Part shown: positions 1 to 64,000 of the stretch, in pieces
How positions within the stretch are numbered: position 1 is the stretch's first letter
How the letters are laid out: each line of letters opens with the position of its first letter
Source of the DNA: a virus
DNA length: 64,000 nt
Strand: one strand, 5' to 3'
Virus record (IMG/VR): IMGVR_UViG_3300003775_000074
Program-made: the position numbers and the translations under genes
Notes under the pieces: generated by a model
The model's input: only the letters and a program-made list of their open reading frames with translations
Told to the model about the DNA's origin: nothing
The model's database searches: none

Positions 1-317
1 AGATATCGGAGCGAGATAAGTTCGTGTTCTCATCCGTCCGTGATGGCGATCGAGCTTTGAGCGACATGGCCATGAACGCAGCTCTCAGGCGTATTGGCGT
101 AGCTGCCGACGAGCATGTAGCGCACGGCTTTCGATCGAGCTTCAGCACGATCCTCAATGAGGCTGGCGAGAATGGTGAGATCATCGAAATCTGCCTGGCA
201 CACCAAGATCCGAACGGCGTGCGGCGCGTCTACAATCGGTCAGTGAAATGGGATGAGCGGAGCGCGCTTATGCAGCGATGGGCCGACATGCTCGACCAGT
301 TCCGTAAGCTGAAATGA
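1..317 (+). CDS. int: Tyrosine recombinase/integrase, P4-like, C-terminal part (5' truncated by window edge)
   Basis: Catalytic HGFR box, LAH and VRRVYNR (Tyr) motifs, and W..R..LMQ.WAD tail typical of P4-family integrases. The frame is open from the window start. Confidence 0.92.
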   Translation, partial: ISERDKFVFSSVRDGDRALSDMAMNAALRRIGVAADEHVAHGFRSSFSTILNEAGENGEIIEICLAHQDPNGVRRVYNRSVKWDERSALMQRWADMLDQFRKLK

Positions 318-341
318 AAAAGCCCCGGCCGAGACCGGGGC
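318..341 (-). terminator. Intrinsic terminator between convergent int and spanin genes
   Basis: GCCCCGG-ccgaga-CCGGGGC stem preceded by AAAA on +, giving a U-tract on -. Confidence 0.75.
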
Positions 342-416
342 AGTTTAGGGAGGAAACGCCCAAGGAGGGCAACGCCCAACCTACGGCTACCTAATTTATT
401 GTCAACATAAAGTTGA

Positions 417-671
417 TTAATAGGCCGTCGCATTATGACGCCTGCATTCGGCAGGCAGATAGAGCCCGATCGCGCAGCCGCCCGCGACAGTCTCGTTGAT
501 CGCGAGTTGATCCTTAGGCGTCGCCCCGCGGGTGCCAGGAAGATCGGTTCCGAGCGCGCGGCGCAGATCAGGGCCGGCACTTGCCGGCTTCGAAGTCGAA
601 TTGCAGCCCGCGAGCAGTGCACTCACGCAGGCCAAGGCGAGCAGCCTCACCAGCATTGCCAGCTTCCTCAT
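417..671 (-). CDS. Outer-membrane lipoprotein, putative o-spanin (Rz1-like)
   Basis: Signal peptide with lipobox LAG-C; overlaps the 3' end of the upstream TM gene in another frame; C-terminal Cys pair. Confidence 0.7.
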   Translation of the reverse strand: MRKLAMLVRLLALACVSALLAGCNSTSKPASAGPDLRRALGTDLPGTRGATPKDQLAINETVAGGCAIGLYLPAECRRHNATAY

Positions 672-804
672 TCTGTTGGTTGATCGAGTCGCGCTCCTTC
701 AGACGCCCATGTTCCTCGATCCCATCAACCGCAAGCTTGAGCGCGATAGCGAGCGCCGCCGCAGCCAGACAAATTGCAATCCATTTGACGGGGATTCCGA
801 ACAT
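568..804 (-). CDS. Putative i-spanin (Rz-like)
   Basis: Single N-terminal TM (WIAICLAAAALAIALKLAV), helical periplasmic part and C-terminal Cys pair; overlapped by a lipoprotein gene. Confidence 0.65.
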   Translation of the reverse strand: MFGIPVKWIAICLAAAALAIALKLAVDGIEEHGRLKERDSINQQNEEAGNAGEAARLGLRECTARGLQFDFEAGKCRP

Positions 805-903
805 GACGATCTCTCCAGCGACAGCGGCAATCTAACTCGCGGCCACTTGTCTATCAACATAATGTTGATTATATCGGCATTATGAGACGAAGGAGATGGG
901 GCG

Positions 904-1113
904 ATGGCGATTGATACGAACGAGCCAGCCGGTGAAACGCGCTATCTGCGCATCAACGACCTGACCGGACGCCTGCCGATATCGCGTCCGACGATCTATC
1001 GCCTGGCGAAGAAGGGGCAGTTCCCCAAGCCGGTCAAGTTCGGCGGATCGAGTGTTTGGATCGAGCGCGAGATATCCGATTGGGAACTCGCGCAGCAGAA
1101 GGCTCGCACTTAG
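904..1113 (+). CDS. alpA: AlpA-family excisionase/regulator
   Basis: YLRINDL..RLPISRPTIYRL.K.GQFPKPVKFGG.SVW.E.EI..W is the AlpA signature; RBS AAGGAG; next to a P4-type integrase. Confidence 0.9.
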   Translation: MAIDTNEPAGETRYLRINDLTGRLPISRPTIYRLAKKGQFPKPVKFGGSSVWIEREISDWELAQQKART

Positions 1114-1136
1114 CTACCCTACAACGGGTGATGGGT

Positions 1137-2300
1137 TTAGAACAACGCCCCAGCATAGGCCGGGTCTGGGGTGAAGCTCTGGACGCGATCCAACGCAGCG
1201 GCCTTGTATTTGCCGAGTTCCGCGTAGGCGAACGGCGTCATGTGGACGCTGTCGCTCTGGTAATAGGTGCGGTTCGCTGTCGCTGTGGTGCCAAGGCCAG
1301 GATCGGCCCAAGGGATCATGCGGCAATCGATACCGACGTCGATCCCGAGCGCTGCCTTGTTGGCCACAGCATAGCGAGCGATCTCACCGAATTTGTCATT
1401 CAGCGGCGTGGTCGTCCCGCGAGCCGCAGGCGTCATCAACACGATCTTCCAGCCGGGATATTTGGCCTTGACCGCCGTGATAAGAGGGGTCAGCGAGCTT
1501 TCGATGTAATTTATGCTGCCCGTGTAGGTGTAGCCCGGTGTCCCGGCAGGAACGGCGGCCATGCCGGGATTGCCATTCTGGTCGCCGTAGGCGACATCGT
1601 TCGTCCCGATCCAGAGGAAGACCACGCCAGTCTGGCGCGGGTGCAACACGCAGTTCGTGAAATGCTCGATATTGTCGAGGTGCGGCGAGCCCTGGCTGTA
1701 GGTCCAGCCAGAGATGTTCGTGCAGCGCCAACCGCCATGGCTGACATTGTACATCAGCCGCGACTTCGCGTTGCACGCCGTCTGCGAATAGCTTCGCTCG
1801 GGGGCCATGTAAGGGACCGGCGAGCCGTCAGAAGCGACGAACAGCGCCGGCAATGCTGAGTCGTGCCCAAGCAGCCCGAAATGCGTGGTTAGCAGGTTGA
1901 GATCGGGATAGGCGCCGGAGCCTGTCGGGCCTTCGCTAAGGCTGTCCCCGATATGGATGCAAACCAAAGAGTGCAGGCCGGGATTCCAGAGCGTCGGAAT
2001 GTTCCCCGTCGTCGTTTCGGTCGCTTCAGCGGTCGCGGAATTATACTGCGCGTCGCTGAAGTCGACCCCGGCCGTGACCAAGGCCGAATAGACCAGGTCC
2101 GGCATCACGATCGGGCGCTGCGTCGTATTTGTGGTCTTAAGCGTGCCGTACTGCGTCGTGCCGCGAGGGACGCCAACGACGCCACAAATGCGGCGGTGCA
2201 GATTGCGCTGGTCGGTCGGTCCGGGCGACGCGCTAGTGGCGGCTACGGAGGATTGAGCTGCATAGGCTTGGGCGGGGCGAATATGCTGAGCCATGGTCAA
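1137..2300 (-). CDS. SGNH/GDSL esterase-domain protein, probably virion-associated
   Basis: GDSL (GDSLSEG), G.ND (WIGTND) and D..H (DSVH) blocks after a Thr/Gly-rich N-terminus. Confidence 0.8.
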   Translation of the reverse strand: MTMAQHIRPAQAYAAQSSVAATSASPGPTDQRNLHRRICGVVGVPRGTTQYGTLKTTNTTQRPIVMPDLVYSALVTAGVDFSDAQYNSATAEATETTTGNIPTLWNPGLHSLVCIHIGDSLSEGPTGSGAYPDLNLLTTHFGLLGHDSALPALFVASDGSPVPYMAPERSYSQTACNAKSRLMYNVSHGGWRCTNISGWTYSQGSPHLDNIEHFTNCVLHPRQTGVVFLWIGTNDVAYGDQNGNPGMAAVPAGTPGYTYTGSINYIESSLTPLITAVKAKYPGWKIVLMTPAARGTTTPLNDKFGEIARYAVANKAALGIDVGIDCRMIPWADPGLGTTATANRTYYQSDSVHMTPFAYAELGKYKAAALDRVQSFTPDPAYAGALF

Positions 2301-3469
2301 ACCCCCGTCTGGAGGTAGCTGTCGATGGCAGCGCGGCGCGTCCCGTTCGGGACCTCGGCCAGCACGACCATGCGGAGGAGTTCAAAGAGGCCGGCTGCAT
2401 TGTTGGCAGAGTTATTGCCAAGCCTCAGACTGACGCTGTCTGTCGTGTTGAGCGTCGCGCCGGCAGCGCAGGTCTGCACGCCGTCTGCTGCGCCGTCGTA
2501 GTAATAAGTGACCTGCCCGGCCCCGACGAAATCGGCCTCGAACCCGATGCGGTGGAAGGTCGTCGTATCGGTCAGAGCGCCATTGTTCGGTGCGCCGAAG
2601 GAGGTTGTCGCAGCGGTCGACGTGACCAACGTTCCGTCCAGCGGCGAGGAAGCCAGGAAAGCCTTGCGGGCCGTCGTGCCGGCGCTGAAATAGAGAGAAC
2701 AGCGATCAGCCGTCGAGCCAGAGCCAGCCGCCGGGAACGTCAGGTTCAGCGTGCAACCTGTTCCTGTGCCAGTCGTCGCAACCGTCGTGATCGGATTGGT
2801 TGGCGTGACCGAGTAGTTGCCGCCGCTGAGAAGCTGGAATCCGGTGACTGCGCCGCCAGAGACGGACGAAACCTTGCCGAAGCCCTGCGTGCCGGTTCCG
2901 CCACTGAAGGTGAGATAATCACCTACCGCGTAGCCGGTGCCGCCAGCAGCGACCGCAACAGCAGTGGCCGACACGGTCGAGGTGGCCTCGGAACAGTAGA
3001 CCAGCGTGCGTTTCACCGTGCCGGCAAGCGGGCGGACCATCGCGTATACCGACGCAGCGCCCAGCCCGTTGAACAGCGACTTGCGCATGCAGTCCATGAC
3101 GCCGTCAGTCGCTGAGAACACCGGGCCGCCGTTCGGTCCCTTGATCGGCTGTAGCGCCTTGTCGCCTTGCAGAAACGCCGCGCCGGTTCCGCTCAGGTCT
3201 TCCAGATACGCAACCGTATCGAAGCCGACCGCGTCATATTCGACCGCCGCGCGATCCGTGCCGTTCTGGTCCTTGTAGGTCTTCGCGATATCCCACCATC
3301 CGATGAGATTGGTGGCTCCGAACGAAGGCGTCGGCAGCACGAAAGCTTGTGGCCCAGGAGGCGACCCACCACCCGTGCCAAGGCGGTTCGGACCAAACGG
3401 ACCGGGAGCGCTCAGAGCACCGCGTCTGGAGAGAAAGCCGCCTCGTGAAAGTGCCCGATCGAACGACAA
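2297..3469 (-). CDS. Gly/Thr-rich fibre-like virion protein
   Basis: Beta-rich GGTGYAVGD..T.SGG and TGTGTG segments typical of phage appendage proteins; coupled by overlap to the SGNH gene. Confidence 0.55.
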   Translation of the reverse strand: MSFDRALSRGGFLSRRGALSAPGPFGPNRLGTGGGSPPGPQAFVLPTPSFGATNLIGWWDIAKTYKDQNGTDRAAVEYDAVGFDTVAYLEDLSGTGAAFLQGDKALQPIKGPNGGPVFSATDGVMDCMRKSLFNGLGAASVYAMVRPLAGTVKRTLVYCSEATSTVSATAVAVAAGGTGYAVGDYLTFSGGTGTQGFGKVSSVSGGAVTGFQLLSGGNYSVTPTNPITTVATTGTGTGCTLNLTFPAAGSGSTADRCSLYFSAGTTARKAFLASSPLDGTLVTSTAATTSFGAPNNGALTDTTTFHRIGFEADFVGAGQVTYYYDGAADGVQTCAAGATLNTTDSVSLRLGNNSANNAAGLFELLRMVVLAEVPNGTRRAAIDSYLQTGV

Positions 3470-3472
3470 CGA

Positions 3473-3805
3473 TCAGCCCCAAAATTCGAGAGTGACTTCG
3501 CAGGCTTCAGCGGAGATCAGGGAGATGAAGCCCATGTTGCCGAGCGATCGGACTGCAGGGTTCAGGACCGAAGCGCTCCCGTTCGTGACGTCGACGCTCG
3601 GAACCGTCGCGACGACACTGGTATCGCCGAACTTTGCGCGGAAATCTTTGGTCCCAGCCATGGACACATACTTGGCGCCTGACGGCACGGTGACCTTCTT
3701 GGCGGCGCCAGCGGTAAGCAGAATTGCCTGAACGCTGTCACTCGGGATCGGCGCAAATGCGACGCGAGGATCGCCCGACACAGGGGTTTGTCTGAAAGAC
3801 CGCAT
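3473..3805 (-). CDS. Small beta-rich putative virion protein
   Basis: 110 aa ORF with an RBS (GGGAG), first gene of the leftward block divergent from terS. Confidence 0.55.
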   Translation of the reverse strand: MRSFRQTPVSGDPRVAFAPIPSDSVQAILLTAGAAKKVTVPSGAKYVSMAGTKDFRAKFGDTSVVATVPSVDVTNGSASVLNPAVRSLGNMGFISLISAEACEVTLEFWG

Positions 3806-3895
3806 CGGAAGCTCCCGTTGAGATTTCCCAACGTCATACCGGACACTTGCGCATAATTCAACATAAGGTTACTTATTCTCCAATATGTTGAATGG

Positions 3896-4495
3896 ATGAC
3901 CATGACCTTTGACGACCTACTCGGTGGCGCCGAACCAACGCCTTCGCGATCCAAGCTGAGCGCCAATAAGGAGGCCATCAGCAAGGGCGTTTCGATCCCT
4001 TGGTTGGGGGTACACTTCAACAAGACCCGCAAGGCAGTCATGGAGGCTTTGCGCGATTGCGAGCCTATTGGAAACGGGAAGGGTGGCGGCGCGGTCTACG
4101 ATCTCGCTGAAGCCGCATCATATCTCGTGACGCCTCGGCGCGAGCTTCGCGATCTTATCCGTTCGCTGACGGCGAAGGATCTCCCGCAGGAACTGCGTGA
4201 GACCTATTGGAACGCTAAAATCAAGGAAGCCAAATACCGGGCGATGGCTGGCGAGCTTTGGCCGACGAACGCGGTCCTTCACAAGCTGGGTGAGACGTTC
4301 AAGACGATCAAACACACGACGCAGTTGTGGGTCGAGACGATCGACGAATCGAAAGGCCTCTCGAACGAACAGCGGATGCTTCTGCGGGAGCTGGTCGATC
4401 AGCTCATGAAGGAGCTGCACGAAGCGCTTGTTGCCAACGCTCAGAATTCGACGACGGAAAGCTTCGTGGCGGAACTCGATGAAGACGATTCGTAA
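3896..4495 (+). CDS. terS: Terminase small subunit (DUF1441-like)
   Basis: HTH-like N-terminus (VYDLAEAA.YL) and coiled C-terminus; overlaps the terL start. Confidence 0.85.
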   Translation: MTMTFDDLLGGAEPTPSRSKLSANKEAISKGVSIPWLGVHFNKTRKAVMEALRDCEPIGNGKGGGAVYDLAEAASYLVTPRRELRDLIRSLTAKDLPQELRETYWNAKIKEAKYRAMAGELWPTNAVLHKLGETFKTIKHTTQLWVETIDESKGLSNEQRMLLRELVDQLMKELHEALVANAQNSTTESFVAELDEDDS

Positions 4496-6593
4496 GGCAG
4501 CCTTTCGTTCGCTCGAAGACATGATCGTCGCCGCATCCGAAATGGTGCGGCCTGCTGAGCGCCTTTCCGTTTCACAGGCGACGACGAAGTACCGCTACCT
4601 CAACAACCCCGGCTCCTATGTCGGCCCCTGGCTGCATAGCAAGACGCCTTACCTCGTCGAGCCCATGGATGAATTGGGTAGCCTCGATTTGACCGGGCTC
4701 GTTTTCGTCGGGCCGGCGCGTACCGGCAAATCCGACATGTTTTTCAACTGGCTTGCCAGTACGGCCATTTGCGACCCTGCCGACATGATGATCGTCCATA
4801 TGACGAAGAATGTCGCACGCGACTGGTCCAACACGCCGCTTGCCCGAATGCTTCGTCATAGTGAAGAGGTCGGTAAGCGCATGGTGCCGGGCCGTCAGAA
4901 CAACAACGTCCATGACAAGCGCTTCAAGAGCGGCATGGAACTGCTGATCAAATGGCCCGTCATCACAGAGCTTTCAGGCAAGACCTTGCCGCGCGTCTGG
5001 TTCGCCGACTATGACCGCATGGAAGACAGCATCGACGGTGAAGGCCCCGCCTTCGATCTCGGGCGTAAACGCACCGAGACCTATAAGCGCTTCGGAATGA
5101 CAGTCGCCGAATCCTCCCCTGGCCGCGAGGTTGAGGATGCGAAGTGGGTGCCGCGAACCCTGCACGAAGCGCCGCCCACGAAGGGCATTCTCCAGCTCTA
5201 TAATCGTGGTGATCGGCGCCGCTGGTATTGGCGCTGCCTGCACTGCCGCGCGTCCTTCGAACCTGATTTCAAGCTGTTCAATTACCCGAGCAGTGAGGAT
5301 CTGTGGGAAGCCGCTGAGCTGGTGACCATGAAATGCCCGCACTGCGGTTATGACCACGATCCATCCATGAAGAACGATCTGCAGGAGCTGAATTACAACG
5401 CCCGCTGGATCAAGGATGGAATGATCTGGCATCCAAACGGCGACATCACCGGTAAGCCGATCAAGACCGATATCGGGTCCTTCTGGATGAAAGGCCCTGC
5501 TGCCGCCTTTCAGGACTGGCAATCGCTCGTCTTCAACTTCTTGCAGGCGTCGAAGGCTTATGAGGACACGGGTGACGAGGAGCCGCTTCGGAAGACGATC
5601 ACTGCCGATCAGGGTAACCCTTATGTGCCGAAGGCGACGCAGTCGAACCGGCTGCCTGAACAGTTGCGCGATCGAGCGCAGAATTGGGGTGGCTCAAAGG
5701 AAGACCCGGTCGTGCCGGCAGGCGTCCGATTCCTGATCGCTACGATCGACGTGCAAAAGAACGCCTTCGTTGTGCAGGTTCACGGCCTGGCGCTTGGCGG
5801 CGACGTCTATTTGGTCGACATGTTCAAAATCAGAAAGTCGGAACGACTGGATGAAGATGGCGAGCGTCATCAGCTCGATCCTGCTTCCTATGCGGAAGAT
5901 TGGCACCTTCTCGTCGACAAGGTGATTGAACGCACCTATCCGCTGTCCGATGAAAGCGGTCGCCGCATGTCGATCAAGATGACGGGGTGCGACTCGGGCG
6001 GTGAAGCCGGCGTGACGCCTAATGCTTACGCCTTCTGGCGATGGCTGCGTGATGAGCACGAGGCGGGGCATCATCGTCGATTCCAACTCGTGAAGGGTGA
6101 GCCGTCGAAGTCCGCTCCGCGTATTCGGCTGAGCTATCCAGATAGCCAGAAGAAGGATCGCCATTCGGGCGCACGCGGTGACGTGCCGGTCCTCTTCATC
6201 AACTCGAACATCCTCAAGGATCAGATTGCCGGCATGATCGGCCGCACCGAGGCAACTGAAAGCGCGAGCAATCTCGCGGGCATGGTCAATTTCCCGGTTT
6301 GGGCTGAGAACTGGCTTTACACTCAGCTCACCGCGGAAATTCGAACGGCGAAAGGATGGGAAAATCCGCGCAAAAAGCGCAACGAGGCCTTCGACCTTCT
6401 TGCTTACTGCATCGCTCTTTGCCTCATGCCCGAAATCCGACTGGAAAAAATCGACTGGCTGAGTCCTCCCATTTGGGCGGATGAGTGGGAACGAAACGTC
6501 TTGGTCTTCAATCCTGTGACGCAGAACTTGCCGATCACAGCCAAGCCCGCAGTGAAGCGTGATCTGCGGAAGCTTGCGGAAGCTTTGACTTAG
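4479..6593 (+). CDS. terL: Terminase large subunit, lambda gpA family
   Basis: Walker A GPARTGKS, ESSP, Zn knuckles (CLHC, CPHC) and nuclease TIDVQ, DSGG and NEAFDL motifs. Start placed at ATG 4479. Confidence 0.95.
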   Translation: MKTIRKAAFRSLEDMIVAASEMVRPAERLSVSQATTKYRYLNNPGSYVGPWLHSKTPYLVEPMDELGSLDLTGLVFVGPARTGKSDMFFNWLASTAICDPADMMIVHMTKNVARDWSNTPLARMLRHSEEVGKRMVPGRQNNNVHDKRFKSGMELLIKWPVITELSGKTLPRVWFADYDRMEDSIDGEGPAFDLGRKRTETYKRFGMTVAESSPGREVEDAKWVPRTLHEAPPTKGILQLYNRGDRRRWYWRCLHCRASFEPDFKLFNYPSSEDLWEAAELVTMKCPHCGYDHDPSMKNDLQELNYNARWIKDGMIWHPNGDITGKPIKTDIGSFWMKGPAAAFQDWQSLVFNFLQASKAYEDTGDEEPLRKTITADQGNPYVPKATQSNRLPEQLRDRAQNWGGSKEDPVVPAGVRFLIATIDVQKNAFVVQVHGLALGGDVYLVDMFKIRKSERLDEDGERHQLDPASYAEDWHLLVDKVIERTYPLSDESGRRMSIKMTGCDSGGEAGVTPNAYAFWRWLRDEHEAGHHRRFQLVKGEPSKSAPRIRLSYPDSQKKDRHSGARGDVPVLFINSNILKDQIAGMIGRTEATESASNLAGMVNFPVWAENWLYTQLTAEIRTAKGWENPRKKRNEAFDLLAYCIALCLMPEIRLEKIDWLSPPIWADEWERNVLVFNPVTQNLPITAKPAVKRDLRKLAEALT

Positions 6594-6673
6594 AAATCAA
6601 CATAATGTTGCATTTGATCGGGTAAGAGGATATTCCTCGCCGATCGGAATGTTTCGATCGGCGGCGGGCTCGT

Positions 6674-6883
6674 ATGACGGATCAAGAGCGACTGGCAGCG
6701 GCGGAAACGGCTTACCATAGGCTGATGACCGGCACCTCTGTTCAGGAGGTCGTGGATCAGAATGGTGAGCGCGTTCGCTATGCGCCGGCCAATGCCTTCC
6801 GTCTTGCCACCTACATTGCCGAGCTGAAAGCGCTTCTCGGCCTGACCAAGAGTTCTGGTCCCATGAGGTTTTGGGGCCGATGA
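6674..6883 (+). CDS. Head-tail joining protein, gpW family
   Basis: LAAAETAYHRLMTG.SV.EV.DQNGERVRY...L..YIAEL lies between terL and portal, as in lambda. Confidence 0.9.
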   Translation: MTDQERLAAAETAYHRLMTGTSVQEVVDQNGERVRYAPANAFRLATYIAELKALLGLTKSSGPMRFWGR

Positions 6884-8628
6884 CCTGGCTTGATCCCCAA
6901 ACAATGGCATTGCTCGGCGATCCGCCTCCGTCGAGTAATTCTCCCGCGCCTGACGGTTCCAGGGCTTCTCCGTCAGGCGCGGGTCGAGAGATGTCGATCG
7001 CAGGTGACGCCTATGAAGGCGCCAGCCATTTCAGCCGCGAGATGGCTATGTGGCAGCCGCCGATGCGGTCGGCCGACAACGACATCCTGCCTCAAAAGCG
7101 CACGGCGGATAGCCGAGTGCGCGACACGCTCCGCAACGACTCTTATGTCCGAGGCGGCGCGACGCTGCACAAGGACAACATTGTCGGCGGCATGTTCATG
7201 CTCAATTCCAAACCGGCATCAAAGGTGCTGCTTGGAAAGCAGGACGATGTTTTCGAGGAGGAGTTTCAGGAGGAAACGGAGACCCGCTTCACCCTTTGGG
7301 CGGAATCGCCCGACAATTGGGTGGATGCGCAGCGCGTCAATACCTTCACTGGACTCGTTCGCCTCGCGGTCGGCGTTCATACGGCTGCCGGCGAAGTGTT
7401 GGCCGCGGTAGAGTGGTTGCGCGATTGGGAAAGCTTGCGCCCGTTTAACACTGCCATCCAGTTCGTCGATCTCGATCGCCTTTCCACGCCGCCAGATCTG
7501 AGCGGCAACCGCAACGTGCGCGGCGGCGTTGAGCGCAACAAGTTCGGCGCTCCGCAGGCCTATCACGTCCGCATGGCCCATCCGACCGACTACATGACGC
7601 CGGATGCCTGGACCTGGAAGCGGGTGCCCGTTCGCAAGCCGTGGGGTCGGCTGCAGATGATCCATCTCTACGAGACGGAGCGTCCCGACCAGACCCGCGG
7701 CATTTCCGAGATGGTGACGGCGCTCAAGGAGATGCGTCAGACCAAGGACTTCCGCGAGATCGTCTTGCAGAACGCCGTGGTCAACGCGACCTATGCGGCC
7801 TCGATCGAATCCGATCTCGACACCGACGCAATTTTTACGCGTCTCGGCGGCGGGAACGTCGGCGAAGAAGAGCTGGATAAAGCGGTTCAGGGATACATGA
7901 GCGCCTATTTGGGCGCGGTGTCGGAATACATCGGCGATCGGAAGCAGTTTCAGATCGGCGGCGTCCGCATCCCTCATCTGCCGCCCGGTTCGAAACTCCA
8001 GCTTCGCCCCGCTGGTCAAGGCGGCCCGCTCGGCACCGAGTTCGAACAGTCGCTGCTCCGCTACATCGCGGCGACGCTCGGTGTTTCCTACGAGCAGCTT
8101 TCCCGCGACTACACCCGCACGAACTATTCCAGCGCTCGCGCCGCGATGACCGAGACCTGGAAGTTCATGCAGGCCCGCAAGAAGATGATGGCCGATCGCT
8201 TCGCGACGATCGTCTATCGGCTGTGGCTGGAAGAGGCGCTGAACAAGGGCATCATCACGAGCCTCCCGCGCAAGTTCGCATCGCGAAATGACACCTCGTG
8301 GCTCTACGAGAGTCAGAACTTCGACGCCATCGCCGCTTGCGATTGGATCGGCGCCAGCCGTGGTCAGATTGACGAGCTGAAAGAGACGCAGGCTGCGGTT
8401 CTGCGCCTCAAATACAACCTCTCGACCCATGAGGACGAGTTGGCTCGACTCGGCAAGGACTATCGCCAGTCGTTCCGCCAGAAGGCGCGCGAGACGGTGA
8501 GGCAGAAGGATCTCGGTATCGAGCCGAGCGAAGAGGCTCAGAGCATCAAGGCCGTCTCGGGCTCACCGCAGCAGCGACAGGCCAAGGATGAAAAGAACGA
8601 CGGCTCCGAGGACAACACCGATGAATAA
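6880..8628 (+). CDS. Portal protein, lambda gpB family
   Basis: RP.QTRGIS, LG.SYEQLSRDY...NYSSARA and IDELKE motifs; ATGA overlap with gpW. Confidence 0.95.
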   Translation: MTWLDPQTMALLGDPPPSSNSPAPDGSRASPSGAGREMSIAGDAYEGASHFSREMAMWQPPMRSADNDILPQKRTADSRVRDTLRNDSYVRGGATLHKDNIVGGMFMLNSKPASKVLLGKQDDVFEEEFQEETETRFTLWAESPDNWVDAQRVNTFTGLVRLAVGVHTAAGEVLAAVEWLRDWESLRPFNTAIQFVDLDRLSTPPDLSGNRNVRGGVERNKFGAPQAYHVRMAHPTDYMTPDAWTWKRVPVRKPWGRLQMIHLYETERPDQTRGISEMVTALKEMRQTKDFREIVLQNAVVNATYAASIESDLDTDAIFTRLGGGNVGEEELDKAVQGYMSAYLGAVSEYIGDRKQFQIGGVRIPHLPPGSKLQLRPAGQGGPLGTEFEQSLLRYIAATLGVSYEQLSRDYTRTNYSSARAAMTETWKFMQARKKMMADRFATIVYRLWLEEALNKGIITSLPRKFASRNDTSWLYESQNFDAIAACDWIGASRGQIDELKETQAAVLRLKYNLSTHEDELARLGKDYRQSFRQKARETVRQKDLGIEPSEEAQSIKAVSGSPQQRQAKDEKNDGSEDNTDE

Positions 8629-9922
8629 TCGCTTCGCGGCCCTCTTCGCCGACAACGAACCGAGCCTGGTCGCGCCCGAGAAGCAGGGCGCTTTCGAGTC
8701 GTGCCTGCATCAGGCGAACGCCATTCAGACCCGTCTCGATGCGGATATGTCTGCGCCGCACATGATCGACGACTTCTGGTTCGCGGACACCGACTGGCGA
8801 TCAGCCTACCGGCCTTACATCGTGCGCGACGGCATCTTGCAGATCCCCGTCAAGGGTGTGCTGCTGCACGACTTTCCGTGGCAGTTCGGATCGTTTGCGA
8901 CCGGTTACGACTACATCTGGCGTGCGTTCAAGCGCGGCCACGAGGACGGGAATGTTCGCGGCGTCGCCTTCGTCGAGGACTCGCCGGGCGGCATGGTCGC
9001 CGGCTGCTTCGACCTGGTCGACCGTGTTCACGCTTTCCCGAACCGGAAGCCCCTACGCGCCTTTGCGCAGGAGAGCGCCTATTCCGCCGCTTACGCGGTG
9101 GCGTCCGTCGCTGACAGCATCACCGTCTCGCGCACTGGCGGCGTCGGCTCGATCGGCGTGGTCACCGCACATGTCGATGTCAGCAAAATGATGGATGAGG
9201 CGGGCTTCAAGATCACCTTCATCCACTTCGGCAAACACAAGGTGGATGGCAATCCTTACGAGGCGCTGAAGCCCGAGGTGAAGGAACGAATCCAGGCTCG
9301 CATTGACGAGCTTGGCGAGGTTTTCGTGTCGAGTGTGGCACGAAATCGCGGCATGGAGGCCGACGACATTCGGGCAACCGAAGCGCTGACCTTCACTGCC
9401 ACTCAAGCAGTGTCGAATGGGTTGGCCGATTCCATCGGCTCGCTTGACGACGCCATTGCGACGTTTGTCGCAGACCTGTCCCTAGACGAAGGAGACGAAC
9501 AGATGTCCAACCAGGACAAGTCCACGGCGGTCGATCAGGCCGCCCACGAAGCCGGCGTGACCACTGCCCGCGCGGAAGGCCGCAACGAAGGTCTGAAGGC
9601 CGGTGCGGTCGCCGAGCGCGAGCGTATCAATGCCATCATCGGCAGCGACGAGGGCAAGGCCCGTCCGAAGGCGGCGCTCTCGGCCGCGCTCAAGACCGAC
9701 ATGACCGTCGAGCAGGCCAAGGCCTTCCTCGGCGATCTTTCCGAGGAGAAGGCTTCGACCACGGAGACGGCGGCGCCCAAGGGCCAGTCCCCCTTCGAGA
9801 CTGCCATGGGGAAGACGGACAACCCCAATGTCGGCGCCGCTGCGCAGGGCGAGGAAGAGCGTTCCGAGGTGCCCCGCCATGAACGGGCGCTGCAGCTCGC
9901 GGGGAAGACCAAGCGCGCCTGA
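8621..9922 (+). CDS. Head maturation protease S49 with C-terminal scaffold (lambda gpC/Nu3-like)
   Basis: DSPGG, AYSAAYA.AS, GSIGV and G..K motifs; C-terminal ER.RI.AI scaffold region. Confidence 0.92.
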   Translation: MNNRFAALFADNEPSLVAPEKQGAFESCLHQANAIQTRLDADMSAPHMIDDFWFADTDWRSAYRPYIVRDGILQIPVKGVLLHDFPWQFGSFATGYDYIWRAFKRGHEDGNVRGVAFVEDSPGGMVAGCFDLVDRVHAFPNRKPLRAFAQESAYSAAYAVASVADSITVSRTGGVGSIGVVTAHVDVSKMMDEAGFKITFIHFGKHKVDGNPYEALKPEVKERIQARIDELGEVFVSSVARNRGMEADDIRATEALTFTATQAVSNGLADSIGSLDDAIATFVADLSLDEGDEQMSNQDKSTAVDQAAHEAGVTTARAEGRNEGLKAGAVAERERINAIIGSDEGKARPKAALSAALKTDMTVEQAKAFLGDLSEEKASTTETAAPKGQSPFETAMGKTDNPNVGAAAQGEEERSEVPRHERALQLAGKTKRA

Positions 9923-9990
9923 CGGCAAGCCGATCGTTGGGTGGGAAACCGCCTGAATAATCAACATTTTGTTGAAAGAGAGAAATCATC

Positions 9991-10428
9991 ATGGCCACCA
10001 TCAATCCCCCGGATCTGACGGCCCTTGCCGGTATCCCGTCCCAGGGCAGCGACGTCATCAACGCCACCCCGGAAGGGTTCATCACCGGCGATATCCCTGC
10101 CGTCGTGACCGAGGACATGACCTTCGCCGCGAGCCAGAACATCCCGGCCCGCACGCCGGTCGGCCTGGACGGCTCGGGCGATCTCATCCCGGCTGTGCTC
10201 GGCACCACCCCGGCCATCGGCATGACCGTCATCGCGGTCGTGACGCCGGGCTCCGGTGCCAAGAAGGCTGCCCCGGTCTATCGCTCGGGCACCTTCAACC
10301 CCGCGCTCGTCAACTGGCCGGCGTCCTACGACACCGACGAGAAGAAGCTCGAAGCGTTCCGGGGCGCCCCGACGCCCACGACCATCATCATGCGTCCGGT
10401 GAAGACCGGAACCGTGACCCTCCCGTAA
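9991..10428 (+). CDS. Head decoration protein (gpD-like)
   Basis: Lies between protease and capsid genes; G.FNPA.V.WP motif. Confidence 0.85.
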   Translation: MATINPPDLTALAGIPSQGSDVINATPEGFITGDIPAVVTEDMTFAASQNIPARTPVGLDGSGDLIPAVLGTTPAIGMTVIAVVTPGSGAKKAAPVYRSGTFNPALVNWPASYDTDEKKLEAFRGAPTPTTIIMRPVKTGTVTLP

Positions 10429-10464
10429 CGGCCTCCCTCCGTTCGGCAACCTGAAAGGCAGAAC

Positions 10465-11547
10465 ATGACCATCGAACTGTGGGAAAGCCGGGAGCTGTAT
10501 CAGCTTCTTCGCGACGATCGGCTGGACCCTCTCCCGTCGCACTTCCTCGATACCTATTTCACCGAGGAATATTACTCCGACGACAACAAGATCCGTTTCG
10601 GTCAGTTGCCGCGCGCGAGCCGCGTCCTGGCTCCGTTCGTTCTGCCGACCGAGCAGGGCAAGCCGATCTTCGGCCGCAAGGGTGAGACGATCTCTGAGAT
10701 CACTCCGCCCTATATGAAGCCGAAGGATGCGGTTCGCGCGGAAGACGCCAAAAACGTCCTGCCGAGTGAAGTCTTCCGCAACGGCGGCCAGCGCCCGTCA
10801 CTCGCGGATCGCTTCGAGCGTCGCGTCGTCGAGATCACCGAGTTCCACGTTCGCGCGATCCGCATGCGTGAACTCTGGATGGCCGCGCGAGGCTTCATCG
10901 ACGGCAAGGTGCAGATCGACTACGAGCGCGACCAGGGCGCCGCTCTGCCGTCCGTGCTTCTCGACTTCGGCCGCGACGCCGGTCACACGGTCACGCTGTC
11001 GACCGACTATTGGGACGATCCCGATACGCCGATCCTGACCAACCTCGAAAGCTGGATGCGCACGCAGTATCTGGCCAATCAGGGCGGCTCGGCGGCTCGC
11101 CTCTACGTCGGCGCCAACGTTTCGGGAGTGTTCCGCAACAACCTCCAGGTCAAGGACATGCTCGACACCCGCTATCGCGGTGGCGATGATGTTGCGATCA
11201 ATCGCGGCATCATGCGGACCGAGCAGCCCCTGAACTACATCGGTCGCCTCGACAACAACCTGGAGGTCTACAGCTACAAGGACCAGGTCGAGAACGCGAA
11301 TGGCACGCTGGTCGACATCTTCGATCCGCGCGACATCCTGCTCGTGGCTCCCGGCGCGACCGGCGTCCGCGCCCATGGTGCGATCATGGACGACGAAGCT
11401 CTGGCCAACGGCCTCAGCGCCACCGACATCTTCCCGAAGATGTGGCGTGAGAAGGACCCCGGCTCGACCTTCATCATGCACCAGTCGGCGAAGCTGCCGA
11501 TCCCGCTCTTCCCGAACCGTACCTTCAAGGCGCGCGTTCTGGCCTGA
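10465..11547 (+). CDS. Major capsid protein, lambda gpE family
   Basis: 360 aa with LAPFV.P..QGK, P.Y.KPK and C-terminal QSA.LP.P...N motifs; strong codon bias. Confidence 0.95.
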   Translation: MTIELWESRELYQLLRDDRLDPLPSHFLDTYFTEEYYSDDNKIRFGQLPRASRVLAPFVLPTEQGKPIFGRKGETISEITPPYMKPKDAVRAEDAKNVLPSEVFRNGGQRPSLADRFERRVVEITEFHVRAIRMRELWMAARGFIDGKVQIDYERDQGAALPSVLLDFGRDAGHTVTLSTDYWDDPDTPILTNLESWMRTQYLANQGGSAARLYVGANVSGVFRNNLQVKDMLDTRYRGGDDVAINRGIMRTEQPLNYIGRLDNNLEVYSYKDQVENANGTLVDIFDPRDILLVAPGATGVRAHGAIMDDEALANGLSATDIFPKMWREKDPGSTFIMHQSAKLPIPLFPNRTFKARVLA

Positions 11548-11558
11548 TCGAGCGGCAT

Positions 11559-11584
11559 TGTAGCGGCGTTCATTTGCCGCTACA
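11559..11584 (+). terminator. Hairpin after major capsid gene
   Basis: TGTAGCGGC-gttcattt-GCCGCTACA, immediately followed by the palindrome at 11586. Confidence 0.65.
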
Positions 11585-11625
11585 TTCCACATAGTGTTGA
11601 ATTTTCAAACCCTGAAAGGTGCTTC

Positions 11626-11991
11626 ATGAGCAAGGTCAAGGCATACGCGATCCATACGATCCATCGGCGCGACGACGCCGGCAAGCCCGTGGTGGTGCCC
11701 GCGTCGGTTCTCAATCAGCCGTCCGTCTTCTCCGTCGACCAGGAGGAATTCGATCGCCTGGAGAAGCTGAACGCGGTTCGGAAGGCCACCAAGGAGGAGA
11801 TCGCCGTTGCGAACGAACAGGCGAAGCGTGCTGGCAATGCCCCCGTGGACGAGCCGCCCGCCGCCGACGATTCCAACGCGGCGAAGACCCCCGCCAAGAT
11901 GCCGGCTTCCGGCGCCCAGGGTGATCCCGCGGGTGCACCGAAGGGCGCGGCCAAGAAGTCCGAAGCGTCGGACGACGGCCTCGGCGTCTGA
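11626..11991 (+). CDS. Small capsid-associated/packaging protein with low-complexity tail ending DDGLGV
   Basis: RBS GAAAGG; gpFI-like position after the capsid gene. Confidence 0.7.
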   Translation: MSKVKAYAIHTIHRRDDAGKPVVVPASVLNQPSVFSVDQEEFDRLEKLNAVRKATKEEIAVANEQAKRAGNAPVDEPPAADDSNAAKTPAKMPASGAQGDPAGAPKGAAKKSEASDDGLGV

Positions 11992-12369
11992 ATGAGCCGC
12001 TTCCGCGACATAAAGCGGCAAGCCCGCCTCGACCTGCACAACGAGTTGCAGGTCGAGGCGTTCTATTTGACGACCCGCGATGCGACGCCTTTGCCCGTGC
12101 TCGTGCGCGTCCACACCGAGTTCAAAGCGCTCGGTGATCAAAAGGGCACCAATTTCCATTCTGCCGAGATGATCGAACGCCAGCCGCAGATCATCTTCCT
12201 TCGCTCCGAGGTTCCCTCACCTGCGCGCAATGCGATCGTGTCGGTCGAGCCTGGCGAGGCTTACCGTCTGAACACCATCAAGCCGGCCGACGACATCACC
12301 GTCACGGCTCTCGTTGTTCCGCTCAACGCTGCCGAAGCATCCGGTCTTCCCGTTCCGGGAGACCCCTGA
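11992..12369 (+). CDS. Head-tail joining protein
   Basis: Position and size match the Chi/lambda neck gene. Confidence 0.7.
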   Translation: MSRFRDIKRQARLDLHNELQVEAFYLTTRDATPLPVLVRVHTEFKALGDQKGTNFHSAEMIERQPQIIFLRSEVPSPARNAIVSVEPGEAYRLNTIKPADDITVTALVVPLNAAEASGLPVPGDP

Positions 12370-12992
12370 TGGCACAGGACGTTTACGCGGTCGCGATCGA
12401 GGGCATTAAGGTTCTCAATTCGCTGGACGAACTGCCCGCATCGATCGCGAAGGCAGCGCAGATGGCAGTGAATGCCACAACGCGCCGGGCTCGAACGTCA
12501 GCGGCAAGGTCGATGCTTTCTCAGGTGGCTTTTCCCGCCAGCTATCTCACCGGCAGCCGCAGCCGTCTCAACATCACGAAGTTCGCCACGGCCGACGATC
12601 TGGAGGCCAAGATCACGGGCCGCTCTCGACCGACGTCCCTGGCACGCTTCATCGTAGGAACGCCGCGCGTTGGAGGAGGCGCCGCGACCGCGCGAGGCGT
12701 CAATGTCGCCGTCAAGCCGGGACTCGCTCGTCGCCTCACATCGGCCTTCGTGATCAAACTGCGCGCCGGCAACGGTGATGGAGACGGGTTCAATCTCGGT
12801 CTCGCAGTCAGAACGCGAGATGGCCGCAAACCGGCAAGTGCCTATAAGCCGGTCAAACTCGGCAAGAACGTGTGGCTCCTCTACGGACCCTCGGTCGATC
12901 AGGTCTTCAACAAAACCCGTGAAATGATCGCGCCCGACGCTGAGACCTTCATGGAGCGCGAATTCGGCCGCCTAGTGGATCTTCGCCTATGA
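12369..12992 (+). CDS. Neck/minor tail protein (gpZ-like)
   Basis: Basic protein; A..A.NAT.RRART and LYGPSVDQVF motifs. Confidence 0.75.
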   Translation: MAQDVYAVAIEGIKVLNSLDELPASIAKAAQMAVNATTRRARTSAARSMLSQVAFPASYLTGSRSRLNITKFATADDLEAKITGRSRPTSLARFIVGTPRVGGGAATARGVNVAVKPGLARRLTSAFVIKLRAGNGDGDGFNLGLAVRTRDGRKPASAYKPVKLGKNVWLLYGPSVDQVFNKTREMIAPDAETFMEREFGRLVDLRL

Positions 12993-13522
12993 ACACCGAG
13001 CCCTTCCGCCTTCGCGTCCTCATGGCCGTCACAGCAGCCCTGCAGGAGATCACGCCTGCGAACGGTTATGCGCATGATCTGAGCGCCGCAGTCTTCCGAG
13101 GGCGTGATCTCTTTGGCGGCGAGAGCGACCCGTCGACTTTGGTGTCCATTCTCGAACCACCGCTGCCGATCGATCAGCTCATTTCGCCCGAACGCTCGAC
13201 AGGTTCCAAGGGTGATTGGGACTTGCTTATTCAGGGCTTCGTCCCGGATGATGCTGATAATCCGACCGATCCGGCCCATCGCCTCATGGCGGATGTCAAG
13301 AAGCGGCTCGCCGTGGAGAAAAAGCGAAATCTCCCCGGTACTGCCGGAACGCCCGATCCGTTTGGTATGGGTTACAATGACGGAAAGGGAAACGTCATCT
13401 CGACGTTGGTAATCGGTCCAGGTGTCGTGCGCCCGCCTGGCGATGGGGTTTCGGACAAGGCGTATTTTTGGCTCGGTGTGACCCTCAAGATTACTGAGGA
13501 CATTGCCGATCCTTTCGTGTAA
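12989..13522 (+). CDS. Tail terminator protein
   Basis: L.EIT.ANGY..DL...VFRGR motif directly before the tail tube gene. Confidence 0.75.
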   Translation: MNTEPFRLRVLMAVTAALQEITPANGYAHDLSAAVFRGRDLFGGESDPSTLVSILEPPLPIDQLISPERSTGSKGDWDLLIQGFVPDDADNPTDPAHRLMADVKKRLAVEKKRNLPGTAGTPDPFGMGYNDGKGNVISTLVIGPGVVRPPGDGVSDKAYFWLGVTLKITEDIADPFV

Positions 13523-13567
13523 ATCCAAATTCAACATTATGTTGTTGAATCAACGCAGGAGCGAGAA

Positions 13568-14371
13568 ATGGCATCACGTAATTACACGGTGGGGCGCGGC
13601 GAGGTGCACTTCGCTCCCTTCGTCCCCGGCACGCAGACCCATCGCGGTTTCCGTTATATCGGCAACACGCCCGAATTCAGCCTGACGCTGGAGTCGGAAA
13701 AGCTCGATCACTACAACTCCGACCGCGGCATCCGCGAGAAGGACGCCAGTGTGACGATCGAGGTGGCGCGCTCGGGCTCCATCATCACCGACGAGATCAG
13801 CCCCGAGAACATCGCCATGTTCCTGTTCGGTGGCGTCGAGAGCGTCACCAAGGCCGGTGGCGCGGTGGTGAGCGAGCATATCGACAACGTCCTGGCCGGA
13901 CATTCCTATCAGCTCGGTGCATCGCCGACCAATCCGATCGGCGCTCGCATGCTGGCCTATCCTGGCACGGGTCCGACGCTGCTCACCGTCAAGGACGACG
14001 CCGGCTCGCCGGTCACTTTCACGGCGGGCACCGACTACGTCATCGATCCGAAGTTCGGTCTGCTCACGGTCATGGACGGCGGCGCGATCGTGGACGGCAA
14101 GAACCTGCGGGTCTCCTATACGGAGCTGGCGTCGACCTACAAGAGCATCCTTTCGGGGTCCGAGCCCGTCAACGGTGCACTCCAGTTCCGCACTCGCAAC
14201 CCCATCGGCGAGCAGTTCAACTGGCTGCTTCCGTGGGTCGCGATCAGCCCGAACGGTGACTACAACCTCAAGGGCGACGAGTGGCAGCAGATTCCGTTCA
14301 GCTTCGAAGTCCTGCGGAAGGACGATCTCGAAGCGATCTACGTGAACGGCGCTCCCTTCACCGCTCCCTGA
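13568..14371 (+). CDS. Major tail tube protein
   Basis: GRG.V.F, RYIGNTPEFSL and LKGDEWQQI.F.FE motifs; RBS AGGAG; followed by chaperone and tape measure genes. Confidence 0.9.
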   Translation: MASRNYTVGRGEVHFAPFVPGTQTHRGFRYIGNTPEFSLTLESEKLDHYNSDRGIREKDASVTIEVARSGSIITDEISPENIAMFLFGGVESVTKAGGAVVSEHIDNVLAGHSYQLGASPTNPIGARMLAYPGTGPTLLTVKDDAGSPVTFTAGTDYVIDPKFGLLTVMDGGAIVDGKNLRVSYTELASTYKSILSGSEPVNGALQFRTRNPIGEQFNWLLPWVAISPNGDYNLKGDEWQQIPFSFEVLRKDDLEAIYVNGAPFTAP

Positions 14372-14421
14372 TCCGAGGCTCAGCCTTCCCAACATAAGCC
14401 CTGAACTATTCGGAAAAGACC

Positions 14422-14859
14422 ATGGCCCTGAAATACACACGTCGCGTCGAGCGGATCGAATTCGGCGAGGATGATTTTCTCGAAGTGCACGGGCTCGGTG
14501 TCCCGGCGATAACCAGTCTCGTGGCCGCTCATCGTGATACTGCCGAACAAATCTTCGGTCGTTTCGCGAACCGCGGTGAAGGTTCGATCACGGCTGAGGA
14601 AGGCGGCGAACTGTTCATGCAGATCGTCGTCACCGTGCCTGCCATCGCTGCTCATGTGATCGCTCTCGGCGCGGATGCTGAGAACCATATCGACGAGATC
14701 AAGCACCTTCCGGCCGACGTTCAAGTTGCTGCCATCGAGAAGATCGCCGAACTGACGTTCGCGATGTCCGGTGGCCTAAAAAACTTCCTGGAGACGGTTC
14801 ATCGCATCAGCGTCGCGACCAACCGTCTCGTCAACGAGGTGAAGACGCTCCGACGCTGA
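14422..14859 (+). CDS. Tail assembly chaperone (gpG-like)
   Basis: Between tube and tape measure genes; slippery site near its 3' end. Confidence 0.85.
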   Translation: MALKYTRRVERIEFGEDDFLEVHGLGVPAITSLVAAHRDTAEQIFGRFANRGEGSITAEEGGELFMQIVVTVPAIAAHVIALGADAENHIDEIKHLPADVQVAAIEKIAELTFAMSGGLKNFLETVHRISVATNRLVNEVKTLRR

Positions 14860-15122
14860 ACTCCTGGCTGTGGGGGTTGCGTCGACAGGTCAGCCTTCTT
14901 CTCGCAAACGGCCACCGAGACGCGCAGGAGTACCCGGTCGGTCTGGTGTTTGAGGAAAGTCAACTTGCTGTTGATCGCATCAACGGAATGTTGGCGACAG
15001 AGGCGACCATCCTTCACGCGGTCATGGCTACGGCTGTGTCCGCATTCGGGAAAAAAGGCAGTGCTCAGAAAGCGAACGCTGCGCTGAGCAAGCTGATCAA
15101 GGATCTTGGTGGCGATGGCTAA
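14778..15122 (+). other. Programmed -1 frameshift (A AAA AAC, 14778-14784) giving a gpGT-like extended chaperone ending at 15122
   Basis: Codons CTA AAA AAC. The -1 frame is open (KLPGDGSS...WLWGLRRQVSLLLANGH...) into the 14877..15122 ORF. Confidence 0.85.
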
Positions 15123-18100
15123 GGATGTCGAACTCGTAATTCGGGCAAAAGACGCCGCCACCAAGGCCATCGATTCCATCAAGGATGCGCTCAAAGATCT
15201 TACCGGCGTCCAAGAGGATGTCGGTAAGAGCGCTTCGAAGACAGACAGTCTTCTCGGCGACCTTGGCCGTCAGCTCGGCGCCCTGGTCAGTGAAGCGAAA
15301 GGCCTTTCGGCTCTCGGCAAGGTTGCCTCCGAAATCGATCGTGCTGGCAAGGCCGTATCGAACCTGGAAGGCGACGTTCGGAAATCCGCTCAGGAATTCG
15401 CCAAGCTCGCTCGCGAATCCGAGATTGCAAAGCGCACCGCTGATCAACTCCGCGGCCAGCTCGACGCCGAGCGGAAGGCTCTCAAGGACAACTCTGCTGA
15501 ACGAAAGGTGGCGTCGGATCAGCTCCGCGCCGCCAACAAGGAAGTCGAGCGCGCCGAGCGTGCGCAGGAGGCTCTTAACCGAGCTATCGAAAAGGCGCCT
15601 GTACAGCGCCAGACGAAGGGTGTTGGCGTCGAAGCCGGTGCCCCACAGACGTCAGCCGTTGCCTCTGCGGGCGTCTTTACGCAAGCCGCGCTGACTGCTG
15701 CGAAGAACGAACAGGCTCAGCTCACGGCGATCGTCGCATCGTTCAATGCTGAGATTCAGCGTTCGAAGCAGGCCATCTCGGATTTCCAGACGCAGATAGG
15801 CGTAGCCGCCGAGCAGGAGCGCAAGCTTTCCCGAGAGACGGAGAAGGCCGCCACCAGCGTTGCCAAGGGTCGAGAAGATCTCTCGAAGAGCCGTTCGGTC
15901 CTTCAGGAAATCTCGACGGTGGCCGATAAGGCCACAACCGTTTTCGGGGACCTCGCAAAAAGTGAGGATAAGATCGCAGAGGCCTCGGCGCGCATGGCAG
16001 CCGAGATTGCCCGCACCAAGGCTCAGATTGACACGCTGAGCGCTGCGAAGCCGGCCACCGCGGTCACGGGCGACAGGCGTGCGGCGCTGGAGTCCCGCCG
16101 CGACTTCCTTGCCGCCCAGGCTGAGGTGAAGCGCCTCGCTGAAGAAATGCGGGCGGCGCAGAGCCCGACCGTCGAGATGGGCGCCGCTCTTGGCCGTGCT
16201 CAGGCGAACGCGAGGCTCGCGGCCCAGGCCTATGATGAAAATCGTGCTGCGACGGCTCGCCTCAAAAACGAGCAAGGCAGTCTGTCGGCGTTCCTGCAAC
16301 GCACCGCCACGGAGCAGCAGAAGTCCGCGAACGCCTTCGTCCAGTCGCAGGCCGCGATGGCGCGGGGCAACCAACAGGTGGCCACGGCAGCAGCGAGCAC
16401 GACCGCCGCGCTGGCTCCGATCGCACCGGCTGCTCGGGCGGCGAGCGACGGACTTCAAAGCGCTTCGGTGGGGGGCAACAATTTTCGTAATGCCCTCACG
16501 TCGATCTATGGCGAAGGACGCCAAACGCTCTCGTTCATGCAGCGCCTTCGTAGTGAGGTGTTGTCGCTCGTTTCGGCTTATATTGGCCTCTACGGGGCCG
16601 CGCAGCAGATCAGCAACATCCTTGGCGCCTTCCGTACCCTGGAAGGCGCTCAGTCGCGCCTGGGCGTGGCTTTCGCAGGCGACACCGGCAAAGTCGGCAA
16701 AGAACTGCAGTTCATCACCGTCCAGGCTCAGCGCCTTGGCGTTTCGTTCGGCGATCTCTCGGACCAGTACAGCAAATTCGCTATTGCAGCCTCAGCCGCC
16801 AATTTCTCAGCGGATGCGACTCGCAAGGTCTTCCTGTCGGTGGCGGAAGCCGGGCGAGTCAACAAGCTCTCGACGGAGCAACTGAACGGCGTCTTCCTGG
16901 CGCTGACTCAGATGATCTCGAAGGGCAAGGTCTCGGCGGAAGAGCTGCGTGGCCAGCTCGGCGAGCGTCTGGCCGGCGCGTTCAACATCTTCGCCGACGC
17001 GGTAGGCGTATCGACCGCTGAACTCGACAAGATGCTCCAGCACGGCGAGGTGATCGCCAATCAGGGCACACTGCTCAAGTTCGCTGACCAACTGGACAAG
17101 CGGTTCGGGCCGCAGCTTACCGAGTCGCTTCGCGGAACGACGGCCGAGCTTGGGCGCTTTCAGGACAACATCTTCCAGGCGCAATTGCGTATCGCGCAAG
17201 GCGGCTTCATCGACGGCTTCACGGACGCGCTGCGGAAACTCAACGAGTATTTCCAGAGCCGGGATGGTCGCGATTTCTTCCTCTCGATCGGCGCCGCACT
17301 TGGGAATTTCGCCACGGCGTTGGCGACCGTTCCGAAATATTTCAACGAGATCGCCACTGCCATTACCATCCTGATCGGGCTCAAGCTCGGAAGCTATCTC
17401 ACGACGGTTGCGACGTCGCTGGTGGCATCCACGCGCTCGATCGCGAGTGCCAATGCCGGCATGTTCACCTGGGCTGGCACCGTCACGGCGGTCAATGGTC
17501 GGTTGGCCGCGCTGAGCGGTACGATCGCCACGACCAGCACCAGTATCGCCGCCCTGACTGCAAGGACCGCGGCTGCAACCTCGGGCTTGTCGATCATCCG
17601 CACTGGACTGCTCGGTTTGCAAGCAGTCACAGGCGTTGTTGCCGGCGCATTCCGGCTGCTCTGGACAGCTATCGGCGGTCTGCCCGGCGTCATCATGACC
17701 GGCGTTGCATTGGCGATCGGCTCTTGGGTGACGAGGATCAGCGACGCCACCTCCGCGCTCGACGAGCACAAGCGCCAGATGGATATCGTCCTCGCCAAGT
17801 ATGACGAGGCCAAGGGGAAGGCAGTCGATTGGGCGGCTGGCGTTCGCGGCGTAACCGTGTCGCAGGCCGAAGACAATCTCGGCAAGCTGGTCGATTCCTA
17901 CAACCAGAAATTCGATCAGCTCAATTCCAAAGCCGCGGCTGTTCGCAACATCCTCTCGGCGTTCAACAATGGCCCTGCGAGCCGGCGCGGCATGGCCGGC
18001 GCTGGTAACCTTGCGGATCTTCAAAAGCTGATCGATGCGCTCGACTCGCTCGGCAAGAAGCAGACTACGATCGAGCAGTTCAAGAAGACGCTCGACGAGG

Positions 18101-20211
18101 TGGCGCGGTCGACGAAGAATGCCAACCTCAAGACGCTGGCTGTCGACCTTCAGAATACGATCACCGCAGCCGATGACAAAGGCGCTTCGTTTGCTGACCT
18201 GGCTGATGCTGTCGGTAAGGCGGAAGCTCGTCTGCGCCTTCTGAAGGGCGAAGCCACCGAGGCCGATAAGGCGCTTCTCGGGCTCAAGTCCTCGGCCGCA
18301 GGATCGTTCGACAAGCAGATCATTGCGGATGCCAAAGCATTCTCGGAAGCGCTGACCGAGATCAACAAGCTCGTGCCCAGCATCTCGGATGAGATGAAGC
18401 GTCTGAGCGAGATCGAGGCTCTAGACAAGCAATATAAATCCGCTCTCAACCTCGCCCGCACCATGGGCCAGGTCAACGCTGCGACCGAGGCCTATAATGC
18501 GGCGCTGAAGGGCATCAACGACAACTACAACAGCCGCGCCATCAACAATGACGTGTCTGGCTCGGGCAACCTCGTCGACAAGATCGTCGGCATCGAGAGC
18601 AGTGGTGATCCGAACGCGAAGAACCCGAAATCGACGGCGACCGGCCTCGGGCAGTTCATTGAAAAGACCTGGATTGATCTGTTCAAGAAATATTTCCCGG
18701 ACAGAGCGGAGTCGATGAGCCGGGAAGCCGTTCTAGAACTGCGCAAGTCCGAGAAGATCTCGCGCGACATGATCGCGCTCTACGCCAAAGAGAACGCCGA
18801 TGTGCTTCAGAGCGCGGGCGTGGCGGTCAACCAGGCCGCGCTTTACCTCGCGCATTTCCTCGGGCCGCAGGGCGCAGTGAAGGTTCTTCAGGCGCCCAAG
18901 GGCACCAAGACCGAAGACGTGCTCGGCGCCGATCAGATCAACGCCAACAAGAGCATTCTGCAGGGAAAGACGACCGAGGAGGTGGTCAAATGGGCTGAGC
19001 GGAAAGTCGGTCTCTCCAAGGAGGAAGTGACCCTCCAGAAGGACGTCGCCGAGCTGCAAAGCAAGCAAGCTGAAAAGGCGAAGACCTACAACGACGATCT
19101 GGAAACTCGTCTCAAGCTGAAGGCCGATGAGAACGCCAATGAGGGGCGCCTTTCTAAGGAAGGGTTCGTCCAGCAGCAGCTTGCCGAAGAGCAGAAGAAG
19201 GCTCGCGCGGCCGAAGTCACTCTCACCGACGAACAGATCCAGCGGATCAAGGAGCTGGCTGCCAAGGAGTGGGAGATCACCAACGCGAAGCGCGAAGGAA
19301 AGACGGCCCAGCAAGAAGCCAATACGGCCACGACCGAGGCGGCGGCTCTCGCTGCCCAGCGCGTGGAATTGCAGAAGCAGTTCAACCTGGCGCAGAAGGG
19401 CGGCGATTCCGACGCGGCAGCAGCCCTTCAGACCCGTCTCACCGAGACGAACGCAAAGCTGCAGGAGGCCATTGAGAAGGCGCGGCAGATGTGGACCGCC
19501 ATCGGTGGCCCCGAGGCTGATGCCGCTCTCGTCAAGCTGGATACGCTTAAGCTCAAGGCTGATGCCTCGACTAACAGCGTCAATCTGCTCGGGCTCAGCT
19601 CGAAGCAGATTGGCGACTTGGCCGGCAGGTTTGCCGATGGCCTGGTTGGAGCCTTCGACGAATTCGCGAAAGCCGTCGCGAACGGTGAGAACGCGCTTCA
19701 GGCGCTCGGCAAGGCCTTCCTGAAATTCGCGGCCGAGTTCCTGCTTGAGATCGCCAAGATGATCCTCAAACAGCAAATCCTCAATATGCTGCAGTCGTTC
19801 AGCAAGGCCTTTAACCTGGGCCTTCCGATCCCTGGCGTCGCCAGCGCTCATACGGGCGGCGTTGTCGGCTCGGGACTGGTCGGCATGGGCAATATGCGTC
19901 GTTCAGTCGACCCCTCGATTTTCGCAGGCGCCATCCGCTATCACACGGGCGGCGTTGCCGGCTTGCGGCCCGACGAGGTGCCGACGATCTTGCGCAAGGG
20001 CGAAGAGGTGTTGACGCAGGACGATCCGCGGCATCGTCAGAATGGCGGCGCAGCCGGTCAGCCATCCAGTGGACCCGCAGCCAGCATCCGTAACATTCTC
20101 GTGCTTGACGAGGAGTCAGCGACGAAGTGGCTCGGTGGCAGCGCGGGCGAACAGGTCACGATTGGGCATATCAAAAACAACTCCGCGACCATCAAGCGAC
20201 TGCTCGGTTAA
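15115..20211 (+). CDS. Tape measure protein with internal lysozyme/transglycosylase-like domain
   Basis: About 1700 aa, helical. Tape-measure domain (QM.SKGKVSAEELRGQLGERL.GA); IESSG..NAKNP.STATGLGQFI..TW and LYLAHFLG lytic motifs near 18570-18960. Confidence 0.95.
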   Translation: MAKDVELVIRAKDAATKAIDSIKDALKDLTGVQEDVGKSASKTDSLLGDLGRQLGALVSEAKGLSALGKVASEIDRAGKAVSNLEGDVRKSAQEFAKLARESEIAKRTADQLRGQLDAERKALKDNSAERKVASDQLRAANKEVERAERAQEALNRAIEKAPVQRQTKGVGVEAGAPQTSAVASAGVFTQAALTAAKNEQAQLTAIVASFNAEIQRSKQAISDFQTQIGVAAEQERKLSRETEKAATSVAKGREDLSKSRSVLQEISTVADKATTVFGDLAKSEDKIAEASARMAAEIARTKAQIDTLSAAKPATAVTGDRRAALESRRDFLAAQAEVKRLAEEMRAAQSPTVEMGAALGRAQANARLAAQAYDENRAATARLKNEQGSLSAFLQRTATEQQKSANAFVQSQAAMARGNQQVATAAASTTAALAPIAPAARAASDGLQSASVGGNNFRNALTSIYGEGRQTLSFMQRLRSEVLSLVSAYIGLYGAAQQISNILGAFRTLEGAQSRLGVAFAGDTGKVGKELQFITVQAQRLGVSFGDLSDQYSKFAIAASAANFSADATRKVFLSVAEAGRVNKLSTEQLNGVFLALTQMISKGKVSAEELRGQLGERLAGAFNIFADAVGVSTAELDKMLQHGEVIANQGTLLKFADQLDKRFGPQLTESLRGTTAELGRFQDNIFQAQLRIAQGGFIDGFTDALRKLNEYFQSRDGRDFFLSIGAALGNFATALATVPKYFNEIATAITILIGLKLGSYLTTVATSLVASTRSIASANAGMFTWAGTVTAVNGRLAALSGTIATTSTSIAALTARTAAATSGLSIIRTGLLGLQAVTGVVAGAFRLLWTAIGGLPGVIMTGVALAIGSWVTRISDATSALDEHKRQMDIVLAKYDEAKGKAVDWAAGVRGVTVSQAEDNLGKLVDSYNQKFDQLNSKAAAVRNILSAFNNGPASRRGMAGAGNLADLQKLIDALDSLGKKQTTIEQFKKTLDEVARSTKNANLKTLAVDLQNTITAADDKGASFADLADAVGKAEARLRLLKGEATEADKALLGLKSSAAGSFDKQIIADAKAFSEALTEINKLVPSISDEMKRLSEIEALDKQYKSALNLARTMGQVNAATEAYNAALKGINDNYNSRAINNDVSGSGNLVDKIVGIESSGDPNAKNPKSTATGLGQFIEKTWIDLFKKYFPDRAESMSREAVLELRKSEKISRDMIALYAKENADVLQSAGVAVNQAALYLAHFLGPQGAVKVLQAPKGTKTEDVLGADQINANKSILQGKTTEEVVKWAERKVGLSKEEVTLQKDVAELQSKQAEKAKTYNDDLETRLKLKADENANEGRLSKEGFVQQQLAEEQKKARAAEVTLTDEQIQRIKELAAKEWEITNAKREGKTAQQEANTATTEAAALAAQRVELQKQFNLAQKGGDSDAAAALQTRLTETNAKLQEAIEKARQMWTAIGGPEADAALVKLDTLKLKADASTNSVNLLGLSSKQIGDLAGRFADGLVGAFDEFAKAVANGENALQALGKAFLKFAAEFLLEIAKMILKQQILNMLQSFSKAFNLGLPIPGVASAHTGGVVGSGLVGMGNMRRSVDPSIFAGAIRYHTGGVAGLRPDEVPTILRKGEEVLTQDDPRHRQNGGAAGQPSSGPAASIRNILVLDEESATKWLGGSAGEQVTIGHIKNNSATIKRLLG

Positions 20212-20271
20212 TCTTGCTTGTTCTCGGCGGTTCAGATATTCAACATAATGTAGAATTAGCGAGGTATTCCA

Positions 20272-20682
20272 ATGACCGTGAAGCTGTCCGATGCAGTTCG
20301 GAACGCCATGCTCGATGCCTATGAGACGGCGATCGGCGCCTCAGCGAAGCTCCTGATCTATACCGGCACTCCGCCAGCCACCCTGGGAGCGGCTGCAACC
20401 GGGACGCTTCTGGCCACGCTGAACCTGCCCGCTGATTGGATGGCGGCTGCCTCGGCGGGCTCCAAGGCGAAACAGGGTGCCTGGCAGGCGACGGCGACGG
20501 GGAGCGGCGATGCGGGCTACTACCGCATTTTGTCGTCCAGCAACGTCGCGCACGAGCAGGGTACGGTGGGCATCGTCGGTGACACCGAAAATCCCGGCGA
20601 TTTGTTGATCAATAACACCAACATTGCGTCAGGTCAGACCATTGTCGTTTCGACGTTCACGAAGAACGCCGGCAACCCCTGA
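20272..20682 (+). CDS. Small virion structural protein
   Basis: RBS GAGG; beta-rich; palindrome directly upstream. Confidence 0.65.
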   Translation: MTVKLSDAVRNAMLDAYETAIGASAKLLIYTGTPPATLGAAATGTLLATLNLPADWMAAASAGSKAKQGAWQATATGSGDAGYYRILSSSNVAHEQGTVGIVGDTENPGDLLINNTNIASGQTIVVSTFTKNAGNP

Positions 20683-20688
20683 TCGACG

Positions 20689-22539
20689 GTGGCCTCGACG
20701 GAAGACATTGAAGCGATCGAAGGGCCGGGAGGTATCGCAGTTACTGCGTTTCCCGGTCTGGAGCGCCGCTTTGACTATCAGATCAACGACTTTTCAGCCT
20801 TCGGTCTTGACGAGGGCTTTGATCGAATTCTTGCCGGCAGCTTCAACCTCACGACGGACACACAATCATCTGTCGACCTAGGTTTGAACGCCTCTTCGAT
20901 AGTCGCATTTGATAGCTGGTCTGCAGACGCCGTTATGGTCGCTGAGCACCGATTGTCGCATAGCGGACTCTTCACGATCACCAGCGCCATTGGTGCAGAC
21001 GCCTACTTTGAGATGTCATCCGTTCACCTGGTGGCACCGCTTCTTTTGACAGCGGGTGCGGAGGTTGAACTAGTAGCTGGCGCGGTAGGCGCAGTTGATA
21101 ACCTTACTTCTATCTCCACGGCTGACGTCGGGGTCGTTTTCGAATCGACCGTAACGCTCGCTGACGTACTTAATTCGTCTGCGGTGGGGGTCGAGAACTT
21201 CGCTGCGCATGTCGGCACGATCGACGATCTGACCAACGATTCAGAAGTCGATCTCCAACTGCATGCGACGTCCGTCGTAACGATCACCATGGATTCGAAT
21301 GGTAAAGCCTCCAACCCCTTCTATCGGGAGGATGGCATAGAGAACCTTCCGGTCTGGATGTTCGAGGCGAATTGGGTCGACGATTTAACCGAGACGCTCG
21401 AATGGCAAACGGATGTTCTGACGTCACCGACTGGCGCCGAACAGCGGCGTGCCTTGCGACGGTTCCCGCGGCGCTCCCTTGAGTTCCGCATCATGGCTAT
21501 CGATCGCGAGCGCTCCTATCTCGACAACAGCCTCATGAAGCATGGCTCGCACGACTGGTGGCTGCCGCAATGGCACCAATCCCTTGTGCTCGGCAGCAGT
21601 TCTCAGAACCGACTTCTGCCATTCGACGATGCTGAAGCCAGCAATTTCATGCCTGGAGACATCCTGTTCCTCCGCAACGACAGCTTCTTTGAGTACGGAA
21701 TGGCCGTTGTCGATGAAGTCGATAGTGAGGGGGTCCATCTCACCAGAAGCCTCCTACAGGCATGGCCCGCAAACACGATCGTCTATCGCGTCCAGCGCGC
21801 TCGGCTGACCGAACAACCGAAGTTGCGGCGCGAGGCCGACAATGCTGTCACAGCTCAGGTGCAATTCCGTGTCGTCGAACAGAACGCAGGTTCTGTTGAC
21901 ACGGGGCTCTCGAACTATCGCGGATTCCCGGTTCTGACCGACGCGCCCAATGAGGTTGATCGATTGGAATACGCCTATGAACGTATGGTCGAAGAGGTCG
22001 ACAATCGCACAGGCATCCCGTCTCGATACGATAGCGCCGGCATCGCATTCCCGACGCAGCGCTATGCCTGGCTCCTCGAAGGTTACGCCGAACACGCGGC
22101 CTTCATGTCCATGATCTACGCCTTTCGAGGGCGCCAAAGCGCGTTCTGGTTGCCGACATTTTTCAACGATCTGGAATTGGCACAACCCGTTGGCAACGGC
22201 GACGAGACTTTGACCGTGGAGCTTTGCGGCTACACCGAACTCGGCGGCCCGACACCGTCTCGTCAGGATATCATGATCGAGATGATTGACGGCTCGCTAA
22301 TCATGCGGCGGATCGAGGCGTCGATCATCTCCGAGGGGCGCGAAATTCTAGCGGTCGACGCTCCATTTGATAGCTCCATCGATCCCGCTTCCGTCGTCCG
22401 CATTTCTTTCATGGCTCTCTCGCGCCTGAATCAGGACGTCGTCGAGATCCAACACAAGACGGATGAGTCTGGCGTGTCGACCGTAGCGGTCACGATGCGC
22501 AACGTTCCCGATCTTCGCCAGGTTGCGTCTGGCTTCTGA
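20689..22539 (+). CDS. Distal tail protein with N-terminal extension
   Basis: C-terminal two-thirds (NW..D.TETLEWQTDV, G.EQRR.LR..PRRSLEF, RGRQ.AFW.PT) resemble Chi-like distal tail proteins. Start uncertain. Confidence 0.65.
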   Translation: MASTEDIEAIEGPGGIAVTAFPGLERRFDYQINDFSAFGLDEGFDRILAGSFNLTTDTQSSVDLGLNASSIVAFDSWSADAVMVAEHRLSHSGLFTITSAIGADAYFEMSSVHLVAPLLLTAGAEVELVAGAVGAVDNLTSISTADVGVVFESTVTLADVLNSSAVGVENFAAHVGTIDDLTNDSEVDLQLHATSVVTITMDSNGKASNPFYREDGIENLPVWMFEANWVDDLTETLEWQTDVLTSPTGAEQRRALRRFPRRSLEFRIMAIDRERSYLDNSLMKHGSHDWWLPQWHQSLVLGSSSQNRLLPFDDAEASNFMPGDILFLRNDSFFEYGMAVVDEVDSEGVHLTRSLLQAWPANTIVYRVQRARLTEQPKLRREADNAVTAQVQFRVVEQNAGSVDTGLSNYRGFPVLTDAPNEVDRLEYAYERMVEEVDNRTGIPSRYDSAGIAFPTQRYAWLLEGYAEHAAFMSMIYAFRGRQSAFWLPTFFNDLELAQPVGNGDETLTVELCGYTELGGPTPSRQDIMIEMIDGSLIMRRIEASIISEGREILAVDAPFDSSIDPASVVRISFMALSRLNQDVVEIQHKTDESGVSTVAVTMRNVPDLRQVASGF

Positions 22540-22549
22540 GGTAGTTGAG

Positions 22550-23383
22550 ATGTCATTCGACGTAATGGAACGCTCGAACTATTTGAGCAAGCCGATTTTT
22601 CTCTATGAATTCCAAATCGGTACGAAGATTTGGCGCTACTCGTCAGACGAGATTGACACGGTGCTACCCGGCGCCGCTCCCGTCTCGGAACGTACCTATC
22701 GCGCGTCGCAGATTTCGGACAATGGCGTCACTCTTGCCGACGACTCTGCCGGCAGCGACATCGTCATCACCATGCGCTCCGACGAGGAGATTGCTCGGTT
22801 CTTCGTGCTTTCGCCACCATCCGACGAGACGTGGGTTCGAATGCGCCGCGTGCAGGCGGAAGATCTAAGCGATGCGCCAATCATTTGGATCGGCACAGTA
22901 AGCAGTTCGAAACAGGCTGGACTTCGGACCACGCAGTTCACCTGTCAGGCGTTGACCGCAACTTTCAATAGAAACGGTCTGCGGTTGGCGTGGAGTCGGC
23001 AATGTCCCTATTCGCTCTATGATCGTCAATGCAAAGTCAACAAATCGTCTTACGGTGTAGTGGTCACTATCGAGAACATAGTTGGCAATGTTATCGTTTC
23101 GGACGCATTGGGTTTATTCACCGACATGCATTTTGGCAACGGATTCTTCGAATTTGCATTAATCGAGGGTTCTTTGGATCGACGTGCGATTGAGTTTCAC
23201 TACGATAATTATTTCAATATTTTGGGAACCCCCGATGGTCTCAGGATCGGACAGGTCATTGCGGTCTATCCGGGTTGCAATCGAACCGTCTCTGGCTGTA
23301 TGAAATTCAACAATATGTCGAATTATGGCGGCTTCCCACAGATGCCAGGGAAATCGCCGTTCAGTGGCAATCCTGTCGTCTGA
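22550..23383 (+). CDS. Tail tip/hub protein (DUF2163 / BR0599 C-terminal family)
   Basis: C.YSLYD.QC and YPGC.RT..GC.KFNN..NYGGFP.MP..SPF motifs. Confidence 0.85.
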   Translation: MSFDVMERSNYLSKPIFLYEFQIGTKIWRYSSDEIDTVLPGAAPVSERTYRASQISDNGVTLADDSAGSDIVITMRSDEEIARFFVLSPPSDETWVRMRRVQAEDLSDAPIIWIGTVSSSKQAGLRTTQFTCQALTATFNRNGLRLAWSRQCPYSLYDRQCKVNKSSYGVVVTIENIVGNVIVSDALGLFTDMHFGNGFFEFALIEGSLDRRAIEFHYDNYFNILGTPDGLRIGQVIAVYPGCNRTVSGCMKFNNMSNYGGFPQMPGKSPFSGNPVV

Positions 23384-23392
23384 GGTTCCTTC

Positions 23393-23629
23393 GTGCCGAC
23401 ATTTCTTTTCGCCATTGCGCTGATGATCGCATCATATGCGATCAGCGCCTTGATGCAGCCAAAACCGACGAAGCCCAAACCGGCGTCGCTGGACGAATTC
23501 GAATTCCCGCAGATCAACGAAGGCACCCCTCAAGCAGTGGTGTTCGGAGACGTGTGGTCGCCGGATTGGTTCATCCTTTGGTACGGGAACTACCGGACGT
23601 CGCCGATCAAGAGTTCAACGGGCAAATGA
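23393..23629 (+). CDS. Tail assembly protein
   Basis: Hydrophobic N-terminus, then F.FP...EGTP..VVFG.VW. Confidence 0.8.
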   Translation: MPTFLFAIALMIASYAISALMQPKPTKPKPASLDEFEFPQINEGTPQAVVFGDVWSPDWFILWYGNYRTSPIKSSTGK

Positions 23630-23838
23630 CGACTGTCTACATCAGGCACATCAGGGCAGCCAATCTCTGCGCATCCGGTGCGCGCGACTGGTTTCGGCAT
23701 TACGGCTTCGATTGGTCGGACTTCCTCACCAACGGAAAGCCCGCTGAGGAGCTGGACGCGACTGGTGATGCTATGGCGCTGAAGGTCACCGCGATCGCAC
23801 GAGAGGAGGAAGCTGATGAGCGGCGGCGGGGGCGGTAA
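23626..23838 (+). CDS. Small tail assembly protein (70 aa)
   Basis: ATGA overlap with the previous gene; MTTVYIRHIRAANLCASGARDWF..YGFDWSDFL.NG is the true gene inside listed ORF 23275..23838. Confidence 0.8.
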   Translation: MTTVYIRHIRAANLCASGARDWFRHYGFDWSDFLTNGKPAEELDATGDAMALKVTAIAREEEADERRRGR

Positions 23839-26002
23839 AGGCGGTAGCTCCGTCACGATTGGATATCGCTACTACATGTCGATCTTGATGGGCTTCTGCC
23901 GAGGTCCGATCGATGAGTTGAAGGCAATTTCTGCCGGCGACAAGGAGATTTTCCCGCTCGATCAGCCAACCGTGACCGGCACCGGAACGTATTTCGTAAA
24001 CGCCGGGCAAGTGTTCGGCGGCGATAAGGGTGAAGGTGGCGTGGAAGGAAATTTGACCTTCCTCATGGGCGATCCCGATCAATTCGCCCCTGGTTGGCTC
24101 AAAACCGGCGTCGGTGGGAATGTCTCTGATTTCCGAGGCGTGGCCGTGGCGCTGTTCGACGGCCTAATATGCGCGCTCAACCCTTATCCGAAGAAGTGGA
24201 AATTCCGCCTGCGCCGCACAGTCGGCGGCTGGGACGGTCCTGTTTGGGAACCGACACTGGCCACGATATGGCTGGAAAGTTTCAACATCAAGGCTATGAA
24301 CCCGGCGCACATTCTCTACGAATGCGCGACCAATCGCGATTGGGGTCGCGGATTCCCTCGTGAGATCATCGACAACGCCGCTTGGCGGGCAGCGGCGATA
24401 ACGCTCTACAACGAAGAATTCGGCCTCTGCTTGCGTTGGAACCGCCAGGGGACGCTACAAGAGTTCGTACAGAGCGTTCTTGATCACATTGGCGGCAGCA
24501 TTTTCGTCGATCGCCAGACGGGGCTTCTGACGCTCAAGCTGCTCCGCAACGATTACGTCCCGGCCGACGTCCCGTTGTTCGACTATAACTCGGGGCTTCT
24601 CTCGATGGACTCGGGCGAGACCGCTGCTCGCGACAAGTCGGTCAACGAGGTGATCGTCAAATATCACACCCCTCTCGGCGACGAAGATCGCGAGGTACGC
24701 GCACAGAATCTGGCTTCCATCCAAAGCGTGGGTGCCATCAACAGCACGACAACCGATTATACCGGCGTCCCAACCCATACGCTGGCCGCGCGCCTGGCAC
24801 AGCGTGACCTGCGCATCAATACGACCGCTACGAGGCGCTTCAAGGTCAAGCTCGATCGCCGTGCGTGGCGCATCTACCCAGGTGCGGTCTTCCGCGTCTC
24901 GGCGCCCGACAAGGGCATCGCGAATCTGATCCTGCGCGCTGGCAAGATCACCGATGGCTCGCCGACGAGTGGTGAGATCACGGTTGAAGCGGTGATCGAC
25001 GTTTTCGGCCTTCCGTCCGCAGCATTCGTCGAGCAGCAGGAGCCCGAGTGGGTGCCGCCCGATTCGACGCCGTCGATCGTCACTGATCGAATTGCTCGTG
25101 AAGCGACTTACTTCGACATGTTCAATCGCCTCTCGCCGTCTGATCTCGCGCTTTTTGACGTCCATTCCGGCGCAATCGCCACTGTCGCCGCCAAGCCGAC
25201 TTCGTTGACGCTCAACTATGGGATCAGCACGCGAACCGGCACTGACACTTTTGTCGAGCGCTCGCGCCAAACATTCGCGCCGTCGATGACCCTCGCGTCC
25301 GCTATTGGTCACTATGACACGACGATAACGTTCGAAGCTGGCGTGGACATGGGCCTGATTGAGGTCGGTTCGTTGATGCAGATCGGCAACGAGCTGCTGC
25401 GTCTCGACGATATCGCGGTGGATGCGAGTGGTGTGGCAGGCACACTAACTGTTGCCCGCGGCTGCATAGATACCGTTCCGCAGACCCACGCGCTGGGCGC
25501 GCAAGCCTTCATTCTCGTGGATGCGATCGGCAGTGATCAACGCGAATATGCGACGGGCGAGAGCGTCAACGTCAAGATGCTCTCGATCACCAATACCGGG
25601 ACACTGGCTTCGGGACTGGCGCCGGTTGACACCGTCAACATTGGCGGGCGGCAGGGGCGCCCCTATCCCCCTGGCCGCGTCAGGATCAACGGGACACCCG
25701 CATTCGACGTCTCATCCGTAACAGGCGCGCTTGTGATCCAATGGGCTCATCGTGATCGCTTGCTGCAGAAAGACCAGATTGTCGATCATGAAGAGCCGAA
25801 CGTCGGACCTGAGGCCGGAACGACCTACACGATCAGGATCTTCTCTGGTTCTGGTACGCTGCTTACAACTGCTGCCGGGCTCACCGGGACCAGTTATACG
25901 GTTTCCCTGGGCCTGACGGGGGCACTACGGTTTGAGCTGGAATCCATCCGTGATGGACTGCCATCGACGCAGATGTACGATTTCAGCTTGACGCGCTCGT
26001 AG
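23816..26002 (+). CDS. Central tail tip / host-specificity protein
   Basis: MSGGGGGK...VTIGYRYY start, MNPAHI.YE, tail-tip core, RG...T.P..H and PYPPG motifs. Confidence 0.88.
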   Translation: MSGGGGGKGGSSVTIGYRYYMSILMGFCRGPIDELKAISAGDKEIFPLDQPTVTGTGTYFVNAGQVFGGDKGEGGVEGNLTFLMGDPDQFAPGWLKTGVGGNVSDFRGVAVALFDGLICALNPYPKKWKFRLRRTVGGWDGPVWEPTLATIWLESFNIKAMNPAHILYECATNRDWGRGFPREIIDNAAWRAAAITLYNEEFGLCLRWNRQGTLQEFVQSVLDHIGGSIFVDRQTGLLTLKLLRNDYVPADVPLFDYNSGLLSMDSGETAARDKSVNEVIVKYHTPLGDEDREVRAQNLASIQSVGAINSTTTDYTGVPTHTLAARLAQRDLRINTTATRRFKVKLDRRAWRIYPGAVFRVSAPDKGIANLILRAGKITDGSPTSGEITVEAVIDVFGLPSAAFVEQQEPEWVPPDSTPSIVTDRIAREATYFDMFNRLSPSDLALFDVHSGAIATVAAKPTSLTLNYGISTRTGTDTFVERSRQTFAPSMTLASAIGHYDTTITFEAGVDMGLIEVGSLMQIGNELLRLDDIAVDASGVAGTLTVARGCIDTVPQTHALGAQAFILVDAIGSDQREYATGESVNVKMLSITNTGTLASGLAPVDTVNIGGRQGRPYPPGRVRINGTPAFDVSSVTGALVIQWAHRDRLLQKDQIVDHEEPNVGPEAGTTYTIRIFSGSGTLLTTAAGLTGTSYTVSLGLTGALRFELESIRDGLPSTQMYDFSLTRS

Positions 26003-26061
26003 TCTTTCAAATTCAACATTATGTGGTATATCCTGAGCGAAATTCGAACTCAGGAGCGACC

Positions 26062-27225
26062 ATGGCCGCCGTCGACAAATGGAACGGATTCAAGGGCGCG
26101 GCTAAAAAGCTCGACGACGTCGATCTTCCCCGCATCGGCCATCGCATTGGCGTCGGTGAAGACGAGCTGCACGCCTTCATGGAAGTCGAGGCCGCGGGCG
26201 CCGGGTTCGATAAGGAGGGGCGGCCGAAGATGCTCTTCGAGCCCCACGTCTTCTACCGCAACCTCTCGGGGGCTGAGCGCGATGCGGCGGTGAAAGCCGG
26301 GGTGGCATACGCGAAATGGAAGAAGTCGGGCTATCCCAAGGACAGCTATCCACGCCTGACGGCGGCTATGAAGATCAACGAGACGGCGGCTCTGAAAGCT
26401 GCGTCGTGGGGCTACAGCCAGGTTCTCGGTGAGAATTTCCAAATGGCGGGCTTCGACAGTCCGCAGGCCATGGTGCGCGCGTTCATGGCCGACGAGGAAA
26501 ACCACATCGAGGCGATGGTCAGCTTTATTGTGGCCGCAGGAATTGACGACGATCTGCGGGCCCATCGCTGGGAGGTCGTGGCACGAGTATACAATGGCCC
26601 CGGCAAGGTCGCGGACTATGCGCCAAAGCTCGCCAAAGCCTTCGCGAAGTGGCGCAAGATCCCTGACACGCCGTGGTCGCCTGGTGATTCCAACCCGGTC
26701 GCCCCGGCCGCGACCGCGCCTGAAAAGGAAGTTATCGAGAACGTCCAAAGGCGACTGCGCGAACTGAACTATCCTGAGGTCGGCGAAATCGATGGAGATG
26801 TTGGCTCGAAGACCAGTGGCGCCATCCTGGCTTTCCGCGCCGACGCTGGTCTGCCGCTGACGCCGACGATCGACACTCAGCTCCTGACTGCGCTGATGAT
26901 CGCAAAGCCGCGCGTCGTGGCAGCCGCCCGTGCGAACGCAACCGCTGAAGATCTCAAGGGCAAGTCAGACTCGGTCGACATGGCTGACGCACTCAAGAAG
27001 GGCGGCACCGGGCTCGCCGGCATCAGCGTGTTCGGTAGTGTCCTCAAAAGCCTCGATCTCGACGGTTGGGTTGACGGCGCCGGCAAGCTCAAGGCGCTGA
27101 CCGATACGGTGTTGTCTTTCTCACCGTGGCTGCTGCTTGGCGCAGCGGGCGCTGGTGCAATCTACTTCGGCTCCAAAATCATCCGCGAGCAGGTTCAGGC
27201 CTACCGCGAAGGGCGCCACGTCTGA
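26062..27225 (+). CDS. Endolysin: N-acetylmuramidase (DUF3380-like), peptidoglycan-binding domain and C-terminal hydrophobic helices
   Basis: EVEA.G.GF...GRPK.LFEPH.FYR, ASWG..Q.LGENF and YNGP motifs; VQ.RL.ELNY...G.IDG..G.KT..AI.AF binding domain; RBS AGGAG. Confidence 0.9.
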   Translation: MAAVDKWNGFKGAAKKLDDVDLPRIGHRIGVGEDELHAFMEVEAAGAGFDKEGRPKMLFEPHVFYRNLSGAERDAAVKAGVAYAKWKKSGYPKDSYPRLTAAMKINETAALKAASWGYSQVLGENFQMAGFDSPQAMVRAFMADEENHIEAMVSFIVAAGIDDDLRAHRWEVVARVYNGPGKVADYAPKLAKAFAKWRKIPDTPWSPGDSNPVAPAATAPEKEVIENVQRRLRELNYPEVGEIDGDVGSKTSGAILAFRADAGLPLTPTIDTQLLTALMIAKPRVVAAARANATAEDLKGKSDSVDMADALKKGGTGLAGISVFGSVLKSLDLDGWVDGAGKLKALTDTVLSFSPWLLLGAAGAGAIYFGSKIIREQVQAYREGRHV

Positions 27226-28127
27226 TGCTGCTGTTTCCCTCCAACATCGTTTTCGGTCGAGGAAGAGTGTTCTTCGACCGCTTTCTTGATGGCCAGAGTG
27301 TTGGCGAGGGTGAGCGTTACATCGGCAATACGACGGGTTTTTCGCTCAGCCGGGATATCGACGAGATTGAATGCATCAAGTCTCGCCGCGGCCATCTTCA
27401 GAAAGCTCGCAGCTACGTTGTTCGAGAAAAGCTCACGGGTTCATTCACTACGGACGCTATCTCGACCGAGAACGTGGCAGCGTGGTTTGGCGATGATGCT
27501 GATCTCGAAGGCGTGCCGGCAGGAAATCCCCGAACCGAGACCTTCTTCGTCAAGCGTGGGCGATACTATCAGCTCGGCAAAACCTATCACCCGACCGGCG
27601 TTCGTCACGTCGAAAAGGTGACTTTCGAGGTCAATGGGAATCCATTGGACCCGCAAGACGAACTTGAGCTGAGCAAGGCGGACGGGCGATTCTATGTGCT
27701 GCCAGGGGCGGAAGTTCTGGTCGATGGAGCGCAACTGGTCGTTACTTTCGAGTGGCGGCAATCGCCCACGGCTTCTCGAACCGCGAGCAAACCCAAGGAA
27801 GTGCTCGGCTCTTTGCGCTTTATTGCTGACAACCCGGTTGGTCGGAACAAGGACTACTTTATACCGAGCGCAGCCTTAAAGCCGACCGGCGATTTGTCGC
27901 TGAAAGGCGATGAATGGCAGCAATTCGGTTTCGATTTCGAGATCAGGCAACTCAATCCGAGCGCCGAGTTGCTTTACGTTGTCGAGGATGGGCCGGCTGC
28001 CTACTCGGTCGACGAGCAGGCGATCCTGGATCATTCGGGGATCACGCTCGACGCCTTCCCGTATTGGGAAAACCAACTCGATATCATCATCAACGAAATC
28101 ATTGCCTCACGGGGCTATTTAACCTAG
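27225..28127 (+). CDS. Second, diverged tail-tube paralogue
   Basis: Shares GRGRVFF, RYIGNT.GFSL, TD.IS.EN.A and LKGDEWQQF.F.FE with 13568..14371. Confidence 0.8.
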   Translation: MLLFPSNIVFGRGRVFFDRFLDGQSVGEGERYIGNTTGFSLSRDIDEIECIKSRRGHLQKARSYVVREKLTGSFTTDAISTENVAAWFGDDADLEGVPAGNPRTETFFVKRGRYYQLGKTYHPTGVRHVEKVTFEVNGNPLDPQDELELSKADGRFYVLPGAEVLVDGAQLVVTFEWRQSPTASRTASKPKEVLGSLRFIADNPVGRNKDYFIPSAALKPTGDLSLKGDEWQQFGFDFEIRQLNPSAELLYVVEDGPAAYSVDEQAILDHSGITLDAFPYWENQLDIIINEIIASRGYLT

Positions 28128-28166
28128 AAATCAACATAAAGTAGATTATCCAACATAGGTGCGCTC

Positions 28167-29456
28167 ATGGCCGAACTGCCGCTCGACGGAGCGATCCCGC
28201 GCTTCAAATCCAACGAAGATCGGATGGACCGATTTATCAATGGTGCGCCAGCGGATTCCTGGACGACATCAGGCGGCGTTGCGGTCCCGAGCGTCAGGAA
28301 GTTCCTCGCCGACAAGGACGCCGAAATCAACGCGGCAGCCGATGGCATCCTTGAGCAAGCTGTTACAGCCAAGAATGCTGCTGAAACTGCTGCCGGCGCC
28401 GCCAACACCGCCAAAGGTGCTTCGGAAACCGCTCGCGACAAATCCCAGGCCTGGGCCGAAAGCGACTCGGCGCCTGGTGGTCCCGGCAGCAAGTCCGCAA
28501 AGGTCTATGCTGCGGAAGCCGCAAACTCGGCAGCCGACCTGCTATTCCGCGTGTTTGGCACTCTCGCCGAGGCCCAAGCGGCTTTCATCAACCCGGCTGC
28601 GAGCTGGGTCGCTATCGCCAACTACTCGCCCTACACGCGCTATTATGAGCGTGTTGCGAGCGATCCCGGCTCGGTGGACAAATTCCAGTCGTCGAACGGC
28701 ATTTGGTTCAAGGCGATGCCTTTGCCGAACCCGACGCTCGACTTCGCCGCCCCGGTTGCTCGGAGCGGGAATGTCAATGTCGGGGCCTCCGACTTCGATC
28801 AAGTGCATAATTGGTCGATTCCTCTCGGGACCACTTACACGTGCACGTTGCCCGATCCCGACACTTACATCGGTCGGATCATCCACATCCAGGTCGATGA
28901 GCCTTCTCGCGGCCTCCTGGTTGTCACCAGCGTCGATCCGATCGGGAAGTATGAGCCCAACAGCTTGGCGATCTGGTCGGGAGAGAGTCTGACGCTCGTC
29001 GGCCGTGCTGGGCGTTGGGACATCATCGGAGGGCGCTGCAAGCCGCTCGCCTTCAAAGCAACCAACCCTGGCGCAGATATGCCAACCACGTGGGTTGCCA
29101 GCAGCGGGTGGATTTCTTCTCAGCAGGGCGGTGAAGAGTGGGCGCTTACAGGCAGCACAATTATTGTGCCACGCAAAGGGTTTTATACGCTCAATTTCGA
29201 GGTGGCAGTTCAATGGACAAGCGCCCCGAATTACATTTATGCCATCGCATTCAATACTAGTCAGTCGAATGATCGTGACCAGCGCAGCTCTCCAGCAAGT
29301 ACCTATGCGCTGCTGAAATCATCGCAGCGCGTCCAATTCGCACGAAACGCCGGCATTGCTCCGGTCGTACTGTGGGACGCCGGTTCTGGCGTGAGCATCG
29401 CTCGCACTTCGATCGGTACGCCGCAGTTCTCCATGACTGAGCAGCCGGGATGGTGA
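28167..29456 (+). CDS. Tail fibre / receptor-binding protein
   Basis: N-terminal anchor (MDRFING...TSGG..VPS), Ala-rich coiled stretch and beta-rich C-terminal domain. Confidence 0.75.
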   Translation: MAELPLDGAIPRFKSNEDRMDRFINGAPADSWTTSGGVAVPSVRKFLADKDAEINAAADGILEQAVTAKNAAETAAGAANTAKGASETARDKSQAWAESDSAPGGPGSKSAKVYAAEAANSAADLLFRVFGTLAEAQAAFINPAASWVAIANYSPYTRYYERVASDPGSVDKFQSSNGIWFKAMPLPNPTLDFAAPVARSGNVNVGASDFDQVHNWSIPLGTTYTCTLPDPDTYIGRIIHIQVDEPSRGLLVVTSVDPIGKYEPNSLAIWSGESLTLVGRAGRWDIIGGRCKPLAFKATNPGADMPTTWVASSGWISSQQGGEEWALTGSTIIVPRKGFYTLNFEVAVQWTSAPNYIYAIAFNTSQSNDRDQRSSPASTYALLKSSQRVQFARNAGIAPVVLWDAGSGVSIARTSIGTPQFSMTEQPGW

Positions 29457-30466
29457 CGAGTCTCATCAGGGTTCGGAATCCTCCCGGTGGAATCCGTGCG
29501 TGGACGCCCGAATTCCCAAATCCCGTTTCACCGTTGATCCTGTTGCCGGATGACGACCGGGGTGAGGTCACGGATTATGTGCAGATCGTCGAACGCTCGC
29601 CTCGCCGTTTGCGGCTGACGCGGCCGGGGTTTGAAGACTATCGGAACTGCACACCTGGAGCGCGCTACCGCTTCCAGACCAACGCAACGCAGATCACGAT
29701 CGCAGCTTCATCGAGCAATACGGTCGATCGTTCAGACGCGCGCAATTACTTCGCGTATGTTCTGGTCAACGGGGTCGCAACTTACAGCTTCGACACCCGC
29801 GATGGCGGCATGGTCATCAACCTCGGATCGGCAGTGAGCCGCCTGTTCGAGATCGTCTGGCCGTATGCCGACGCAATGGATCTGCACAGCATAACGATCA
29901 ATGCAGGTGGCTCTTTTACCACCCCGGCAGCTAGGCCCGCCGCCAAAATTGCTTGTGCAGGCGACAGCATCACACAAGGCTTTACCGCCACGAGCGTCAT
30001 TGCGACCTGGGCTTTCAAACTCGCAGTCGCGAAGTCGCGCCAACTATTGAACCTGGGCGATGGCGGTGATGCTGCGACCGCCAGCTATGCGAACGCGCTC
30101 ATCGGGACCGGCGCCGATCGCGTGACCTATATGATCGGCTACAACAATTTCGCTGCGCAGACCCCATTGGCCAATTTCCAAAGCCAGGTCGAGGGTTGGA
30201 TCACCAACGCGAAGGCGGCGCTGCCCTCGGCCAAAATCTACGTGATCAGTCCGGTTTATTCGCCGAACAGTGGACCGATCACTCTCGCTCAATATCGCAC
30301 CGCGGTTCAGGCTGCGGTGGCCGCTGTTGGCGGTGCCAATGTCACCTACATCAACGGCCTGTCGATCATGACGAATTCGAACGGCCTTCTCGTGGATGGC
30401 GTGCATCCGAACGACAGCGGCTCGACCGAGATCGCGAACAACCTCAATTCGCTGATCGCTGCTTAA
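29450..30466 (+). CDS. SGNH esterase, probable tail-associated deacetylase
   Basis: GDSITQG, IGYNN and DGVHPN blocks; overlaps the fibre gene. Confidence 0.82.
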   Translation: MVTSLIRVRNPPGGIRAWTPEFPNPVSPLILLPDDDRGEVTDYVQIVERSPRRLRLTRPGFEDYRNCTPGARYRFQTNATQITIAASSSNTVDRSDARNYFAYVLVNGVATYSFDTRDGGMVINLGSAVSRLFEIVWPYADAMDLHSITINAGGSFTTPAARPAAKIACAGDSITQGFTATSVIATWAFKLAVAKSRQLLNLGDGGDAATASYANALIGTGADRVTYMIGYNNFAAQTPLANFQSQVEGWITNAKAALPSAKIYVISPVYSPNSGPITLAQYRTAVQAAVAAVGGANVTYINGLSIMTNSNGLLVDGVHPNDSGSTEIANNLNSLIAA

Positions 30467-30468
30467 GG

Positions 30469-30825
30469 ATGCTGGCCGTGTTGCCCGAGGCTGCCGCGAA
30501 GCTGACTGCAGAAGCGCTGGTAACCCAGGGCATTCTTGGGATCACCACTTTCGTACTGGCCTGCACTGTTGTCTATCTCTACCGCGAGAACATCAAGCAG
30601 AGGCAACAATATGACGACGATCTCGTTGAAGAAAGAACGCGCCATAACGCGGAGTTTCTGAGCGAGCGCAATCGCCACGCCGAAGAGATCGCTTCGGAGC
30701 GGCGACTGAACAAGGAATTGCAGGACGAACGCTTTAAGGAACTGAAATCTACCTTGGCCACGGTGCAGGCCGTCACTGAATCCGTTGACGCCGCACTCGT
30801 GGCGCTCGGGACCAGGAGGCAGTAG
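30469..30825 (+). CDS. Holin/antiholin-like single-TM protein
   Basis: TM QGILGITTFVLACTVVYLY followed by a charged coiled coil. Confidence 0.55.
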   Translation: MLAVLPEAAAKLTAEALVTQGILGITTFVLACTVVYLYRENIKQRQQYDDDLVEERTRHNAEFLSERNRHAEEIASERRLNKELQDERFKELKSTLATVQAVTESVDAALVALGTRRQ

Positions 30826-30828
30826 TCG

Positions 30829-31068
30829 ATGAGCTGGTCAATCAGCAGCCTTTGGAGCCGGCCGAAACGCGAGCGGCCGAAGATCCCTGTGATGGAGCAG
30901 AAGGCCATCGTCCTCCACGAGGTGCCAGCCGCGGCGCCTCCCAACATTGTCGTCGCAAACCAAATCAAGTCGCTCCGAGGCGAGCTTGCCCAAGGTCTTC
31001 TGACGCTTAGCCGAAGGTCGGAGGCGTTGCGTTCCGAACTGGTCAACGAAGCCCTGAGAAAGCTGTGA
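30829..31068 (+). CDS. Small protein of the lysis-like cluster
   Basis: Co-oriented, with short spacers to its neighbours. Confidence 0.5.
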   Translation: MSWSISSLWSRPKRERPKIPVMEQKAIVLHEVPAAAPPNIVVANQIKSLRGELAQGLLTLSRRSEALRSELVNEALRKL

Positions 31069-31078
31069 GGATACCGAC

Positions 31079-31573
31079 GTGAAACGACTCAAGAACTTCG
31101 TCCTGATGTTCCTGGTCGGCAGCTTCCTGCTGTTCTGGCTTCTCTATTTCGCGACAGGTCTCGACGCTACCACCGAGATCTCCGCAGGGCTCGCTTTGGG
31201 AGCTATGCTGACGCTATCGATTACCTGGTTGCCCGCATCCATGCGAGCCCTCGCCAAGGTGACCGGGGGTGTCGGGCTGGATGGCTACCAGATGTTCCAT
31301 CTCGGGCTGTGGGGACTCTCCGTGGATTTGCTGTTGCAGCGGATTTGGAGCACCGCCCTGCGTTGGGCGGATCGGCCGGAATGGATGCTGGAGCTACCAG
31401 TCGGCGCGTTTACCGCATGGGGCATCGCCTGCTTTGGTGCGATGATCATCATGTCGCCAGGCACGATCGAGGGTGAGGTGCTGAACCGAAACAAGCTGTA
31501 CGTGGTTTTCGCAGCCTGTTTCGGTTCTACGATCGCGGGCATCACGATCGGCTTCTTCATTGCGAAGTGGTGA
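31079..31573 (+). CDS. Multi-pass membrane protein, holin candidate
   Basis: Four to five hydrophobic helices; last gene of the late transcript. Confidence 0.55.
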   Translation: MKRLKNFVLMFLVGSFLLFWLLYFATGLDATTEISAGLALGAMLTLSITWLPASMRALAKVTGGVGLDGYQMFHLGLWGLSVDLLLQRIWSTALRWADRPEWMLELPVGAFTAWGIACFGAMIIMSPGTIEGEVLNRNKLYVVFAACFGSTIAGITIGFFIAKW

Positions 31574-31849
31574 TCAGCGAGCCATCAACTCGCTGACGCG
31601 CTGGAAGAAGCCCGCCTCGATCCCGCCGAAATGGCCGTGAGTGGCGATCATCTCTGTGACCACCGCGAGCGCTGGAAAATTGCCGCTCATCTGAATATAG
31701 GCGCGAAGTTCGCCGGCTCGCTGACGCCCGAGCGCATTATCGCGCGCCCAATCGCCTGTCGCTTCGCGCGACCAGTTATGGATTGAAGAAAACTGATCAG
31801 GCAGCGGAATTGCGATCATCTCCGTATCATTTTGCAGTGCAATATTCAT
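31574..31849 (-). CDS. Small protein, putatively SOS-regulated
   Basis: RBS AAAGGGG; own 200-bp AT-rich upstream region containing a LexA box. Confidence 0.65.
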   Translation of the reverse strand: MNIALQNDTEMIAIPLPDQFSSIHNWSREATGDWARDNALGRQRAGELRAYIQMSGNFPALAVVTEMIATHGHFGGIEAGFFQRVSELMAR

Positions 31850-32030
31850 GTGTTATCCCCTTTCGTCTCTGCCAAACGCCACATTGGTACTCACTAAACT
31901 TCGCTATTCGACATTGATCTTTCTTCAAGGTTGCCGAATGGCGAAGTTAATACACCTGTTGCAAACTGTTCTTCGTTTTTAGGACTACGTTCATCTTCCG
32001 ACGGAAGATAGGATCGTTATCCTACAATCA

Positions 32031-32045
32031 GAACAGAATGAGAAC
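32031..32045 (-). promoter_or_regulatory. Alphaproteobacterial LexA box
   Basis: GAAC-agaatga-GAAC (GTTC-N7-GTTC on -), intergenic, upstream of 31574..31849. Confidence 0.65.
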
Positions 32046-32053
32046 CCCTGCCA

Positions 32054-32287
32054 TCAACCTCTGTTGACTCCGCGAGTCAGGAGCTGTCGCTGCGCTTCGA
32101 GCCGCGACGGCGGCGCGCACTTCGAGCAGTGATGGGAAAAGGAGCCATCGCCGCCCGGTTTGATGGTCCAGCCATCGTTGCGCGCTCGCGCGATCATCTC
32201 ATTGAAATCGCGCCGATCGACCCGGTCGAATAGGTCATCGCAGCCGTCGCACAGGAGGGTGCTCTGTTTGCCGTAGTTCTCGATCAT
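32054..32287 (-). CDS. Small Zn-finger protein (CDGC...CSKC)
   Basis: Start at the ATGA overlap with the methyltransferase stop codon. Confidence 0.7.
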   Translation of the reverse strand: MIENYGKQSTLLCDGCDDLFDRVDRRDFNEMIARARNDGWTIKPGGDGSFSHHCSKCAPPSRLEAQRQLLTRGVNRG

Positions 32288-33579
32288 CCAAGCAGATCCT
32301 CGAACGAAATTCGACATTGTGTTGAATTATCAGGCGCAGCTTCACCCAGCAGATCCGAGAAGAGTGTACTCGCTGGATGCGTCAGATTGAGCCTACGCCT
32401 GATATCGGCCGCATATTCGGCCTCCATCTCGATCAGGACGGCCCGCATGCCTTCCGCGAGCGCCGCTGCTCCGGTCGTGCCACTCCCGGCGAAGGGATCG
32501 AGCACAAGGCCGCCTGGTGGCGTGACGTGGCGGATGAGCGCCTGGTTGAGAGATACCGGCTTCACGGTCGGATGGCGTGAGCCGGCGCGGTCCAGCTTGT
32601 TGGCCTTTGCGCGGTAGAAGACGGGCTCACCGTCGAACGGATAGCTCTCGAAGAAGCGCGCCGCCGATCCCTCATCGCCGAAGCCCGTCATCGCCGTGCC
32701 GGGGGCTCGACTTTCGGCGCCGTAACAGGCGCCGTCGTTCTGACCCTTGCGCATTACGCCGGGCTTGCCGCTCTTGGTGTAAGGGAATAGGGCCTCAACG
32801 TCGGGAGAGCCGTCCAGAATTAGATTGGCAGGATATCGCTCGCCGGCACGACATCCGTCGATGTTCACTGCTCCGACGCCATGCTTCAGGATGTTGGCTG
32901 CGCCATTGGGTTCCGAGAACGGCTTTTGGCCAACGTAGATAGGTTCTAGCGCCGGCTTGCGGGCCTGACCGCCATACGCCCATCCCTGCCACTGCGCAGC
33001 CTCGGGCGTGGCCGGCTCATACGTGCCCGGTTGGTAGACCCGATCTTCGAGCTTTTCCCAGGAGCCGTCCTTGTGTTGGTCAGCGCCGGGGCGAATGCGA
33101 CGGACGGGCTCACCAGTGGCGTTCACTGCACCCTTGGCACCTAACTGCTTGTCGATCGCCATTGCGGCATTGTGTGCCTTCGGGAAACCCGAGCCGAACA
33201 CCCATCCGATCATGGGATGGGTGACGAAGCCCGCGGCCTCGATCGCGACCGCCATATGGTGATAGGTGCGGCTCGACGAGAACGCGACGATATAGGCGCC
33301 GGGCTTCATCACGTTGTAGACGAGCTGCCAGAACTCAGGATCACGCTCGATGGCGGTGCCGTCCCATTGCTTGCCCATGAAGCCGCGCGACTGGCGTGCG
33401 AAGGCGCCGTCACGGCCATGCTTCGCTGCCTTCGACCCATCCTTGCCGAAGCGCTTGGTGACGCTCACGAGGCCATAAGGTGGATCGGTGAAGACGGAAT
33501 CCACCAGCTCACCGCGCTCGGCCATCTCGCGCAGCACAACTCGATTATCGCCTTCGTAGAGTTTGACGGACATGGTCAT
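32284..33579 (-). CDS. DNA amino-methyltransferase (N6-A/N4-C, beta class)
   Basis: TDPPY catalytic motif near the N-terminus; HPTVKP and LDPFAGSGTTG SAM-binding motif near the C-terminus. Confidence 0.92.
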   Translation of the reverse strand: MTMSVKLYEGDNRVVLREMAERGELVDSVFTDPPYGLVSVTKRFGKDGSKAAKHGRDGAFARQSRGFMGKQWDGTAIERDPEFWQLVYNVMKPGAYIVAFSSSRTYHHMAVAIEAAGFVTHPMIGWVFGSGFPKAHNAAMAIDKQLGAKGAVNATGEPVRRIRPGADQHKDGSWEKLEDRVYQPGTYEPATPEAAQWQGWAYGGQARKPALEPIYVGQKPFSEPNGAANILKHGVGAVNIDGCRAGERYPANLILDGSPDVEALFPYTKSGKPGVMRKGQNDGACYGAESRAPGTAMTGFGDEGSAARFFESYPFDGEPVFYRAKANKLDRAGSRHPTVKPVSLNQALIRHVTPPGGLVLDPFAGSGTTGAAALAEGMRAVLIEMEAEYAADIRRRLNLTHPASTLFSDLLGEAAPDNSTQCRISFEDLLG

Positions 33580-33854
33580 CCCAACAGGTCGTCGAATGCA
33601 TCACGCGGGGCGGCGGCCGGTTCAGCTTGCCGGGCTCGCTGTTTGCGCGCACGCGGCGCTGGCTCTTCACCGGGCTTGCCGGTCAGAGCCAGCATGACGG
33701 CGCAGACGGGGTCGCGGTGAGCGCGTATCGAGCCGTCAGAGCGTTTGACTCCCCGGTAGGCGACCTCGAATCCCTTTTCAGTGCAGGCGATCGAGAGATA
33801 GTTCAGCTCGCCCTTGGCCGCGGTCTCGCGCAGCAATTCGTCGAGCGTCTTCAT
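33576..33854 (-). CDS. Small protein ending FDDLLG
   Basis: ATGA-coupled on both sides. Confidence 0.75.
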   Translation of the reverse strand: MKTLDELLRETAAKGELNYLSIACTEKGFEVAYRGVKRSDGSIRAHRDPVCAVMLALTGKPGEEPAPRARKQRARQAEPAAAPRDAFDDLLG

Positions 33855-34081
33855 CCAAGCAGATCCTCGAACTCGTCGGCGGCCTTCACCTTGGCGCGAA
33901 CGGGTGCGCCACGCTGCGGCTCGAAGTTCTTCTGATACCAGGCGCGAGCCCGTTCCTCGGCTTCAGCCGCCGTAGCGCCAGTGAAGATCAGGCGCTCCTT
34001 CTCGTTGACGAGTGGTCGCGACAGGAACTCCGGTCCTTCGCCGCTGACGCGCTGGTAGACTCCGATTTCCAAGGCTTTCAT
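33851..34081 (-). CDS. Small protein ending FEDLLG
   Basis: ATGA-coupled on both sides. Confidence 0.75.
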   Translation of the reverse strand: MKALEIGVYQRVSGEGPEFLSRPLVNEKERLIFTGATAAEAEERARAWYQKNFEPQRGAPVRAKVKAADEFEDLLG

Positions 34082-34314
34082 CCGAGCAAATCCGCAAATT
34101 GCGAGGCCACCGGCTCAGGCGGCTTCTCGATGTAGCTGTGACCGTTGATGGCCAGTTCGAGCACCGCTTCCGGCGTGGCGCCGAAGCCGACGCCGTGAAG
34201 CTTGGTCTTTCGATAGGCATAGCAATGCCAGCCGCCGTGCGTGCCCTGCGCCAAAATGCCGATGCGCAGCTTCTCGTGGCGTGCTCGATCGAACAGGGTA
34301 TCGAGCGACGTCAT
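34078..34314 (-). CDS. Small protein ending FADLLG
   Basis: ATGA-coupled on both sides. Confidence 0.75.
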   Translation of the reverse strand: MTSLDTLFDRARHEKLRIGILAQGTHGGWHCYAYRKTKLHGVGFGATPEAVLELAINGHSYIEKPPEPVASQFADLLG

Positions 34315-34544
34315 CCGAGCAGATCCTCGAAAATGCGCTCAGCCAATTGGTTGAGAGCAATCTTGGCCGGCGCGTGAACGACGGGGGCGGGCTTACCGAG
34401 CGCTTCCCAAAGGAGGAAAGCTGCCTTGCGATCCCAACTCGCATCCCTCAGCGGGAGACCGTTCGACAGCGCCCCGACCTCATCCCCGACCGAACGCAGT
34501 CGCTCGGGAAATTCAGTCTCGAAGAAGCGCTCGAAATCAGTCAT
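34311..34544 (-). CDS. Small protein ending FEDLLG
   Basis: Coupled to the GapR-like gene and to the downstream gene. Confidence 0.75.
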   Translation of the reverse strand: MTDFERFFETEFPERLRSVGDEVGALSNGLPLRDASWDRKAAFLLWEALGKPAPVVHAPAKIALNQLAERIFEDLLG

Positions 34545-34882
34545 CAGGCAGTATGTCCGACCGCGTCCAAGTATAATTCGAGGATGGATTCCTCTTCTTT
34601 GCGCTCGTCGAGGTCACGCTTACGAAGGGCGATGACCTTGCGCAAGATCTTGGTGTCGTAACCGTTGCCCTTGGCCTCGGCATAGACTTCCTTGATGTCG
34701 TCGGCGACGGTCTTCTTCTCTTCCTCAAGCCGTTCGATCCGCTCAACAATGCTCTTGAGCTGATTGTCACCATTGAGGCTGTCGGGATCGATCGTCTTGT
34801 TGTCCTGCCTCTTCACCTTCCGGTCGGAGGCAGGCACCTCGGACTCCTCATCGAGCCCCAACGCGTCGTCTTCATCGGCCAT
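34544..34882 (-). CDS. gapR: GapR/DUF2312-family DNA-binding protein
   Basis: [46 protein letters not shown] is the GapR signature; RBS AAGGAG. Confidence 0.92.
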
Positions 34883-34929
34883 AGCGCGACTCCTTGATTT
34901 TGATATTCAACACAATGTTGATTAACGGG

Positions 34930-35496
34930 TCAAGCCAAAAGCGTGAGCTGGCCGACGAGATCGAGATTGAACAGGACGTTCTCGCTGGTACGCGCTAGGT
35001 CTTCGAGCGTGCCATCATTGTCGACCGTGACGTCGTACTTGATGTTGGCGACGTTTCGATCGGCGTCATTGGAGAGCGTCGTTTCCGCTCGCGGCGAGCG
35101 TACCAGGAGCAGGGTGACATTGCAGCCCCGGTTGGAAAGCTTCAGGTTGGTCCGCACGCGGCCGATGATCTCGGGCTCGCGGATATGGAGGAACATGACG
35201 GCATCGCCGTCGCCCGCCCGCTCGAAGAAGCGGCTTGTCATGTCCACGCACCAGCGGCTGCGCCAATTGCTGTGCAGCTCGACCGCAGCGCCAACGGTCG
35301 CGAGGAGCGCACGGTCAGCAGGTGTCTTGCGGCTCAACTCGAAGCCCGCGCCGCTGAGCATGGCGCGGACAGGGTCTATCGAGCTGAAGGCCTCGGTATG
35401 AACGCCGGCCTCATTGAGCGGGCGGCACATGGCTTCGACGGTCGAGTCCTTGCCCGAGCGCGGCGCACCGTTGACGATGATGACGTGGCGTTTCAT
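34930..35496 (-). CDS. P-loop deoxynucleoside monophosphate kinase-like protein
   Basis: NGAPRSGKD Walker A and C-terminal NDGTLEDL; located in the nucleotide-metabolism cluster. Confidence 0.75.
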   Translation of the reverse strand: MKRHVIIVNGAPRSGKDSTVEAMCRPLNEAGVHTEAFSSIDPVRAMLSGAGFELSRKTPADRALLATVGAAVELHSNWRSRWCVDMTSRFFERAGDGDAVMFLHIREPEIIGRVRTNLKLSNRGCNVTLLLVRSPRAETTLSNDADRNVANIKYDVTVDNDGTLEDLARTSENVLFNLDLVGQLTLLA

Positions 35497-36416
35497 CAGA
35501 GGCATTCTCCTGGGAGCATCTTGCGGTACTGTCGGAATCCGCTGAACGCGGCGTGAAGGCCGGGTGCTACCCACGAGTCGGCATTTGCGCATTTTTCGTC
35601 GGCCTGAGCGACGTGTTCAGCCGGGCTGGCGTGCATGGGCACCGAGCCGACGAGCTGGTCATGGATGCGGATCGCGGTCGGTAGATCCATGTCGAAGCCT
35701 TCGACCGTCTTGTAGCTAGTCGAGGCGCAGCGGGCGGTTGAAAGGTTGACGGCTTCCTTCGTAGTCAGAAGCTCGAAAAATTCGGTTTTATCGCGGAAGG
35801 AAAGAGAGCTGTCAGCCTCTCTCACCGTGTGGACGAACGGCGTGTGCCATTCGCCCGGTTGGAGTACCTGGATCGTACTCTCGTCTTCGAGGCACTTCCG
35901 AACCTCTTTGGCGAGAAGCTGGATGTGGGGCTCGGCCGCCTCGTGGTCGCGCAGACCGAGGAAGTTCGACCAGCCGACCATATCCATGCCCGAGGCAAGC
36001 ACGGTGATGTGCATCCACGGCTCGATCAGGCGGTTGACGATCTGCTTGTGATAGCCAGCCTGATCGAATGCCTCGGCAGCGATGAGCGCGTGATCCCTGG
36101 CAATCAACCATGCTGTCTCGCGCGACCGAAGCTTGCCGTTGATGAAGACCTTCTCGTCGGTCTCATCGAATGCCTGCATGCCCTTCTGATTCTTGCCCCA
36201 ATGCAGCGGCACGAACGGGTCGTCCTTGATCGACTGGATCAGCTTCTTGACGGGAATCGCCCGCGAGCTGGCCGAGTTCTTTACGAGCATCTTGTGCGTC
36301 ATGAACTCGGCATGGATGCAGCGCGGATAGCGTAGCAGCAGGCAGGACAGCACGTTGCCGCTAGGGTCGGCCGCATTGCGGCTGCGCAGGATCGTCTTCG
36401 CTGAAATGGTGGTCAA
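35496..36416 (-). CDS. thyX: Flavin-dependent thymidylate synthase, phage subfamily
   Basis: RYPR.IHAEFMTH...NSASSRAIP, HKQ..NRL.EPW, ARCA..SY and HASP.EH motifs; TTG start after GGAG. Confidence 0.85.
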   Translation of the reverse strand: MTTISAKTILRSRNAADPSGNVLSCLLLRYPRCIHAEFMTHKMLVKNSASSRAIPVKKLIQSIKDDPFVPLHWGKNQKGMQAFDETDEKVFINGKLRSRETAWLIARDHALIAAEAFDQAGYHKQIVNRLIEPWMHITVLASGMDMVGWSNFLGLRDHEAAEPHIQLLAKEVRKCLEDESTIQVLQPGEWHTPFVHTVREADSSLSFRDKTEFFELLTTKEAVNLSTARCASTSYKTVEGFDMDLPTAIRIHDQLVGSVPMHASPAEHVAQADEKCANADSWVAPGLHAAFSGFRQYRKMLPGECL

Positions 36417-36643
36417 AGGAGTCTCCAGGGCTTGATGGCGGTTTTTCTGAGGCGCGATCATTCACCGCCAAACGCATCAATCGGGCTGCTCTGAAGGCCG
36501 GAACCCGAGCCTCTATGTCCGGCCTATTCGGAATACCATGTCATGTGCGTGCCTTTGCTCGCGGCGCTTCGACAGCGATCGGATCGTCGCCAGAAGACAA
36601 ATATCCGATCGCAAATACATAATCAACATAAAGTTGATTATCG

Positions 36644-38587
36644 TCAAACGGCTTTGGCGCTGTCGACGATCTCGCAGGTGTTTCCGACGCAGGCGAACTC
36701 GCGCGTGCCCGTCACGCTGTCCTCGCCGCGCTCGTATCGAGCCAGCTCCGACCAGTCGATAGAAGCCGGCATGCGGGCCAGCATGGCGACATAGGCCGCC
36801 TCGTCGATCGTCTCGTAGGGCATCTGCGTATAGGAGCTGTCGCCCGCAAAATGCGGCAAGAAGCTCACGCCGGCCAACTCGTCGAAGTTGTCGTAGACCC
36901 ATCCGCCGACCGAAGGCCATTCCGACTCCTTGACCGAGATCGTGCAGGACACGGCATGCTCGGACCAGTGCTCATTGTAGGTCCGCACCAGTTCGAGATG
37001 CTGCAGGGCCGTGACGTCCTCTCGCGTGACCGTGCCGCGGCCCAGGCGCACCGGGAAGCTGAAGACGGTCATCTCCTGCGGCTTGGAAGCGTGGGGCTCG
37101 TTGGGAATGCCGGCATCAGCCATGAACTGCGTGATCGGGTCCTTGTTATCGCCGACGACGCGCCGGATGTAGAACTCGGAATGGCCCTGGTGGATGCCGC
37201 TTGGGCAGTTCACGAGCTGGCTGACCGTGCCGCTCGGCTTGACCGTCGTGGTGGCGACGCTCGGGCTGATCCCGATCTCGTGTGCCTCGACTCGGTTGGC
37301 CTTGATGACGTCGGCCTTCAGCTTCGAGAGCCGAGCGCCGAGCGCTTCGAGGCCGCGGTCACCACGCATGACCTCGTTGTCGTAGATGCCGGTCAGGGAG
37401 ACTCCGAGAAGTCGTTCTTCCATCGCGTTCTGCGCCCACTCAGGGTCGACGAAGTTGAACCGGGTCTGAGTCGACTGCCATGTGCCCAGGATCGCGGCGA
37501 GACGCACTTTTTCGCGAAGGTCGCCGATCGTGTCGGACTCACGAACGACTGCCTCGCTGAGGTTGCAAAGCCCGCGGGGCCGCAGAATGATCTCCGCACA
37601 CGGGTTGACGCCGAATTCGAAGCGATGGTCACGGCGGCCGAGCTTGAGCATCTTTTGCACAGCACCAGCGCGATTGAAGATGCCGCGCTCACCGGATCGC
37701 GATTTGTAGAGCGACAGCCACTCCTCCATGAAGGCGGCAGGTGAAGGCTTCTCGGTATAGGCGACCGAATTGTTGGCAAGCGCCAGGTGCGGCTTGTCCT
37801 GATACCAGTTGCCCGACTTCGCATCGCGCATCCGCAGATCGGAGAGGTTCGACAGGCTGATCTCGGCGCTGCGCCGCACGCCGCCGACCACGACAATCTC
37901 CCCCGTCTTGGTGACAATCTCGTGGATTTCGAGGCTGTTGAGGCGCCGACCCTTGGCATCGACGAAGCTGCGGATCACGAAGTTGAACAAATCGAGCAGC
38001 GGCGCAGGCCCCGAGGCACGCCCGCCAAAGATCTTGAGACGGGTGCCAGCGGGCCGGACCAAGCTGACGTCGATCTTCGGAATCTCGCCGGCATAGAGAG
38101 CCAGGATCAGGTTGTGATATGCGACGGCCCAGCCGAGCTTGCTGTCCTCGACCACGATCACGTCGTCGGTCTTGACGAAGGTGTCGGGCACCTCGGGCAG
38201 CAGCTTGATCACCTGCCGTTCGACGCTGAAGCCCACGCCCGTGCCGCACATGAGGATGTAGAGCGCTTCGGCGAAGGCCTTCGGTCGATCGATGGGCAGA
38301 TAGGCGCAATTGTAGACGGCGAGGTTCTCGCGCTCGGCGGCCGGTCCTGCGGTCATCAGCGCCCGCATGGACGGCATGACGTGCAGGTTCATGACTGCAT
38401 CCTGCAGCTCGGTCACGAGTGTTTGCGAGGGCGTGTAGCCGTGGTGGCGATCGAGATGGTCGAGGAAATATTCGAAGTAGCGGCCGACCGTTTCATCCCA
38501 ATTCTCACGCCGACCATCCTGGTCGCGGAATCGGGCATAGCGGGACTTGCCGATGTAGTTCTGGTAGTCGGTGGGGAGCTGAGACAT
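36644..38587 (-). CDS. nrdJ: Class II (B12-dependent) ribonucleotide reductase
   Basis: PSMRALMTAG, YNCA, VGGVRRSA, GVNPCAEI, CNLSE and VKPSGTVSQL motifs; C-terminal FAC...TCEI. Confidence 0.93.
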   Translation of the reverse strand: MSQLPTDYQNYIGKSRYARFRDQDGRRENWDETVGRYFEYFLDHLDRHHGYTPSQTLVTELQDAVMNLHVMPSMRALMTAGPAAERENLAVYNCAYLPIDRPKAFAEALYILMCGTGVGFSVERQVIKLLPEVPDTFVKTDDVIVVEDSKLGWAVAYHNLILALYAGEIPKIDVSLVRPAGTRLKIFGGRASGPAPLLDLFNFVIRSFVDAKGRRLNSLEIHEIVTKTGEIVVVGGVRRSAEISLSNLSDLRMRDAKSGNWYQDKPHLALANNSVAYTEKPSPAAFMEEWLSLYKSRSGERGIFNRAGAVQKMLKLGRRDHRFEFGVNPCAEIILRPRGLCNLSEAVVRESDTIGDLREKVRLAAILGTWQSTQTRFNFVDPEWAQNAMEERLLGVSLTGIYDNEVMRGDRGLEALGARLSKLKADVIKANRVEAHEIGISPSVATTTVKPSGTVSQLVNCPSGIHQGHSEFYIRRVVGDNKDPITQFMADAGIPNEPHASKPQEMTVFSFPVRLGRGTVTREDVTALQHLELVRTYNEHWSEHAVSCTISVKESEWPSVGGWVYDNFDELAGVSFLPHFAGDSSYTQMPYETIDEAAYVAMLARMPASIDWSELARYERGEDSVTGTREFACVGNTCEIVDSAKAV

Positions 38588-38741
38588 GACGATCTCTCGG
38601 TTGGCGACACCACATATAGCGGCGTCAATGTGGACCGATCACTATTATGTTGAAAATGAAGCCGCGCAAACCCGAAAGCGACGTGCGATCGGCCTTACGC
38701 GGCAATAGGTCTATTATCCTAGATAACTAGGATTATGTCCC

Positions 38742-39257
38742 TTAAACGTGACGCCAGTTCTGTCGTCGAGCGACGGCTCCGACAGTCGATTCCTTGAAGC
38801 CAATCTCTCGCGCAATCCCCGCGATCGACTGCCCTCGCTTGCGGCGTGCCCGAATGTCCCTGACAGTGTCTTCGTCTAGAACAGCGTTCCAATTTCGCTC
38901 TCCATACATTCCACGATCTTTCTCGATCATGTCGTGCATGTTAGCGAGCTGCGAACCCTGAAAGATGTGTTCGGGATTGACGCAAGCGCTGTTGTCGCAG
39001 TGGTGACAGGCTTGCTCATCAATCGGCAGCGGCACGTCGCAAAAGATGTTAAGCGCAGCGTGAGAAGCCCGAATATCCTTGAGTTGATCGTCGGGGAAAC
39101 GGAAGTTGAACATTCCATATCCATCGCGATCACACCAACCCAGCCAAATCCAACATCCATTTTCTTGCCGCTGGATTTTGTCGAGGAAGCGCTCTTTGTT
39201 CGAGCGGCGCCGTCTGCCGGTGAGCCGCCCTCGCGCTGCGCTGTAGGCCGTCATCAA
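38742..39257 (-). CDS. HNH homing endonuclease with C-terminal HTH
   Basis: GCWIW.G...DGYG and ACHHCDNSACVNPEH...G...N motifs. Confidence 0.88.
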   Translation of the reverse strand: MMTAYSAARGRLTGRRRRSNKERFLDKIQRQENGCWIWLGWCDRDGYGMFNFRFPDDQLKDIRASHAALNIFCDVPLPIDEQACHHCDNSACVNPEHIFQGSQLANMHDMIEKDRGMYGERNWNAVLDEDTVRDIRARRKRGQSIAGIAREIGFKESTVGAVARRQNWRHV

Positions 39258-39526
39258 GCCGCAGCCTTAGCCCGCTCCATTTGGCGAACGCGACGAGAGC
39301 ATTCCCGTCGCGGCGCACCGTCGAAGCGGATTGCGCTCGCGCGGATTTCGCGAAGGATGCGCCCCGTATATCGACTGCGCGCGAAGCGCCGGTTGCCGAA
39401 ACCGGGACGTGACGGCTGATGACGCTTCACCGGCATGGGAGGCGCTTCGAAACCATTCAGCCCGAAGGCGCGCGCCAGACCGGTGGCGATGGCGGCGAGC
39501 ATTCCGGGCTTTCGCGTGGTCTTCAT
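39254..39526 (-). CDS. Small basic hypothetical protein
   Basis: RBS GGAG; ATGA overlap with the HNH gene. Confidence 0.65.
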   Translation of the reverse strand: MKTTRKPGMLAAIATGLARAFGLNGFEAPPMPVKRHQPSRPGFGNRRFARSRYTGRILREIRASAIRFDGAPRRECSRRVRQMERAKAAA

Positions 39527-39541
39527 GTTGATTCTCCACTT

Positions 39542-39832
39542 TCAGTTGAATGTCAGGACGCGCGCGAGCCAGCCGAAGCTGAGCGCGAGCGCCGGGTTGA
39601 TGAAGTTGAGGATGAGGCTGTTCTTGACGCCGACAGCCGTGGCGTGGCCGAAGTAGTGGCCAGGCGCCTTCACCAGCAGCACGTCGATCAGCGCTATGAG
39701 ACCGACCAGGTGCCAGAAGGCCGGCACCGGCAGGCCGGCGATCGGCGTGACGAACCAACCCCACATCAGGCCGACGCAGAAGGCTCGCCAGGCGTAGCCG
39801 AGCGTGTCGAAGGTGAAGGCGTAGATCAGCAT
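39542..39832 (-). CDS. Small membrane protein
   Basis: Three hydrophobic segments; phage-like codon usage. Confidence 0.7.
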   Translation of the reverse strand: MLIYAFTFDTLGYAWRAFCVGLMWGWFVTPIAGLPVPAFWHLVGLIALIDVLLVKAPGHYFGHATAVGVKNSLILNFINPALALSFGWLARVLTFN

Positions 39833-39834
39833 CG

Positions 39835-40644
39835 TCAGATGCCCACGAGCACGCGGAACCGGTCGTACTGGTCCGCGGTCATGATGAGGCCGACCTTGCC
39901 GGTCTCCTTGTTCTCGCGGGTCTCGACATCGGCCATGAAAGCCTTGAGCTGATCGCGCAGCGACGCCGGCTTTTCCTTGGCCATGTGCTTCGCCGTCGCC
40001 CGGCTCTTGCCTTCGGCCTCGGCGGTGCTGACGGCGTCGCTCAGGGCATCACTGGCGGCCTTCACATCACCCTTGTTCTGCTTGAGGGTCTGGATGGCGA
40101 GCGTGGCCGCCACCTTACCGCTCTCCACAAGCTTGGTGATCGCGTCGGGCGAGGCGCGCAGGGTCAGCAACTCGACGATCCAGGCGCGATTCAGACCGGA
40201 CTTGTTGGCGATGTCCGTCTCGCTCCAGCCGAGATCGATGAGACGCTTGAACACCTGCGCCTGCTCGATCGGAGCGAGCGGCTTGCCCGAGTTACGGACG
40301 ATCTGGCTGAAGACGCGATCAGCCTCGCTCGAATAGCGCTCCTCGGTCTGGACCGGCACCGACTTGATCTCGGCGCCCAGGTGCTCGATCGCGTAGAGCG
40401 TCGCGCCGTATCGACGATGACCGTCAGAGATGAAGGGGGCGCCCTCCTCCCAATAAACGGTGATGTTCTGCTTCACGCCGACCTGGGCAATCGACTGTGC
40501 GAGTGCCAGGTCATCGGGATCGGCCGGGTCGAAGTTCTTGACGCGACTGTTCCAGCCTTCCTTCACACGAAGCTCGCGAGGGTCGATCCGGTAGGTGTCG
40601 GAACGGCCGATCGCGAGATCCTTGATGCCGTGTTTCGTGGACAT
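39835..40644 (-). CDS. ParB/Srx N-terminal domain protein with HTH
   Basis: LA.SI...GV.Q.I.V and ISDGHRR motifs, then EQA.VF.RL...GWS..DIA.K.G HTH. Confidence 0.85.
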   Translation of the reverse strand: MSTKHGIKDLAIGRSDTYRIDPRELRVKEGWNSRVKNFDPADPDDLALAQSIAQVGVKQNITVYWEEGAPFISDGHRRYGATLYAIEHLGAEIKSVPVQTEERYSSEADRVFSQIVRNSGKPLAPIEQAQVFKRLIDLGWSETDIANKSGLNRAWIVELLTLRASPDAITKLVESGKVAATLAIQTLKQNKGDVKAASDALSDAVSTAEAEGKSRATAKHMAKEKPASLRDQLKAFMADVETRENKETGKVGLIMTADQYDRFRVLVGI

Positions 40645-40684
40645 GTCAGGGCTCTTTCCACATTATGTTGATCGAAAAGGCGTG

Positions 40685-40960
40685 CTAAACCCGCTCGAAT
40701 TCCGCCTCGGGCAGGTACTCTTCGTTGGCTCGGGAGAAGGCGACGTTGTCGAACTTCACCTTGATCGACGGGAAGGTCATGACGCCAGTGGCGACATCGC
40801 GGACAGGCGGCCCATCGATCTCAACAACCTCACCCTCCTGGTCGGCGAGTTTGATCATCGTCAGGTTGTCGATCGTGCTCTTCATACGCCGAGCAAGCGG
40901 GGTGTTCGGGTTGCCGAGATAGCGGACTCGGTCGCCGGGCTTAAGTTTGGACAGGCTCAT
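40685..40960 (-). CDS. Small SH3-like hypothetical protein
   Basis: LKPGDRVRY...EGEVV pattern. Confidence 0.65.
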   Translation of the reverse strand: MSLSKLKPGDRVRYLGNPNTPLARRMKSTIDNLTMIKLADQEGEVVEIDGPPVRDVATGVMTFPSIKVKFDNVAFSRANEEYLPEAEFERV

Positions 40961-40970
40961 TATACCGATC

Positions 40971-41204
40971 TCACTTGATCACGAACCGGCCGTCGAATAA
41001 CTCGGCGATCGGTCGGCTGAAGGCAACGGGTTCACGGTGAAGCGTTTGATACGTAAACTCGATACTCATATCGCTCTCGCGGAAGTGTATTCCGGTGATC
41101 CGATACCAATCGCTTGACCGCGCGTGCTGCATCTTCTGGCCGACATAACCTTGAAGAGGCTGAATCTGCTGAAGAAGTTCCTCGATCGTGAGTTTGTTGC
41201 TCAT
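40971..41204 (-). CDS. Small hypothetical protein
   Basis: Coupled within the leftward operon. Confidence 0.65.
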   Translation of the reverse strand: MSNKLTIEELLQQIQPLQGYVGQKMQHARSSDWYRITGIHFRESDMSIEFTYQTLHREPVAFSRPIAELFDGRFVIK

Positions 41205-41206
41205 GA

Positions 41207-41833
41207 TCAGAACGCCTTGCCGCCTGCCGCTCGGCGGTGCTCAGGCTTATGGTCGAGACGCTTGGCGTTATAGCCGCGCTTTTCCATGAAGATCGTGCCG
41301 GCCGGGTGCTCGCGATTGTCGGCGCCGAGAATGTCGAAGAGCCGAATGACGGCGTCGATCAGCTCGACACGGTACATCGGGCGGTGCGGCAGCTTGTCGT
41401 CGGGCAGATTCTTGCGGTGGCCTTCCAGCGCCTCGCTGATCTCCGAATGCACGAGCGCCAACAGCTCGCCGACGTTGCGCTTGCCGTGCAGATCCTCGCC
41501 GGTTTGCAGATCGGTCCACCAGCCGGCCCGTACGTTGTCGGCGTGGACCATGTTGACGAGGTTGTCGATCAGCGCGGCCGGGTTGGCGAGCAGCAGACAC
41601 ACGGCGCCGCGAGCGACCTCGGCGGCCCAGGCCCGAACATCTCCGGCAGAGAACAGGCCGGTGCGCACCTGCTCGTCGATCCAGTCATTGATGTTGGTCG
41701 ACGGTGCGATGGCCGATAGCTGATCGAGTCGGTCATAGTCGCGCAACAGCGCCTTGAGATGTTCGACATTGATCGGCACGCTGCCGCTCGCAAAACCGGC
41801 GATATGCGTGCGCAGTGCTTCATGGTTGAACAT
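41207..41833 (-). CDS. MazG-like nucleotide pyrophosphohydrolase
   Basis: LALVHSEISEALEG.RK...D and ELID..IR.FD motifs; K..YN..R.DH tail; RBS AGGAG. Confidence 0.85.
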   Translation of the reverse strand: MFNHEALRTHIAGFASGSVPINVEHLKALLRDYDRLDQLSAIAPSTNINDWIDEQVRTGLFSAGDVRAWAAEVARGAVCLLLANPAALIDNLVNMVHADNVRAGWWTDLQTGEDLHGKRNVGELLALVHSEISEALEGHRKNLPDDKLPHRPMYRVELIDAVIRLFDILGADNREHPAGTIFMEKRGYNAKRLDHKPEHRRAAGGKAF

Positions 41834-41940
41834 TGAATTCAGCTCCTGATTTGATAATCAACATTATGTTGACTTTGACCTGTCGTCAACGTGCCCTTGA
41901 GGAATTTTCCACCACACGCTAAAGGCGAAGTGCTCTGGAG

Positions 41941-42633
41941 ATGTCTATGCCCCTGCCCCTGCCCGTGCGTTCGCTGGCCATCGCCCTCGCCGTCATGATC
42001 CCTACGTTCGCTCCTGCCCAGGAGAAGAGCCCGTGGGATTCACATTTCACCGCCCGCTCGAACATCATTCGCTTTCAGGCCAAAACATCGGGCCTTTGGC
42101 AAACATTACTGGTCGGCGATAGCAATACCGAGAGCTTTTGGTGGAACGAAGCTGGCGCGTGCAAGATTGTAAATGCCGGCCTTGCTGGTGCTCGCGTGTC
42201 GGACGTTGCCGATCGACTGGAATTCATTGTCGGCGTAACCCGCCCCTCAGTCGCTCACATTATGCTGGGCACGAACGATGTGCCTCTTGTCGGCAAGATT
42301 GACGGTTATGAAGCGAAGCTTGAAACTGATTTCAAGCGCGTCATTCGCGCCTTCCACCGTAACGAAACTGCGATTTATTTGTGGTTGATTCCGCCTGTCG
42401 GCAAGAATTTTGCCGATCCGGAGTCTGTCAACGTCATCAACGAGATCATCAAGCGCGTGGCGAAGACGGAGAAGGTCGCGCTGGAATCTCAGTGGTCAAC
42501 CAATCTACACGGTCGCGCCGATGCGCTTTTCGATGATGACGTGCATCTGACCGCCAAGGCCAATCAAGAACGCATGAGCCGCATCCGCGAGATTGGCGAG
42601 CAGTCCAAGGTGAGATGCATCCCGCCCGCTTGA
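41941..42633 (+). CDS. Exported SGNH/GDSL hydrolase (moron)
   Basis: Signal peptide (ALAVMIPTFAPA-Q), then GDSNT, NAG..G, LGTND and D.VH; antisense to the surrounding block. Confidence 0.85.
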   Translation: MSMPLPLPVRSLAIALAVMIPTFAPAQEKSPWDSHFTARSNIIRFQAKTSGLWQTLLVGDSNTESFWWNEAGACKIVNAGLAGARVSDVADRLEFIVGVTRPSVAHIMLGTNDVPLVGKIDGYEAKLETDFKRVIRAFHRNETAIYLWLIPPVGKNFADPESVNVINEIIKRVAKTEKVALESQWSTNLHGRADALFDDDVHLTAKANQERMSRIREIGEQSKVRCIPPA

Positions 42634-42648
42634 CTCAATAGTGCGTTT

Positions 42649-42663
42649 GTTCCCTTTCTGTTC
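42649..42663 (+). promoter_or_regulatory. Alphaproteobacterial LexA box
   Basis: GTTC-cctttct-GTTC, 19 nt upstream of ATG 42683. Confidence 0.75.
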
Positions 42664-42682
42664 TCTTAACGGAGCGCGGAAG

Positions 42683-42943
42683 ATGGGCAACAAGATCGGT
42701 TCAAACTGGATCGTCGACAGCGTCTCACCGGAAGGCGCTGAGGAGTGGATCGCAGAGTCCGCCAACGTCGTCGTGGCCCGAGCGGCTTATGACGAGGCAT
42801 TGAAACACCGGCCTGGTCGTGTGGTCAGATTCCGTCACGGCCCGCAAATCCTCACGACACAGATCGGCTGGAGATGCGACTGGTGGCTGGAGAAAACCGA
42901 GCCCTGCGGATGCCCTACGTGCGTGGCGAACCGGGAGCAGTAG
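42683..42943 (+). CDS. Small protein, putatively SOS-regulated
   Basis: RBS GGAG/GGA and a LexA box; A.AAYDEA....P...VRFRHG. Confidence 0.7.
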   Translation: MGNKIGSNWIVDSVSPEGAEEWIAESANVVVARAAYDEALKHRPGRVVRFRHGPQILTTQIGWRCDWWLEKTEPCGCPTCVANREQ

Positions 42944-43571
42944 ATCCCTTCCTCCCCTCGACTAGGACGGCAAGCAGGGCTTCAGCGTCCGAAATTGTGA
43001 ACTGCACCTTGTCGCAGCCGACTTCCTTCGCGGCGGCAAGGATGCGCTGCCAACGGTCTAGCTTGGCGCTCTCCACCGTGGCGGGCGCGGGATGCGCGGG
43101 CCGAACCTCGTATTCCAAATCAGGGTCGGCAGCGATCTTCTCTCGCAGTCGCTCGCGGTCCACCAGCATGGCTGGCTCACCCCTCGGGCTGGAGAGGGCT
43201 TCGCGCAGAATGGACGCCGCAGCAGCCCATGTCCCAGCTTGAGCAGCATGGGCCATCGTGAAACCGGTATCGGAATAGTGCTTCGCATTTTCGTCGAATT
43301 TAGCCAGAACTTGAGTAATTAGTTGATAACGCTTGGGGGCTTCGGGCCGCCACTTGGGGTTCGAGCGCAGGAAATTGCCCATGGTCTCGCCGCGAGGCGT
43401 GAGGCGATGATCGTGGGCAATGAACCCATCGGCGCGGAGAGCTTCCCGCTCCTCGGCGGTCGTCATGCGCCTGACCGATTGATTGTATGTGACGCCCTCG
43501 ATCAGGGTCTGGAGTGCACGCCAGCTCGATCGCTGAACATAGTCTCGCACGTCGTCGTATTTCGTGGGCAT
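42915..43571 (-). CDS. Hypothetical protein
   Basis: 218 aa ORF in the leftward block. Confidence 0.6.
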   Translation of the reverse strand: MPTKYDDVRDYVQRSSWRALQTLIEGVTYNQSVRRMTTAEEREALRADGFIAHDHRLTPRGETMGNFLRSNPKWRPEAPKRYQLITQVLAKFDENAKHYSDTGFTMAHAAQAGTWAAAASILREALSSPRGEPAMLVDRERLREKIAADPDLEYEVRPAHPAPATVESAKLDRWQRILAAAKEVGCDKVQFTISDAEALLAVLVEGRKGSTAPGSPRT

Positions 43572-43607
43572 AGCTTTGCTCTTTGGCTTTGGACTCGAAG
43601 TGAATCG

Positions 43608-44141
43608 TCAGCGCAGATTCGTTTTCGAGATTCGTTTCAGGGTTTCGATGGCGCGCGGCAGAGCCCGAGCTATGTCCCGCTTGAAGCGATCCAGGGCGGC
43701 GCCGATCTTCTCGCTCCCGTCGATCTTGACCGTGACCGTCTGGTAACCGGCTCTGGCCTGAGCATCGGCGTCGATCCTCGCGAGCGCAGCCTGAACGCCG
43801 GCGAGCATGGCCACCTGAAAGGAGTGCGTTCGATTGTAGTGTGAAGCGGCCTTCACCGCGGCTGTCAGAACGCCGTGCGTGATGCGGGGATCGAGGCGGC
43901 CGACCGAGATGATCGGCTCGGGCTCGGCCCTCTGGCTGCCGATGTGGCCGCGATCCTGAAGCTCCGATTGACGGAAAAAGACGATGTCGCTTGACGAGCC
44001 GTCGTGACCCCACATGAGCGCAGAAGCACACATGGAACGCAGGTACTGGCCGTTGCGCAGCTTGACGTCGACCATGCCCTGGCTCTGCGGCGTCACGCTT
44101 GAATTAGGCAGGCCGAACCACGGCACCCATTCGGCGCTCAT
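43608..44141 (-). CDS. Hypothetical protein
   Basis: N-terminal WVPWFG...VDVKLRNG...LMW.HDG...DIV.FR module; ATGA overlap upstream. Confidence 0.65.
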   Translation of the reverse strand: MSAEWVPWFGLPNSSVTPQSQGMVDVKLRNGQYLRSMCASALMWGHDGSSSDIVFFRQSELQDRGHIGSQRAEPEPIISVGRLDPRITHGVLTAAVKAASHYNRTHSFQVAMLAGVQAALARIDADAQARAGYQTVTVKIDGSEKIGAALDRFKRDIARALPRAIETLKRISKTNLR

Positions 44142-44281
44142 CGTGGCACCACGAAAAGTGACAGATAGAGAGCCGTGCTGACGACGCCGATCGTGAAGCC
44201 GAAAAACAGCATCATCAGCATTCCGGCGAGTGGTGAAGGCGCATGACCGGGGAGATAGTCAGGTTCGCGATGCTTATACAT
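44138..44281 (-). CDS. 47-aa single-TM protein, not in ORF track
   Basis: RBS GAGGAG; MYKHREPDYLPGHAPSPLAGMLMMLFFGFTIGVVSTALYLSLFVVPR; stop overlaps the next ATG. Confidence 0.7.
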   Translation of the reverse strand: MYKHREPDYLPGHAPSPLAGMLMMLFFGFTIGVVSTALYLSLFVVPR

Positions 44282-44760
44282 AACCGCTCCTCGTGAGATT
44301 CAGCTCTGGTGTCCTCATTAATCAACATTATGTTGATTATGTCAACCGGCCATCATGCACCGGACGTGAGGTCTGGCGAGGGCTTGAGTGAACCAGGATT
44401 TTGACGCCTTGGTTCTCTGGCCTGATTTTCGGAACAGGCGAGGTTTTTCAAGTACCGACGTCGGTTGCGCGCGCTCGCGCTCCTGCGCCTATACGCTCGC
44501 GCTATCCGCCCGCGATCACGGGCAAGCGTGCATGCACACCCGTCCGCAGGCAGGTGCAGGCGGGCGCCCGCGAATAGCAGGATTCGCCCGATAGTCAACA
44601 CTAGGTGGAATATTGACGCGGAAAATCCCGACGCGAACAGCATTCCGCGCCATTAGCGCGCCTGTGGCGGCATTTGCGACCTTGCCCGCTGCCATGGTAG
44701 CTCGCATAGGCGGCAAGGGGCTTCCCTGGCCTTCCTATTGAGTTTTGGCGAGGGAATAGG

Positions 44761-45132
44761 ATGCGAGCTGCATTACTGATCGGCGCCGCGCTGATGCTGG
44801 CGGGATGTCAGACAGTCCAAACCCGGCCAATCGAGCTTAGCGAAAGCGACCTGGCGAAAGTCCGCATTGAAGTGATGACGCGGCTCAAAGATCCCGACTC
44901 GGCCCGCTTTGGGAAGATTGCAGCCGGGCGCGCTGATAACGGCACTATCGAAGTTTGCGGGACCGTCAGCGGTCGCAATGCGCTCGGCGCCTATGGTAAC
45001 CCTGCCGCGTTTCAGGGATGGCTTAAGCCCGATGGGACTTACAGGACGGCTGATATAGCCGGCTTGGATGGTGGCGCGTCATGGGCGCAAGCCATCCTCA
45101 ACAATTGCCTGGCCGATGGCGTGCCGATCTAA
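44761..45132 (+). CDS. Lipoprotein moron
   Basis: Lipobox LAG-C; LKDPDSA.F, VCG.V.G.N..G.Y.G fold; followed by a terminator-like hairpin at 45140-45157. Confidence 0.8.
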   Translation: MRAALLIGAALMLAGCQTVQTRPIELSESDLAKVRIEVMTRLKDPDSARFGKIAAGRADNGTIEVCGTVSGRNALGAYGNPAAFQGWLKPDGTYRTADIAGLDGGASWAQAILNNCLADGVPI

Positions 45133-45164
45133 AGAAAAACCCGGCTCTAGGGCCGGGCTGATGT

Positions 45165-46331
45165 CTAGCGCCTGATCCGCGCGAATATGGCTAGGCCAGC
45201 GAGAACGGCAACCGCCTTGCCTGTATGGCCTGCCGCTATCAGCCACCATGCGAGGAAGGCAGCGAGCACGACTCCCGCCGCTATGAGCGCGACGGCTGGC
45301 CATTGCGACGGCGCGGCCGATGCACCTGGCGCCGGGCTTGGCGGTAGCTCATGAGCCTGCAGCGGCCCTAGCGGGCATTCCGGCAAGTCAACCTTGGCGG
45401 TTATCATCGGCGCCGGCTTCCCCTCACGCGTCATGGTGCGGAACCTGGCGACTCCAACCGGCAAGGCGCGATCGTGCTCGATACGGTGCGCGAGCTGATC
45501 ACGAATAACGGTCGGGACATCATCGGGCGCTTGCGTGACGAAATAGACCCCGACTCCCTTCGATCGGATGAGGCGCACCGTTTGTTCGATCCGCCGCAAC
45601 AGGGCAGCCGGGCAATCCTGAAACAACAAATGCGCCTCGTCAAAAAAGAAGACGAGTCGCGGCGCCGGTTGATCGCCGATTTCCGGCAAGCGCTCATAAA
45701 GATCCGACAGCATCCAAAGCAGGAAGGCACCATAGAGCCGCGGCGATTGCATCAGCCTATCGGCCTTTAGGATGCTGATCCGCGACGGCTCTAGCAGCTC
45801 CGCAACGTCGAAAGCAGGGTAGGCGAACATGGTGCGCCCGCCCTGCCCTTCAAGGCGCATCAAGGCGCGCTGCACAACGGCAATGCTCGCTGCGCCGACT
45901 TGCCCATATTGAGCGGATATCGCTTTGGCGTCTGCATGCAGCCTGGCGAGCACGGCGCGAAAATCGGCGATGCTGGCGAGCGCTAGGCGGTTGTCCCGCG
46001 CATAGGCAAAGGCGACTTCCACAACCCCGCTTTGCGCGTCGGTTAGTTCCAGGGCACGCGCCACTAGATCGGCGCCCATGGCGTCAAAGGATACGCGGAT
46101 AGGGTTGCCGGCATGGCCGAACAAGTCGAGCTGCACGGCAGGGCATGACCGCGCTAGCGCGGCAATATCGCCCTTTACGTCCGCAATGAAGACGGGAACG
46201 CCGGCCCGGCTGAACCGCTCCGCGAGCGTCATCAGCGTTACGGTTTTGCCGGTTCCGGTTTGGCCAGTGATCAGCCCGTGCCGATTGGCGTATCGAGCCG
46301 GAATGCCTGCCGTGCTGTTGAGATTGATCAT
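45165..46331 (-). CDS. Shortened DUF853/YjgR (HerA-like) ATPase with C-terminal TM helices
   Basis: ANRHGLITGQTGTGKTVTL, ADVKGD, FFFDEAHLLF and RLIRSKGVGVYFVTQ motifs. Confidence 0.85.
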   Translation of the reverse strand: MINLNSTAGIPARYANRHGLITGQTGTGKTVTLMTLAERFSRAGVPVFIADVKGDIAALARSCPAVQLDLFGHAGNPIRVSFDAMGADLVARALELTDAQSGVVEVAFAYARDNRLALASIADFRAVLARLHADAKAISAQYGQVGAASIAVVQRALMRLEGQGGRTMFAYPAFDVAELLEPSRISILKADRLMQSPRLYGAFLLWMLSDLYERLPEIGDQPAPRLVFFFDEAHLLFQDCPAALLRRIEQTVRLIRSKGVGVYFVTQAPDDVPTVIRDQLAHRIEHDRALPVGVARFRTMTREGKPAPMITAKVDLPECPLGPLQAHELPPSPAPGASAAPSQWPAVALIAAGVVLAAFLAWWLIAAGHTGKAVAVLAGLAIFARIRR

Positions 46332-46395
46332 TGGGAATCCGTTGCTTTCGACGGAACCGGCACGCCTGGCGCCGGCTCGATCAAAGTCACGCGGA

Positions 46396-46788
46396 TTATA
46401 CGGCCTGCCAAACTTCGAAGCCTGCTTTCCGCAGGGCCGAGTCCCAATTTTCGCCGCCGTCACGCTGCAGCGCATAGCGAAAGGCGTCATAGGTTGGAGC
46501 CGTATCCGGCGAAACGTAGTTGTCCGCCATGACATCGCTCATTTGATAGGGAAAAGGCAGTTTGTGCGCCGCGACGGAAGCGGCGGCCGTTTTCTTGTCA
46601 TAGCCGTAACCGCCCGCATATCCGCGCACCATCTGCGAGCCGGTCCAATGCACATACGCATAGAGCCGCCCTGCGCCGTCACGGGGGAACTTGAAGGCGA
46701 TAGTTGCGACGCGCTGGCCCTCTTTGACGATGACAAAGGCCGAGACGTTGGAAAAGGCGGCGTCGAATTGCTTGTAGATGTCAGACAT
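46396..46788 (-). CDS. Hypothetical protein
   Basis: G.AGGYGYDK..AA motif; its RBS lies inside the palindrome at 46794. Confidence 0.75.
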   Translation of the reverse strand: MSDIYKQFDAAFSNVSAFVIVKEGQRVATIAFKFPRDGAGRLYAYVHWTGSQMVRGYAGGYGYDKKTAAASVAAHKLPFPYQMSDVMADNYVSPDTAPTYDAFRYALQRDGGENWDSALRKAGFEVWQAV

Positions 46789-46844
46789 GATTTTCCACCT
46801 TATGTTGAATGAGAGGGCGCACCTGTGGCGCGGATCGGGAAGGG

Positions 46845-47180
46845 TTAGGCTGCAAACCGATATGGCTGCAGGTAGATTGTCGCGAGCGTTCGGCCGCGTG
46901 TGCTTTGAAGCGTCACGGATGCCGGCTTGCGCGGTTCCGGCGCCCCAGCTTCGCTAGTGAACCAAACCCCGCCGCGACGGTCCCATGCCTTGCGCCAATA
47001 GTGCGGCAGGCATTCCCTCACGGCGTCATAGTCGGGATTAACGAGTCCGTGCCCTTCAAAGAAATGGGCCGAATAGCCGGCGCCCTGATGCGGCACGGCC
47101 TTGACCGGCCCCTTGACGCATTGCGGATGATCGGCCGCGCTGTTGTGAAGCACGGTGTAAAGGATGACGTCGCGGCTCAT
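46845..47180 (-). CDS. Hypothetical protein
   Basis: ATGA overlap with the upstream gene. Confidence 0.65.
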   Translation of the reverse strand: MSRDVILYTVLHNSAADHPQCVKGPVKAVPHQGAGYSAHFFEGHGLVNPDYDAVRECLPHYWRKAWDRRGGVWFTSEAGAPEPRKPASVTLQSTRGRTLATIYLQPYRFAA

Positions 47181-48451
47181 GACAAATGCACCTTGCCGTC
47201 ATCGCCGATATAGACGTCGCAGCCACCCATGGCGCTCGCAGCTTCGGAAAGAGCTGTTGCATGGGGCTCTTGCCAATCACCATCCCAAAAGCCGCAACCA
47301 TGGCCATTGCGCGTGTACCAAAAATCTCGACCCGCGCGGATGTCGTCAGGTTGCTCTTCTTCGCCAGCAAGAGCGCTAGTCCCTAGAGCACGCCATGCGG
47401 GCGTCGCTTGGAACGCGCTACAATCGGCGATGATCGAGGCGAGCGCTTCCGACGCAAGGTCCGCAACACCATAGGAATTGCCGCCGACGAAGCTCGACTC
47501 CATGGTGGCGGTATTGAAGGCAACAGTCGGCATTTCGCGCCCCTCACCTTCCTCGCAAAGCCGCTCTTCCTCAGTGAAGAAAAGCGCCTCGATATAACCT
47601 TGTGTGAAGGCGTCCAAAGCCTGGAACGCGGGCGCATCGGCGCCGGTGAGAATGAAGGCTGGCATGGGTCGATTCCTTTTCAACGCCTTGCGGACGGCGC
47701 TGCAGATTGCAGGGAATTCCCCCACGCCCTTAGCGGCGCGACGGTCGCGGCCAAGCGCAAGAATAGCCTTCCGCCATTCGGCAATCTGCGCCCCTAGATC
47801 CGCATAGCGCGAGCCTGCCGCCCATGCCGTTTGATATTCGCGCTCTTCCTCGGCCGCGCGCTTGGCCATGTCATCGGCTGCCCGCGCCGCGTCGTGCGCC
47901 ATATCGTCGTCGCGAGCGTTCCCGTATCCATCGGCCCGGCCGGAAAAGATGCGCGAGAAGTCGAGAGTCGGCCCGCCATCCATCCCGCCGAACTGATAGC
48001 CCGCGACGAAGCGGGAATGCCCGCGCTTGCCGGGAAGCTGATACACGACGCCATAGCAAAGCCCGCTGCCGTCTTTGAAGACGTCGCCATGTGGATCAGT
48101 GATCCAACCATGATCAGGCGCTTCCGCATTGCGCTGCCAGCGAGAGTCCCGACGCTCTTCCGGGTTGACGGCGCCGACATAGCGCAGGCCGAAATTTGCG
48201 GGCAGCTCGACATGAGCTATGCCCTTTTCCGCCTGCCGCGAAAAGTAAGCGAATTCGGGATAGCGGGCCTCATTGTAGAACGTCTGCCCGCGCTCATCAT
48301 CGGCCCGCGCTTTGGCCAAACAGGCGATTGCTGCCTGGCCGCGAAGACGCTGCACATACGGAGTCGGATTGACGGCGCGAGCTGCAGCCGCGTTGTTCAG
48401 GGCGCGGCCCTTGTGATGGAAATAGCCGGCGCGAACGTTGTGGGAAAGCAT
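47177..48451 (-). CDS. Two-domain hypothetical protein, possible fusion of two genes
   Basis: Internal RBS and ATG before MPAFILTG; C-terminal AG.DFW.TRNGHG.GFWD motif. Confidence 0.7.
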   Translation of the reverse strand: MLSHNVRAGYFHHKGRALNNAAAARAVNPTPYVQRLRGQAAIACLAKARADDERGQTFYNEARYPEFAYFSRQAEKGIAHVELPANFGLRYVGAVNPEERRDSRWQRNAEAPDHGWITDPHGDVFKDGSGLCYGVVYQLPGKRGHSRFVAGYQFGGMDGGPTLDFSRIFSGRADGYGNARDDDMAHDAARAADDMAKRAAEEEREYQTAWAAGSRYADLGAQIAEWRKAILALGRDRRAAKGVGEFPAICSAVRKALKRNRPMPAFILTGADAPAFQALDAFTQGYIEALFFTEEERLCEEGEGREMPTVAFNTATMESSFVGGNSYGVADLASEALASIIADCSAFQATPAWRALGTSALAGEEEQPDDIRAGRDFWYTRNGHGCGFWDGDWQEPHATALSEAASAMGGCDVYIGDDGKVHLS

Positions 48452-48478
48452 GACGATAGCCTTTCAATACTATGTGGA

Positions 48479-48748
48479 TTAACGGGACGCGGAAAAGCGC
48501 GAGCGCTCGCAAGTGAGGCGAGTCCAGTCGTCGGGAATGACGGCGCCCTTGCTCGCCTCGCGGCAGGTAGAGCCGGCGCCCGCAATGTAGACGTGTCCGG
48601 CCCGCGTTTCCGCAATGAGCTGGTACGTCGCGCGCGGCTGCATGACGGGCCAAAGGAGGCCGGCGCCGAACGCGGTTGCGAGCATGACGCCAGCGCCAAG
48701 GGCGGGCAGGATGGCGGGGCGATGGTGCGGAATGTGGGGGCGAGCCAT
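48479..48748 (-). CDS. Small membrane-anchored protein
   Basis: TM segment ALGAGVMLATAFGAGLLW; palindromes on both sides. Confidence 0.65.
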   Translation of the reverse strand: MARPHIPHHRPAILPALGAGVMLATAFGAGLLWPVMQPRATYQLIAETRAGHVYIAGAGSTCREASKGAVIPDDWTRLTCERSRFSASR

Positions 48749-48772
48749 GATTATCAACCTTATGTTGATTAT

Positions 48773-48988
48773 CTAAATAAGGATTGACGGAACGCCTCGG
48801 ATGATCTTGGCGCACACAAGCGTCACGCCAAGATCAATATCCAAGTCGAGATAGTGGCAGCCATTGCCCGCATCGATCCACTCGGCCCAATAGCGAATTT
48901 CGACTTCGTCGGCAGGCGAGACTTCAAGGAGCCTAATAACGGCGTCCAGCGCTTCGCTCTTCAAGGCAGCAAGATCAAACACAATCAA
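48773..48988 (-). CDS. Small acidic hypothetical protein
   Basis: RBS GGAG; TTG start. Confidence 0.55.
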   Translation of the reverse strand: MIVFDLAALKSEALDAVIRLLEVSPADEVEIRYWAEWIDAGNGCHYLDLDIDLGVTLVCAKIIRGVPSILI

Positions 48989-49053
48989 TCTCCGTCCGTT
49001 GTGAGTCTGACTATGAGCGTCCGTGTTGCATTAGTCAACACTATGTTGAGTGT

Positions 49054-49326
49054 TCAGCCCAACAAATCGGCGAACTGCGGGGCGACGGTTGCAGCTCGTT
49101 CAGCCGCAAGGCGTGCCCTGGCCAAGCGCTTGCGCGCCGCATCATAGGCAGGATTAGCCTTACCCCTCGCCTGCCGATCGAGCTTGGCGCAGGCCACACA
49201 TCGGGCGTTGGCCGTATAGCGTGGCGAGCCGGGATGCGCCTCACACTGCAGGCCCCAATAAAGGCGACTGCCTTGCGAGCGCGCCTCTAGCCGTGTGTGC
49301 GGCAGGGTGGCGTTTGCATGTTCCAT
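49054..49326 (-). CDS. Zn-knuckle protein resembling the N-terminus of the adjacent HNH protein; ends FADLLG
   Basis: Y.G..C....G..RYTAN..CV.C motif shared with 49396..50112; RBS GAGG. Confidence 0.7.
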   Translation of the reverse strand: MEHANATLPHTRLEARSQGSRLYWGLQCEAHPGSPRYTANARCVACAKLDRQARGKANPAYDAARKRLARARLAAERAATVAPQFADLLG

Positions 49327-49395
49327 TCAACACCTCATTGATTGATGCACAACGGACGCTAGAGCCTGGCTGCAGCGCAGTCAACACAATGTTGA

Positions 49396-50112
49396 TTAAT
49401 CGCCCATGATCGAAAAGAGGAGTCGGGCATAATCAACAGCCCCGGTTTCCCGATCGATGCCGGCCGCAGCTCGATACGCCTCATCCGTGCGCGCATGCTT
49501 GGAATCGTTATGCGGTTTGCAAAGCCATTGAATGTTGGAAGCGCGGTTAGATCCGCCTCTAGACAAAGGCGTCATGTGGTCAATCGTCAGTCGCTCGGCG
49601 GCATCGCAATAGGCGCATTGGCCACCCTGCAGCACTAATAGCAATGCCGCCTGATCAAGGCTGAACTCGCCTTCCGCAGCTCGCATCCTGGCACGCCTCA
49701 ATGAACGCATGCGCCGCCATAGATCGCGCTGGCGTTGAGGGCGGTTAGTCTCGCGCTCTTGCCGAGCCATCTCGATTGCATGCCCATAGGCCTGCCGCAT
49801 GGCCAATGCATCAGCCTCACGCACCTCACGGCGCAAGCGAGCAGCCTCACGCTTGGGTGCATATGCTGCAGCCTTGGAAGCCCTCACCTTGTCGGGGTTC
49901 GCCCGCTTCCATGCGCGCTTTCGTTCCCGCTCTTGCTCAATGCGCCCTGCCTTGTAGCGCCTGCCATCCGCAGCGAGGCAATGCACGCAAGCGCCGTTCG
50001 CCGTGTAGCGCAATCGAGCGTCGCACCGTGCACAGGGGGAGCCTCGATAACAGCGCGCGCCTAGCAGCCTGGCCGCACCTCGATCATGGGCAATGTCGCT
50101 ATCAGTCAACAC
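49396..50112 (-). CDS. HNH endonuclease adjacent to cos
   Basis: Q.GQCAYC and TIDHMTPLSRGGSN..SNIQWLC..HN..K motifs. Confidence 0.88.
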   Translation of the reverse strand: MLTDSDIAHDRGAARLLGARCYRGSPCARCDARLRYTANGACVHCLAADGRRYKAGRIEQERERKRAWKRANPDKVRASKAAAYAPKREAARLRREVREADALAMRQAYGHAIEMARQERETNRPQRQRDLWRRMRSLRRARMRAAEGEFSLDQAALLLVLQGGQCAYCDAAERLTIDHMTPLSRGGSNRASNIQWLCKPHNDSKHARTDEAYRAAAGIDRETGAVDYARLLFSIMGD

Positions 50113-50248
50113 AGCACAACCTCACCTAACGCAATGCCCGATGTGGGGCGCGCTTAGATGGATAGGAATATCAACCTTATGTTGATCGATCAAGTGATGC
50201 GCCGATGCGCTGATGAGTTGATTGATGCACAACGGACAAGGTGGCTTC

Positions 50249-50290
50249 GGGTCCTGGGCCGCTAAAAATGACGACCGCGGGGGCGCTGAG
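50249..50290 (+). other. Putative lambda-type cos: cosQ GGGTCCT (50249-55) and candidate 12-nt cohesive end GGGGGCGCTGAG (50279-90)
   Basis: Exact lambda cosQ heptamer; applying lambda's 23-nt spacing places the nick before a G-rich 12-mer; gpA-type terminase present. The exact cut position is uncertain. Confidence 0.6.
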
Positions 50291-50347
50291 ACCCCGTTGC
50301 GTGCGGATTTTGAGATTTTTTTCCTAAAATATACGGTTTTGGCGATT

Positions 50348-50678
50348 TACTTGGACCCTTGGACGGTTTTTGGCTCCTACTTGGACGGAAGTTTTCTGTT
50401 ATTTTTCATATACTTATTAAATAAAGTCCAATGGTCCAAAGAGTCCAAGTGAAATTCCCGTGTATGCGCGATCACACACCTGCTGGCAGAAGCGTCCGTT
50501 GTGCATAAATCAACTCATTGGAGAAGGATGCACAACGAACGGCTCTGTCACGTATAGGGATTTTGGCCCATTTTACTTGGACGTTTGGACCAAAATTAAC
50601 ATCCGACTGAAAACTAAGGAAAATTCCCGTCCAACGAGTCGTTTTTTCACTTGGACCGGTCCAAGTAATCACTTGGAC
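50348..50678. repeat. AT-rich array of 12 TTGGAC/GTCCAA repeats plus an IHF consensus site (cosB-like or origin iterons)
   Basis: TTGGAC at 50351, 50359, 50381, 50577, 50585, 50651, 50673; GTCCAA at 50426, 50434, 50443, 50629, 50659; AATCAActcaTTG at 50508. Confidence 0.85.
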
Positions 50679-50725
50679 TCTGAGCACTTTTGCTAATCGA
50701 CATTATGTTGACTCGCGCTTCAGGC

Positions 50726-51046
50726 ATGGTTATGGCTGGGAAATCGCGGGAGGCGAGCGTGAGGAAATTCCGAGAGGACCGCCTGTTCATTCAGGAGATG
50801 CGGACGATCCGCAAATGGTTGGCGCGGCAGTCGTCGATCACGATGGTCCAGTTATGGGGAAAAGGGCTCAAGCGAAACCCGCGTGATCTGCAAACTGCGG
50901 AAGCTCAGCGGATCGCGTTCATCCTCACCAAGAAGCTCGGATGGGAGAAAAGCGGCTCTCGCATTGTCGATGCCAAAGGGTGCCGGCATTGGGAGTACCG
51001 GCCCAAGCCACCGATCGTCGCCATTTACGAAGATCTGCTCGGCTGA
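50726..51046 (+). CDS. Basic winged-helix-like protein ending YEDLLG
   Basis: A.RIA.IL...LGWEK.......G.R.WEY.P recalls the C-terminal DNA-binding module of VapE-type primase/helicases. Start uncertain. Confidence 0.6.
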   Translation: MVMAGKSREASVRKFREDRLFIQEMRTIRKWLARQSSITMVQLWGKGLKRNPRDLQTAEAQRIAFILTKKLGWEKSGSRIVDAKGCRHWEYRPKPPIVAIYEDLLG

Positions 51047-51052
51047 GCGCGC

Positions 51053-51080
51053 AAAGAAAAACCCCGGCTTGTGACCGGGG
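51053..51080 (-). terminator. Intrinsic terminator between convergent genes
   Basis: A-run followed by CCCCGG-cttgtga-CCGGGG. Confidence 0.7.
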
Positions 51081-51105
51081 CAACTCGTTCCAAAATGGAA
51101 GTAGT

Positions 51106-51402
51106 TCAGCGTTTGGATTTCAGATCGCGGATGCGCTCGGCGATCTCAATGCGCCTGATGCGCCAGAGCCCCAATGACCCCTTGCGGTGCACGAGCGGAG
51201 GATCGGCAATCAACGCGGCTTTCTCGATCGCAGCATCTTCCGCATCGCGGATTATCGACGGCAGATTGATCGCCTCCAGCACGGCATCGGCGTCGTTCAG
51301 AAAGCTCACCCACATCGGGTCGCCATCAAACATCGTGTTCTCGGGGTGACCGGCTTTGCGGCAAAGCGCTCGGGCCGCCAGCTCGCGCGGTGATTTGGTC
51401 AT
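51106..51402 (-). CDS. Hypothetical protein, paralogue B
   Basis: N-terminus MTKSPRELAARALCRKAGHPENTMF.G.PMW.SFL shared with the neighbouring gene. Confidence 0.75.
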   Translation of the reverse strand: MTKSPRELAARALCRKAGHPENTMFDGDPMWVSFLNDADAVLEAINLPSIIRDAEDAAIEKAALIADPPLVHRKGSLGLWRIRRIEIAERIRDLKSKR

Positions 51403-51468
51403 GCGCATCACCTCAAGGGCTTGAGAAAATTATCTAATTGCTGAAAAAGCAGCGATATGTGCATCACC

Positions 51469-51777
51469 TCAATGCGATCCATATCGAGCGACGATCTCGC
51501 CCAGCGTCAATTCCCGCTCCCGCGGCCCCGCACGGTTACACGAGATCACGTCGATCGCTTGCGTGTAGAGGCGGGAAACCTGCTCTGCGGATAGCGTCCA
51601 CGAGACACTTACGACCGTTGCCGTTGGGCGATCGAGTTCGCGGATCGCTTCCAACACGGCGTCTACCTCATCCAGGAAGCTCATCCACATCGGCTTCCCT
51701 TCGAACATCGTGTTCTCTGGATGACCGGCTTTGCGGCAGAGCGCTCGGGCCGCCAGTTCGCGCGGGGATTTGGTCAC
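51469..51777 (-). CDS. Hypothetical protein, paralogue A
   Basis: Same N-terminus; GTG start overlapping the upstream stop. Confidence 0.75.
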   Translation of the reverse strand: MTKSPRELAARALCRKAGHPENTMFEGKPMWMSFLDEVDAVLEAIRELDRPTATVVSVSWTLSAEQVSRLYTQAIDVISCNRAGPRERELTLGEIVARYGSH

Positions 51778-52112
51778 GGCTCACTCCCTGCATGGGCGGC
51801 GCACACGTCTCGCCAGGTTGAATAGGCTTCCGCTCGCGGATCGAGCGTAGCGGTGTCCAGCGCTCCGAGACGCATCGCCACCTGCATGATCTGGTTCGGC
51901 CGTTCCTCGCGCGCCAGCACGGCCATCAGGCCGGCACACTGCTGCGGTCGATCACCCTTGTCGGGCTCGTCGCCCGAGTAGTCGACGGTCTTATGGCACT
52001 GGAAAGCCACCGCCGCCTTGATCTCGGCCAGCCGCTCGGGATGGAGCTGGAACGTCGAGCCCGAGCCGCGGCGGAACGGGCAATTCACGCAGGGGCGTTT
52101 AAGGTTGAACAT
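51774..52112 (-). CDS. Cys-rich phage protein
   Basis: PC..CPFR, F.CHKT and QQCAG motifs. Confidence 0.75.
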   Translation of the reverse strand: MFNLKRPCVNCPFRRGSGSTFQLHPERLAEIKAAVAFQCHKTVDYSGDEPDKGDRPQQCAGLMAVLAREERPNQIMQVAMRLGALDTATLDPRAEAYSTWRDVCAAHAGSEP

Positions 52113-52434
52113 TGTAGCTCGGCTGGAATTGCGACATCCATGCCTTTGCAAACTCGTCGCTTACAACGACTTCCTGGAAGCTCAGAACGCATGACACGCC
52201 AAAAAGCCAGACATCATTGACCTTGCGGATATACGGTTGACCGTAGGCGTTCCCAACAGGTGCTTTCACGAAGCGATCATCGTCCACGATAGCGCTACCC
52301 TGATCAGGGTAAGGTTCGTAGTCTTGAAGCGGCGACGGAGGTTGTCTGCTGCAGACCTCATAATCTTCGCCGCTGTCGGACCAAATTACACCTTCACCAC
52401 GACACCTCGGACAGTGTTTCCAGCCTTCCATCAC
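52099..52434 (-). CDS. Hypothetical protein with N-terminal Zn knuckle
   Basis: CPRC.GEG; ATGA overlap. Confidence 0.55.
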   Translation of the reverse strand: MMEGWKHCPRCRGEGVIWSDSGEDYEVCSRQPPSPLQDYEPYPDQGSAIVDDDRFVKAPVGNAYGQPYIRKVNDVWLFGVSCVLSFQEVVVSDEFAKAWMSQFQPSYNVQP

Positions 52435-52796
52435 GCTACCTCCATAACGCGCACGCCTGCGGCGCGAGCTTGGTCCACCATGTTGGCCGTGCCAGAGCCG
52501 CCGGGGAACGCGACGACGAGATCGGGTTTCCCCTCGGCGAGCATCTGAGTGTTCCGCTTCGTGCCGGCCTTGTCATCGCGCCCGCCGTCTTTCCCATCGG
52601 GATACCAGATCGCGGGAAACGCCGTCACGGGGATGCCGCGCCGCTTCGCCCAGGAGCCGGCCAGTCGATCAGCGCCAGGCGCATCGCCGTGGATGAGGCG
52701 GTCACACCCGATCGTGTTGCGGATGCTGTCCAGCTCAAATTCGAGCCGCCGCACATTGCGGAAATCCCGGCCGCCGCACACGAGAACTCTCACCAT
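52431..52796 (-). CDS. DUF2493 / SLOG-family protein
   Basis: RVLVCGGRDF, IHGDA.GAD, RN.QML and VVAFPGGSGTANM motifs. Confidence 0.88.
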   Translation of the reverse strand: MVRVLVCGGRDFRNVRRLEFELDSIRNTIGCDRLIHGDAPGADRLAGSWAKRRGIPVTAFPAIWYPDGKDGGRDDKAGTKRNTQMLAEGKPDLVVAFPGGSGTANMVDQARAAGVRVMEVA

Positions 52797-52834
52797 TTGC
52801 TCTTACCGTCAGCCCGTTCTATCTGGATGGCGAT

Positions 52835-52911
<77 letters not shown>

Positions 52912-52932
52912 TTTGGGCCTTAAGGCGCGGCG

Positions 52933-53250
52933 TCATTGCGCGCGCCTTACTGCGATTTCCAATAGCCGCATAAGATCGGTCGAGTCGACGCCGAGTTTAT
53001 CTGCCATGGATTCAATAAAATCGTCTTCCGAACGTGTAATGGCTGCTGAAGCTTCATTCTCTCGCACTCGTTGACGTTCAGTCAGCCACGCTTTGGCGAT
53101 TCGCACCGCGCCTTGACCACTGTGCGAATAACCAGGAATATCCTCGTCATCGAATCTGGCCGAGAAAATTGTAAAGCCGTTGCTGTCGGTGCTTTCCGTT
53201 ATGACAACACGATCGGTAATGCGCTCACCGTACTGCGTCACGATGCTCAT
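52933..53250 (-). CDS. Hypothetical protein
   Basis: 105 aa; ATGA-type overlap with the upstream gene. Confidence 0.6.
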   Translation of the reverse strand: MSIVTQYGERITDRVVITESTDSNGFTIFSARFDDEDIPGYSHSGQGAVRIAKAWLTERQRVRENEASAAITRSEDDFIESMADKLGVDSTDLMRLLEIAVRRAQ

Positions 53251-53729
53251 AGCTCGATCACCTCGATCTCATGGCGGTGGCCGGCGAACACAGCCTCGTC
53301 GCTTATGATGCCCAGGATCTCACCCGACTTCTTATTGCGAAGGAGTGTCCTGGCCGGATGGACTTGCAGGATCATGCCGCCCATCCGGTTCGGGAAAAGC
53401 GGGTTGAAGTGCCCAGGTTCCACCTGCGCAACCAGCTTGTCGCGCGTCGCGCCGGTCATATAGAGCGTGTCGTGCGGTGCGGGTGGAAGCGCCGCCGCGA
53501 GCTTTGCGAAATTGCTGAGAAAATCGCTCGCCGACCGGGTTGAATCCGCTCTCGTCTGCGTCGTAACCGCATCCGAAAGAGGCCGCTTTTCGCCGTAGCG
53601 CGGGAGATAATCGGCGATCCGATCCTCATGATCCTGCGCGATCATTCTACCCAGGCGGGCGAGTTCGTCTTCGAGTTTGAGCACGGGAAAGGCTCCATCC
53701 GGGTTGCTGGACGGAGATAAGCACGTCAA
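53247..53729 (-). CDS. Hypothetical protein
   Basis: Downstream of the palindrome at 53740; start uncertain. Confidence 0.55.
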   Translation of the reverse strand: MTCLSPSSNPDGAFPVLKLEDELARLGRMIAQDHEDRIADYLPRYGEKRPLSDAVTTQTRADSTRSASDFLSNFAKLAAALPPAPHDTLYMTGATRDKLVAQVEPGHFNPLFPNRMGGMILQVHPARTLLRNKKSGEILGIISDEAVFAGHRHEIEVIEL

Positions 53730-53754
53730 AAATGATTAGTCAACACTATGTTGA

Positions 53755-56232
53755 TTAATGAAGCAGATCATCGTACTCGTCGGACGGTGGATCGGGCAGA
53801 TCGTCCGGCCATTCCAACTCAGAACCGATCCACACTTCGAACGCTCGGCGGCACGTTTCCAGCATCGGGAACTGATAGGTGCGCGGGCGCGCGCCGCCAC
53901 CGCCGCTGTTCGGCCGCGTCTCGCGGACCTCGGGACACATTGCCCGCAGATGCTTGCCGATATCGACGTCGCGCAGCTCCTCACCATCATAGCGGCGCGA
54001 GCGCATCCAGCGGCTATAGGCGTCGCGGAACTCGCGCCGATCGGCGCTGATGGTCTCGCGCGGCCAGTCGCCAGCGCGCTCCTCGTGGAAGCACGGGAAG
54101 TCGGGCTCGCCGCTCTGCAACTGGCCATGCCACCAACGCTCGATATTGCGTAGACCCTGGAGCTTCTGATCGGCCAGGGCAGCCGTATTCGGCACAGCGC
54201 GGACATTGAAATCCGACAGGTCGTAGTTCTGCAGATAGTGCAAGAGCGCTTCCCGGCCGCCGTTCAACATCTCCTGGCGGATCGCGTCGAAATAGGCGTC
54301 GCGCGTCTCGTCGTCGCTGCGCTTGCGGCTGAAGCGCGGATCAACGTCGAGGACAAAATACCGGCGCTCATCTTCGGAGGCCGGCACCACCCATTTTTCG
54401 TTCGACGACATGAACAGCCGCAGGACGCTCTTGACGTGGAAGCCGTTCAGACCCTTCGGCTCGATCAGCACCTTCTCCGAGGTGATGAGGTGCTTCAGCA
54501 TGCCTTCGGCCTGTTTATTGCCGGCCCAAAACCCTTCCTCGACATGGAGCATCAGACACTTTTCCTGGTGCGCGTTGAAGCGGCCGACCATATGCTCCTG
54601 ATTGGCGATCTTGACGTGATGGTGCGGAAACAGGCCGCCGACATAGTCGCCGATCGTGTCCTTGCCGGTGCCCTTCTCGCCACGCAGCACCACGGCAACG
54701 CCCGGCTTTTCCCACGGCTTCTGGATCATGTGAGCGAGCCAGCCGACGAAATAGGTGTTGGCCGTCTCGTCGCCGCGGCAGATGATCGCTCTGATGTGCT
54801 TGAGGATCAGCTTGCAGGAGCCGCGCTTGCTCGGCTCGACGGCGAAGCCGCGCCAGTGGTTATAGGCCCCCTCGACATCCTCGCCCGGCGCGAACACGAC
54901 GCCGTTCGGGTATTCGCGCCGGGCTTTGTGCCGTAGCCACGCCTTCGTCAGGGGCTCAGTGGCCTTTTCCGTCGCGACGCGATCGTTCTCGTAGAAGTTG
55001 TGGAGATCGCCGACCGTACCATAGCTGACCGAGCCGTCCTTGTTCTCGGTGACTATCACCGTCTTGCCGTTGATGAAGGCGACGGCGTGTTTCTTGTTGA
55101 TGCGCGCGACTTTGGGCGGGACGAACCCTAGCTTCTGTTCGACGTCGGCCTTGTTCAGTTTCTGCTGGCGTTTCGTGACCTCCTTGCGAGGCGCAGCCGA
55201 TAAGCCCAGCAGATCGTCGATGATGGAGTTGTCGCCTTCGGGCTCATCCTCCTCGCCGATATCCGGCATGTCGCCGAGATCGTCGAACTCGTCTTCCAGA
55301 TTGTCGAATTCAGCTTCAAGCCGTAGCTCGCGCACTTCCGCCTGGATCGACCGCATCGTGCGATGGCGTCGGCTCTCCTTGTTCTTGAAGGAGAAGAACT
55401 TGTAGCGGCAGGTGCGATCGTCATGCTTCTTCGAGCGCGCAGACCAGGCGCGGAAGACCTCGAAGATCGCTTTCCGCTCTTCCTCCTCGCGACCGAAGGC
55501 CTCGTGCTGCACCGAGGCCATGACGTTCAACCACTCGTCATAGTCCAGATCGTCGTTCGGGATTTCGTCGAGCAGTTCGCGGATCTCATCTACGGAGAGC
55601 CCGAGCGGTTGTTGCTTTTCAGGATCGAGCGCGTCTTCGTCGTCGGCTCCAATCAGTTCCTCAATCGTCTCGGCCGGCACAAAGGGGCCGATTCCGAGTT
55701 CGAGAGCGCTGAAATCGAAGCGTTTGGTCCAGATATAAGGGCGGCCAGTGTCAGGATGGATAGAGGGCGGCAGAGCGACTTGCTTGCCCGTGCCGAACAG
55801 CTCGATCTCCCAGGCCCAATGCTTCGTGCCGTCCGGTCCTTCGATCTTCTCAGCGCTGTGCGCGAGCTTGGTCGAGGGGAAGTGCTTGTCGCTCAGGAAA
55901 TAGATGTGCCGGCTTTCGCCACCCGAGCCCGAGGCGACAGTTGGCATCTCTTTCCAGCCGGGAAATAGTTCGCCGAGCTTCGCGCGCGCTTCGCCGGCCA
56001 GCTTCCGATCGCGAATGTCGAGATCGAGCGCATGCAGAAAGCCGCCGCCAACCTTCGACCATTGGCCGAGCCGAACGCCCAGGTTCTCGCCATCACGATA
56101 GATGCGCTTGAGCTGGTCGAACGACAGAAAAGGCTTCGTGCTCCAATCGTCGCCGATGGGACGCTTGGACTTGGGATGGAGACGATGAATAGCGAACCCG
56201 GCGTCAACCAGGTGTCTTACAGTGTCGAGCAT
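53755..56232 (-). CDS. Bifunctional primase-polymerase / PriCT-2 / SF3 helicase
   Basis: L.P.SKRP, LDLD, H.YF and ALPPS.HP primase motifs; YDEWL.V helical domain; G.KGTGKD Walker A, VEE and SNE helicase motifs. Confidence 0.92.
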   Translation of the reverse strand: MLDTVRHLVDAGFAIHRLHPKSKRPIGDDWSTKPFLSFDQLKRIYRDGENLGVRLGQWSKVGGGFLHALDLDIRDRKLAGEARAKLGELFPGWKEMPTVASGSGGESRHIYFLSDKHFPSTKLAHSAEKIEGPDGTKHWAWEIELFGTGKQVALPPSIHPDTGRPYIWTKRFDFSALELGIGPFVPAETIEELIGADDEDALDPEKQQPLGLSVDEIRELLDEIPNDDLDYDEWLNVMASVQHEAFGREEEERKAIFEVFRAWSARSKKHDDRTCRYKFFSFKNKESRRHRTMRSIQAEVRELRLEAEFDNLEDEFDDLGDMPDIGEEDEPEGDNSIIDDLLGLSAAPRKEVTKRQQKLNKADVEQKLGFVPPKVARINKKHAVAFINGKTVIVTENKDGSVSYGTVGDLHNFYENDRVATEKATEPLTKAWLRHKARREYPNGVVFAPGEDVEGAYNHWRGFAVEPSKRGSCKLILKHIRAIICRGDETANTYFVGWLAHMIQKPWEKPGVAVVLRGEKGTGKDTIGDYVGGLFPHHHVKIANQEHMVGRFNAHQEKCLMLHVEEGFWAGNKQAEGMLKHLITSEKVLIEPKGLNGFHVKSVLRLFMSSNEKWVVPASEDERRYFVLDVDPRFSRKRSDDETRDAYFDAIRQEMLNGGREALLHYLQNYDLSDFNVRAVPNTAALADQKLQGLRNIERWWHGQLQSGEPDFPCFHEERAGDWPRETISADRREFRDAYSRWMRSRRYDGEELRDVDIGKHLRAMCPEVRETRPNSGGGGARPRTYQFPMLETCRRAFEVWIGSELEWPDDLPDPPSDEYDDLLH

Positions 56233-56276
56233 CTTGGCCTGCCGCGCAGCGGATTCGGGAAACTACGGCGCGACGA

Positions 56277-56609
56277 TCAGCGCGGCAGAAAGTCCCAAAA
56301 ATCCGCCTGAGTCACCGGCTTGAAGCCCTCGGGCGGGTTGCTCTGATTCCGCGACATCTCGACGATTCGGTCGACGCGATTGGTCGAAATCAGGTTCTGA
56401 CGGCCCGGTTTGAACCACTTGTAGACGCCTTGATAGGTCATCTCCAGCGCTTCGGCGAGCTTGTGCAGATTCGCGACGCCGTGCTCCTGATCGACGAGAT
56501 CGGGGAGGGCGCGCGTGATGAGATCGTGCAGGGGGCCACGGCTCTCACGCTTGTATCGAGCGTTGCGCGGTCGATCCGCATCCCCGAGCAAATTGTCTGT
56601 GTCGGTCAC
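56277..56609 (-). CDS. Cro-like HTH regulator (110 aa), candidate binder of the 15-bp palindrome
   Basis: RBS AGGAG and GTG start; HTH NLHKLAEALEMTYQGVYKWF; no S24 peptidase domain; divergent promoter contains a strong palindrome copy at 56659. Confidence 0.75.
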   Translation of the reverse strand: MTDTDNLLGDADRPRNARYKRESRGPLHDLITRALPDLVDQEHGVANLHKLAEALEMTYQGVYKWFKPGRQNLISTNRVDRIVEMSRNQSNPPEGFKPVTQADFWDFLPR

Positions 56610-56754
56610 ATGAAAGCTCCTGTTGGCGGATGCACCGTAGCCCAGCCCAATTTGAAATTCAACATTATGTTGACCAACGATCCCGAGCGTGATTATGTGA
56701 TCCCCGTCGCGCCGATCGGCGCCAGATTTCCAAAGCCCTGAAACGGAGTGAACG

Positions 56755-57273
56755 ATGGCCCTCGAAGACCTTTTGACCCGCAACAACGAACTGCTGGCGG
56801 AACACAATGATCTGCTGAAGCAGGTGCTCGCCAAGGCCGGCGCCGGCAAGGCCGCTGCATCGAACGACGGCGACGCCGGCAAGGATGATCCCAAGACGAC
56901 CCGCACGCGCAAACCGAAGGACAACGATGCCGGCGCGGCTTCCGGCCCGAGCTTCGACACGCTCAAGAAGGACCTGACGGCCTGGCTCGGCGAGTTCGCC
57001 AAGGAGTCCGACAAGGAGAACCCTGACGGCGTCCATCCCGAGGTGACGGCCCGCAAGGACGCCCTCGCGAAGGTGTTCAAGAACGACAAGCTCAAGATCG
57101 GCAAGCTGCCCGAGATCGAGAACGATGCCGAGAAGATCGGCATCCTGCACAAGTGGCTGCACGAGACCGCCAAGAAGGCCGACAAGGGCCATGGCATCGG
57201 CCGTCTCGCCGCCGATCCGGTCTCGTCGATCGACGAGGGTGGCGAGGATGACGACGACGGTCTCGGCGTCTGA
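56755..57273 (+). CDS. Replication-operon protein ending DDDDGLGV
   Basis: RBS GGAG; coiled N-terminus, Ala/Lys linker, acidic tail. Confidence 0.8.
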   Translation: MALEDLLTRNNELLAEHNDLLKQVLAKAGAGKAAASNDGDAGKDDPKTTRTRKPKDNDAGAASGPSFDTLKKDLTAWLGEFAKESDKENPDGVHPEVTARKDALAKVFKNDKLKIGKLPEIENDAEKIGILHKWLHETAKKADKGHGIGRLAADPVSSIDEGGEDDDDGLGV

Positions 57274-57313
57274 TCGACGCTGAGCCGGCGCAACCCTGGC
57301 CCTCCGGGGCCGG

Positions 57314-57397
57314 GGCTTTGCGGTGAGAGGTGACCCCTTGCCGGTGTAGCGACGGCGAGCGGTTTGCAGACCAGCGGTCACCTCTCACCGCAAAGCC
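57314..57397 (+). other. Perfect 22-bp inverted repeat enclosing two small hairpins
   Basis: GGCTTTGCGGTGAGAGGTGACC (57314-35) pairs with GGTCACCTCTCACCGCAAAGCC (57376-97). Confidence 0.85.
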
Positions 57398-57406
57398 TCA
57401 CGGGAG

Positions 57407-57604
57407 ATGATCATGGATAAGCAACTGCTCGCTCGTGCCTTCAATGAGTGGATGCGCCGATACACCGAAGAGCCTGAGCGCTTCGAGGCGGAATTTGCGA
57501 CCGTGAAGCGGTTTCTTGCCGAGCAGAGCGGCGACGCCGAGCCTTCGTACGGCTTGAGCGCGGCTGAATACCTCGTCGACATTTGCGCCGAGCTTTCGGC
57601 CTGA
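57407..57604 (+). CDS. Small hypothetical protein
   Basis: RBS GGGAG; AFNEWMRRY.EEPE.FE.EF. Confidence 0.75.
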   Translation: MIMDKQLLARAFNEWMRRYTEEPERFEAEFATVKRFLAEQSGDAEPSYGLSAAEYLVDICAELSA

Positions 57605-57617
57605 CGCCAAACAAGCG

Positions 57618-58826
57618 ATGAACGTCCACGTCCGCACCGGATTCCGCAAACGCCCCTCCGACGCCGCGCGCTGGACGCGCTGCGCCGGCTCGTTGCGGCT
57701 GACGCGGGACTATCCGAACGAAAGCTCTGCGGCGGCCGATGAAGGCACGATGTGCCACGCCGTGCGCGAACAATGCCTGGAGTTCGGCTTCGACGCTTAC
57801 GACTTCATCGGCTTCAAGATGAAGATCAACGGCGTCGTGTGGGAATTCACCGACGATTTGGCCGATGCGGTTCAAGACGGCATTGATGAGATCCGCGAAT
57901 TCGCCGGCCAAATGTATGTCGAGCAGAAGGTCAACACCACCAAGTGGGTCGGCCATGACGAGAACGGGAAGCCTCAGAGTGGAACGCTCGACTGCCTCGT
58001 TGTCGGCAAAAAACTCTCGGTGCTCTCGGACCTCAAGGCCGGTGAAGGCGTGCCGGTCCAGGCGGTCGGAAACGATCAGCAAATTGTCTATCTGCTCGCG
58101 GCCTATGAGCAGATCATCAAGCACATCGCGCCCGAGTGTGAGACGTTCCTGATCATCATCGATCAGCCTCGCAATTCGGCTGGCGGCGGCTACTGGTACG
58201 TGACGCTCGCCGAGCTGCGCGAGCACGAGAAGCGCATTGTCGCGGCAGCTCAGGCCTGTGATGCGGACGATGCTGAACTGACGCCCGGCGAATATCAGTG
58301 CAAATGGTGCCCAGCCGCGAACGTGGCGGAGCGCCCCGGAGGCTGCCCTGCGCACGCGAAATGGCTGGCTGACGCCATTGACCTCGACTTCGGGGATCTG
58401 GATGAACCCGCCGAAACGTGGAAACCGCCAACCGTCGAATTTCTGACGCCCGAGCGGTTGATCCGCATCTCAGAGCTGAAGCCTCATATCGAAAAAATGC
58501 TGGAATACTGCCACGCGCAGGCGCTGCAGCATGTGCTTGATCACGGCCCGACTGCCGGCAAGAAGGCTGTCGCGGGACGCCGCGGCAAGCGCAATTGGGC
58601 CAACCCGCAGGCTGCGGAGGCCTTCCTTTCGCAGAAGCTGCCGTCTGCCGACCCCTTCAACAAGAAGCTGAAATCCCCGGCCCAGGCTGAGAAGGAAGTC
58701 GGCAAGAAGTACGAAATTCCTACGGCTCTTGTCGAACAGAGCCAGCCGAAACCCATCCTGGTTCCGGTGGAGGATGCTCGACCCGCGATCAACGCGATCG
58801 AGGAAGAGTTCGACGAAATCGACTGA
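57618..58826 (+). CDS. DUF2800 PD-(D/E)xK exonuclease (Cas4-like fold)
   Basis: PS.A.RW.RC.GS, A.EGT..H, GT.DC, DLK.G.G.PV, Q...Y and C.WC motifs. Confidence 0.9.
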   Translation: MNVHVRTGFRKRPSDAARWTRCAGSLRLTRDYPNESSAAADEGTMCHAVREQCLEFGFDAYDFIGFKMKINGVVWEFTDDLADAVQDGIDEIREFAGQMYVEQKVNTTKWVGHDENGKPQSGTLDCLVVGKKLSVLSDLKAGEGVPVQAVGNDQQIVYLLAAYEQIIKHIAPECETFLIIIDQPRNSAGGGYWYVTLAELREHEKRIVAAAQACDADDAELTPGEYQCKWCPAANVAERPGGCPAHAKWLADAIDLDFGDLDEPAETWKPPTVEFLTPERLIRISELKPHIEKMLEYCHAQALQHVLDHGPTAGKKAVAGRRGKRNWANPQAAEAFLSQKLPSADPFNKKLKSPAQAEKEVGKKYEIPTALVEQSQPKPILVPVEDARPAINAIEEEFDEID

Positions 58827-58848
58827 AACGAGACTCTGGAGAACGACG

Positions 58849-59583
58849 ATGGCTGAGGCCAAAAAGGACGAAATCGGAATCATCATGCTCAAGGCGGTTC
58901 GGCTGTCTTTTGCCGACACCCTCTTTGTCGCCGAGGCCGGCGACCGCAGGAAGAAGGGAAAGCACGCTGGTAAGATCCCCTTCCGCAACAGCATCAACCT
59001 TCTGCTGCCCGACAAGGACAGTGCTGAAGGCAAGGCTATGGAGAAGGCGATCAAGGCCAAAATGGTCGAGGCGCGCGATGCTCAGTGGCCGACCGACCCG
59101 CCCAAGATCAAGGGTGAGAAGCTGGCGATGCGCGACGGCGACGAGGAGGAATGGGCCGGTTATGCCGGGCGCTACTACGTCTCGGCCAGCCGCACGAGCT
59201 ATGGGCCGAAGGATGGGGAGGAGTCGCAGCGCCCGAAGCGCCCGTTCCGCATCATCGGCCCCCGCAAGGTCAGGCAGTCGGATGGCGCCATGCGCTTCCC
59301 CGACGTCGAGGAGGGTGAGCGCGACGCCCCGTATTCCGGCTGCTACGTCAACGCCAAGGTGCGCTTTTGGGCGCAGGACGACGAGGAGTACGGCAAGCGC
59401 ATCAACTGCTCGATCGAGGCCGTCCAGTTCGCCAAGGACGGCGAGGCGTTCGGTGGCGGCGCCCGCACCAATGTCGATGACGAGTTCGAGGACGAGGAAG
59501 GCGATGGCCTCGACGACGATGATCTCGATGTCGGCGGCGGATCGTCCAAGAAGGACGATGATGACGACGGTCTCGGCATCTGA
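58849..59583 (+). CDS. DUF2815 single-stranded DNA-binding protein
   Basis: VRLSF...F, LRDGD and YSGCYVNA.V.FWAQD.EYGKRINC...AVQF.KDGEAFGG motifs; acidic tail ending GLGI. Confidence 0.92.
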   Translation: MAEAKKDEIGIIMLKAVRLSFADTLFVAEAGDRRKKGKHAGKIPFRNSINLLLPDKDSAEGKAMEKAIKAKMVEARDAQWPTDPPKIKGEKLAMRDGDEEEWAGYAGRYYVSASRTSYGPKDGEESQRPKRPFRIIGPRKVRQSDGAMRFPDVEEGERDAPYSGCYVNAKVRFWAQDDEEYGKRINCSIEAVQFAKDGEAFGGGARTNVDDEFEDEEGDGLDDDDLDVGGGSSKKDDDDDGLGI

Positions 59584-59603
59584 TCGCTGATCCCTGACGC
59601 CAG

Positions 59604-59632
59604 TATCCCGACGCCATAAGTGCGTCGGGATA
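59604..59632 (+). terminator. Hairpin between ssb and pol, abutting the palindrome at 59634
   Basis: TATCCCGACGC-cataagt-GCGTCGGGATA. Confidence 0.6.
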
Positions 59633-59715
59633 TTCAACATAATGTTGCTTGTTCCGTCGCTTCCGTGGCGACGGCTTTCCACATGGGCGAACCTGGATTT
59701 CGCCGAGGAGGCCTT

Positions 59716-61788
59716 ATGGCGACGCTCTTTGTCGACGTCGAATGCTATCGCAATTTCTTCTACATCGGCATCAAGCGTCTCGAAGACGGGCGTCGCGTTG
59801 GCTTTGAATTCAGCAAGCGAACTGATCTTACGGGTGGTTTCGACCGCGGTCGCATCCGGCAGATCATGAAGAACAACCTCTCGATCGGCTTCAACAGCCT
59901 GCCATACGACGTGCCGATGATATTCCTGGCCTTGAGCGGTGCCAGCAATGACGACCTCAAGATCGCGAGCGATCGGATCATCAAGGGCGGGCTCCGGTGG
60001 TGGGAAGTCGAAGAAGCGCTCGACATCAAGATTCCGAAGCTCAACCACATCGATCTGTTCGAGCCCAATCCCGCGGTGAAGGACGGCCTCAAGACGCTCA
60101 ATGGTCGGCTGCACGGGAAGCGCTTGCAGGATCTGCCGTATGACGAGGCGACCATCCTGTCGCCCGAGCAGATGGACATCGTCGCCGATTATTGCCTGAC
60201 GAGCGATCTCGACGCGACCGAGAACCTGTTCAACGCTCTCGCCGAGCCGCTGGAGCTTCGTGAAGCGCTCGGTCGGCAGTACGGCATGGATTTCCGCTCG
60301 AAATCCGATGCGCAGATGGGTGAAGCCATTATCAAGAAGCGCGTCGAGACGATCACCAAGCAGCGCGCCGAAAGGCCCAGGAACATCGGTGGCACGAGCT
60401 TCCGCTACCAGGTGCCCGAGTTCTTCGAATTTCAGAGCCCACAAATGCGGGAGATCGTCGACACGATCCGTAAGACCGATCTGCATATTGATCGCAACGG
60501 CAAGGTCGAATTTCCGAAGGCATTCGACGACTTCAACATCACGATCGGATCGTCGACCTATCGAATGGGAATCGGCGGCCTGCATTCGACCGAGAGCTGT
60601 CGCGCCGTCCACTCCGATGACGACTATGTCCTGGTCGACGCTGACGTGGCCAGCCAATACCCGCGCATCATCATGAAGCTGGGGCTCTATCCGAAATCGC
60701 TCGGGCCATCGTTCCTGCCTGTCTACGGCAGCCTCATCGACGATCGCGTCAAGGCCAAGCATCAGGCCAAGCTGATCAACGACCAGCTCGCGCCGCTGCG
60801 TGCTCTCGATCCCGCAGCCCTCGTCGCCGCACAGGATCGCATTGCTGCGCTCGAAGCTGAGAAGCGCCAGGCGCTCGCACGCGACAAAGGTGGCAAGATC
60901 GCGCTCAATGGCGCCTACGGGAAGCTCGGCAGCATCTACAGCGTGCTTTACGCTCCGCACCTGATGATCGCCGTCACCCTCACCGGACAGCTCTCCTTGC
61001 TGATGCTGATCGAGCGGGCCGAGGCAGCCAGCATCTCCGTCGTTTCGGGCAACACCGATGGCGTGGTGTTCCGCTGCCCGCGCTCGATGTTCGAGGGTAT
61101 CGGTAAGGAAGGGCCTGACAAGGATCGCCTCCTCGGTGGCAAGCTCAAGGAGATCACCGACTGGTGGGAGCAGAAGACCGGTTTCGAGCTGGAATTCGCC
61201 GAGTACCGCTCGATCTACAACCGCGACGTCAACACCTACTTCGCGATCAAGGCGAACGGGAAGGCGAAGCGGAAGGGGGCCATCGCCAATCACTGGCATC
61301 CCGAGTCGCCGGACTATGATCCCGGCCGCGAGCAGATGAAGAAGAACCCGCAGATGACGATTTGCGGTGATGCGGTCCTAGCCTTCCTCAAGGACGGTAC
61401 GCCTATCGAGGAGACGATCCGCGGCAACACCGACATCAGGGGCTTCGTGACCGTCGTGAAGGCCACGGGAGGCGGCACCTGGCGGGATCACTATCTCGGC
61501 AAGGTGGTGCGCTACTACTGGTCGACGGACGGCGATCCGATCATCAAGGTCAAGGGGCATCCGAAGACCGGCAATCGCCCCAAGGTCTCGAAGACAGATG
61601 GGTGTAAGCCGGCGATGACCTTGCCCGACGAGATGCCAACCGATCTCGATTATGCGCGCTACATCGCCGAGGCCTACGACATCCTCAGAGCGGTTGGATA
61701 CGAGGTGCCAGCTACCGCGCCGTCAGCCTATCAGCAACTCCTCGAAGACGTCTTTGTCGGGAAGCGGATTATTGGCAGTCTTTCATAA
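59716..61788 (+). CDS. DNA polymerase, family B type, with 3'-5' exonuclease
   Basis: Exonuclease DVEC and FN..YD motifs; polymerase DV.SQYP, K..LNG.YGK and NTDG motifs; RBS GAGGAGG. Confidence 0.92.
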   Translation: MATLFVDVECYRNFFYIGIKRLEDGRRVGFEFSKRTDLTGGFDRGRIRQIMKNNLSIGFNSLPYDVPMIFLALSGASNDDLKIASDRIIKGGLRWWEVEEALDIKIPKLNHIDLFEPNPAVKDGLKTLNGRLHGKRLQDLPYDEATILSPEQMDIVADYCLTSDLDATENLFNALAEPLELREALGRQYGMDFRSKSDAQMGEAIIKKRVETITKQRAERPRNIGGTSFRYQVPEFFEFQSPQMREIVDTIRKTDLHIDRNGKVEFPKAFDDFNITIGSSTYRMGIGGLHSTESCRAVHSDDDYVLVDADVASQYPRIIMKLGLYPKSLGPSFLPVYGSLIDDRVKAKHQAKLINDQLAPLRALDPAALVAAQDRIAALEAEKRQALARDKGGKIALNGAYGKLGSIYSVLYAPHLMIAVTLTGQLSLLMLIERAEAASISVVSGNTDGVVFRCPRSMFEGIGKEGPDKDRLLGGKLKEITDWWEQKTGFELEFAEYRSIYNRDVNTYFAIKANGKAKRKGAIANHWHPESPDYDPGREQMKKNPQMTICGDAVLAFLKDGTPIEETIRGNTDIRGFVTVVKATGGGTWRDHYLGKVVRYYWSTDGDPIIKVKGHPKTGNRPKVSKTDGCKPAMTLPDEMPTDLDYARYIAEAYDILRAVGYEVPATAPSAYQQLLEDVFVGKRIIGSLS

Positions 61789-61824
61789 CTTGATAATCAA
61801 CATAGAGTTGATTAAATTATCGCC

Positions 61825-61923
61825 ATGTTCGACGATCCGCTAGGTCTCATTCTACCCTCCATCGTGGCCGTCACGTATATCGCGTGGGGAGCGCATTGGC
61901 TGCTGGGCAGAGTCAAAAAGTGA
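61825..61923 (+). CDS. 32-aa single-TM peptide, not in ORF track
   Basis: MFDDPLGLILPSIVAVTYIAWGAHWLLGRVKK; its stop overlaps the GTG of the next gene (GTGA); starts 13 nt after a palindrome. Confidence 0.45.
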   Translation: MFDDPLGLILPSIVAVTYIAWGAHWLLGRVKK

Positions 61924-62660
61924 GGTTTTTTGTCGGGTTACATCAGCCGTCTGATGCGGCGCATTTCAATCACGCCTTCATTTCAGTAAATCGCATTCGG
62001 AAGCGCATAAAGCCAATTGCAGCAAAATCGTGGATAATGGATAGCGGTGCGTTTACGACTATCTTGACACATGGCGGATATCCTGAAGGCGTCGAATTCT
62101 ATGCTGACCAAATAAAGCGGTGGTCAACTCATGGAAATTTACTCGCCGCTGTGGCACAAGACTACATGTGCGAGGCGCATATGCTGGCGCTCACAGGCAA
62201 GACGATTGAGGAGCATCAGCGCCTGACAATCGAGCGTTACGACGCTTTAATCACTTGCGACACTGGTGGCGTGTACATCATGCCAGTTCTGCAAGGGTAT
62301 TCGCCTGTTGACTACGTGCGCCATATCGAAATGTACGGTGATCGGCTGGCTCATGGCGCTTGGGTCGGTGTCGGAAGTGTCTGTAAACGGAATGGCGATC
62401 CATCGGCGATCGAAGAGGTGCTCACCGCGATTAAGACTGCCCGGCCTGATCTACTCTTACATGGCTTCGGTCTGAAAACGACCGCGCTGGCGTCAGATAT
62501 TGTTCGAAATCTTTTATGGACGGCCGACTCAATGGCTTGGTCATTTGCTGCGCGCAAACAAGGGCGAAACGCTAACGATTGGCGGGAAGCAAAACGGTGG
62601 GAAATGAAAATACTCCGGGTGTCTCCTTTCGAGTTGATAATCAACTCTATGTTGATTTAG
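61920..62660 (+). CDS. TGT-fold protein, putative deazaguanine DNA transglycosylase (DpdA-like)
   Basis: MDSGAF, QDY.C, PVLQG, HGFG and ADSMAW occur in the order of the TGT barrel motifs. Confidence 0.7.
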   Translation: MRFFVGLHQPSDAAHFNHAFISVNRIRKRIKPIAAKSWIMDSGAFTTILTHGGYPEGVEFYADQIKRWSTHGNLLAAVAQDYMCEAHMLALTGKTIEEHQRLTIERYDALITCDTGGVYIMPVLQGYSPVDYVRHIEMYGDRLAHGAWVGVGSVCKRNGDPSAIEEVLTAIKTARPDLLLHGFGLKTTALASDIVRNLLWTADSMAWSFAARKQGRNANDWREAKRWEMKILRVSPFELIINSMLI

Positions 62661-62668
62661 AGTGACGT

Positions 62669-63841
62669 ATGACCGCTTGGTACAACGAGATCGACCCGTT
62701 CGCTGCCGCATGGTTGCGCGAGCTTATAGCCGAAGGCCATATCGCGCCCGGCGTTGTCGACGAACGGAGCATTCTGGATGTTCGACCTTCTGACCTCCGA
62801 GGTTTCACCCAATGCCATTTCTTCGCCGGCATCGGTGTTTGGAGCTACGCTGCCCGCCTCGCTGGCTGGCCTGACGACCGCCCTCTCTGGACCGGAAGCT
62901 GCCCGTGCCAACCTTTCTCCTCGGCAGGCCAAGGCGGCGGGTTTGATGACGAGCGGCACCTATGGCCATTCTGGCACTATCTCATCGAGATCGAGCGCCC
63001 TTCAGTCGTCTTTGGCGAGCAGGTTGCGAGTAAAGACGGACTTGCTTGGCTCGACCTTGTTCAAGCTGACATGGAAGGAACGCGTTACGCCGCAGGGGCT
63101 CTCGATACCTGCTCTGCGGGGAGTGGCGCGCCGCACATCCGCCAACGCCTCCGCTTTGCCGCAACAGAGCTGGAATACGCCTCGGGCAACGAATGGCTCG
63201 AAAGGTGGACCAAATCAGGCGAATGGCGCCCTCTCGGCGGATGTCGCGCTGACGAGTTGGGTCACCACCACCACCAGGGACTGGAAGGATTCGGGCGCGG
63301 ACATCAAACCGAGATCGGACGGATCGGAGCGGCTGGATCAACTTCCTCGACAGGCGAACTTGGCAGGATGGCCATCGCCGAAGAAGGCAGACGATCAGGG
63401 AGGAGCGGACACGCGACGGGACAATGGGCGGCCGAATTCGGACTTGGTGACGATGGGCGCTTTAACCGGCTGGCCCACGACGACGACGACGGATGCGCTG
63501 CGTCATCCGGACCGGGAATTCACGACGCCGAACATCACGCTCAATCACGCGGCTTTGCGGGCAGATGGGCCGGCCCGACTAACGGCCTCTGGCGAGATGT
63601 TGACTGGCTTTTCTGCCGGGATGGAAAGTGGCGGCCAGTTGAACCCGGCACATTCCCGCTGGCTCATGGGGCTGCCGCCCGCGTGGGACGTCTGCGCGGT
63701 TATGGCAATGCAGTCGATGCCGAAGCGACGCGCGTCTTCATCGAAGCGTTCCTCGAAGCCGAGGCGGCAAGTTTCCAGCCCCTACGCCAGATTGATTCAG
63801 TCGCTGCTGACGTGACCCCGTTCGCAGAACTCCTCGGGTGA
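62669..63841 (+). CDS. C5 cytosine DNA methyltransferase, alpha polypeptide
   Basis: FFAGIG, GSCPCQPFS, EQV, HIRQRL and final RLRGYGNAV motifs; motif IX is absent from this frame. Confidence 0.9.
   Translation: MTAWYNEIDPFAAAWLRELIAEGHIAPGVVDERSILDVRPSDLRGFTQCHFFAGIGVWSYAARLAGWPDDRPLWTGSCPCQPFSSAGQGGGFDDERHLWPFWHYLIEIERPSVVFGEQVASKDGLAWLDLVQADMEGTRYAAGALDTCSAGSGAPHIRQRLRFAATELEYASGNEWLERWTKSGEWRPLGGCRADELGHHHHQGLEGFGRGHQTEIGRIGAAGSTSSTGELGRMAIAEEGRRSGRSGHATGQWAAEFGLGDDGRFNRLAHDDDDGCAASSGPGIHDAEHHAQSRGFAGRWAGPTNGLWRDVDWLFCRDGKWRPVEPGTFPLAHGAAARVGRLRGYGNAVDAEATRVFIEAFLEAEAASFQPLRQIDSVAADVTPFAELLG
62946..63815 (+). CDS. Overlapping alternative-frame beta polypeptide of the C5 methyltransferase
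   Basis: The +1 frame carries four W-[PNV]-[TS]-[PT] repeats and GQLNPAHSRWLMGLP..W (motif IX-like). Start uncertain (frame open from 62754). Confidence 0.75.
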   Translation: MTSGTYGHSGTISSRSSALQSSLASRLRVKTDLLGSTLFKLTWKERVTPQGLSIPALRGVARRTSANASALPQQSWNTPRATNGSKGGPNQANGALSADVALTSWVTTTTRDWKDSGADIKPRSDGSERLDQLPRQANLAGWPSPKKADDQGGADTRRDNGRPNSDLVTMGALTGWPTTTTTDALRHPDREFTTPNITLNHAALRADGPARLTASGEMLTGFSAGMESGGQLNPAHSRWLMGLPPAWDVCAVMAMQSMPKRRASSSKRSSKPRRQVSSPYARLIQSLLT

Positions 63842-63847
63842 CGGCGC

Positions 63848-64000
63848 ATGGCTGAGATCGCCGCCGTCCAGAACCCTGTAACCGAATATGCGCGCCGCCG
63901 CGGCTGGCTAGTGCGCCGAGTGACATTCCTCGGCCGCCGCGGCTGTCCCGACTCCTGGTGCTTCCGCAATGGGCGCGTGAAGATCATCGAGTTCAAGGAC
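63848..64000 (+). CDS. VRR-NUC nuclease (3' truncated)
   Basis: A...GW.V and G.PD......G....IEFK motifs. Confidence 0.85.
   Translation, partial: MAEIAAVQNPVTEYARRRGWLVRRVTFLGRRGCPDSWCFRNGRVKIIEFKD

Follow-up and report, generated by a model that had tools for sequence, protein, structure and literature searches.

The palindrome TCAAC-N5-GTTGA recurs throughout the window, the 64,000-nucleotide stretch of viral DNA analysed here, which makes up most of a 67.9-kb temperate Casjensviridae-like prophage of an alphaproteobacterium. We propose, with a probability of roughly 0.68, that these palindromes are the operators of a phage-encoded dimeric repressor, most likely P0001. This 243-amino acid HTH_3 regulator is encoded about 1.8 kb past the right end of the window (L026:13158-13889, window-equivalent 65826..66557) by the last prophage gene before host DNA; it lies outside the window, and its sequence was taken from identical metagenome contigs. 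That one regulator encoded by the phage reads the numerous scattered dyad sites, as the earlier note had envisaged, is thus retained as the best explanation, with another protein as the favoured reader. This regulator might also, as proposed there, silence or switch the genome one gene at a time, newly acquired genes included. Such a palindrome control network would be common to related phages, and no description of one was found in the papers searched.

The 15-base palindrome has 16 exact matches in the window versus 0.02 expected from shuffled sequences (mean; the maximum was 1), and 34 matches with at most one mismatch versus 1.4 expected. About 26 of these 34 are taken as credible because they have the extended consensus ttgATAA-TCAACATwATGTTGA-TTAt in common. 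With five intergenic two-mismatch copies that keep the conserved centre (3858, 3877, 26013, 38639 and 48464), the total in the window comes to about 31, in agreement with the roughly 30 genome-wide copies claimed from a first reading; all positions named in that reading exist, 3858 and 26013 being two-mismatch copies. In the complete prophage (66.5 kb, of which 93% is coding), intergenic positions account for 16 of the 18 exact copies (binomial P = 4e-17). A copy is present in 28 of the 47 intergenic gaps of at least 15 nt and in all six divergent gaps, and most copies lie 5-67 nt from the next start codon.

Relatives whose hosts are alpha-, beta- and gammaproteobacteria carry the motif too, with 11 exact copies in RHph_X2_30 (X2_30), 9 in AchV4, 6 in Klebsiella YMC16 and 3 in Marinobacter phage PS6, and Casjensviridae without a P0001 gene (Chi, PspYZU01, BcepNazgul, Sano) have 0-1. 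Of 11 places that could be compared with X2_30, 10 have an orthologous site there; for the nine gene junctions alone, the probability of 8 or more such matches arising by chance is about 4e-8. Genomes carrying the motif at orthologous junctions share no alignable intergenic DNA, and conservation of the palindrome in relatives is limited to its 5-bp arms.

At the left end, exact copies lie in the gap where the integrase end meets the convergent gene at 417..656(-) (402..416) and in a divergent gap 35 nt before an AlpA-like gene at 904..1113 (854..868), and two degenerate copies with two mismatches each (3858..3891) precede the small terminase gene in another divergent gap. Further copies punctuate the head/tail operon. 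One-mismatch copies are found at the TerL/gpW junction (6597..6611; with a counterpart at this junction of X2_30), before the major tail gene (13531..13545; conserved in X2_30), between the tape measure gene and the next gene (20240..20254) and at the 27225..28127 / 28167..29456 junction (28131..28145; conserved in X2_30). Exact copies are located at the protease/decoration junction (9961..9975; conserved in X2_30) and within the second tail-chaperone frame (14960..14974; exact X2_30 copy at the matching place). The one-mismatch copy after the major capsid gene (11586..11600) has a TCCAC half-site, a variant that is present at the same junction of X2_30. In the 3' end of the tail gene 22550..23383, a one-mismatch copy (23307..23321) also has an X2_30 match, and the two-mismatch copy before the endolysin gene (26013..26027) is the only one among the testable junctions to lack an X2_30 counterpart. 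No promoter is evident at the weaker, half-degenerate copies that occupy conserved junctions of the head/tail operon. The approximately ten sites inside the late operon count against a repressor and are left unexplained by it.

Copies in the early/middle region could be related to promoter-like hexamers, even if many sites have only weak sigma-70-like hexamers and scans for promoters were barely above shuffles. The exact copy before ThyX (36623..36637) fills the spacer of a minus-strand TTGACG-17-GATTAT, and others lie in the spacer of a minus-strand promoter in a divergent gap (44322..44336; TTGACA-taa-operator, followed by the -10 GATTAA) and in that of TTGATA-17-TAAATT before DpdA (61797..61811). 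Elsewhere a half-site itself supplies the -35: of TTGACT-17-CATAGT on the minus strand at 49035..49049 (exact), as TTGACT at 49381..49395 (exact, abutting the HNH gene stop), and of the rightward TTGACC-17-TTATGT in the divergent early region at 56659..56673, an exact consensus copy whose right half-site is used in this way and whose left half-site faces the Cro-like/primase operon. The exact copy at 48754..48768 lies within TTTAGA-16-GATAAT, and that at 62641..62655 covers the last DpdA codons, 13 nt before the start of a C5 methyltransferase gene (TTGATA-18-TAGAGT). Relative to these hexamers the operator register varies: some copies cover the -35, some lie in the spacer and some follow the -10.

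Other copies precede genes more simply. Those that are exact are found 24 nt before a GapR-like gene (34907..34921; conserved in X2_30), in the divergent gaps MazG(-)/GDSL(+) (41858..41872) and HNH(-)/50225..50452(+) (50171..50185), and abutting the primase-polymerase gene stop, 55 nt before 53247..53684(-) (53740..53754). Two-mismatch copies lie 51 nt before the RNR gene (38639..38653) and 12 nt before 47177..48451(-) (48464..48478), and one-mismatch copies 12 nt before a ParB-like gene (40657..40671), 47 nt before 50759..51046(+) (50697..50711) and in a methyltransferase 3' end, 23 nt before the gene 32054..32287(-) (32311..32325). The one-mismatch copy before the DNA polymerase gene (59634..59648) has an exact X2_30 copy in the same junction. 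Several placements described in the earlier note were borne out: 23307, 32311 and 62641 are within coding sequence, 11586 and 59634 lie behind hairpins, and 46794 and 48754 contain a ribosome binding site, both being 5 nt before start codons with AAGG on the coding strand. The former, a one-mismatch copy (46794..46808) before the start of 46396..46788(-), provides AAGGTGGA as the ribosome binding site; the latter precedes 48479..48748(-).

The case for P0001 as the reader begins at its own promoter. TTGACA-17-TATTCA is bracketed by two exact copies, one just upstream of the -35 and the other overlapping -10/+1, and a copy abutting the -10 is kept in every motif-bearing relative examined, namely at the promoters of the P0001 homologues of X2_30, L029, L031, L032, AchV4 and Klebsiella YMC16 and of prophages of Rhizobiales, Stakelama, Bosea, Aquamicrobium, Mesorhizobium, Achromobacter and Stutzerimonas. 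Rhodobacterales homologues (28-36% identity) have TCAC-N7-GTGA upstream in place of TCAAC-N5-GTTGA, and their HTH also differs (GRQKW..SxEA to GRLGW..TxET), a co-variation that is a two-class contrast among related sequences and not many independent events; L043, a member of the TCAAC class, has an intermediate helix. RcPescado contains no TCAAC copies and five TCAC-N7-GTGA copies, three of them intergenic and one overlapping the start annotated for its P0001 homologue.

P0001 belongs to phrog_2967 ('transcriptional regulator') and consists of an N-terminal Cro/CI-type HTH_3 (Pfam score 24.1 bits versus a cut-off of 23), a long helix and a C-terminal PD-(D/E)XK (Hjc-like) fold. In an AF2 model with a pLDDT of 93, the C-terminal domain matched I-Ssp6803I and Hjc with a Foldseek probability of 1.0. 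The nuclease fold is catalytically degenerate, the catalytic E-x-K being lost; only 5 of 60 members retain it. We hypothesize that the C-terminal domain pairs two subunits, so that each of the two HTH motifs would read one of the half-sites TCAAC and GTTGA, a helical turn from the other. P0001 in a lysogen would occupy three classes of site. Binding to its own promoter would result in negative autoregulation. At early and middle promoters, an operator over the -35, in the spacer or over the -10 would repress by occlusion; the half-site GTTGA resembles the -35 TTGACA. The weaker copies in the head/tail operon may serve as roadblocks or extra anchoring points. An S24 peptidase domain is absent from P0001, and induction should therefore need an antirepressor or another route.

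The protein singled out in the earlier note, the Cro/YdaS-like HTH protein P0002 (56277..56609, minus strand), might instead be the main or a second reader, which could bind during lytic growth and shut off early genes. In lambda, CI and Cro have operators in common. P0002 has a suitable HTH of the YdaS/Cro type, is conserved in the motif-bearing X2_30, AchV4 and Klebsiella YMC16, and its gene is preceded, at 49 nt, by the exact consensus copy of the divergent early region, likewise in relatives; a site there is, however, equally expected of a CI target. P0002 of the window and of X2_30 are only 31% identical overall with a poorly conserved recognition helix, yet the motif is identical. Moreover, PS6 has its copies and a P0001 homologue and no detectable P0002, whereas PspYZU01, with a P0002-like gene but without P0001, has just one copy. 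Together with the copies flanking the P0001 promoter and the palindrome that changes along with the P0001 HTH region in distant homologues, these observations make P0002 the weaker candidate, and we consider it unlikely as the reader, although it may act on the same operators as a counter-regulator.

One might also speculate that the sites are positive elements, either bidirectional promoter cores or activator sites for lytic growth, with P0001 as an activator or dual regulator. GTTGAC/GTTGAT reads as a -35 followed by good -10 boxes at 49035, 49381 and 56659 and at X2_30 502 and 1533, and the occupation of every divergent gap and the proximity to start codons would fit such a role. However, activators usually need a fixed position, and the variable register fits a repressor instead. 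The copy over -10/+1 of the P0001 promoter is in a repressing position in every relative, 46794 and 48754 must be transcribed through, and the copy at 402 lies in a convergent gap, all of which makes this reading quite improbable.

It is very unlikely that the palindromes act as RNA hairpins, cruciforms or microhomology for cassette swapping and not as protein operators. They do sit at gene boundaries, bracketing the HNH gene (49381/50171) and DpdA (61797/62641), and RNA hairpins formed from them fold at -4 to -7 kcal/mol. Nevertheless, none of the mismatched copies has a compensating change in the partner arm, and with only the 5-bp arms kept, hairpins in relatives would be weaker still. A strand-symmetric motif that is kept at orthologous junctions without alignable intergenic DNA and co-occurs with one regulator gene also argues against structure or recombination.

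In five lysogen genomes, most exact copies are inside the related prophage (counted in the prophage span or contigs, these are 17 of the 19 copies of Aquamicrobium, 11 of the 12 of Bosea, 8 of the 11 of Mesorhizobium and 14 of the 24 of the Rhizobiales isolate). Outside it, counts are at or near the level of a control pattern (1-2 matches per genome) in three of the five; the Rhizobiales genome G001, with 10 copies outside the prophage span, is above it. No copies were found in 7 kb of host DNA adjoining the prophage. The motif is clearly not equally frequent in the host, and the clustering in prophages with near-control counts in the rest of three chromosomes indicates that it is not a host regulon. 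That the reader is a host protein, such as a global regulator or nucleoid protein, which the phages merely exploit, as the spread over three proteobacterial classes might suit for a very conserved factor, is barely credible given these counts and the 0-1 copies in Casjensviridae of the same host groups without P0001.

A phage repressor with dispersed operators has precedents, and the earlier likening to cluster A stoperators and contrast with lambda were both fair. In cluster A mycobacteriophages (L5 gp71, TipsytheTRex repressor), one immunity repressor has more than 20 genome-wide sites, which are asymmetric 13-mers bound by a monomer via HTH and 'Stoperator' domains in a single orientation relative to transcription (PMC9283540, PMC6550527). 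Sites in promoters and short intergenic gaps of long operons and an N-terminal HTH are common to both systems. Here, in contrast, the site is a 15-bp dyad, so that orientation cannot matter, the candidate HTH_3 reader, presumably dimeric, has a C-terminal domain with a nuclease fold, and the hosts are Proteobacteria. The repressor of phiC31, a temperate siphovirus of Streptomyces, binds well over 12 palindromic conserved inverted repeats (CIRs) of about 17 bp at promoters dispersed over the early region, where they are concentrated. The prophage similarly has palindromic sites at dispersed promoters and not at one immunity region, but host phylum and site sequence differ and conserved copies also occur inside the head/tail operon. 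With lambdoid CI/Cro (434, P22, lambda) it shares the Cro/CI-type HTH, dyad operators whose half-sites are spaced by one helical turn, operator copies at the promoter of the repressor gene itself and a small Cro-like gene of its own at a divergent early promoter; unlike there, the repressor has no S24 autopeptidase domain, a distance of 9 kb separates its gene from the Cro-like gene, and there are about 30 sites scattered over 66 kb in place of six in one region. Plasmid RK2 is another mobile element under global control via one scattered palindrome, at and away from promoters, with 12 palindromic OB operators for KorB, a ParB family protein, whereas our candidate reader is not a ParB protein. 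The ParB/KorB-like gene at 39835..40644 was rejected as the reader because X2_30 has the motif and no counterpart of this gene. Finally, phage T1 and Citrobacter phage Stevie have 16-20 copies of one short, mostly intergenic repeat (PMC4319613), as seen here in a siphovirus of Proteobacteria, although their repeats are asymmetric, oriented with transcription and found in lytic phages with no assigned reader (PMC4319613).

The palindrome TCAAC-N5-GTTGA occurs 16 times without a mismatch in the 64-kb window, whereas dinucleotide-preserving shuffles of the same sequence contained a mean of 0.02 exact copies and never more than one. When one mismatch was allowed, 34 matches were found compared with 1.4 expected. 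The genome-wide network of palindromes claimed in an earlier note on this sequence is thus borne out, and all the coordinates it named were found as described. Alignment of the copies, which are designated here by their start in the window, revealed a longer consensus, ttgATAA-TCAACATwATGTTGA-TTAt, a dyad of about 21 bp in which the flanks are near-symmetric as well (ATAA / TTAT). About 26 copies with no more than one mismatch share this extended consensus, which is also present in five copies with two mismatches, located in intergenic gaps (3858, 3877, 26013, 38639 and 48464). The total therefore comes to approximately 31 copies, dispersed across the genome in promoters and short intergenic gaps.

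For their placement, we used the gene calls of metagenome contigs identical to the window. Although 93% of the prophage is coding, 16 of its 18 exact copies are intergenic (P = 4e-17), and a copy occupies 28 of the 47 gaps of at least 15 nt: all six divergent gaps, 21 of 37 co-directional gaps and one of four convergent gaps. The distance from a copy to the next start codon ranges from 5 to approximately 67 nt, with a few longer. Perfect copies are less frequent in the head/tail operon (2/11) than elsewhere (16/23; Fisher P = 0.009). The half-degenerate head/tail copies span window positions 3858..28145, and the copies in Rhizobium phage RHph_X2_30 (X2_30) follow this pattern at the corresponding junctions.

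The window starts with the 3' end of an integrase gene, and identical DNA is found in metagenome contigs of 442 kb and 139 kb as a prophage adjoining selD, selB, selA and fdhE; the integration site lies beside these host selenocysteine genes and fdhE (contig L026, 14203-21113). A further contig of this sequence, 67,916 bp long, appears to be the whole element, which suggests assembly of an excised or free phage genome as well. Family searches identified a lambda-like head module (small and large terminase, gpW, portal, S49 protease, decoration protein and E-type capsid protein), followed by a long tail module and an endolysin. The leftward early genes code for an N6/N4 methyltransferase, GapR-like, ThyX, RNR, ParB-like and MazG proteins, a HerA-like ATPase and an HNH protein, with a tRNA-Arg gene nearby. 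In the divergent early region, a primase-polymerase gene and the Cro/YdaS-like gene that precedes it, both leftward, face a rightward replication block with genes for a DUF2800 nuclease, an Enc34-type SSB, a DNA polymerase, DpdA and a C5 methyltransferase. The genome contains three GDSL/SGNH esterase genes (1137..2294, 29450..30466 and 41947..42633). The HNH endonuclease gene (49396..50112) is positioned like a cassette between two exact copies, one abutting its stop codon (49381) and one before its start (50171). The DpdA-like gene (PF23859), followed by the C5 methyltransferase-like gene (61920..63841), sits between the exact copies at 61797 and 62641; no preQ0 synthesis genes were noticed among the proteins scanned.

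The nearest named relatives are X2_30 and the Rhodobacter RcD phages, which are classified in the Casjensviridae; an exact 18-mer scan of IMG/VR returned single matches at chance level and no relatives. X2_30 is collinear with the window in gene order, with protein identities of 40-62%, and contains 11 exact copies of the palindrome and about 20 more with one mismatch. Eleven positions could be compared between the two phages, namely those for which both flanking genes, or the gene containing the site, have X2_30 orthologues, and 10 of these carry a site with at most one mismatch in X2_30. Of the 10 conserved positions, two are located inside coding sequence and one repeats the same TCCAC variant; for the nine gene junctions alone the chance of finding at least eight occupied is approximately 4e-8. 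At the left end of X2_30 (L024, 75-340), there are eight tandem-like copies of a different word, CACAGCGTTAC, which is also present in the spacer of two X2_30 early promoters (520 and 1551); these repeats may be cos/terminase sites, origin iterons or the sites of a second regulator.

We propose that the palindromes are read by P0001, a 243-amino acid HTH_3 regulator encoded just outside the window, and assign this reading a probability of roughly two in three. Past the right end of the window, a VRR-NUC gene and a SNF2 helicase gene are followed by the P0001 gene (L026, 13158-13889, equivalent to window positions 65826..66557) and then by host DNA. The P0001 promoter is bracketed by two exact copies: the upstream copy, TCAACACATTGTTGA, ends 7 nt before the -35 box of the promoter TTGACA-17-TATTCA, and the last bases of its -10 box begin the second copy, TCAACACTCCGTTGA. 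The position of these dyad operators would fit autoregulation. A copy abutting the -10 box of a good promoter is likewise found directly upstream of the P0001 homologue in every motif-bearing phage relative examined except Marinobacter phage PS6, in which this region is arranged differently, and also in Rhizobiales, Stakelama, Bosea, Aquamicrobium, Mesorhizobium, Achromobacter and Stutzerimonas prophages. The genome scan for homologues used a 12-row alignment; with P0001 alone as the query, no related loci were found in viral contigs.

The motif and P0001 also occur together across relatives. The palindrome is over-represented in X2_30, in three metagenomic relatives with P0001 homologues of 41-46% identity, and in Achromobacter phage AchV4 (nine exact copies), Klebsiella phage YMC16/01/N133 (six) and PS6 (three), whereas Casjensviridae without a P0001 homologue (Chi, PspYZU01, BcepNazgul and Sano) contain none or one. 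Rhodobacterales homologues, which are 28-36% identical to P0001, have TCAC-N7-GTGA at the same upstream place instead, and their HTH reads GRLGW..TxET where the TCAAC class reads GRQKW..SxEA. Rhodobacter phage RcPescado (L033 and L060) has no TCAAC-N5-GTTGA and five copies of TCAC-N7-GTGA, among them sites at 13528, 17317, 40788 and 60195; three of the five are intergenic and one overlaps the annotated start of the P0001 homologue (the gp19 regulator gene). The RcD-cluster phages lack TCAAC-N5-GTTGA and carry a smaller set of TCAC-N7-GTGA palindromes, which suggests a second specificity class within this system.

The N-terminal domain of P0001 matches the Cro/CI-type HTH_3 family (PF01381, 24.1 bits against a cut-off of 23), the nearest sequences in the PDB being TP901-1 CI and 434 Cro, both weak matches (E 0.05). 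P0001 is assigned to phrog_2967, annotated as 'transcriptional regulator', and an exhaustive search found full-length relatives in at least 547 protein clusters, which share its two-domain architecture. In the AlphaFold model (60 sequences; pLDDT 93), the HTH domain is connected by a 24-residue helix to an alpha/beta domain, for which Foldseek returned I-Ssp6803I and Hjc resolvases with probability 1.0 and E-values of 3e-4 to 1e-3 (TM-score by target 0.4-0.55). The C-terminal domain thus has the restriction endonuclease-like PD-(D/E)XK fold. Among 60 members, D138 is present in 50, but E stands at position 151 in just 10 and K at position 153 in just 11. Because the full (D/E)-x-K motif is found in only five members, and P0001 itself reads S-V-K, the domain is most likely a dead nuclease that would serve for pairing. 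P0001 is presumably a dimer. A homodimer prediction scored 0.40, where the mark is 0.42 and the controls scored 0.00, and is taken as evidence neither for nor against pairing.

The regulator named in the earlier note was the Cro/YdaS-like HTH protein P0002 (56277..56609, minus strand). Although P0002 is conserved and its own promoter carries a copy, it fits the distribution of the motif less well than P0001, to which we reassign the role, so that the earlier interpretation is supported in part. We consider it improbable that P0002 is the reader; it may share the sites in the manner of lambda Cro. With global regulators of the KorB/ParB type, a ParB-family reader would be expected to accompany the network; the ParB/KorB-like protein encoded at 39835..40644 was rejected because X2_30, with its many exact copies, has no homologue of it. 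It is very unlikely that the palindromes act through RNA or DNA structure: mismatches are never compensated in the partner arm and the RNA hairpins are weak (-4 to -7 kcal/mol), and an RNA hairpin was rejected on these grounds. Lastly, we looked at five other lysogen genomes with related prophages and at 7 kb of host DNA flanking this prophage. The share of exact copies that lie inside the prophage is 17/19 for Aquamicrobium, 11/12 for Bosea, 8/11 for Mesorhizobium and 14/24 for a Rhizobiales isolate, and in Stutzerimonas the exact copies are concentrated on the contig with the prophage; the reversed pattern, which served as a control, occurs once or twice per genome, and the adjoining 7 kb of host DNA holds no copy. 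Since the copies cluster in the prophage in five genomes, the sites are not the host regulon that the earlier note had named as a ground for refutation, and a host protein as the reader is scarcely credible.

Returning to P0001, its likely mode of action can be approached from the position of the copies relative to promoters. The GTTGA(C/T) half-site is similar to a -35 box, and around the copies there are promoter-like hexamers in several registers. The operator covers the -35 box at 49035, 49381 and 56659 (TTGACC-17-TTATGT) and at X2_30 positions 502 and 1533 (TTGACT-16-TATAGT). It lies in the spacer at 36623, 44322 and 48754, with GAT(T/A)AT as the -10 box, and at 61797 and 62641, with TAAATT and TAGAGT as candidate -10 boxes, and it follows the -10 box at P0001's own promoter. 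Scans with consensus promoters were barely above shuffles (9 vs 5.3; 3 vs 3.7) and cannot by themselves place promoters at the sites. A register that varies would suit repression by occlusion more than activation. The copies that lie 5 nt from start codons (46794 and 48754) must be transcribed through, as must copies at late-operon junctions without evident promoters, and these could work as roadblocks, as L5 stoperators do (PMC9283540).

P0001 has no Pfam match to the S24 (LexA-like) autopeptidase domain found in lambda CI, and RecA-driven self-cleavage is therefore not expected. GTTC-N7-GTTC boxes, which resemble alphaproteobacterial LexA boxes, occur twice (32031..32045 and 42649..42663), with 2.0 expected by chance; both are intergenic, in palindrome-free gaps before small genes (31574..31849 and 42683..42943). 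An SOS-controlled antirepressor behind these boxes is a lead only.

A broader reading, which is possible but which we would advance only tentatively, is that an undescribed and widespread class of proteobacterial phage repressors, in which HTH_3 is joined to an inactive Hjc-like nuclease domain, keeps whole prophages silent by reading some 10-30 orientation-independent dyad sites in each. The weak copies kept at the same head/tail junctions across distant phages would then be elongation roadblocks or looping anchors, and the network would be a symmetric, dimeric counterpart of the mycobacteriophage stoperators of independent origin. Searches of the literature by motif letters and family name found no description of this motif, and it is not mentioned in the AchV4 and Rhodobacter phage papers. 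P0001 as the reader offers a simple, testable model of how these little-studied Casjensviridae-like phages, whose relatives have rhizobia, Rhodobacter, Achromobacter, Klebsiella and members of the Pseudomonas group as hosts, keep 60-70 kb silent. It gives phrog_2967 a predicted function and DNA target, and the two specificity classes bear on immunity groups among these phages. The 15-bp signature also marks such prophages in genomes, most copies lying in the prophage in the five examined.

To our knowledge, genome-wide networks of repressor sites have so far been a speciality of actinobacteriophages (L5-type stoperators and phiC31 CIRs), and the same logic is now seen in temperate phages that resemble Casjensviridae and have alpha-, beta- and gammaproteobacterial hosts. 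P0001 resembles Cro/CI-type (XRE, HTH_3) repressors in its HTH_3 domain and in the dyad sites at its own promoter, but its system lacks both the S24 domain and the single immunity region of the lambdoid repressors. With the PD-(D/E)XK nucleases Hjc and I-Ssp6803I it shares the fold but not the catalytic D...(D/E)-x-K. Cluster A mycobacteriophages have more than 20 dispersed repressor sites in promoters and short gaps, and the bound repressor stops elongating RNA polymerase; the likeness to stoperators drawn in the earlier note holds for this dispersal, as does the difference in symmetry that it pointed out. The Cluster A stoperator is an asymmetric 13-bp site whose orientation follows transcription, read by a monomeric repressor with HTH and Stoperator domains, whereas the sites described here are dyads and P0001 combines HTH_3 with a PD-(D/E)XK-like fold. 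The network would also work like that of phiC31, in which the repressor is the product of gene c and the CIR consensus has 17 bp. Symmetric sites, a presumed dimer and the protein architecture set it apart from the Cluster A network, and because site geometry and repressor architecture differ from those of the actinobacteriophages, the proteobacterial network is likely to be an independent invention.

What the first reader, a model, noticed from the sequence alone, without database searches (positions are those of the whole stretch)
3896..63841. Shared terminal peptide [FY]-x-[DE]-L-L-G on at least nine unrelated phage proteins
C-termini: methyltransferase 32284 FEDLLG, with a second internal FSDLLG; 33576 FDDLLG; 33851 FEDLLG; 34078 FADLLG; 34311 FEDLLG; 49054 FADLLG; 51046 YEDLLG; C5 methyltransferase 63841 FAELLG. 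The primase ends YDDLLH and has an internal IDDLLG, and TerS begins MTFDDLLG. Codons vary synonymously (GAT/GAC, CTG/TTG/CTA, CTC/CTT/TTG, GGA/GGC/GGG), so selection looks to be on the peptide. Enzymes acting on DNA and tiny unknown proteins carry the same tag, suggesting docking to one hub or a common degron. The known analogy is the shared C-terminal sliding-clamp peptide of T4 gp43/gp33/gp55. I know of no description of this motif.
Basis: partly seen in the sequence, partly recalled or inferred. Interest (0 to 1): 0.85.

Follow-up and report, generated by a model that had tools for sequence, protein, structure and literature searches.

The report
Shared LLG docking peptide on phage proteins
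At least a dozen unrelated proteins of this lambda-like phage of alphaproteobacteria carry the same six-residue peptide on a floppy end or linker; relatives keep it, so it is most likely an undescribed address tag read by one still unidentified partner.

Summary
Eight proteins end in [FY]-x-[DE]-L-L-G and the primase ends in YDDLLH, where chance predicts 0.0004 such ends. Further copies sit at the TerS N-terminus, in the primase linker, 19 residues before the N6-methylase end, and in weaker form at the N-termini of an HTH protein and the portal.

Five tails also overlap an SD/ATGA coupling junction, but relatives keep the tails without that junction. Identical peptides there use different codons, including TCA versus AGC for Ser, so selection acts on the peptide.

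Orthologues retain the tail. A 6.4-Mb Bosea genome holding the closest prophage has the motif only in prophage genes. It is rare in 2.9 million viral contigs.

New here: the motif matches the N-terminal leader motif of lambda-gpB-family portals (lambda has TLLG inside the leader that is cut off). A separate, fast co-varying acidic tail (DDGLG[VI]) marks the SSB, a 172-aa protein and a head-module protein.

A fold of host DnaN with a tail gave no answer, and covariation tests were empty.

This scan found the same code before on other DNA (e1-3438902, e1-173140). I found no published description.

The parts
32284..33573 (-). N6/N4 DNA methyltransferase (429 aa). It ends in FEDLLG (32287-32304) and has a second copy, FSDLLG (32344-32361), 19 residues upstream.
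   Evidence: Pfam PF01555, E 2.5e-25. Motif coordinates. Orthologue tails are MFKEILG in L075 and NETLLV in RcCWillis.
33576..33854 (-). 92-aa protein of unknown function ending in FDDLLG (33579-33596).
   Evidence: No PHROG or Pfam hit. The orthologue in L075 (42% identity) ends GAFDDLLG.
33851..34081 (-). 76-aa protein of unknown function ending in FEDLLG (33854-33871).
34078..34314 (-). 78-aa protein of unknown function ending in FADLLG (34081-34098).
   Evidence: Its last 35 residues were the partner chain in the DnaN complex test (no answer).
34311..34544 (-). 77-aa protein of unknown function ending in FEDLLG (34314-34331).
49054..49326 (-). 90-aa protein ending in FADLLG (49057-49074).
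   Evidence: Weak PHROG hits only. The Bosea prophage orthologue ends DFADLLG and is followed by a closely similar downstream DNA element.
50759..51046 (+). 95-aa protein (start uncertain, 50690 or 50759) ending in YEDLLG (51026-51043).
   Evidence: A likely Bosea counterpart (matched by position and local sequence, not by alignment) has MFDDLLG internally, followed by 24 more residues.
53755..56232 (-). Prim-Pol / D5-type primase-helicase (825 aa). It ends in YDDLLH (53758-53775). Its interdomain linker carries IDDLLG (55204-55221) plus the motif-like EFDDLGD and IEELIGA.
   Evidence: Pfam PF09250, PF08707 and PF19263. Sequence. The linker motif recurs in the primases of nine relatives examined.
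62669..63841 (+). C5 cytosine methyltransferase-like protein (390 aa) ending in FAELLG (63821-63838).
   Evidence: Weak PF00145 hit. Orthologue tails are IQDLLG, FEDLLG, FDEVLG, FEALLG, FEDVLG, YSDLLG and LDGLIV.
3896..4495 (+). Small terminase subunit with the N-terminal tag MTMTFDDLLGG (3908-3925), followed by a P/S-rich linker and the DNA-binding domain.
   Evidence: PF07278 matches from residue 37. The N-terminal motif is present on 17 of the 19 TerS N-termini recovered from relatives.
6880..8628 (+). Portal protein, a homologue of lambda gpB. Its N-terminal leader carries TMALLG (6901-6918).
   Evidence: BLASTP against lambda gpB gives 37% identity, E 3e-102, starting after both leaders. 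Relatives have EFADVLG, DLSDLLG, VDLSDLIG and ELVGG at the same place. In the AF2 model the leader is mostly below pLDDT 50 (1-5, 13-17, 20-48), with a short helix at residues 6-12.
56277..56609 (-). HTH protein upstream of the primase, with N-terminal TDNLLG (56583-56600).
   Evidence: Orthologues begin VTEGIDDILGS, MFHDLLGGS and MAQSDEDLLGI.
32284..34331 (-). Run of five stop/start junctions (32284, 33576, 33851, 34078, 34311). In each, the tail codons ...GGA TGA contain the next gene's ATG. GAGGA lies 9 nt upstream in three of them.
   Evidence: This is the DNA-level overlay on the peptide motif.
56755..57273 (+). 172-aa conserved first gene of the replication operon. It ends in DDDDGLGV, the second tail family. 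It is not part of the LLG motif but belongs to the same phenomenon.
   Evidence: AF2 gives an N-terminal long helix, a disordered stretch and a small helical domain. There is no fold match.
58849..59583 (+). Enc34/gp2.5-type SSB ending in DDDDDGLGI (second tail family).
   Evidence: PF10991 and phrog_112. Its tail tip co-varies with that of the 172-aa protein in about 30 genomes.
11626..11991 (+). 121-aa protein at the lambda FI position, just after the major capsid gene. It ends in SDDGLGV (second tail family).
   Evidence: The protein at this position is a virion component in the Chi-like phages PIN1 and PIN2 (PMC12264135, Table 1). The link is by gene position only.

Best explanation
The hexapeptide is a short linear docking motif with the general form hydrophobic-x-[D/E]-[L/I/V/M]-[L/F/M]-G, and F-x-D-L-L-G in this phage. 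It sits on disordered ends or linkers and probably forms one capped helical turn. One common partner reads it on otherwise unrelated proteins: two DNA methylases, the primase-helicase, TerS, the portal leader, an HTH protein and six small proteins of unknown function. SHOWN: the motif is far beyond chance. It is selected at the peptide level. It is kept by orthologues and changes in a concerted way between related phages (D-[IV]-L-G in Rhizobium phage RHph_X2_30, L-L-[VA] in Rhodobacter-type phages). It is specific to this phage clade and is not used by a proxy host proteome. It occupies the same place as TLLG in the lambda gpB leader, which is removed during prohead maturation. My preferred class of reader, at about 0.3, is a component of head assembly or packaging: the S49 protease/scaffold, the inner capsid face, or the gpA-type TerL. 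The portal leader and the TerS N-terminus are the oldest and most constant carriers. On that view the enzymes carry a copy of the portal's own handle. They are then either docked at the packaging vertex, so that for example methylation is coupled to packaging, or loaded into proheads. A replisome reader, as for the T7 and T4 tails, is the main alternative.
For: Statistics: 8 C-terminal copies against 0.0004 expected, with 0 of 2000 shuffles reaching one. In the polymerase-anchored relatives the motif density is 7.1 per 1000 positions at C-termini and 1.5 at N-termini, against 0.35 internally. Peptide-level selection: identical peptides are encoded differently within single genomes. L046 has FEDLLG three times, L040 has VDLSDL three times with TCA versus AGC for Ser, and L010 has GEFDDILGGD twice. 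In RHph_X2_30 the tails do not lie in ATGA overlaps. Orthologue retention holds for the C5 methylase, the N6 methylase, gene 33576-33854, gene 49054-49326, the TerS N-terminus and the primase linker. Concerted variants occur within each genome. The host does not use the motif: in the 6.4-Mb Bosea vestrisii genome all 3 F[DE]DxLG hits are prophage genes, and the only in-frame DLLG-stop hits in plausible genes are also prophage genes. The motif is rare elsewhere: 14 hits in 2.9 million IMG/VR contigs, of which about 3 are real. Portal link: gpB-family portals carry the motif 10-25 residues before the conserved core. Lambda gpB begins MKTPTIPTLLGPDG, and residues 1-22 are annotated as a removed leader (PMC3224144). 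The window's portal, TerL and protease are gpB, gpA and S49 (gpC) types. Flanks are P/A-rich and AF2 gives the portal leader low confidence.
Against: No binding partner was demonstrated. The single complex test allowed (DnaN) gave no answer. AF2 shows no cis docking of the portal leader. No column in Pol, primase, Cas4, SSB, the 172-aa protein or the HTH protein tracks the tail-tip class. A head-assembly reader fits poorly with the primase linker and with early small proteins as carriers. Virion mass spectrometry of the Chi-like phages PIN1 and PIN2 lists no replication or modification enzymes, which argues against bulk encapsidation, at least in those relatives. In two relatives (L046, L053) the SSB itself ends in DDLLG, which fits a replisome reader better. 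Five of the nine tails in the window are constrained by the overlapping start of the next gene.
Confidence: 0.55

Rival explanations
1. Replisome docking tag of the T7/T4 kind. The peptide tethers DNA-acting proteins to a phage replication protein (the family A polymerase, the gp2.5-type SSB cleft or the 172-aa protein). TerS and portal copies would couple packaging to replicating DNA.
For: The carriers include the primase, and in relatives an exonuclease and a ligase. In L046 and L053 the SSB, the 172-aa protein, the exonuclease and the primase all end in D-L-[LM]-G. The polymerase is the one replication protein that never carries a tail. In the Enc34 SSB crystal the acidic tail lies in the concave sheet of a neighbouring molecule, and T7 tails dock on the polymerase (PMC5686142).
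Against: The motif is also the portal leader motif of lambda-family portals that lack this replication module, lambda itself included. No covarying columns were found in Pol, SSB, primase or the 172-aa protein. In this window the SSB uses a different tail, DDGLGI.
Confidence: 0.2
2. Proteolysis signal. The motif is recognised by a protease, either the phage S49 prohead protease or a host AAA+ protease. It marks proteins for processing or timed removal, as the lambda portal leader is removed.
For: The lambda gpB leader that contains TLLG is cleaved off during maturation. Lambda gpC/Nu3, which are also processed, end in ...AVNDLLNTPV. Internal copies sit in linkers where cleavage would separate domains (primase) or regenerate a DLLG end (N6 methylase). 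In RcCWillis the carriers include an integrase and an AlpA/Xis-like protein, classes that are often unstable.
Against: The annotated lambda cleavage lies 11 residues after TLLG, not at it. Tails that end exactly at G offer nothing to cut. A degron on the primase and TerS is hard to rationalise. The tail ends in G and also works from N-termini and linkers, unlike ssrA-type C-terminal degrons (own knowledge).
Confidence: 0.12
3. Variant clamp-binding motif. The peptide docks phage DNA enzymes on the host beta sliding clamp (DnaN).
For: The carrier list resembles known clamp or PCNA clients: methylase, ligase, exonuclease, integrase or transposase, terminase coupling in T4 (own knowledge). The core D-L-[LF] resembles positions 3-5 of QL[SD]LF. 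Two copies read QFADLLG.
Against: The consensus lacks Q and the hydrophobic residue at position 2. The motif is absent from host proteins in the Bosea genome. A portal leader has no reason to bind a clamp. The motif varies in concert between phages although the clamp pocket is conserved.
Confidence: 0.07
4. DNA-level cause. The tail is a by-product of a reused gene-junction cassette (SD + spacer + ATGA) that couples translation and serves as microhomology for gene shuffling.
For: Five tandem junctions share ...GAT CTG CTY GGA TGA with the next ATG inside. GAGGA lies 9 nt upstream in three of them, and two junctions are identical over 21 nt. The same reading appears in first-reader note e1-5357734.
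Against: Four C-terminal copies, the N-terminal copies and the linker copies have no overlapping start. Relatives keep the tails without overlaps. Synonymous codons differ widely among copies. The junction therefore exploits the motif rather than creating it.
Confidence: 0.04

Closest known systems
N-terminal leader peptide of the lambda portal protein gpB
   Same: The window's portal is a clear gpB homologue (37% identity). Both carry x-x-L-L-G near residue 10 of a disordered leader, ahead of the conserved core. The head module is lambda-type throughout: gpA TerL, S49 protease and a gpD-like decoration protein.
   Different: In lambda only the portal is known to carry it. The leader is removed and its role is stated to be unknown (PMC3224144). 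Here the same peptide is also on TerS, the primase, methylases and small proteins, mostly at C-termini.
Acidic C-terminal tails of phage T7 gp2.5 (SSB) and gp4 (primase-helicase), which dock on T7 DNA polymerase
   Same: A short terminal peptide is shared by unrelated replication proteins and read by one partner. The SSB here is of the gp2.5/Enc34 type.
   Different: T7 tails are long acidic runs ending in Phe, on two proteins only (own knowledge and PMC5686142). The LLG motif has one or two acidic residues and ends in Gly. It also works from N-termini and linkers and sits on at least 13 proteins, including packaging proteins. The T7-like counterpart in this phage is rather the second tail family (DDGLG[VI]).
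Clamp-binding C-terminal peptides of T4 gp43, gp33 and gp55, and bacterial clamp-binding motifs (QL[SD]LF)
   Same: The principle is the same: several DNA-acting proteins share one acidic/hydrophobic terminal peptide for one hub. The D-L-[LF] core is similar.
   Different: No clamp gene was found in the window. The consensus does not fit QL[SD]LF. The host proteome lacks the motif. The portal is a carrier.
Capsid-targeting sequences of T4 internal proteins (IPI-III, Alt)
   Same: These are short terminal peptides that address unrelated proteins to the prohead and are linked to the prohead protease (own knowledge).
   Different: The T4 sequences are N-terminal and cleaved at (L/I)-x-E. Here most copies are C-terminal. 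No virion proteomics exists for this phage, and the Chi-like relatives show no such cargo.

Membership tests
Bacterial beta-clamp-binding motif (QL[SD]LF / QLxLxL) | Consensus with Gln at position 1 and hydrophobic residues at positions 2, 4 and 5 | tested here: not met
   Only 2 of 12 copies are preceded by Q. The residue at the equivalent of position 2 is E, D, A or S.
Bacterial beta-clamp-binding motif (QL[SD]LF / QLxLxL) | Binds the hydrophobic cleft of DnaN | tested here: inconclusive
   Bosea DnaN dimer plus a 35-aa tail scored 0.07 against a mark of 0.34, reported as 'no answer'.
Bacterial beta-clamp-binding motif (QL[SD]LF / QLxLxL) | The host's own clamp clients carry the same motif | tested here: not met
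   F[DE]DxLG and DLLG-stop occur only in prophage genes of the 6.4-Mb Bosea genome.
T7-type acidic C-terminal tails | Long acidic run ending in a C-terminal aromatic residue, on the SSB and the primase-helicase | tested here: not met
   LLG tails have 1-2 acidic residues and end in G. The SSB carries a different tail, DDDDDGLGI.
T7-type acidic C-terminal tails | Docks on the phage DNA polymerase | not testable with these tools
No polymerase column covaries with the tail-tip class.
T4 clamp-binding tails | A phage-encoded sliding clamp is present | tested here: not met
   No clamp family was found among about 57 of the 84 window proteins scanned against Pfam or PHROGs. The small ORFs left unscanned are too short to be a clamp.
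Lambda gpB portal leader motif | gpB-family portal with a disordered N-terminal leader carrying x-x-L-[LVI]-G before the conserved core | tested here: met
Lambda gpB portal leader motif | The leader is removed by the S49 prohead protease | not testable with these tools
   An S49 protease gene is present. Cleavage needs protein chemistry.
ssrA/ClpX-type C-terminal degron | Non-polar extreme C-terminus (such as LAA) that needs the free carboxylate | tested here: not met
   The motif ends in G. It also occurs at N-termini and in linkers, and in one Bosea counterpart 24 residues follow it.
T4-type capsid-targeting sequence | Carriers are found inside proheads or virions | not testable with these tools
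   There is no proteomics for this phage. PIN1/PIN2 virions list only structural proteins plus one hypothetical protein.

The most novel reading that the evidence does not exclude
Portal-leader mimicry. The LLG peptide is the handle by which lambda-type portals engage a site in the assembling prohead or packaging vertex. This phage clade has copied that handle onto TerS, the primase, DNA methylases and small early proteins. These proteins are then brought to the packaging vertex, coupling methylation or processing to packaging, with TerS taking the site freed when the leader is cut. Alternatively they are loaded into the head as a starter kit delivered with the DNA.
Probability: 0.22. Interest if true: 0.85.

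Novelty: new variant of a known kind. Interest (0 to 1): 0.66.

Why it matters
Shared docking peptides organise the T4 and T7 replisomes, bacterial clamp and SSB interactomes, and capsid loading. This motif differs in sequence and in its set of carriers from all of these, and I found no paper describing it. Three things would follow if it is a docking tag.

- It gives a handle on at least six small proteins of unknown function, and many more in relatives, by their shared partner.
- It gives a concrete hypothesis for the unexplained N-terminal leader of the lambda portal. That question is decades old and is directly testable in lambda itself by mutating T8-L9-L10-G11.
- It suggests a physical link between DNA modification or replication and packaging. 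That is relevant to how phages guarantee that packaged genomes are protected from restriction.

As a portable six-residue tag it could also be useful for targeting proteins in these phage systems.

Tried and rejected
1. Complex prediction of the Bosea vestrisii DnaN dimer with the last 35 residues of protein 34078-34314 scored 0.07. The tool reports no verdict.

2. AF2 of the portal with a 38-sequence alignment shows the leader mostly below pLDDT 50, with a short helix at residues 6-12. There is no sign of cis docking.

3. AF2 of the 172-aa protein gives a coiled-coil-like helix, a disordered stretch and a small helical domain. Foldseek against the PDB found nothing at E <= 0.001, and the Atlas search gave only unnamed phage clusters.

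4. A convergence test looked for alignment columns that separate genomes whose SSB tail ends in G from all others. It found none in Pol, primase, Cas4, SSB and HTH, and one weak column in the 172-aa protein.

5. Gene-content association with presence or absence of the portal leader motif gave nothing. The motif is nearly universal in this portal family, and my automatic classification was noisy.

6. Pfam and PHROGs gave no function for the small tailed proteins.

7. Literature searches for DLLG, for clamp-binding motifs in Caulobacter, for GapR in phages, for Casjensviridae virion proteomics and for lambda gpNu3/portal cryo-EM found no description of the motif and no role for the gpB leader.

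8. Paralogy of the carriers is rejected, because their bodies share no similarity.

9. The resemblance of DLGI/GLGV tails to encapsulin cargo-loading peptides is recalled from memory only and was not tested.

Full report
**What the window is**

The window holds a nearly complete temperate siphophage genome of about 60% GC.

- Its head module is lambda-type. TerL has the gpA ATPase and nuclease domains, the protease is S49 (gpC type), and there is a gpD-like decoration protein. The portal is 37% identical to lambda gpB, E 3e-102.
- Its replication module is the Enc34/'Nazgul-like' type. It comprises a Prim-Pol/D5 primase, a DUF2800 Cas4-like nuclease, a gp2.5/Enc34-type SSB and a family A polymerase.
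- The nearest database phages are the Casjensviridae Rhizobium phage RHph_X2_30 and Rhodobacter phage RcCWillis, with polymerase identity of 53-57%.
- The closest relative found is a prophage of Bosea vestrisii, with polymerase identity of 78%.
- No whole genome is held for the window itself.

**The observation**

- Eight called proteins end in [FY]-x-[DE]-L-L-G, and the primase ends in YDDLLH.
- The N6 methylase has a second copy 19 residues before its end.
- The primase linker has IDDLLG.
- TerS begins MTMTFDDLLGG.
- All twelve [DE]LL[GH] strings in the 84 called proteins are these copies.
- The composition-based expectation for the C-terminal form is 0.0004, and none of 2000 shuffles produced one.
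- The carrier bodies are unrelated.
- The 20 residues before each tail are P/A-rich and poor in hydrophobic residues. That is the usual setting of a short linear motif.
- Weaker copies head the HTH protein next to the primase (TDNLLG) and the portal (TMALLG).

**DNA or peptide?**

Five of the nine tails lie in a run of 4-nt overlapping genes. There...GGA TGA contains the next start codon, and GAGGA lies 9 nt upstream in three cases. Two junctions are identical over 21 nt. The junction therefore doubles as a translational-coupling device.

It cannot be the cause, for three reasons.

- The other copies have no overlapping start.
- In RHph_X2_30 seven proteins end in F-x-D-[IV]-L-G(G/E) without ATGA overlaps.
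- Within single relatives, identical peptides are encoded with different codons. Examples are FEDLLG three times in L046, VDLSDL three times in L040 with Ser as TCA or AGC, and GEFDDILGGD twice in L010.

**Relatives**

I compared 45 genomes or loci that share the polymerase. Orthologues keep the tag in several families.

- The C5 methylase ends in IQDLLG, FEDLLG, FDEVLG, FEALLG, FEDVLG or YSDLLG.
- The N6 methylase ends in MFKEILG or NETLLV.
- The 92-aa protein orthologue ends in GAFDDLLG.
- The 90-aa protein orthologue ends in DFADLLG.
- The TerS N-terminus carries it in 17 of the 19 relatives where TerS was recovered.
- The primase linker carries it in all nine relatives examined.

Each genome has its own flavour, shared by its carriers: D-L-L-G here, D-[IV]-L-G in the RHph_X2_30 group and L-L-[VA] in the Rhodobacter group. 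Motif density is about 20 times higher at C-termini and about 4 times higher at N-termini than internally.

**Host and wider virosphere**

In the 6.4-Mb Bosea vestrisii genome, the three matches to F-[DE]-D-x-L-G are the prophage TerS, primase and a small prophage protein. The only in-frame D-L-L-G-stop matches in plausible genes are prophage genes. The refutation condition 'as common at host C-termini' is therefore not met.

A degenerate DNA scan for F-[DE]-D-L-L-G-stop in 2.9 million IMG/VR contigs gave 14 hits. Only about three are real gene ends, and one of those is a relative.

**Two tail systems**

A second tail, an acidic run followed by G-L-G-[VI], ends three proteins: the SSB, a conserved 172-aa protein that opens the replication operon, and the 121-aa protein encoded just after the capsid gene.

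Across relatives the tip of this tail changes quickly but in step between the SSB and the 172-aa protein. Tips seen include DLGI, DDDI, DDLL, DDFG, DPLG, DALG, DPFA and DDIG. It often changes in step on the exonuclease, the primase and the post-capsid protein as well.

The LLG motif is much more constant and does not follow those switches. For example, TerS reads FDELLG where the SSB ends in DALG. These are therefore two codes, probably with two readers. In two relatives (L046, L053) they coincide as D-L-L-G.

An earlier report of this scan described the acidic tail in a Chi-like phage (e1-173140). Another described the acidic-LLG code in a different genome, with essentially the same carrier list (e1-3438902). 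I reached the carrier list independently before seeing that note.

**The portal link**

I recovered about 60 further loci through the capsid protein. In these, gpB-family portals almost always carry hydrophobic-x-[DE]-L-[VIL]-G in a leader 10-25 residues before the conserved GAYEGA core.

Within a genome the portal copy matches the TerS and cargo copies. Examples are VDLSDLIG / VDLSDLMG / VDLSDLLV in L040, and EFADVLG with FDDIFG and FxD[IV]LG in RHph_X2_30.

Lambda gpB itself begins MKTPTIPTLLGPDG. The reference record annotates residues 1-22 as a removed leader. The lambda interaction-map paper says the effect of this removal on interactions is unknown, and lists Nu3-B and C-B as the relevant contacts (PMC3224144).

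Burkholderia phage AH2 has neither a portal-leader motif nor LLG-type cargo tails. This is a single case, but it is consistent with the two belonging together.

**Mechanism**

The evidence supports a docking motif read by one partner. It does not identify the partner.

The age and constancy of the portal and TerS copies, together with the lambda precedent, make a head-assembly or packaging component my first choice. Candidates are the S49 protease/scaffold, the inner face of the capsid protein, or gpA-type TerL.

Three facts keep a replisome reader alive: the primase linker copy, the early small proteins, and the SSB copies in L046 and L053.

Virion proteomics of the Chi-like phages PIN1 and PIN2 lists the post-capsid protein but no replication or modification enzymes (PMC12264135). 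This argues against bulk encapsidation in those relatives.

A protease-recognition role and a host-clamp role remain possible at lower odds.

**Negative or empty tests**

These were the DnaN complex, cis docking in AF2 models, fold search of the 172-aa protein, convergent-column covariation and gene-content association.

**Verdict**

- The motif is a new variant of a known kind of system, shared terminal docking peptides. I found no published description, and the same code has now been seen in a second genome by this scan.

Noticed in passing
11626-11991(+), 56755-57273(+), 58849-59583(+): A second shared tail, D-D-G-L-G-[VI], ends the post-capsid protein, the 172-aa replication-operon protein and the SSB. 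All three use nearly the same codons, GAC GAC GGY CTC GGC RTC TGA. In about 30 relatives the tip co-varies between the SSB and the 172-aa protein.
   Followed up: partly
34544-34882(-): A GapR-like nucleoid protein (PF10073, E 1.6e-33) lies directly upstream of the run of tailed small genes. It has a 35-residue acidic N-terminal extension that begins [12 protein letters not shown]. The Loktanella phage homologue begins MARNHDDIVGGG.
   Followed up: partly
49034-49053(-) and 53735-53754(-): The same 20-nt element, TCAACATAGTGTTGACTAAT, follows the stops of gene 49054-49326 and of the primase. A similar element follows the orthologous gene in the Bosea prophage. It looks like the repeated operator/promoter noted in e1-5357726.
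   Followed up: no
61884-62660(+): A queuine tRNA-ribosyltransferase / DpdA-like protein (phrog_1279, E 1.5e-65) lies between the polymerase and the C5 methylase. This suggests 7-deazaguanine DNA modification.
   Followed up: no
62669-63841(+): The C5 methylase gene has a very low codon-usage score for its length, and so do its orthologues in four relatives. Only 46 residues match PF00145. Its reading frame or origin deserves a look (compare note e1-5357740).
   Followed up: no
45165-46331(-): A HerA-like ATPase (PF05872, E 1.9e-103) with a hydrophobic C-terminal end. It is conserved in RHph_X2_30 and RcCWillis.
   Followed up: no
39835-40644(-): A ParB-like protein (phrog_1033, E 1.6e-49) lies in the early region.
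   Followed up: no
51106-51402(-) and 51469-51777(-): Two adjacent small genes begin with the same ten residues, TKSPRELAAR. They are probably a tandem duplication.
   Followed up: no
6880-6990(+): The portal gene most likely starts at ATG 6880, not at 6991 or at the TTG at 6871. This adds a 37-residue leader that aligns by position with leaders of relatives.
   Followed up: yes
1137-2294(-), 29534-30466(+), 41947-42633(+): Three GDSL/SGNH esterase-family proteins are present, as noted in e1-5357731.
   Followed up: no
L171 (lambda) 4418-5737: Lambda gpC/Nu3 ends in ...AVNDLLNTPV, a motif-like D-L-L three residues from the C-terminus of a protein that the prohead protease processes. This may be chance.
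   Followed up: no

Follow-up and report, generated by a model that had tools for sequence, protein, structure and literature searches.

A short DpdA-only-class transglycosylase at the polymerase–methyltransferase junction of a prophage from a Bosea-like bacterium

The 64,000-nucleotide stretch of viral DNA analysed here (hereafter the window; IMG/VR record IMGVR_UViG_3300003775_000074) carries, between a phage DNA polymerase and a C5 cytosine DNA methyltransferase, a 32-aa ORF coupled to dpdA, the gene for a short transglycosylase of the DpdA/TGT superfamily. We consider it probable, with room for doubt, that the two genes are a horizontally acquired cassette that serves to replace guanine in phage DNA by a 7-deazaguanine supplied by the host. 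During phage replication, DpdA would swap guanine for host-made preQ0, perhaps preQ1, and the 7-deazaguanine would act as a second anti-restriction mark next to that of the C5 methyltransferase. The polymerase gene would have received the cassette within its 3′ end and thereby gained a new tail and stop codon, while a short copy of the resident junction, operator included, came to lie before the cassette. In turn, dpdA would have lost its own C-terminus and been fused in-frame to the 12 residues that formerly ended the polymerase and whose codons overlap the resident operator. By its sequence, the protein is a member of the already published "DpdA-only" class; new here are the relative with an empty site, the polymerase-tail fusion, a junction duplication around a different gene in another relative, and a C-terminal QxxLF peptide that is widespread in the family and lost in the window copy.

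A short orphan DpdA in the replication block

Nearly the whole window is one prophage of about 66 kb. The window spans bases 3244-67243 in a metagenome contig of 139 kb, and the far end of the prophage lies about 2.6 kb past it, adjoining host selD, selB and selA. The host flank shares 80% DNA identity with Bosea vestrisii and, as judged from this sequence, the host is a Bosea-like alphaproteobacterium, a soil bacterium. An alphaproteobacterial sRNA gene, mmgR (suhB family), at 307-377 (−), close to the left end of the window, probably marks host DNA at the left prophage border. The replication block runs in the order DUF2800 nuclease, Enc34-type SSB, DNA polymerase, small ORF, dpdA, C5 methyltransferase, VRR-NUC and SNF2 helicase, in keeping with the placement of dpdA in a replication/modification block by a preliminary description of this DNA. 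The polymerase (59716-61788, +) was assigned by gene call and context, with only weak family-B-like matches in NCBIfam, while the methyltransferase (62669-63841, +; Pfam PF00145, E 6e-6) lies directly downstream of dpdA and is a conserved polymerase neighbour in four related loci (L011, L097, L122 and L174). Two stretches inside the methyltransferase gene, 62806-63038 and 63570-63748, match phages of unrelated hosts, the block at 63.57-63.75 kb with 86-88% DNA identity to Burkholderia, Pseudomonas, Xanthomonas and Aeromonas phages, among others, and both also draw high-depth contigs from other organisms in rhizosphere runs.

The dpdA gene (61920-62660, +) encodes 246 residues from a GTG start codon at 61920, the residue at which its homologues also begin and the start given by the public gene call. 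The copy is intact, and identical across all assemblies that contain it; a 159-aa call in L007 proved to be a gene-caller difference in identical DNA. The proposed TGT/DpdA-like identity was borne out by profile search, with a match to the Pfam DpdA model PF23859 at E 9.5e-40 (136.8 bits; cut-off 27) in which residues 3-214 align to positions 5-224 of 291 and the positions beyond 224 are unmatched. The AlphaFold model (42 homologues; pLDDT 93.2, pTM 0.89) is confident to residue ~230 and of low confidence over the last 16 residues (tail pLDDT 52-67), and the modelled fold is a TGT-type (β/α)8 barrel. The top 50 Foldseek matches in the PDB are all TGT, QTRT1, ArcTGT, the DpdA structure 7UI4 or Cap10, the best structural matches being 2ASH, 7UI4 and QTRT1 (E ~1e-6, TM ~0.6). 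PDB sequence searches with the protein and its profile returned nothing meaningful, and NCBIfam holds no matching model.

Three aspartates, D41 (MDSGAF), D81 and D203 (TADSMAW), are invariant in 42 of 42 sequences, and their order and spacing parallel those of Asp95, Asp130 and Asp256 in Salmonella DpdA (7UI4), the general acid/base, base-recognition residue and nucleophile of that enzyme (Gedara et al. 2023). An hhalign comparison with 13 Hyphomicrobiales TGTs yielded only 8 columns around the DSG motif, which is not significant; IMDSGAFT is weakly set on the TDSGGFQ motif of TGT, D41 being the sole aspartate placed by the alignment tool. The protein ends 43 residues past D203, with no Cys/His cluster there that would form a structural zinc site, and this makes it a minimal form within the superfamily. 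The mycobacteriophage members of the family (L163 and L164, from Mycobacterium phages Yuna and Agent47) carry a zinc-knuckle-like CTHxxCxxC after the nucleophile Asp, a motif lost in the proteobacterial clade.

Public data contain over 6000 proteins of the family, each about 245-250 residues long; together with about 400 mycobacteriophages and many proteobacterial prophages, this makes DpdA-only phages numerous. The proteobacterial prophage members are 65-83% identical and share about 60 invariant columns, the three aspartates among them, while the nearest relatives of the window protein (70-83% identical) include named ones in Paraburkholderia, Burkholderia, Azospirillum and Sphingomonas genomes, with 213 matches also in viral contigs. 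Among isolated phages, phiLM21 gp25 (YP_009221496) and a protein of a Rhizobium phage are 60% identical to the window protein, those of Microcystis phages 56% and those of mycobacteriophages about 36%. In 2019, Hutinet et al. (Nat Commun 10:5442, group 3; Supplementary Data 1) listed phiLM21 YP_009221496 and mycobacteriophage Larva as carrying DpdA without the preQ0 pathway, and proposed that DpdA-only phages draw on 7-deazaguanine intermediates made by the host.

The window prophage follows this arrangement. The preliminary description had called dpdA an orphan after seeing no folE, queD, queE or queC, and this held in every search: Pfam matches on called prophage genes and scans of uncalled stretches revealed no FolE, QueD, QueE, QueC, amidotransferase, QueF or YhhQ, and tblastn with Bosea QueC and RHEph06 FolE, QueD, QueC and QueE found none in the window or in 82 other clade loci with their 6-kb flanks. 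By its gene content, the prophage dpdA is thus an orphan of the DpdA-only type. Near dpdA, Rfam revealed neither a preQ1 riboswitch nor any other RNA family. The genome of B. vestrisii, which is related to the host, encodes QueC (231 bits) and TGT (534 bits), a canonical TGT being present in 15 of 15 sampled genomes of its order, and because this related genome has both, the use of a host-made precursor by the window DpdA is plausible but unproven. The preliminary description had left the enzyme a choice between host scavenging and other chemistry, of which scavenging remains plausible and other chemistry is unneeded, as DpdA-only phages, including phiLM21 with its YhhQ, are published. Directly downstream of dpdA in three viral contigs (L055:1672-2109, L067:2600-3028 and L040:6755-7207) lie DUF165/YhhQ genes, a pairing that mirrors phiLM21, where Hutinet et al. 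(2019) list the gene next to DpdA as a YhhQ-type precursor transporter, and that fits a salvage logic for the clade.

The polymerase–methyltransferase junction and its operators

The nearest relative, a B. vestrisii prophage (L011), has a polymerase 78% identical to that of the window, followed by a single operator and then the methyltransferase, with no dpdA, which is the empty site with one operator that the preliminary description had anticipated. DNA homology between the two breaks off within the polymerase gene at 61699, 98 nt short of the left palindrome, and picks up at 62621, 20 nt short of the right one, leaving 921 nt in the window versus 13 nt in the relative. The last ~29 codons of the window polymerase (61700-61788) are unlike the tails of its nearest relatives. 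The L011 polymerase ends ...SPFELIINQMLTNVTS, and its end codons overlap the operator, as polymerase tails do in five of five near relatives (L011, L174, L175, L178 and L179), TC-AAC being read as Ile/Phe-Asn and TG-TTG-A as Met/Leu-Leu. A homologous polymerase tail, with no dpdA, occurs in L103. The window polymerase stops just before the left operator; DpdA instead ends SPFELIINSMLI across the right operator, in the same frame. The last 12 dpdA codons and stop (62622-62660, +) match the polymerase tails of L011 and L174 at both DNA and protein level, and this in-frame match identifies them as the old polymerase 3′ end together with the resident operator, the native DpdA C-terminus having been lost in the window copy.

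The same junction holds another gene in L174, whose polymerase is 76% identical to that of the window. Here, a 256-codon gene lies between polymerase and C5 methyltransferase (L174:3920-4740), with the methyltransferase-like motifs EPFAGSAS and DPPY and no Pfam match; on each side of it stands one copy of a 61-64-nt direct duplication that comprises polymerase tail, operator and ATGA stop/start junction, so that the polymerase and the unrelated inserted protein both end ...DDSPYALIINQ(V/M)LN..VQS over their last ~15 residues. Three states of the junction are therefore found, namely empty (L011, L097 and L122), occupied by dpdA (the window) and occupied by other genes (L174 and L179), and the duplication around another gene indicates that junction duplication accompanies gene gain at the polymerase/methyltransferase site. 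More distant polymerase relatives (L012-L014, L098-L126) have neither the operator motif nor dpdA and are uninformative on the junction.

Throughout the window, the palindrome TCAAC-N5-GTTGA occurs in 16 copies, against 0.02 expected, with about 18 more carrying one mismatch, which amounts to about one per 2 kb, mostly just upstream of start codons. The left copy (61790-61818, +; palindrome 61797-61811) sits within TTGATA-17-TAAATT, 13 nt before the small ORF, and the right, resident copy (62634-62663, +; palindrome 62641-62655) within TTGATA-18-TAGAGT, 13 nt before the methyltransferase start, at the same position and spacing as the operator of L011. By consensus match only, both lie in sigma-70-like hexamers with the palindrome in the spacer and a predicted transcription start at or near each ATG. 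Across 6597-62655 the operator is asymmetric: copies before plus-strand genes mostly have a perfect left half, TCAACAT, and those in the minus-strand region a perfect right half, ATGTTGA. In the window and in L011 alike, the copy in front of the methyltransferase follows the "minus" form, probably owing to its second role as coding sequence.

As the preliminary description had stated, the left TCAACATAGAGTTGA and the right TCAACTCTATGTTGA are exact reverse complements, each preceded by TTGATAA. Aligned in direct orientation, 61790-61813 and 62634-62657 agree throughout their 24 nt apart from a flipped 5-nt spacer, with a local alignment score of 53 when the spacer is flipped and 35 when it is not (shuffle maximum 32); both copies share CTTTC, then TTGATAATCAAC, the 5-nt spacer and GTTGATT. 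An invertible segment, which inverted sites 0.83 kb apart might suggest, was rejected, there being no recombinase nearby and no contig of opposite orientation in any assembly. The further suggestion that the operators are the insertion borders failed, since homology breaks at 61699 and 62621 and not at the palindromes; with the left copy 98 nt inside the extra segment, the operators mark a recombination-prone junction, not its exact borders. The right operator is the resident one, over which the polymerase gene already ended, and the left copy, within the extra segment, resembles a small-scale duplication of the resident junction in which the spacer has been flipped. Inversion of the short stretch between two inverted arms is a familiar kind of minor mutation, and we read the window pair as a shorter, older junction duplication in which the spacer between the palindrome arms was inverted.

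It is conceivable, if doubtful, that the mirrored operators are just two ordinary regulatory-site copies and say nothing of how the gene arrived. The density of the motif and its usual place right before start codons speak for this, as does the 13-nt distance of each copy from a start codon, which regulation would predict, and the mirror match hangs on about 3 free positions, as the half-site variant TCAACTC/GAGTTGA is confined to the two copies around dpdA; we estimate the chance of such a match at p ~0.02-0.05. That same uniqueness of the variant argues the other way, as do the extension of the similarity to CTTTC upstream of TTGATAA and the 61-64-nt duplication of polymerase tail and operator around the gene at the same junction in L174.

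The direction of the event we infer from composition and from the fused tail. As the preliminary description had noticed, dpdA is AT-richer than its surroundings (GC 0.506 versus 0.609 in the 3-kb flanks, about 10 points lower), a drop that is the sixth largest among 83 family loci (mean difference −0.016, sd 0.040). Together with the fused tail, it favours insertion in the window lineage over deletion in the Bosea lineage, a preference that draws on a handful of relatives and falls short of proof. No empty-site allele was found in the same population, every contig encoding an identical polymerase or methyltransferase carrying the cassette, and contigs from four rhizosphere runs contained no empty-site joint spanning it; the lower word shares of X5 and X6 reflected fragmentary cover only.

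The other member of the cassette is a hydrophobic, membrane-type ORF of 32 codons (61825-61923, +) whose stop shares 4 nt (GTGA) with the dpdA start, in agreement with the coupled TM peptide of the preliminary description. Homologous peptides, with a core LP-x-[IL]-V-..-Y-..-W followed by basic residues, precede dpdA in L015 and L016, whose DpdAs are the closest to that of the window (83% and 80% identical, respectively), their stops likewise overlapping or abutting the dpdA start, and six-frame translation of all loci compared, 3 million residues in total, contains no other instance of the motif. As the phage contexts of L015 and L016 are unrelated, the recurrence of the two genes together suggests that the pair travels as a unit. 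Other clade members have unrelated small hydrophobic ORFs at this position (the L061 group, L079, L088 and L092), and most dpdA genes of the clade are coupled merely to whichever gene is upstream. The peptide may have a function of its own or merely deliver ribosomes to dpdA. An ESM Atlas search with it gave noise-level scores only (maximum 0.81).

The terminal peptide and the role of DpdA

Most members of the family end in a feature that the window protein has lost. Within the last 24 residues, Q-x-x-[LMIF]-[FLIM] occurs in 121 of 184 non-identical DpdA proteins, with Leu at position 4 in 107 and Phe at position 5 in 98 of these carriers, and the median distance from the end of the motif to the C-terminus is 4 residues. 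Variant forms are QLxLxF or QxxLxL, in another 26 of the 184, and xLLSLM, in 9. The pattern is found in 8% of shuffled tails, in 2.7% of the 809 ORF tails taken as controls at the same loci, and at 6 places in the 41,000 residues that make up the bodies of the DpdA proteins. The last residues are QMEMFA in the phiLM21 DpdA and ..ATLFDVA or ..LALFTVDELAAA in those of mycobacteriophages; L055 and L067 encode DpdAs with no QxxLF ending. The window tail, SPFELIINSMLI, likewise contains no Q-x-x-L-F, because of the tail swap.

As a lead rather than a finding, this terminal peptide resembles the bacterial β-clamp-binding motif QL(S/D)LF, which occurs at C-termini (PMC9690074). We tentatively propose, while leaning against it for the present, that short DpdA-only enzymes are tethered to the host β clamp by P-x-Q-x-x-L-F, and that in the window this tether was swapped for a polymerase docking tail through the in-frame junction insertion. 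Were this so, base exchange would move along with the replication fork, a possible reason why an enzyme acting alone, with no DpdB, can reach DNA; binding of the clamp by QxxLF would provide a mechanism coupling 7-deazaguanine insertion to replication that is simply testable by mutation. A literature search turned up no paper that connects DpdA with the sliding clamp. Polymerase homologues that are 37-40% identical to that of the window (L109-L125) end in the canonical clamp-binding-type C-termini QSLFF, QLSFF, QLQFF and ASLF, and the polymerases of the Bosea group end in the operator-encoded tail (..LIINQML..) instead. In RHEph06 (L199:33468-35734), a phage with the full preQ0 pathway, dpdA lies two small genes from a "DNA polymerase processivity factor" and its DpdA ends ...EQRLF.

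That the protein exchanges guanine for a 7-deazaguanine in DNA, that its substrate is made by the host and that it is expressed during replication are inferences, and the absent zinc site, the absent DpdB and a Gln in place of His181 are points against a DNA-modification role. Replacement of the native C-terminus could, moreover, impair the enzyme. The main competing account, which we find rather unlikely and still a serious contender, is that the protein is a diverged or inactive DpdA that inserts no 7-deazaguanine into DNA, whether it acts as a DNA glycosylase or base exchanger on some other substrate, serves as a binding protein or is a passenger in decay. Hutinet et al. (2019) left the possible functional divergence of singleton DpdAs unsettled, having found in two DpdA-only phages either no modification (Orion, whose host makes no 7-deazaguanine) or traces (Salmonella phage 7-11, with dADG at only 0.02%). 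For the Orion DpdA (YP_655116), tblastn gave no match in bases 30000-68427 and none is annotated in bases 1-12000. The missing zinc site and partner, the lost native tail and the empty PDB sequence and NCBIfam searches agree with such divergence. What speaks against it is the strong conservation of so large a family, three aspartates included, the intact window copy that is identical in all assemblies with it, and the recurrent pairing with YhhQ-type transporters, which points to 7-deazaguanine precursors.

The TGT fold, the GenBank names of the phiLM21 and mycobacteriophage proteins and the single prophage tRNA gene (52835-52908, +) would also accommodate a tRNA-guanine transglycosylase acting on host or phage tRNA, as older "queuine tRNA-ribosyltransferase" annotations have it. 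We hold this to be highly improbable: the match is to the DpdA model and not to Pfam TGT, the C-terminal zinc subdomain of TGT is missing, hosts of the same order already have a canonical TGT, and the gene lies among DNA polymerase, DNA methyltransferase, VRR-NUC and SNF2 genes. Guanine exchange in phage DNA remains the reading we prefer, and the locus offers a tractable example of a DpdA-only phage, with an intact gene, a host lineage probably making preQ0, a natural empty-site relative and a natural tail swap. Besides, a coding tail that overlaps an operator and is duplicated around two different genes would illustrate how temperate phages gain DNA-modification genes while leaving their neighbours unbroken.

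Comparison with known systems

The singleton DpdAs of the phiLM21 and Larva type are of the same Pfam family and likewise come from phages without preQ0 genes, and in these phages, too, dpdA adjoins DNA methyltransferase genes in the early region. Unlike them, the window dpdA is wedged into the polymerase 3′ end, with a polymerase-derived tail in place of the QxxLF-type end; it is also preceded by the 32-aa ORF and has no YhhQ neighbour, and unlike the mycobacteriophage members, which keep CTHxxCxxC, its proteobacterial clade is without this motif.

The bacterial dpd-island DpdA of Salmonella Montevideo (7UI4) shares the TGT-type barrel (Foldseek E 8.8e-7) and the three aspartates in the same order, a relation invisible to PDB sequence search. 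For the Salmonella enzyme, it is established that preQ0 is put into DNA by base exchange and that the DpdB ATPase is required (Gedara et al. 2023). The window protein, in contrast, has 246 residues versus 413 at 16% identity, lacks the zinc site, has Gln for His181, and is without DpdB or DpdC partners.

Phages that encode DpdA1 with a full preQ0/G+ pathway (9g, CAjan, Rosebush and RHEph06) would share the presumed reaction and anti-restriction purpose, and their dpdA also lies near replication genes, whereas, unlike the window, they carry FolE, QueD, QueE and QueC beside it; in phages with the full pathway, 25-32% of G is replaced (Hutinet et al. 2019). The RHEph06 DpdA has marginal BLAST similarity to other clade members, and the window copy gave no match to it at E <= 1.

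The locus also invites comparison with the morons of temperate phages. Mosaic exchange at short shared junctions or gene boundaries is an established concept for such phages, and the window cassette, like a moron, is a unit of foreign composition with its own upstream regulatory site between two conserved genes, at a site that holds another gene in the relative L174. Unlike a moron, it lies in-frame within a coding 3′ end, what is duplicated at its junction is a tail of coding sequence that overlaps an operator, and the unit has no closing terminator.
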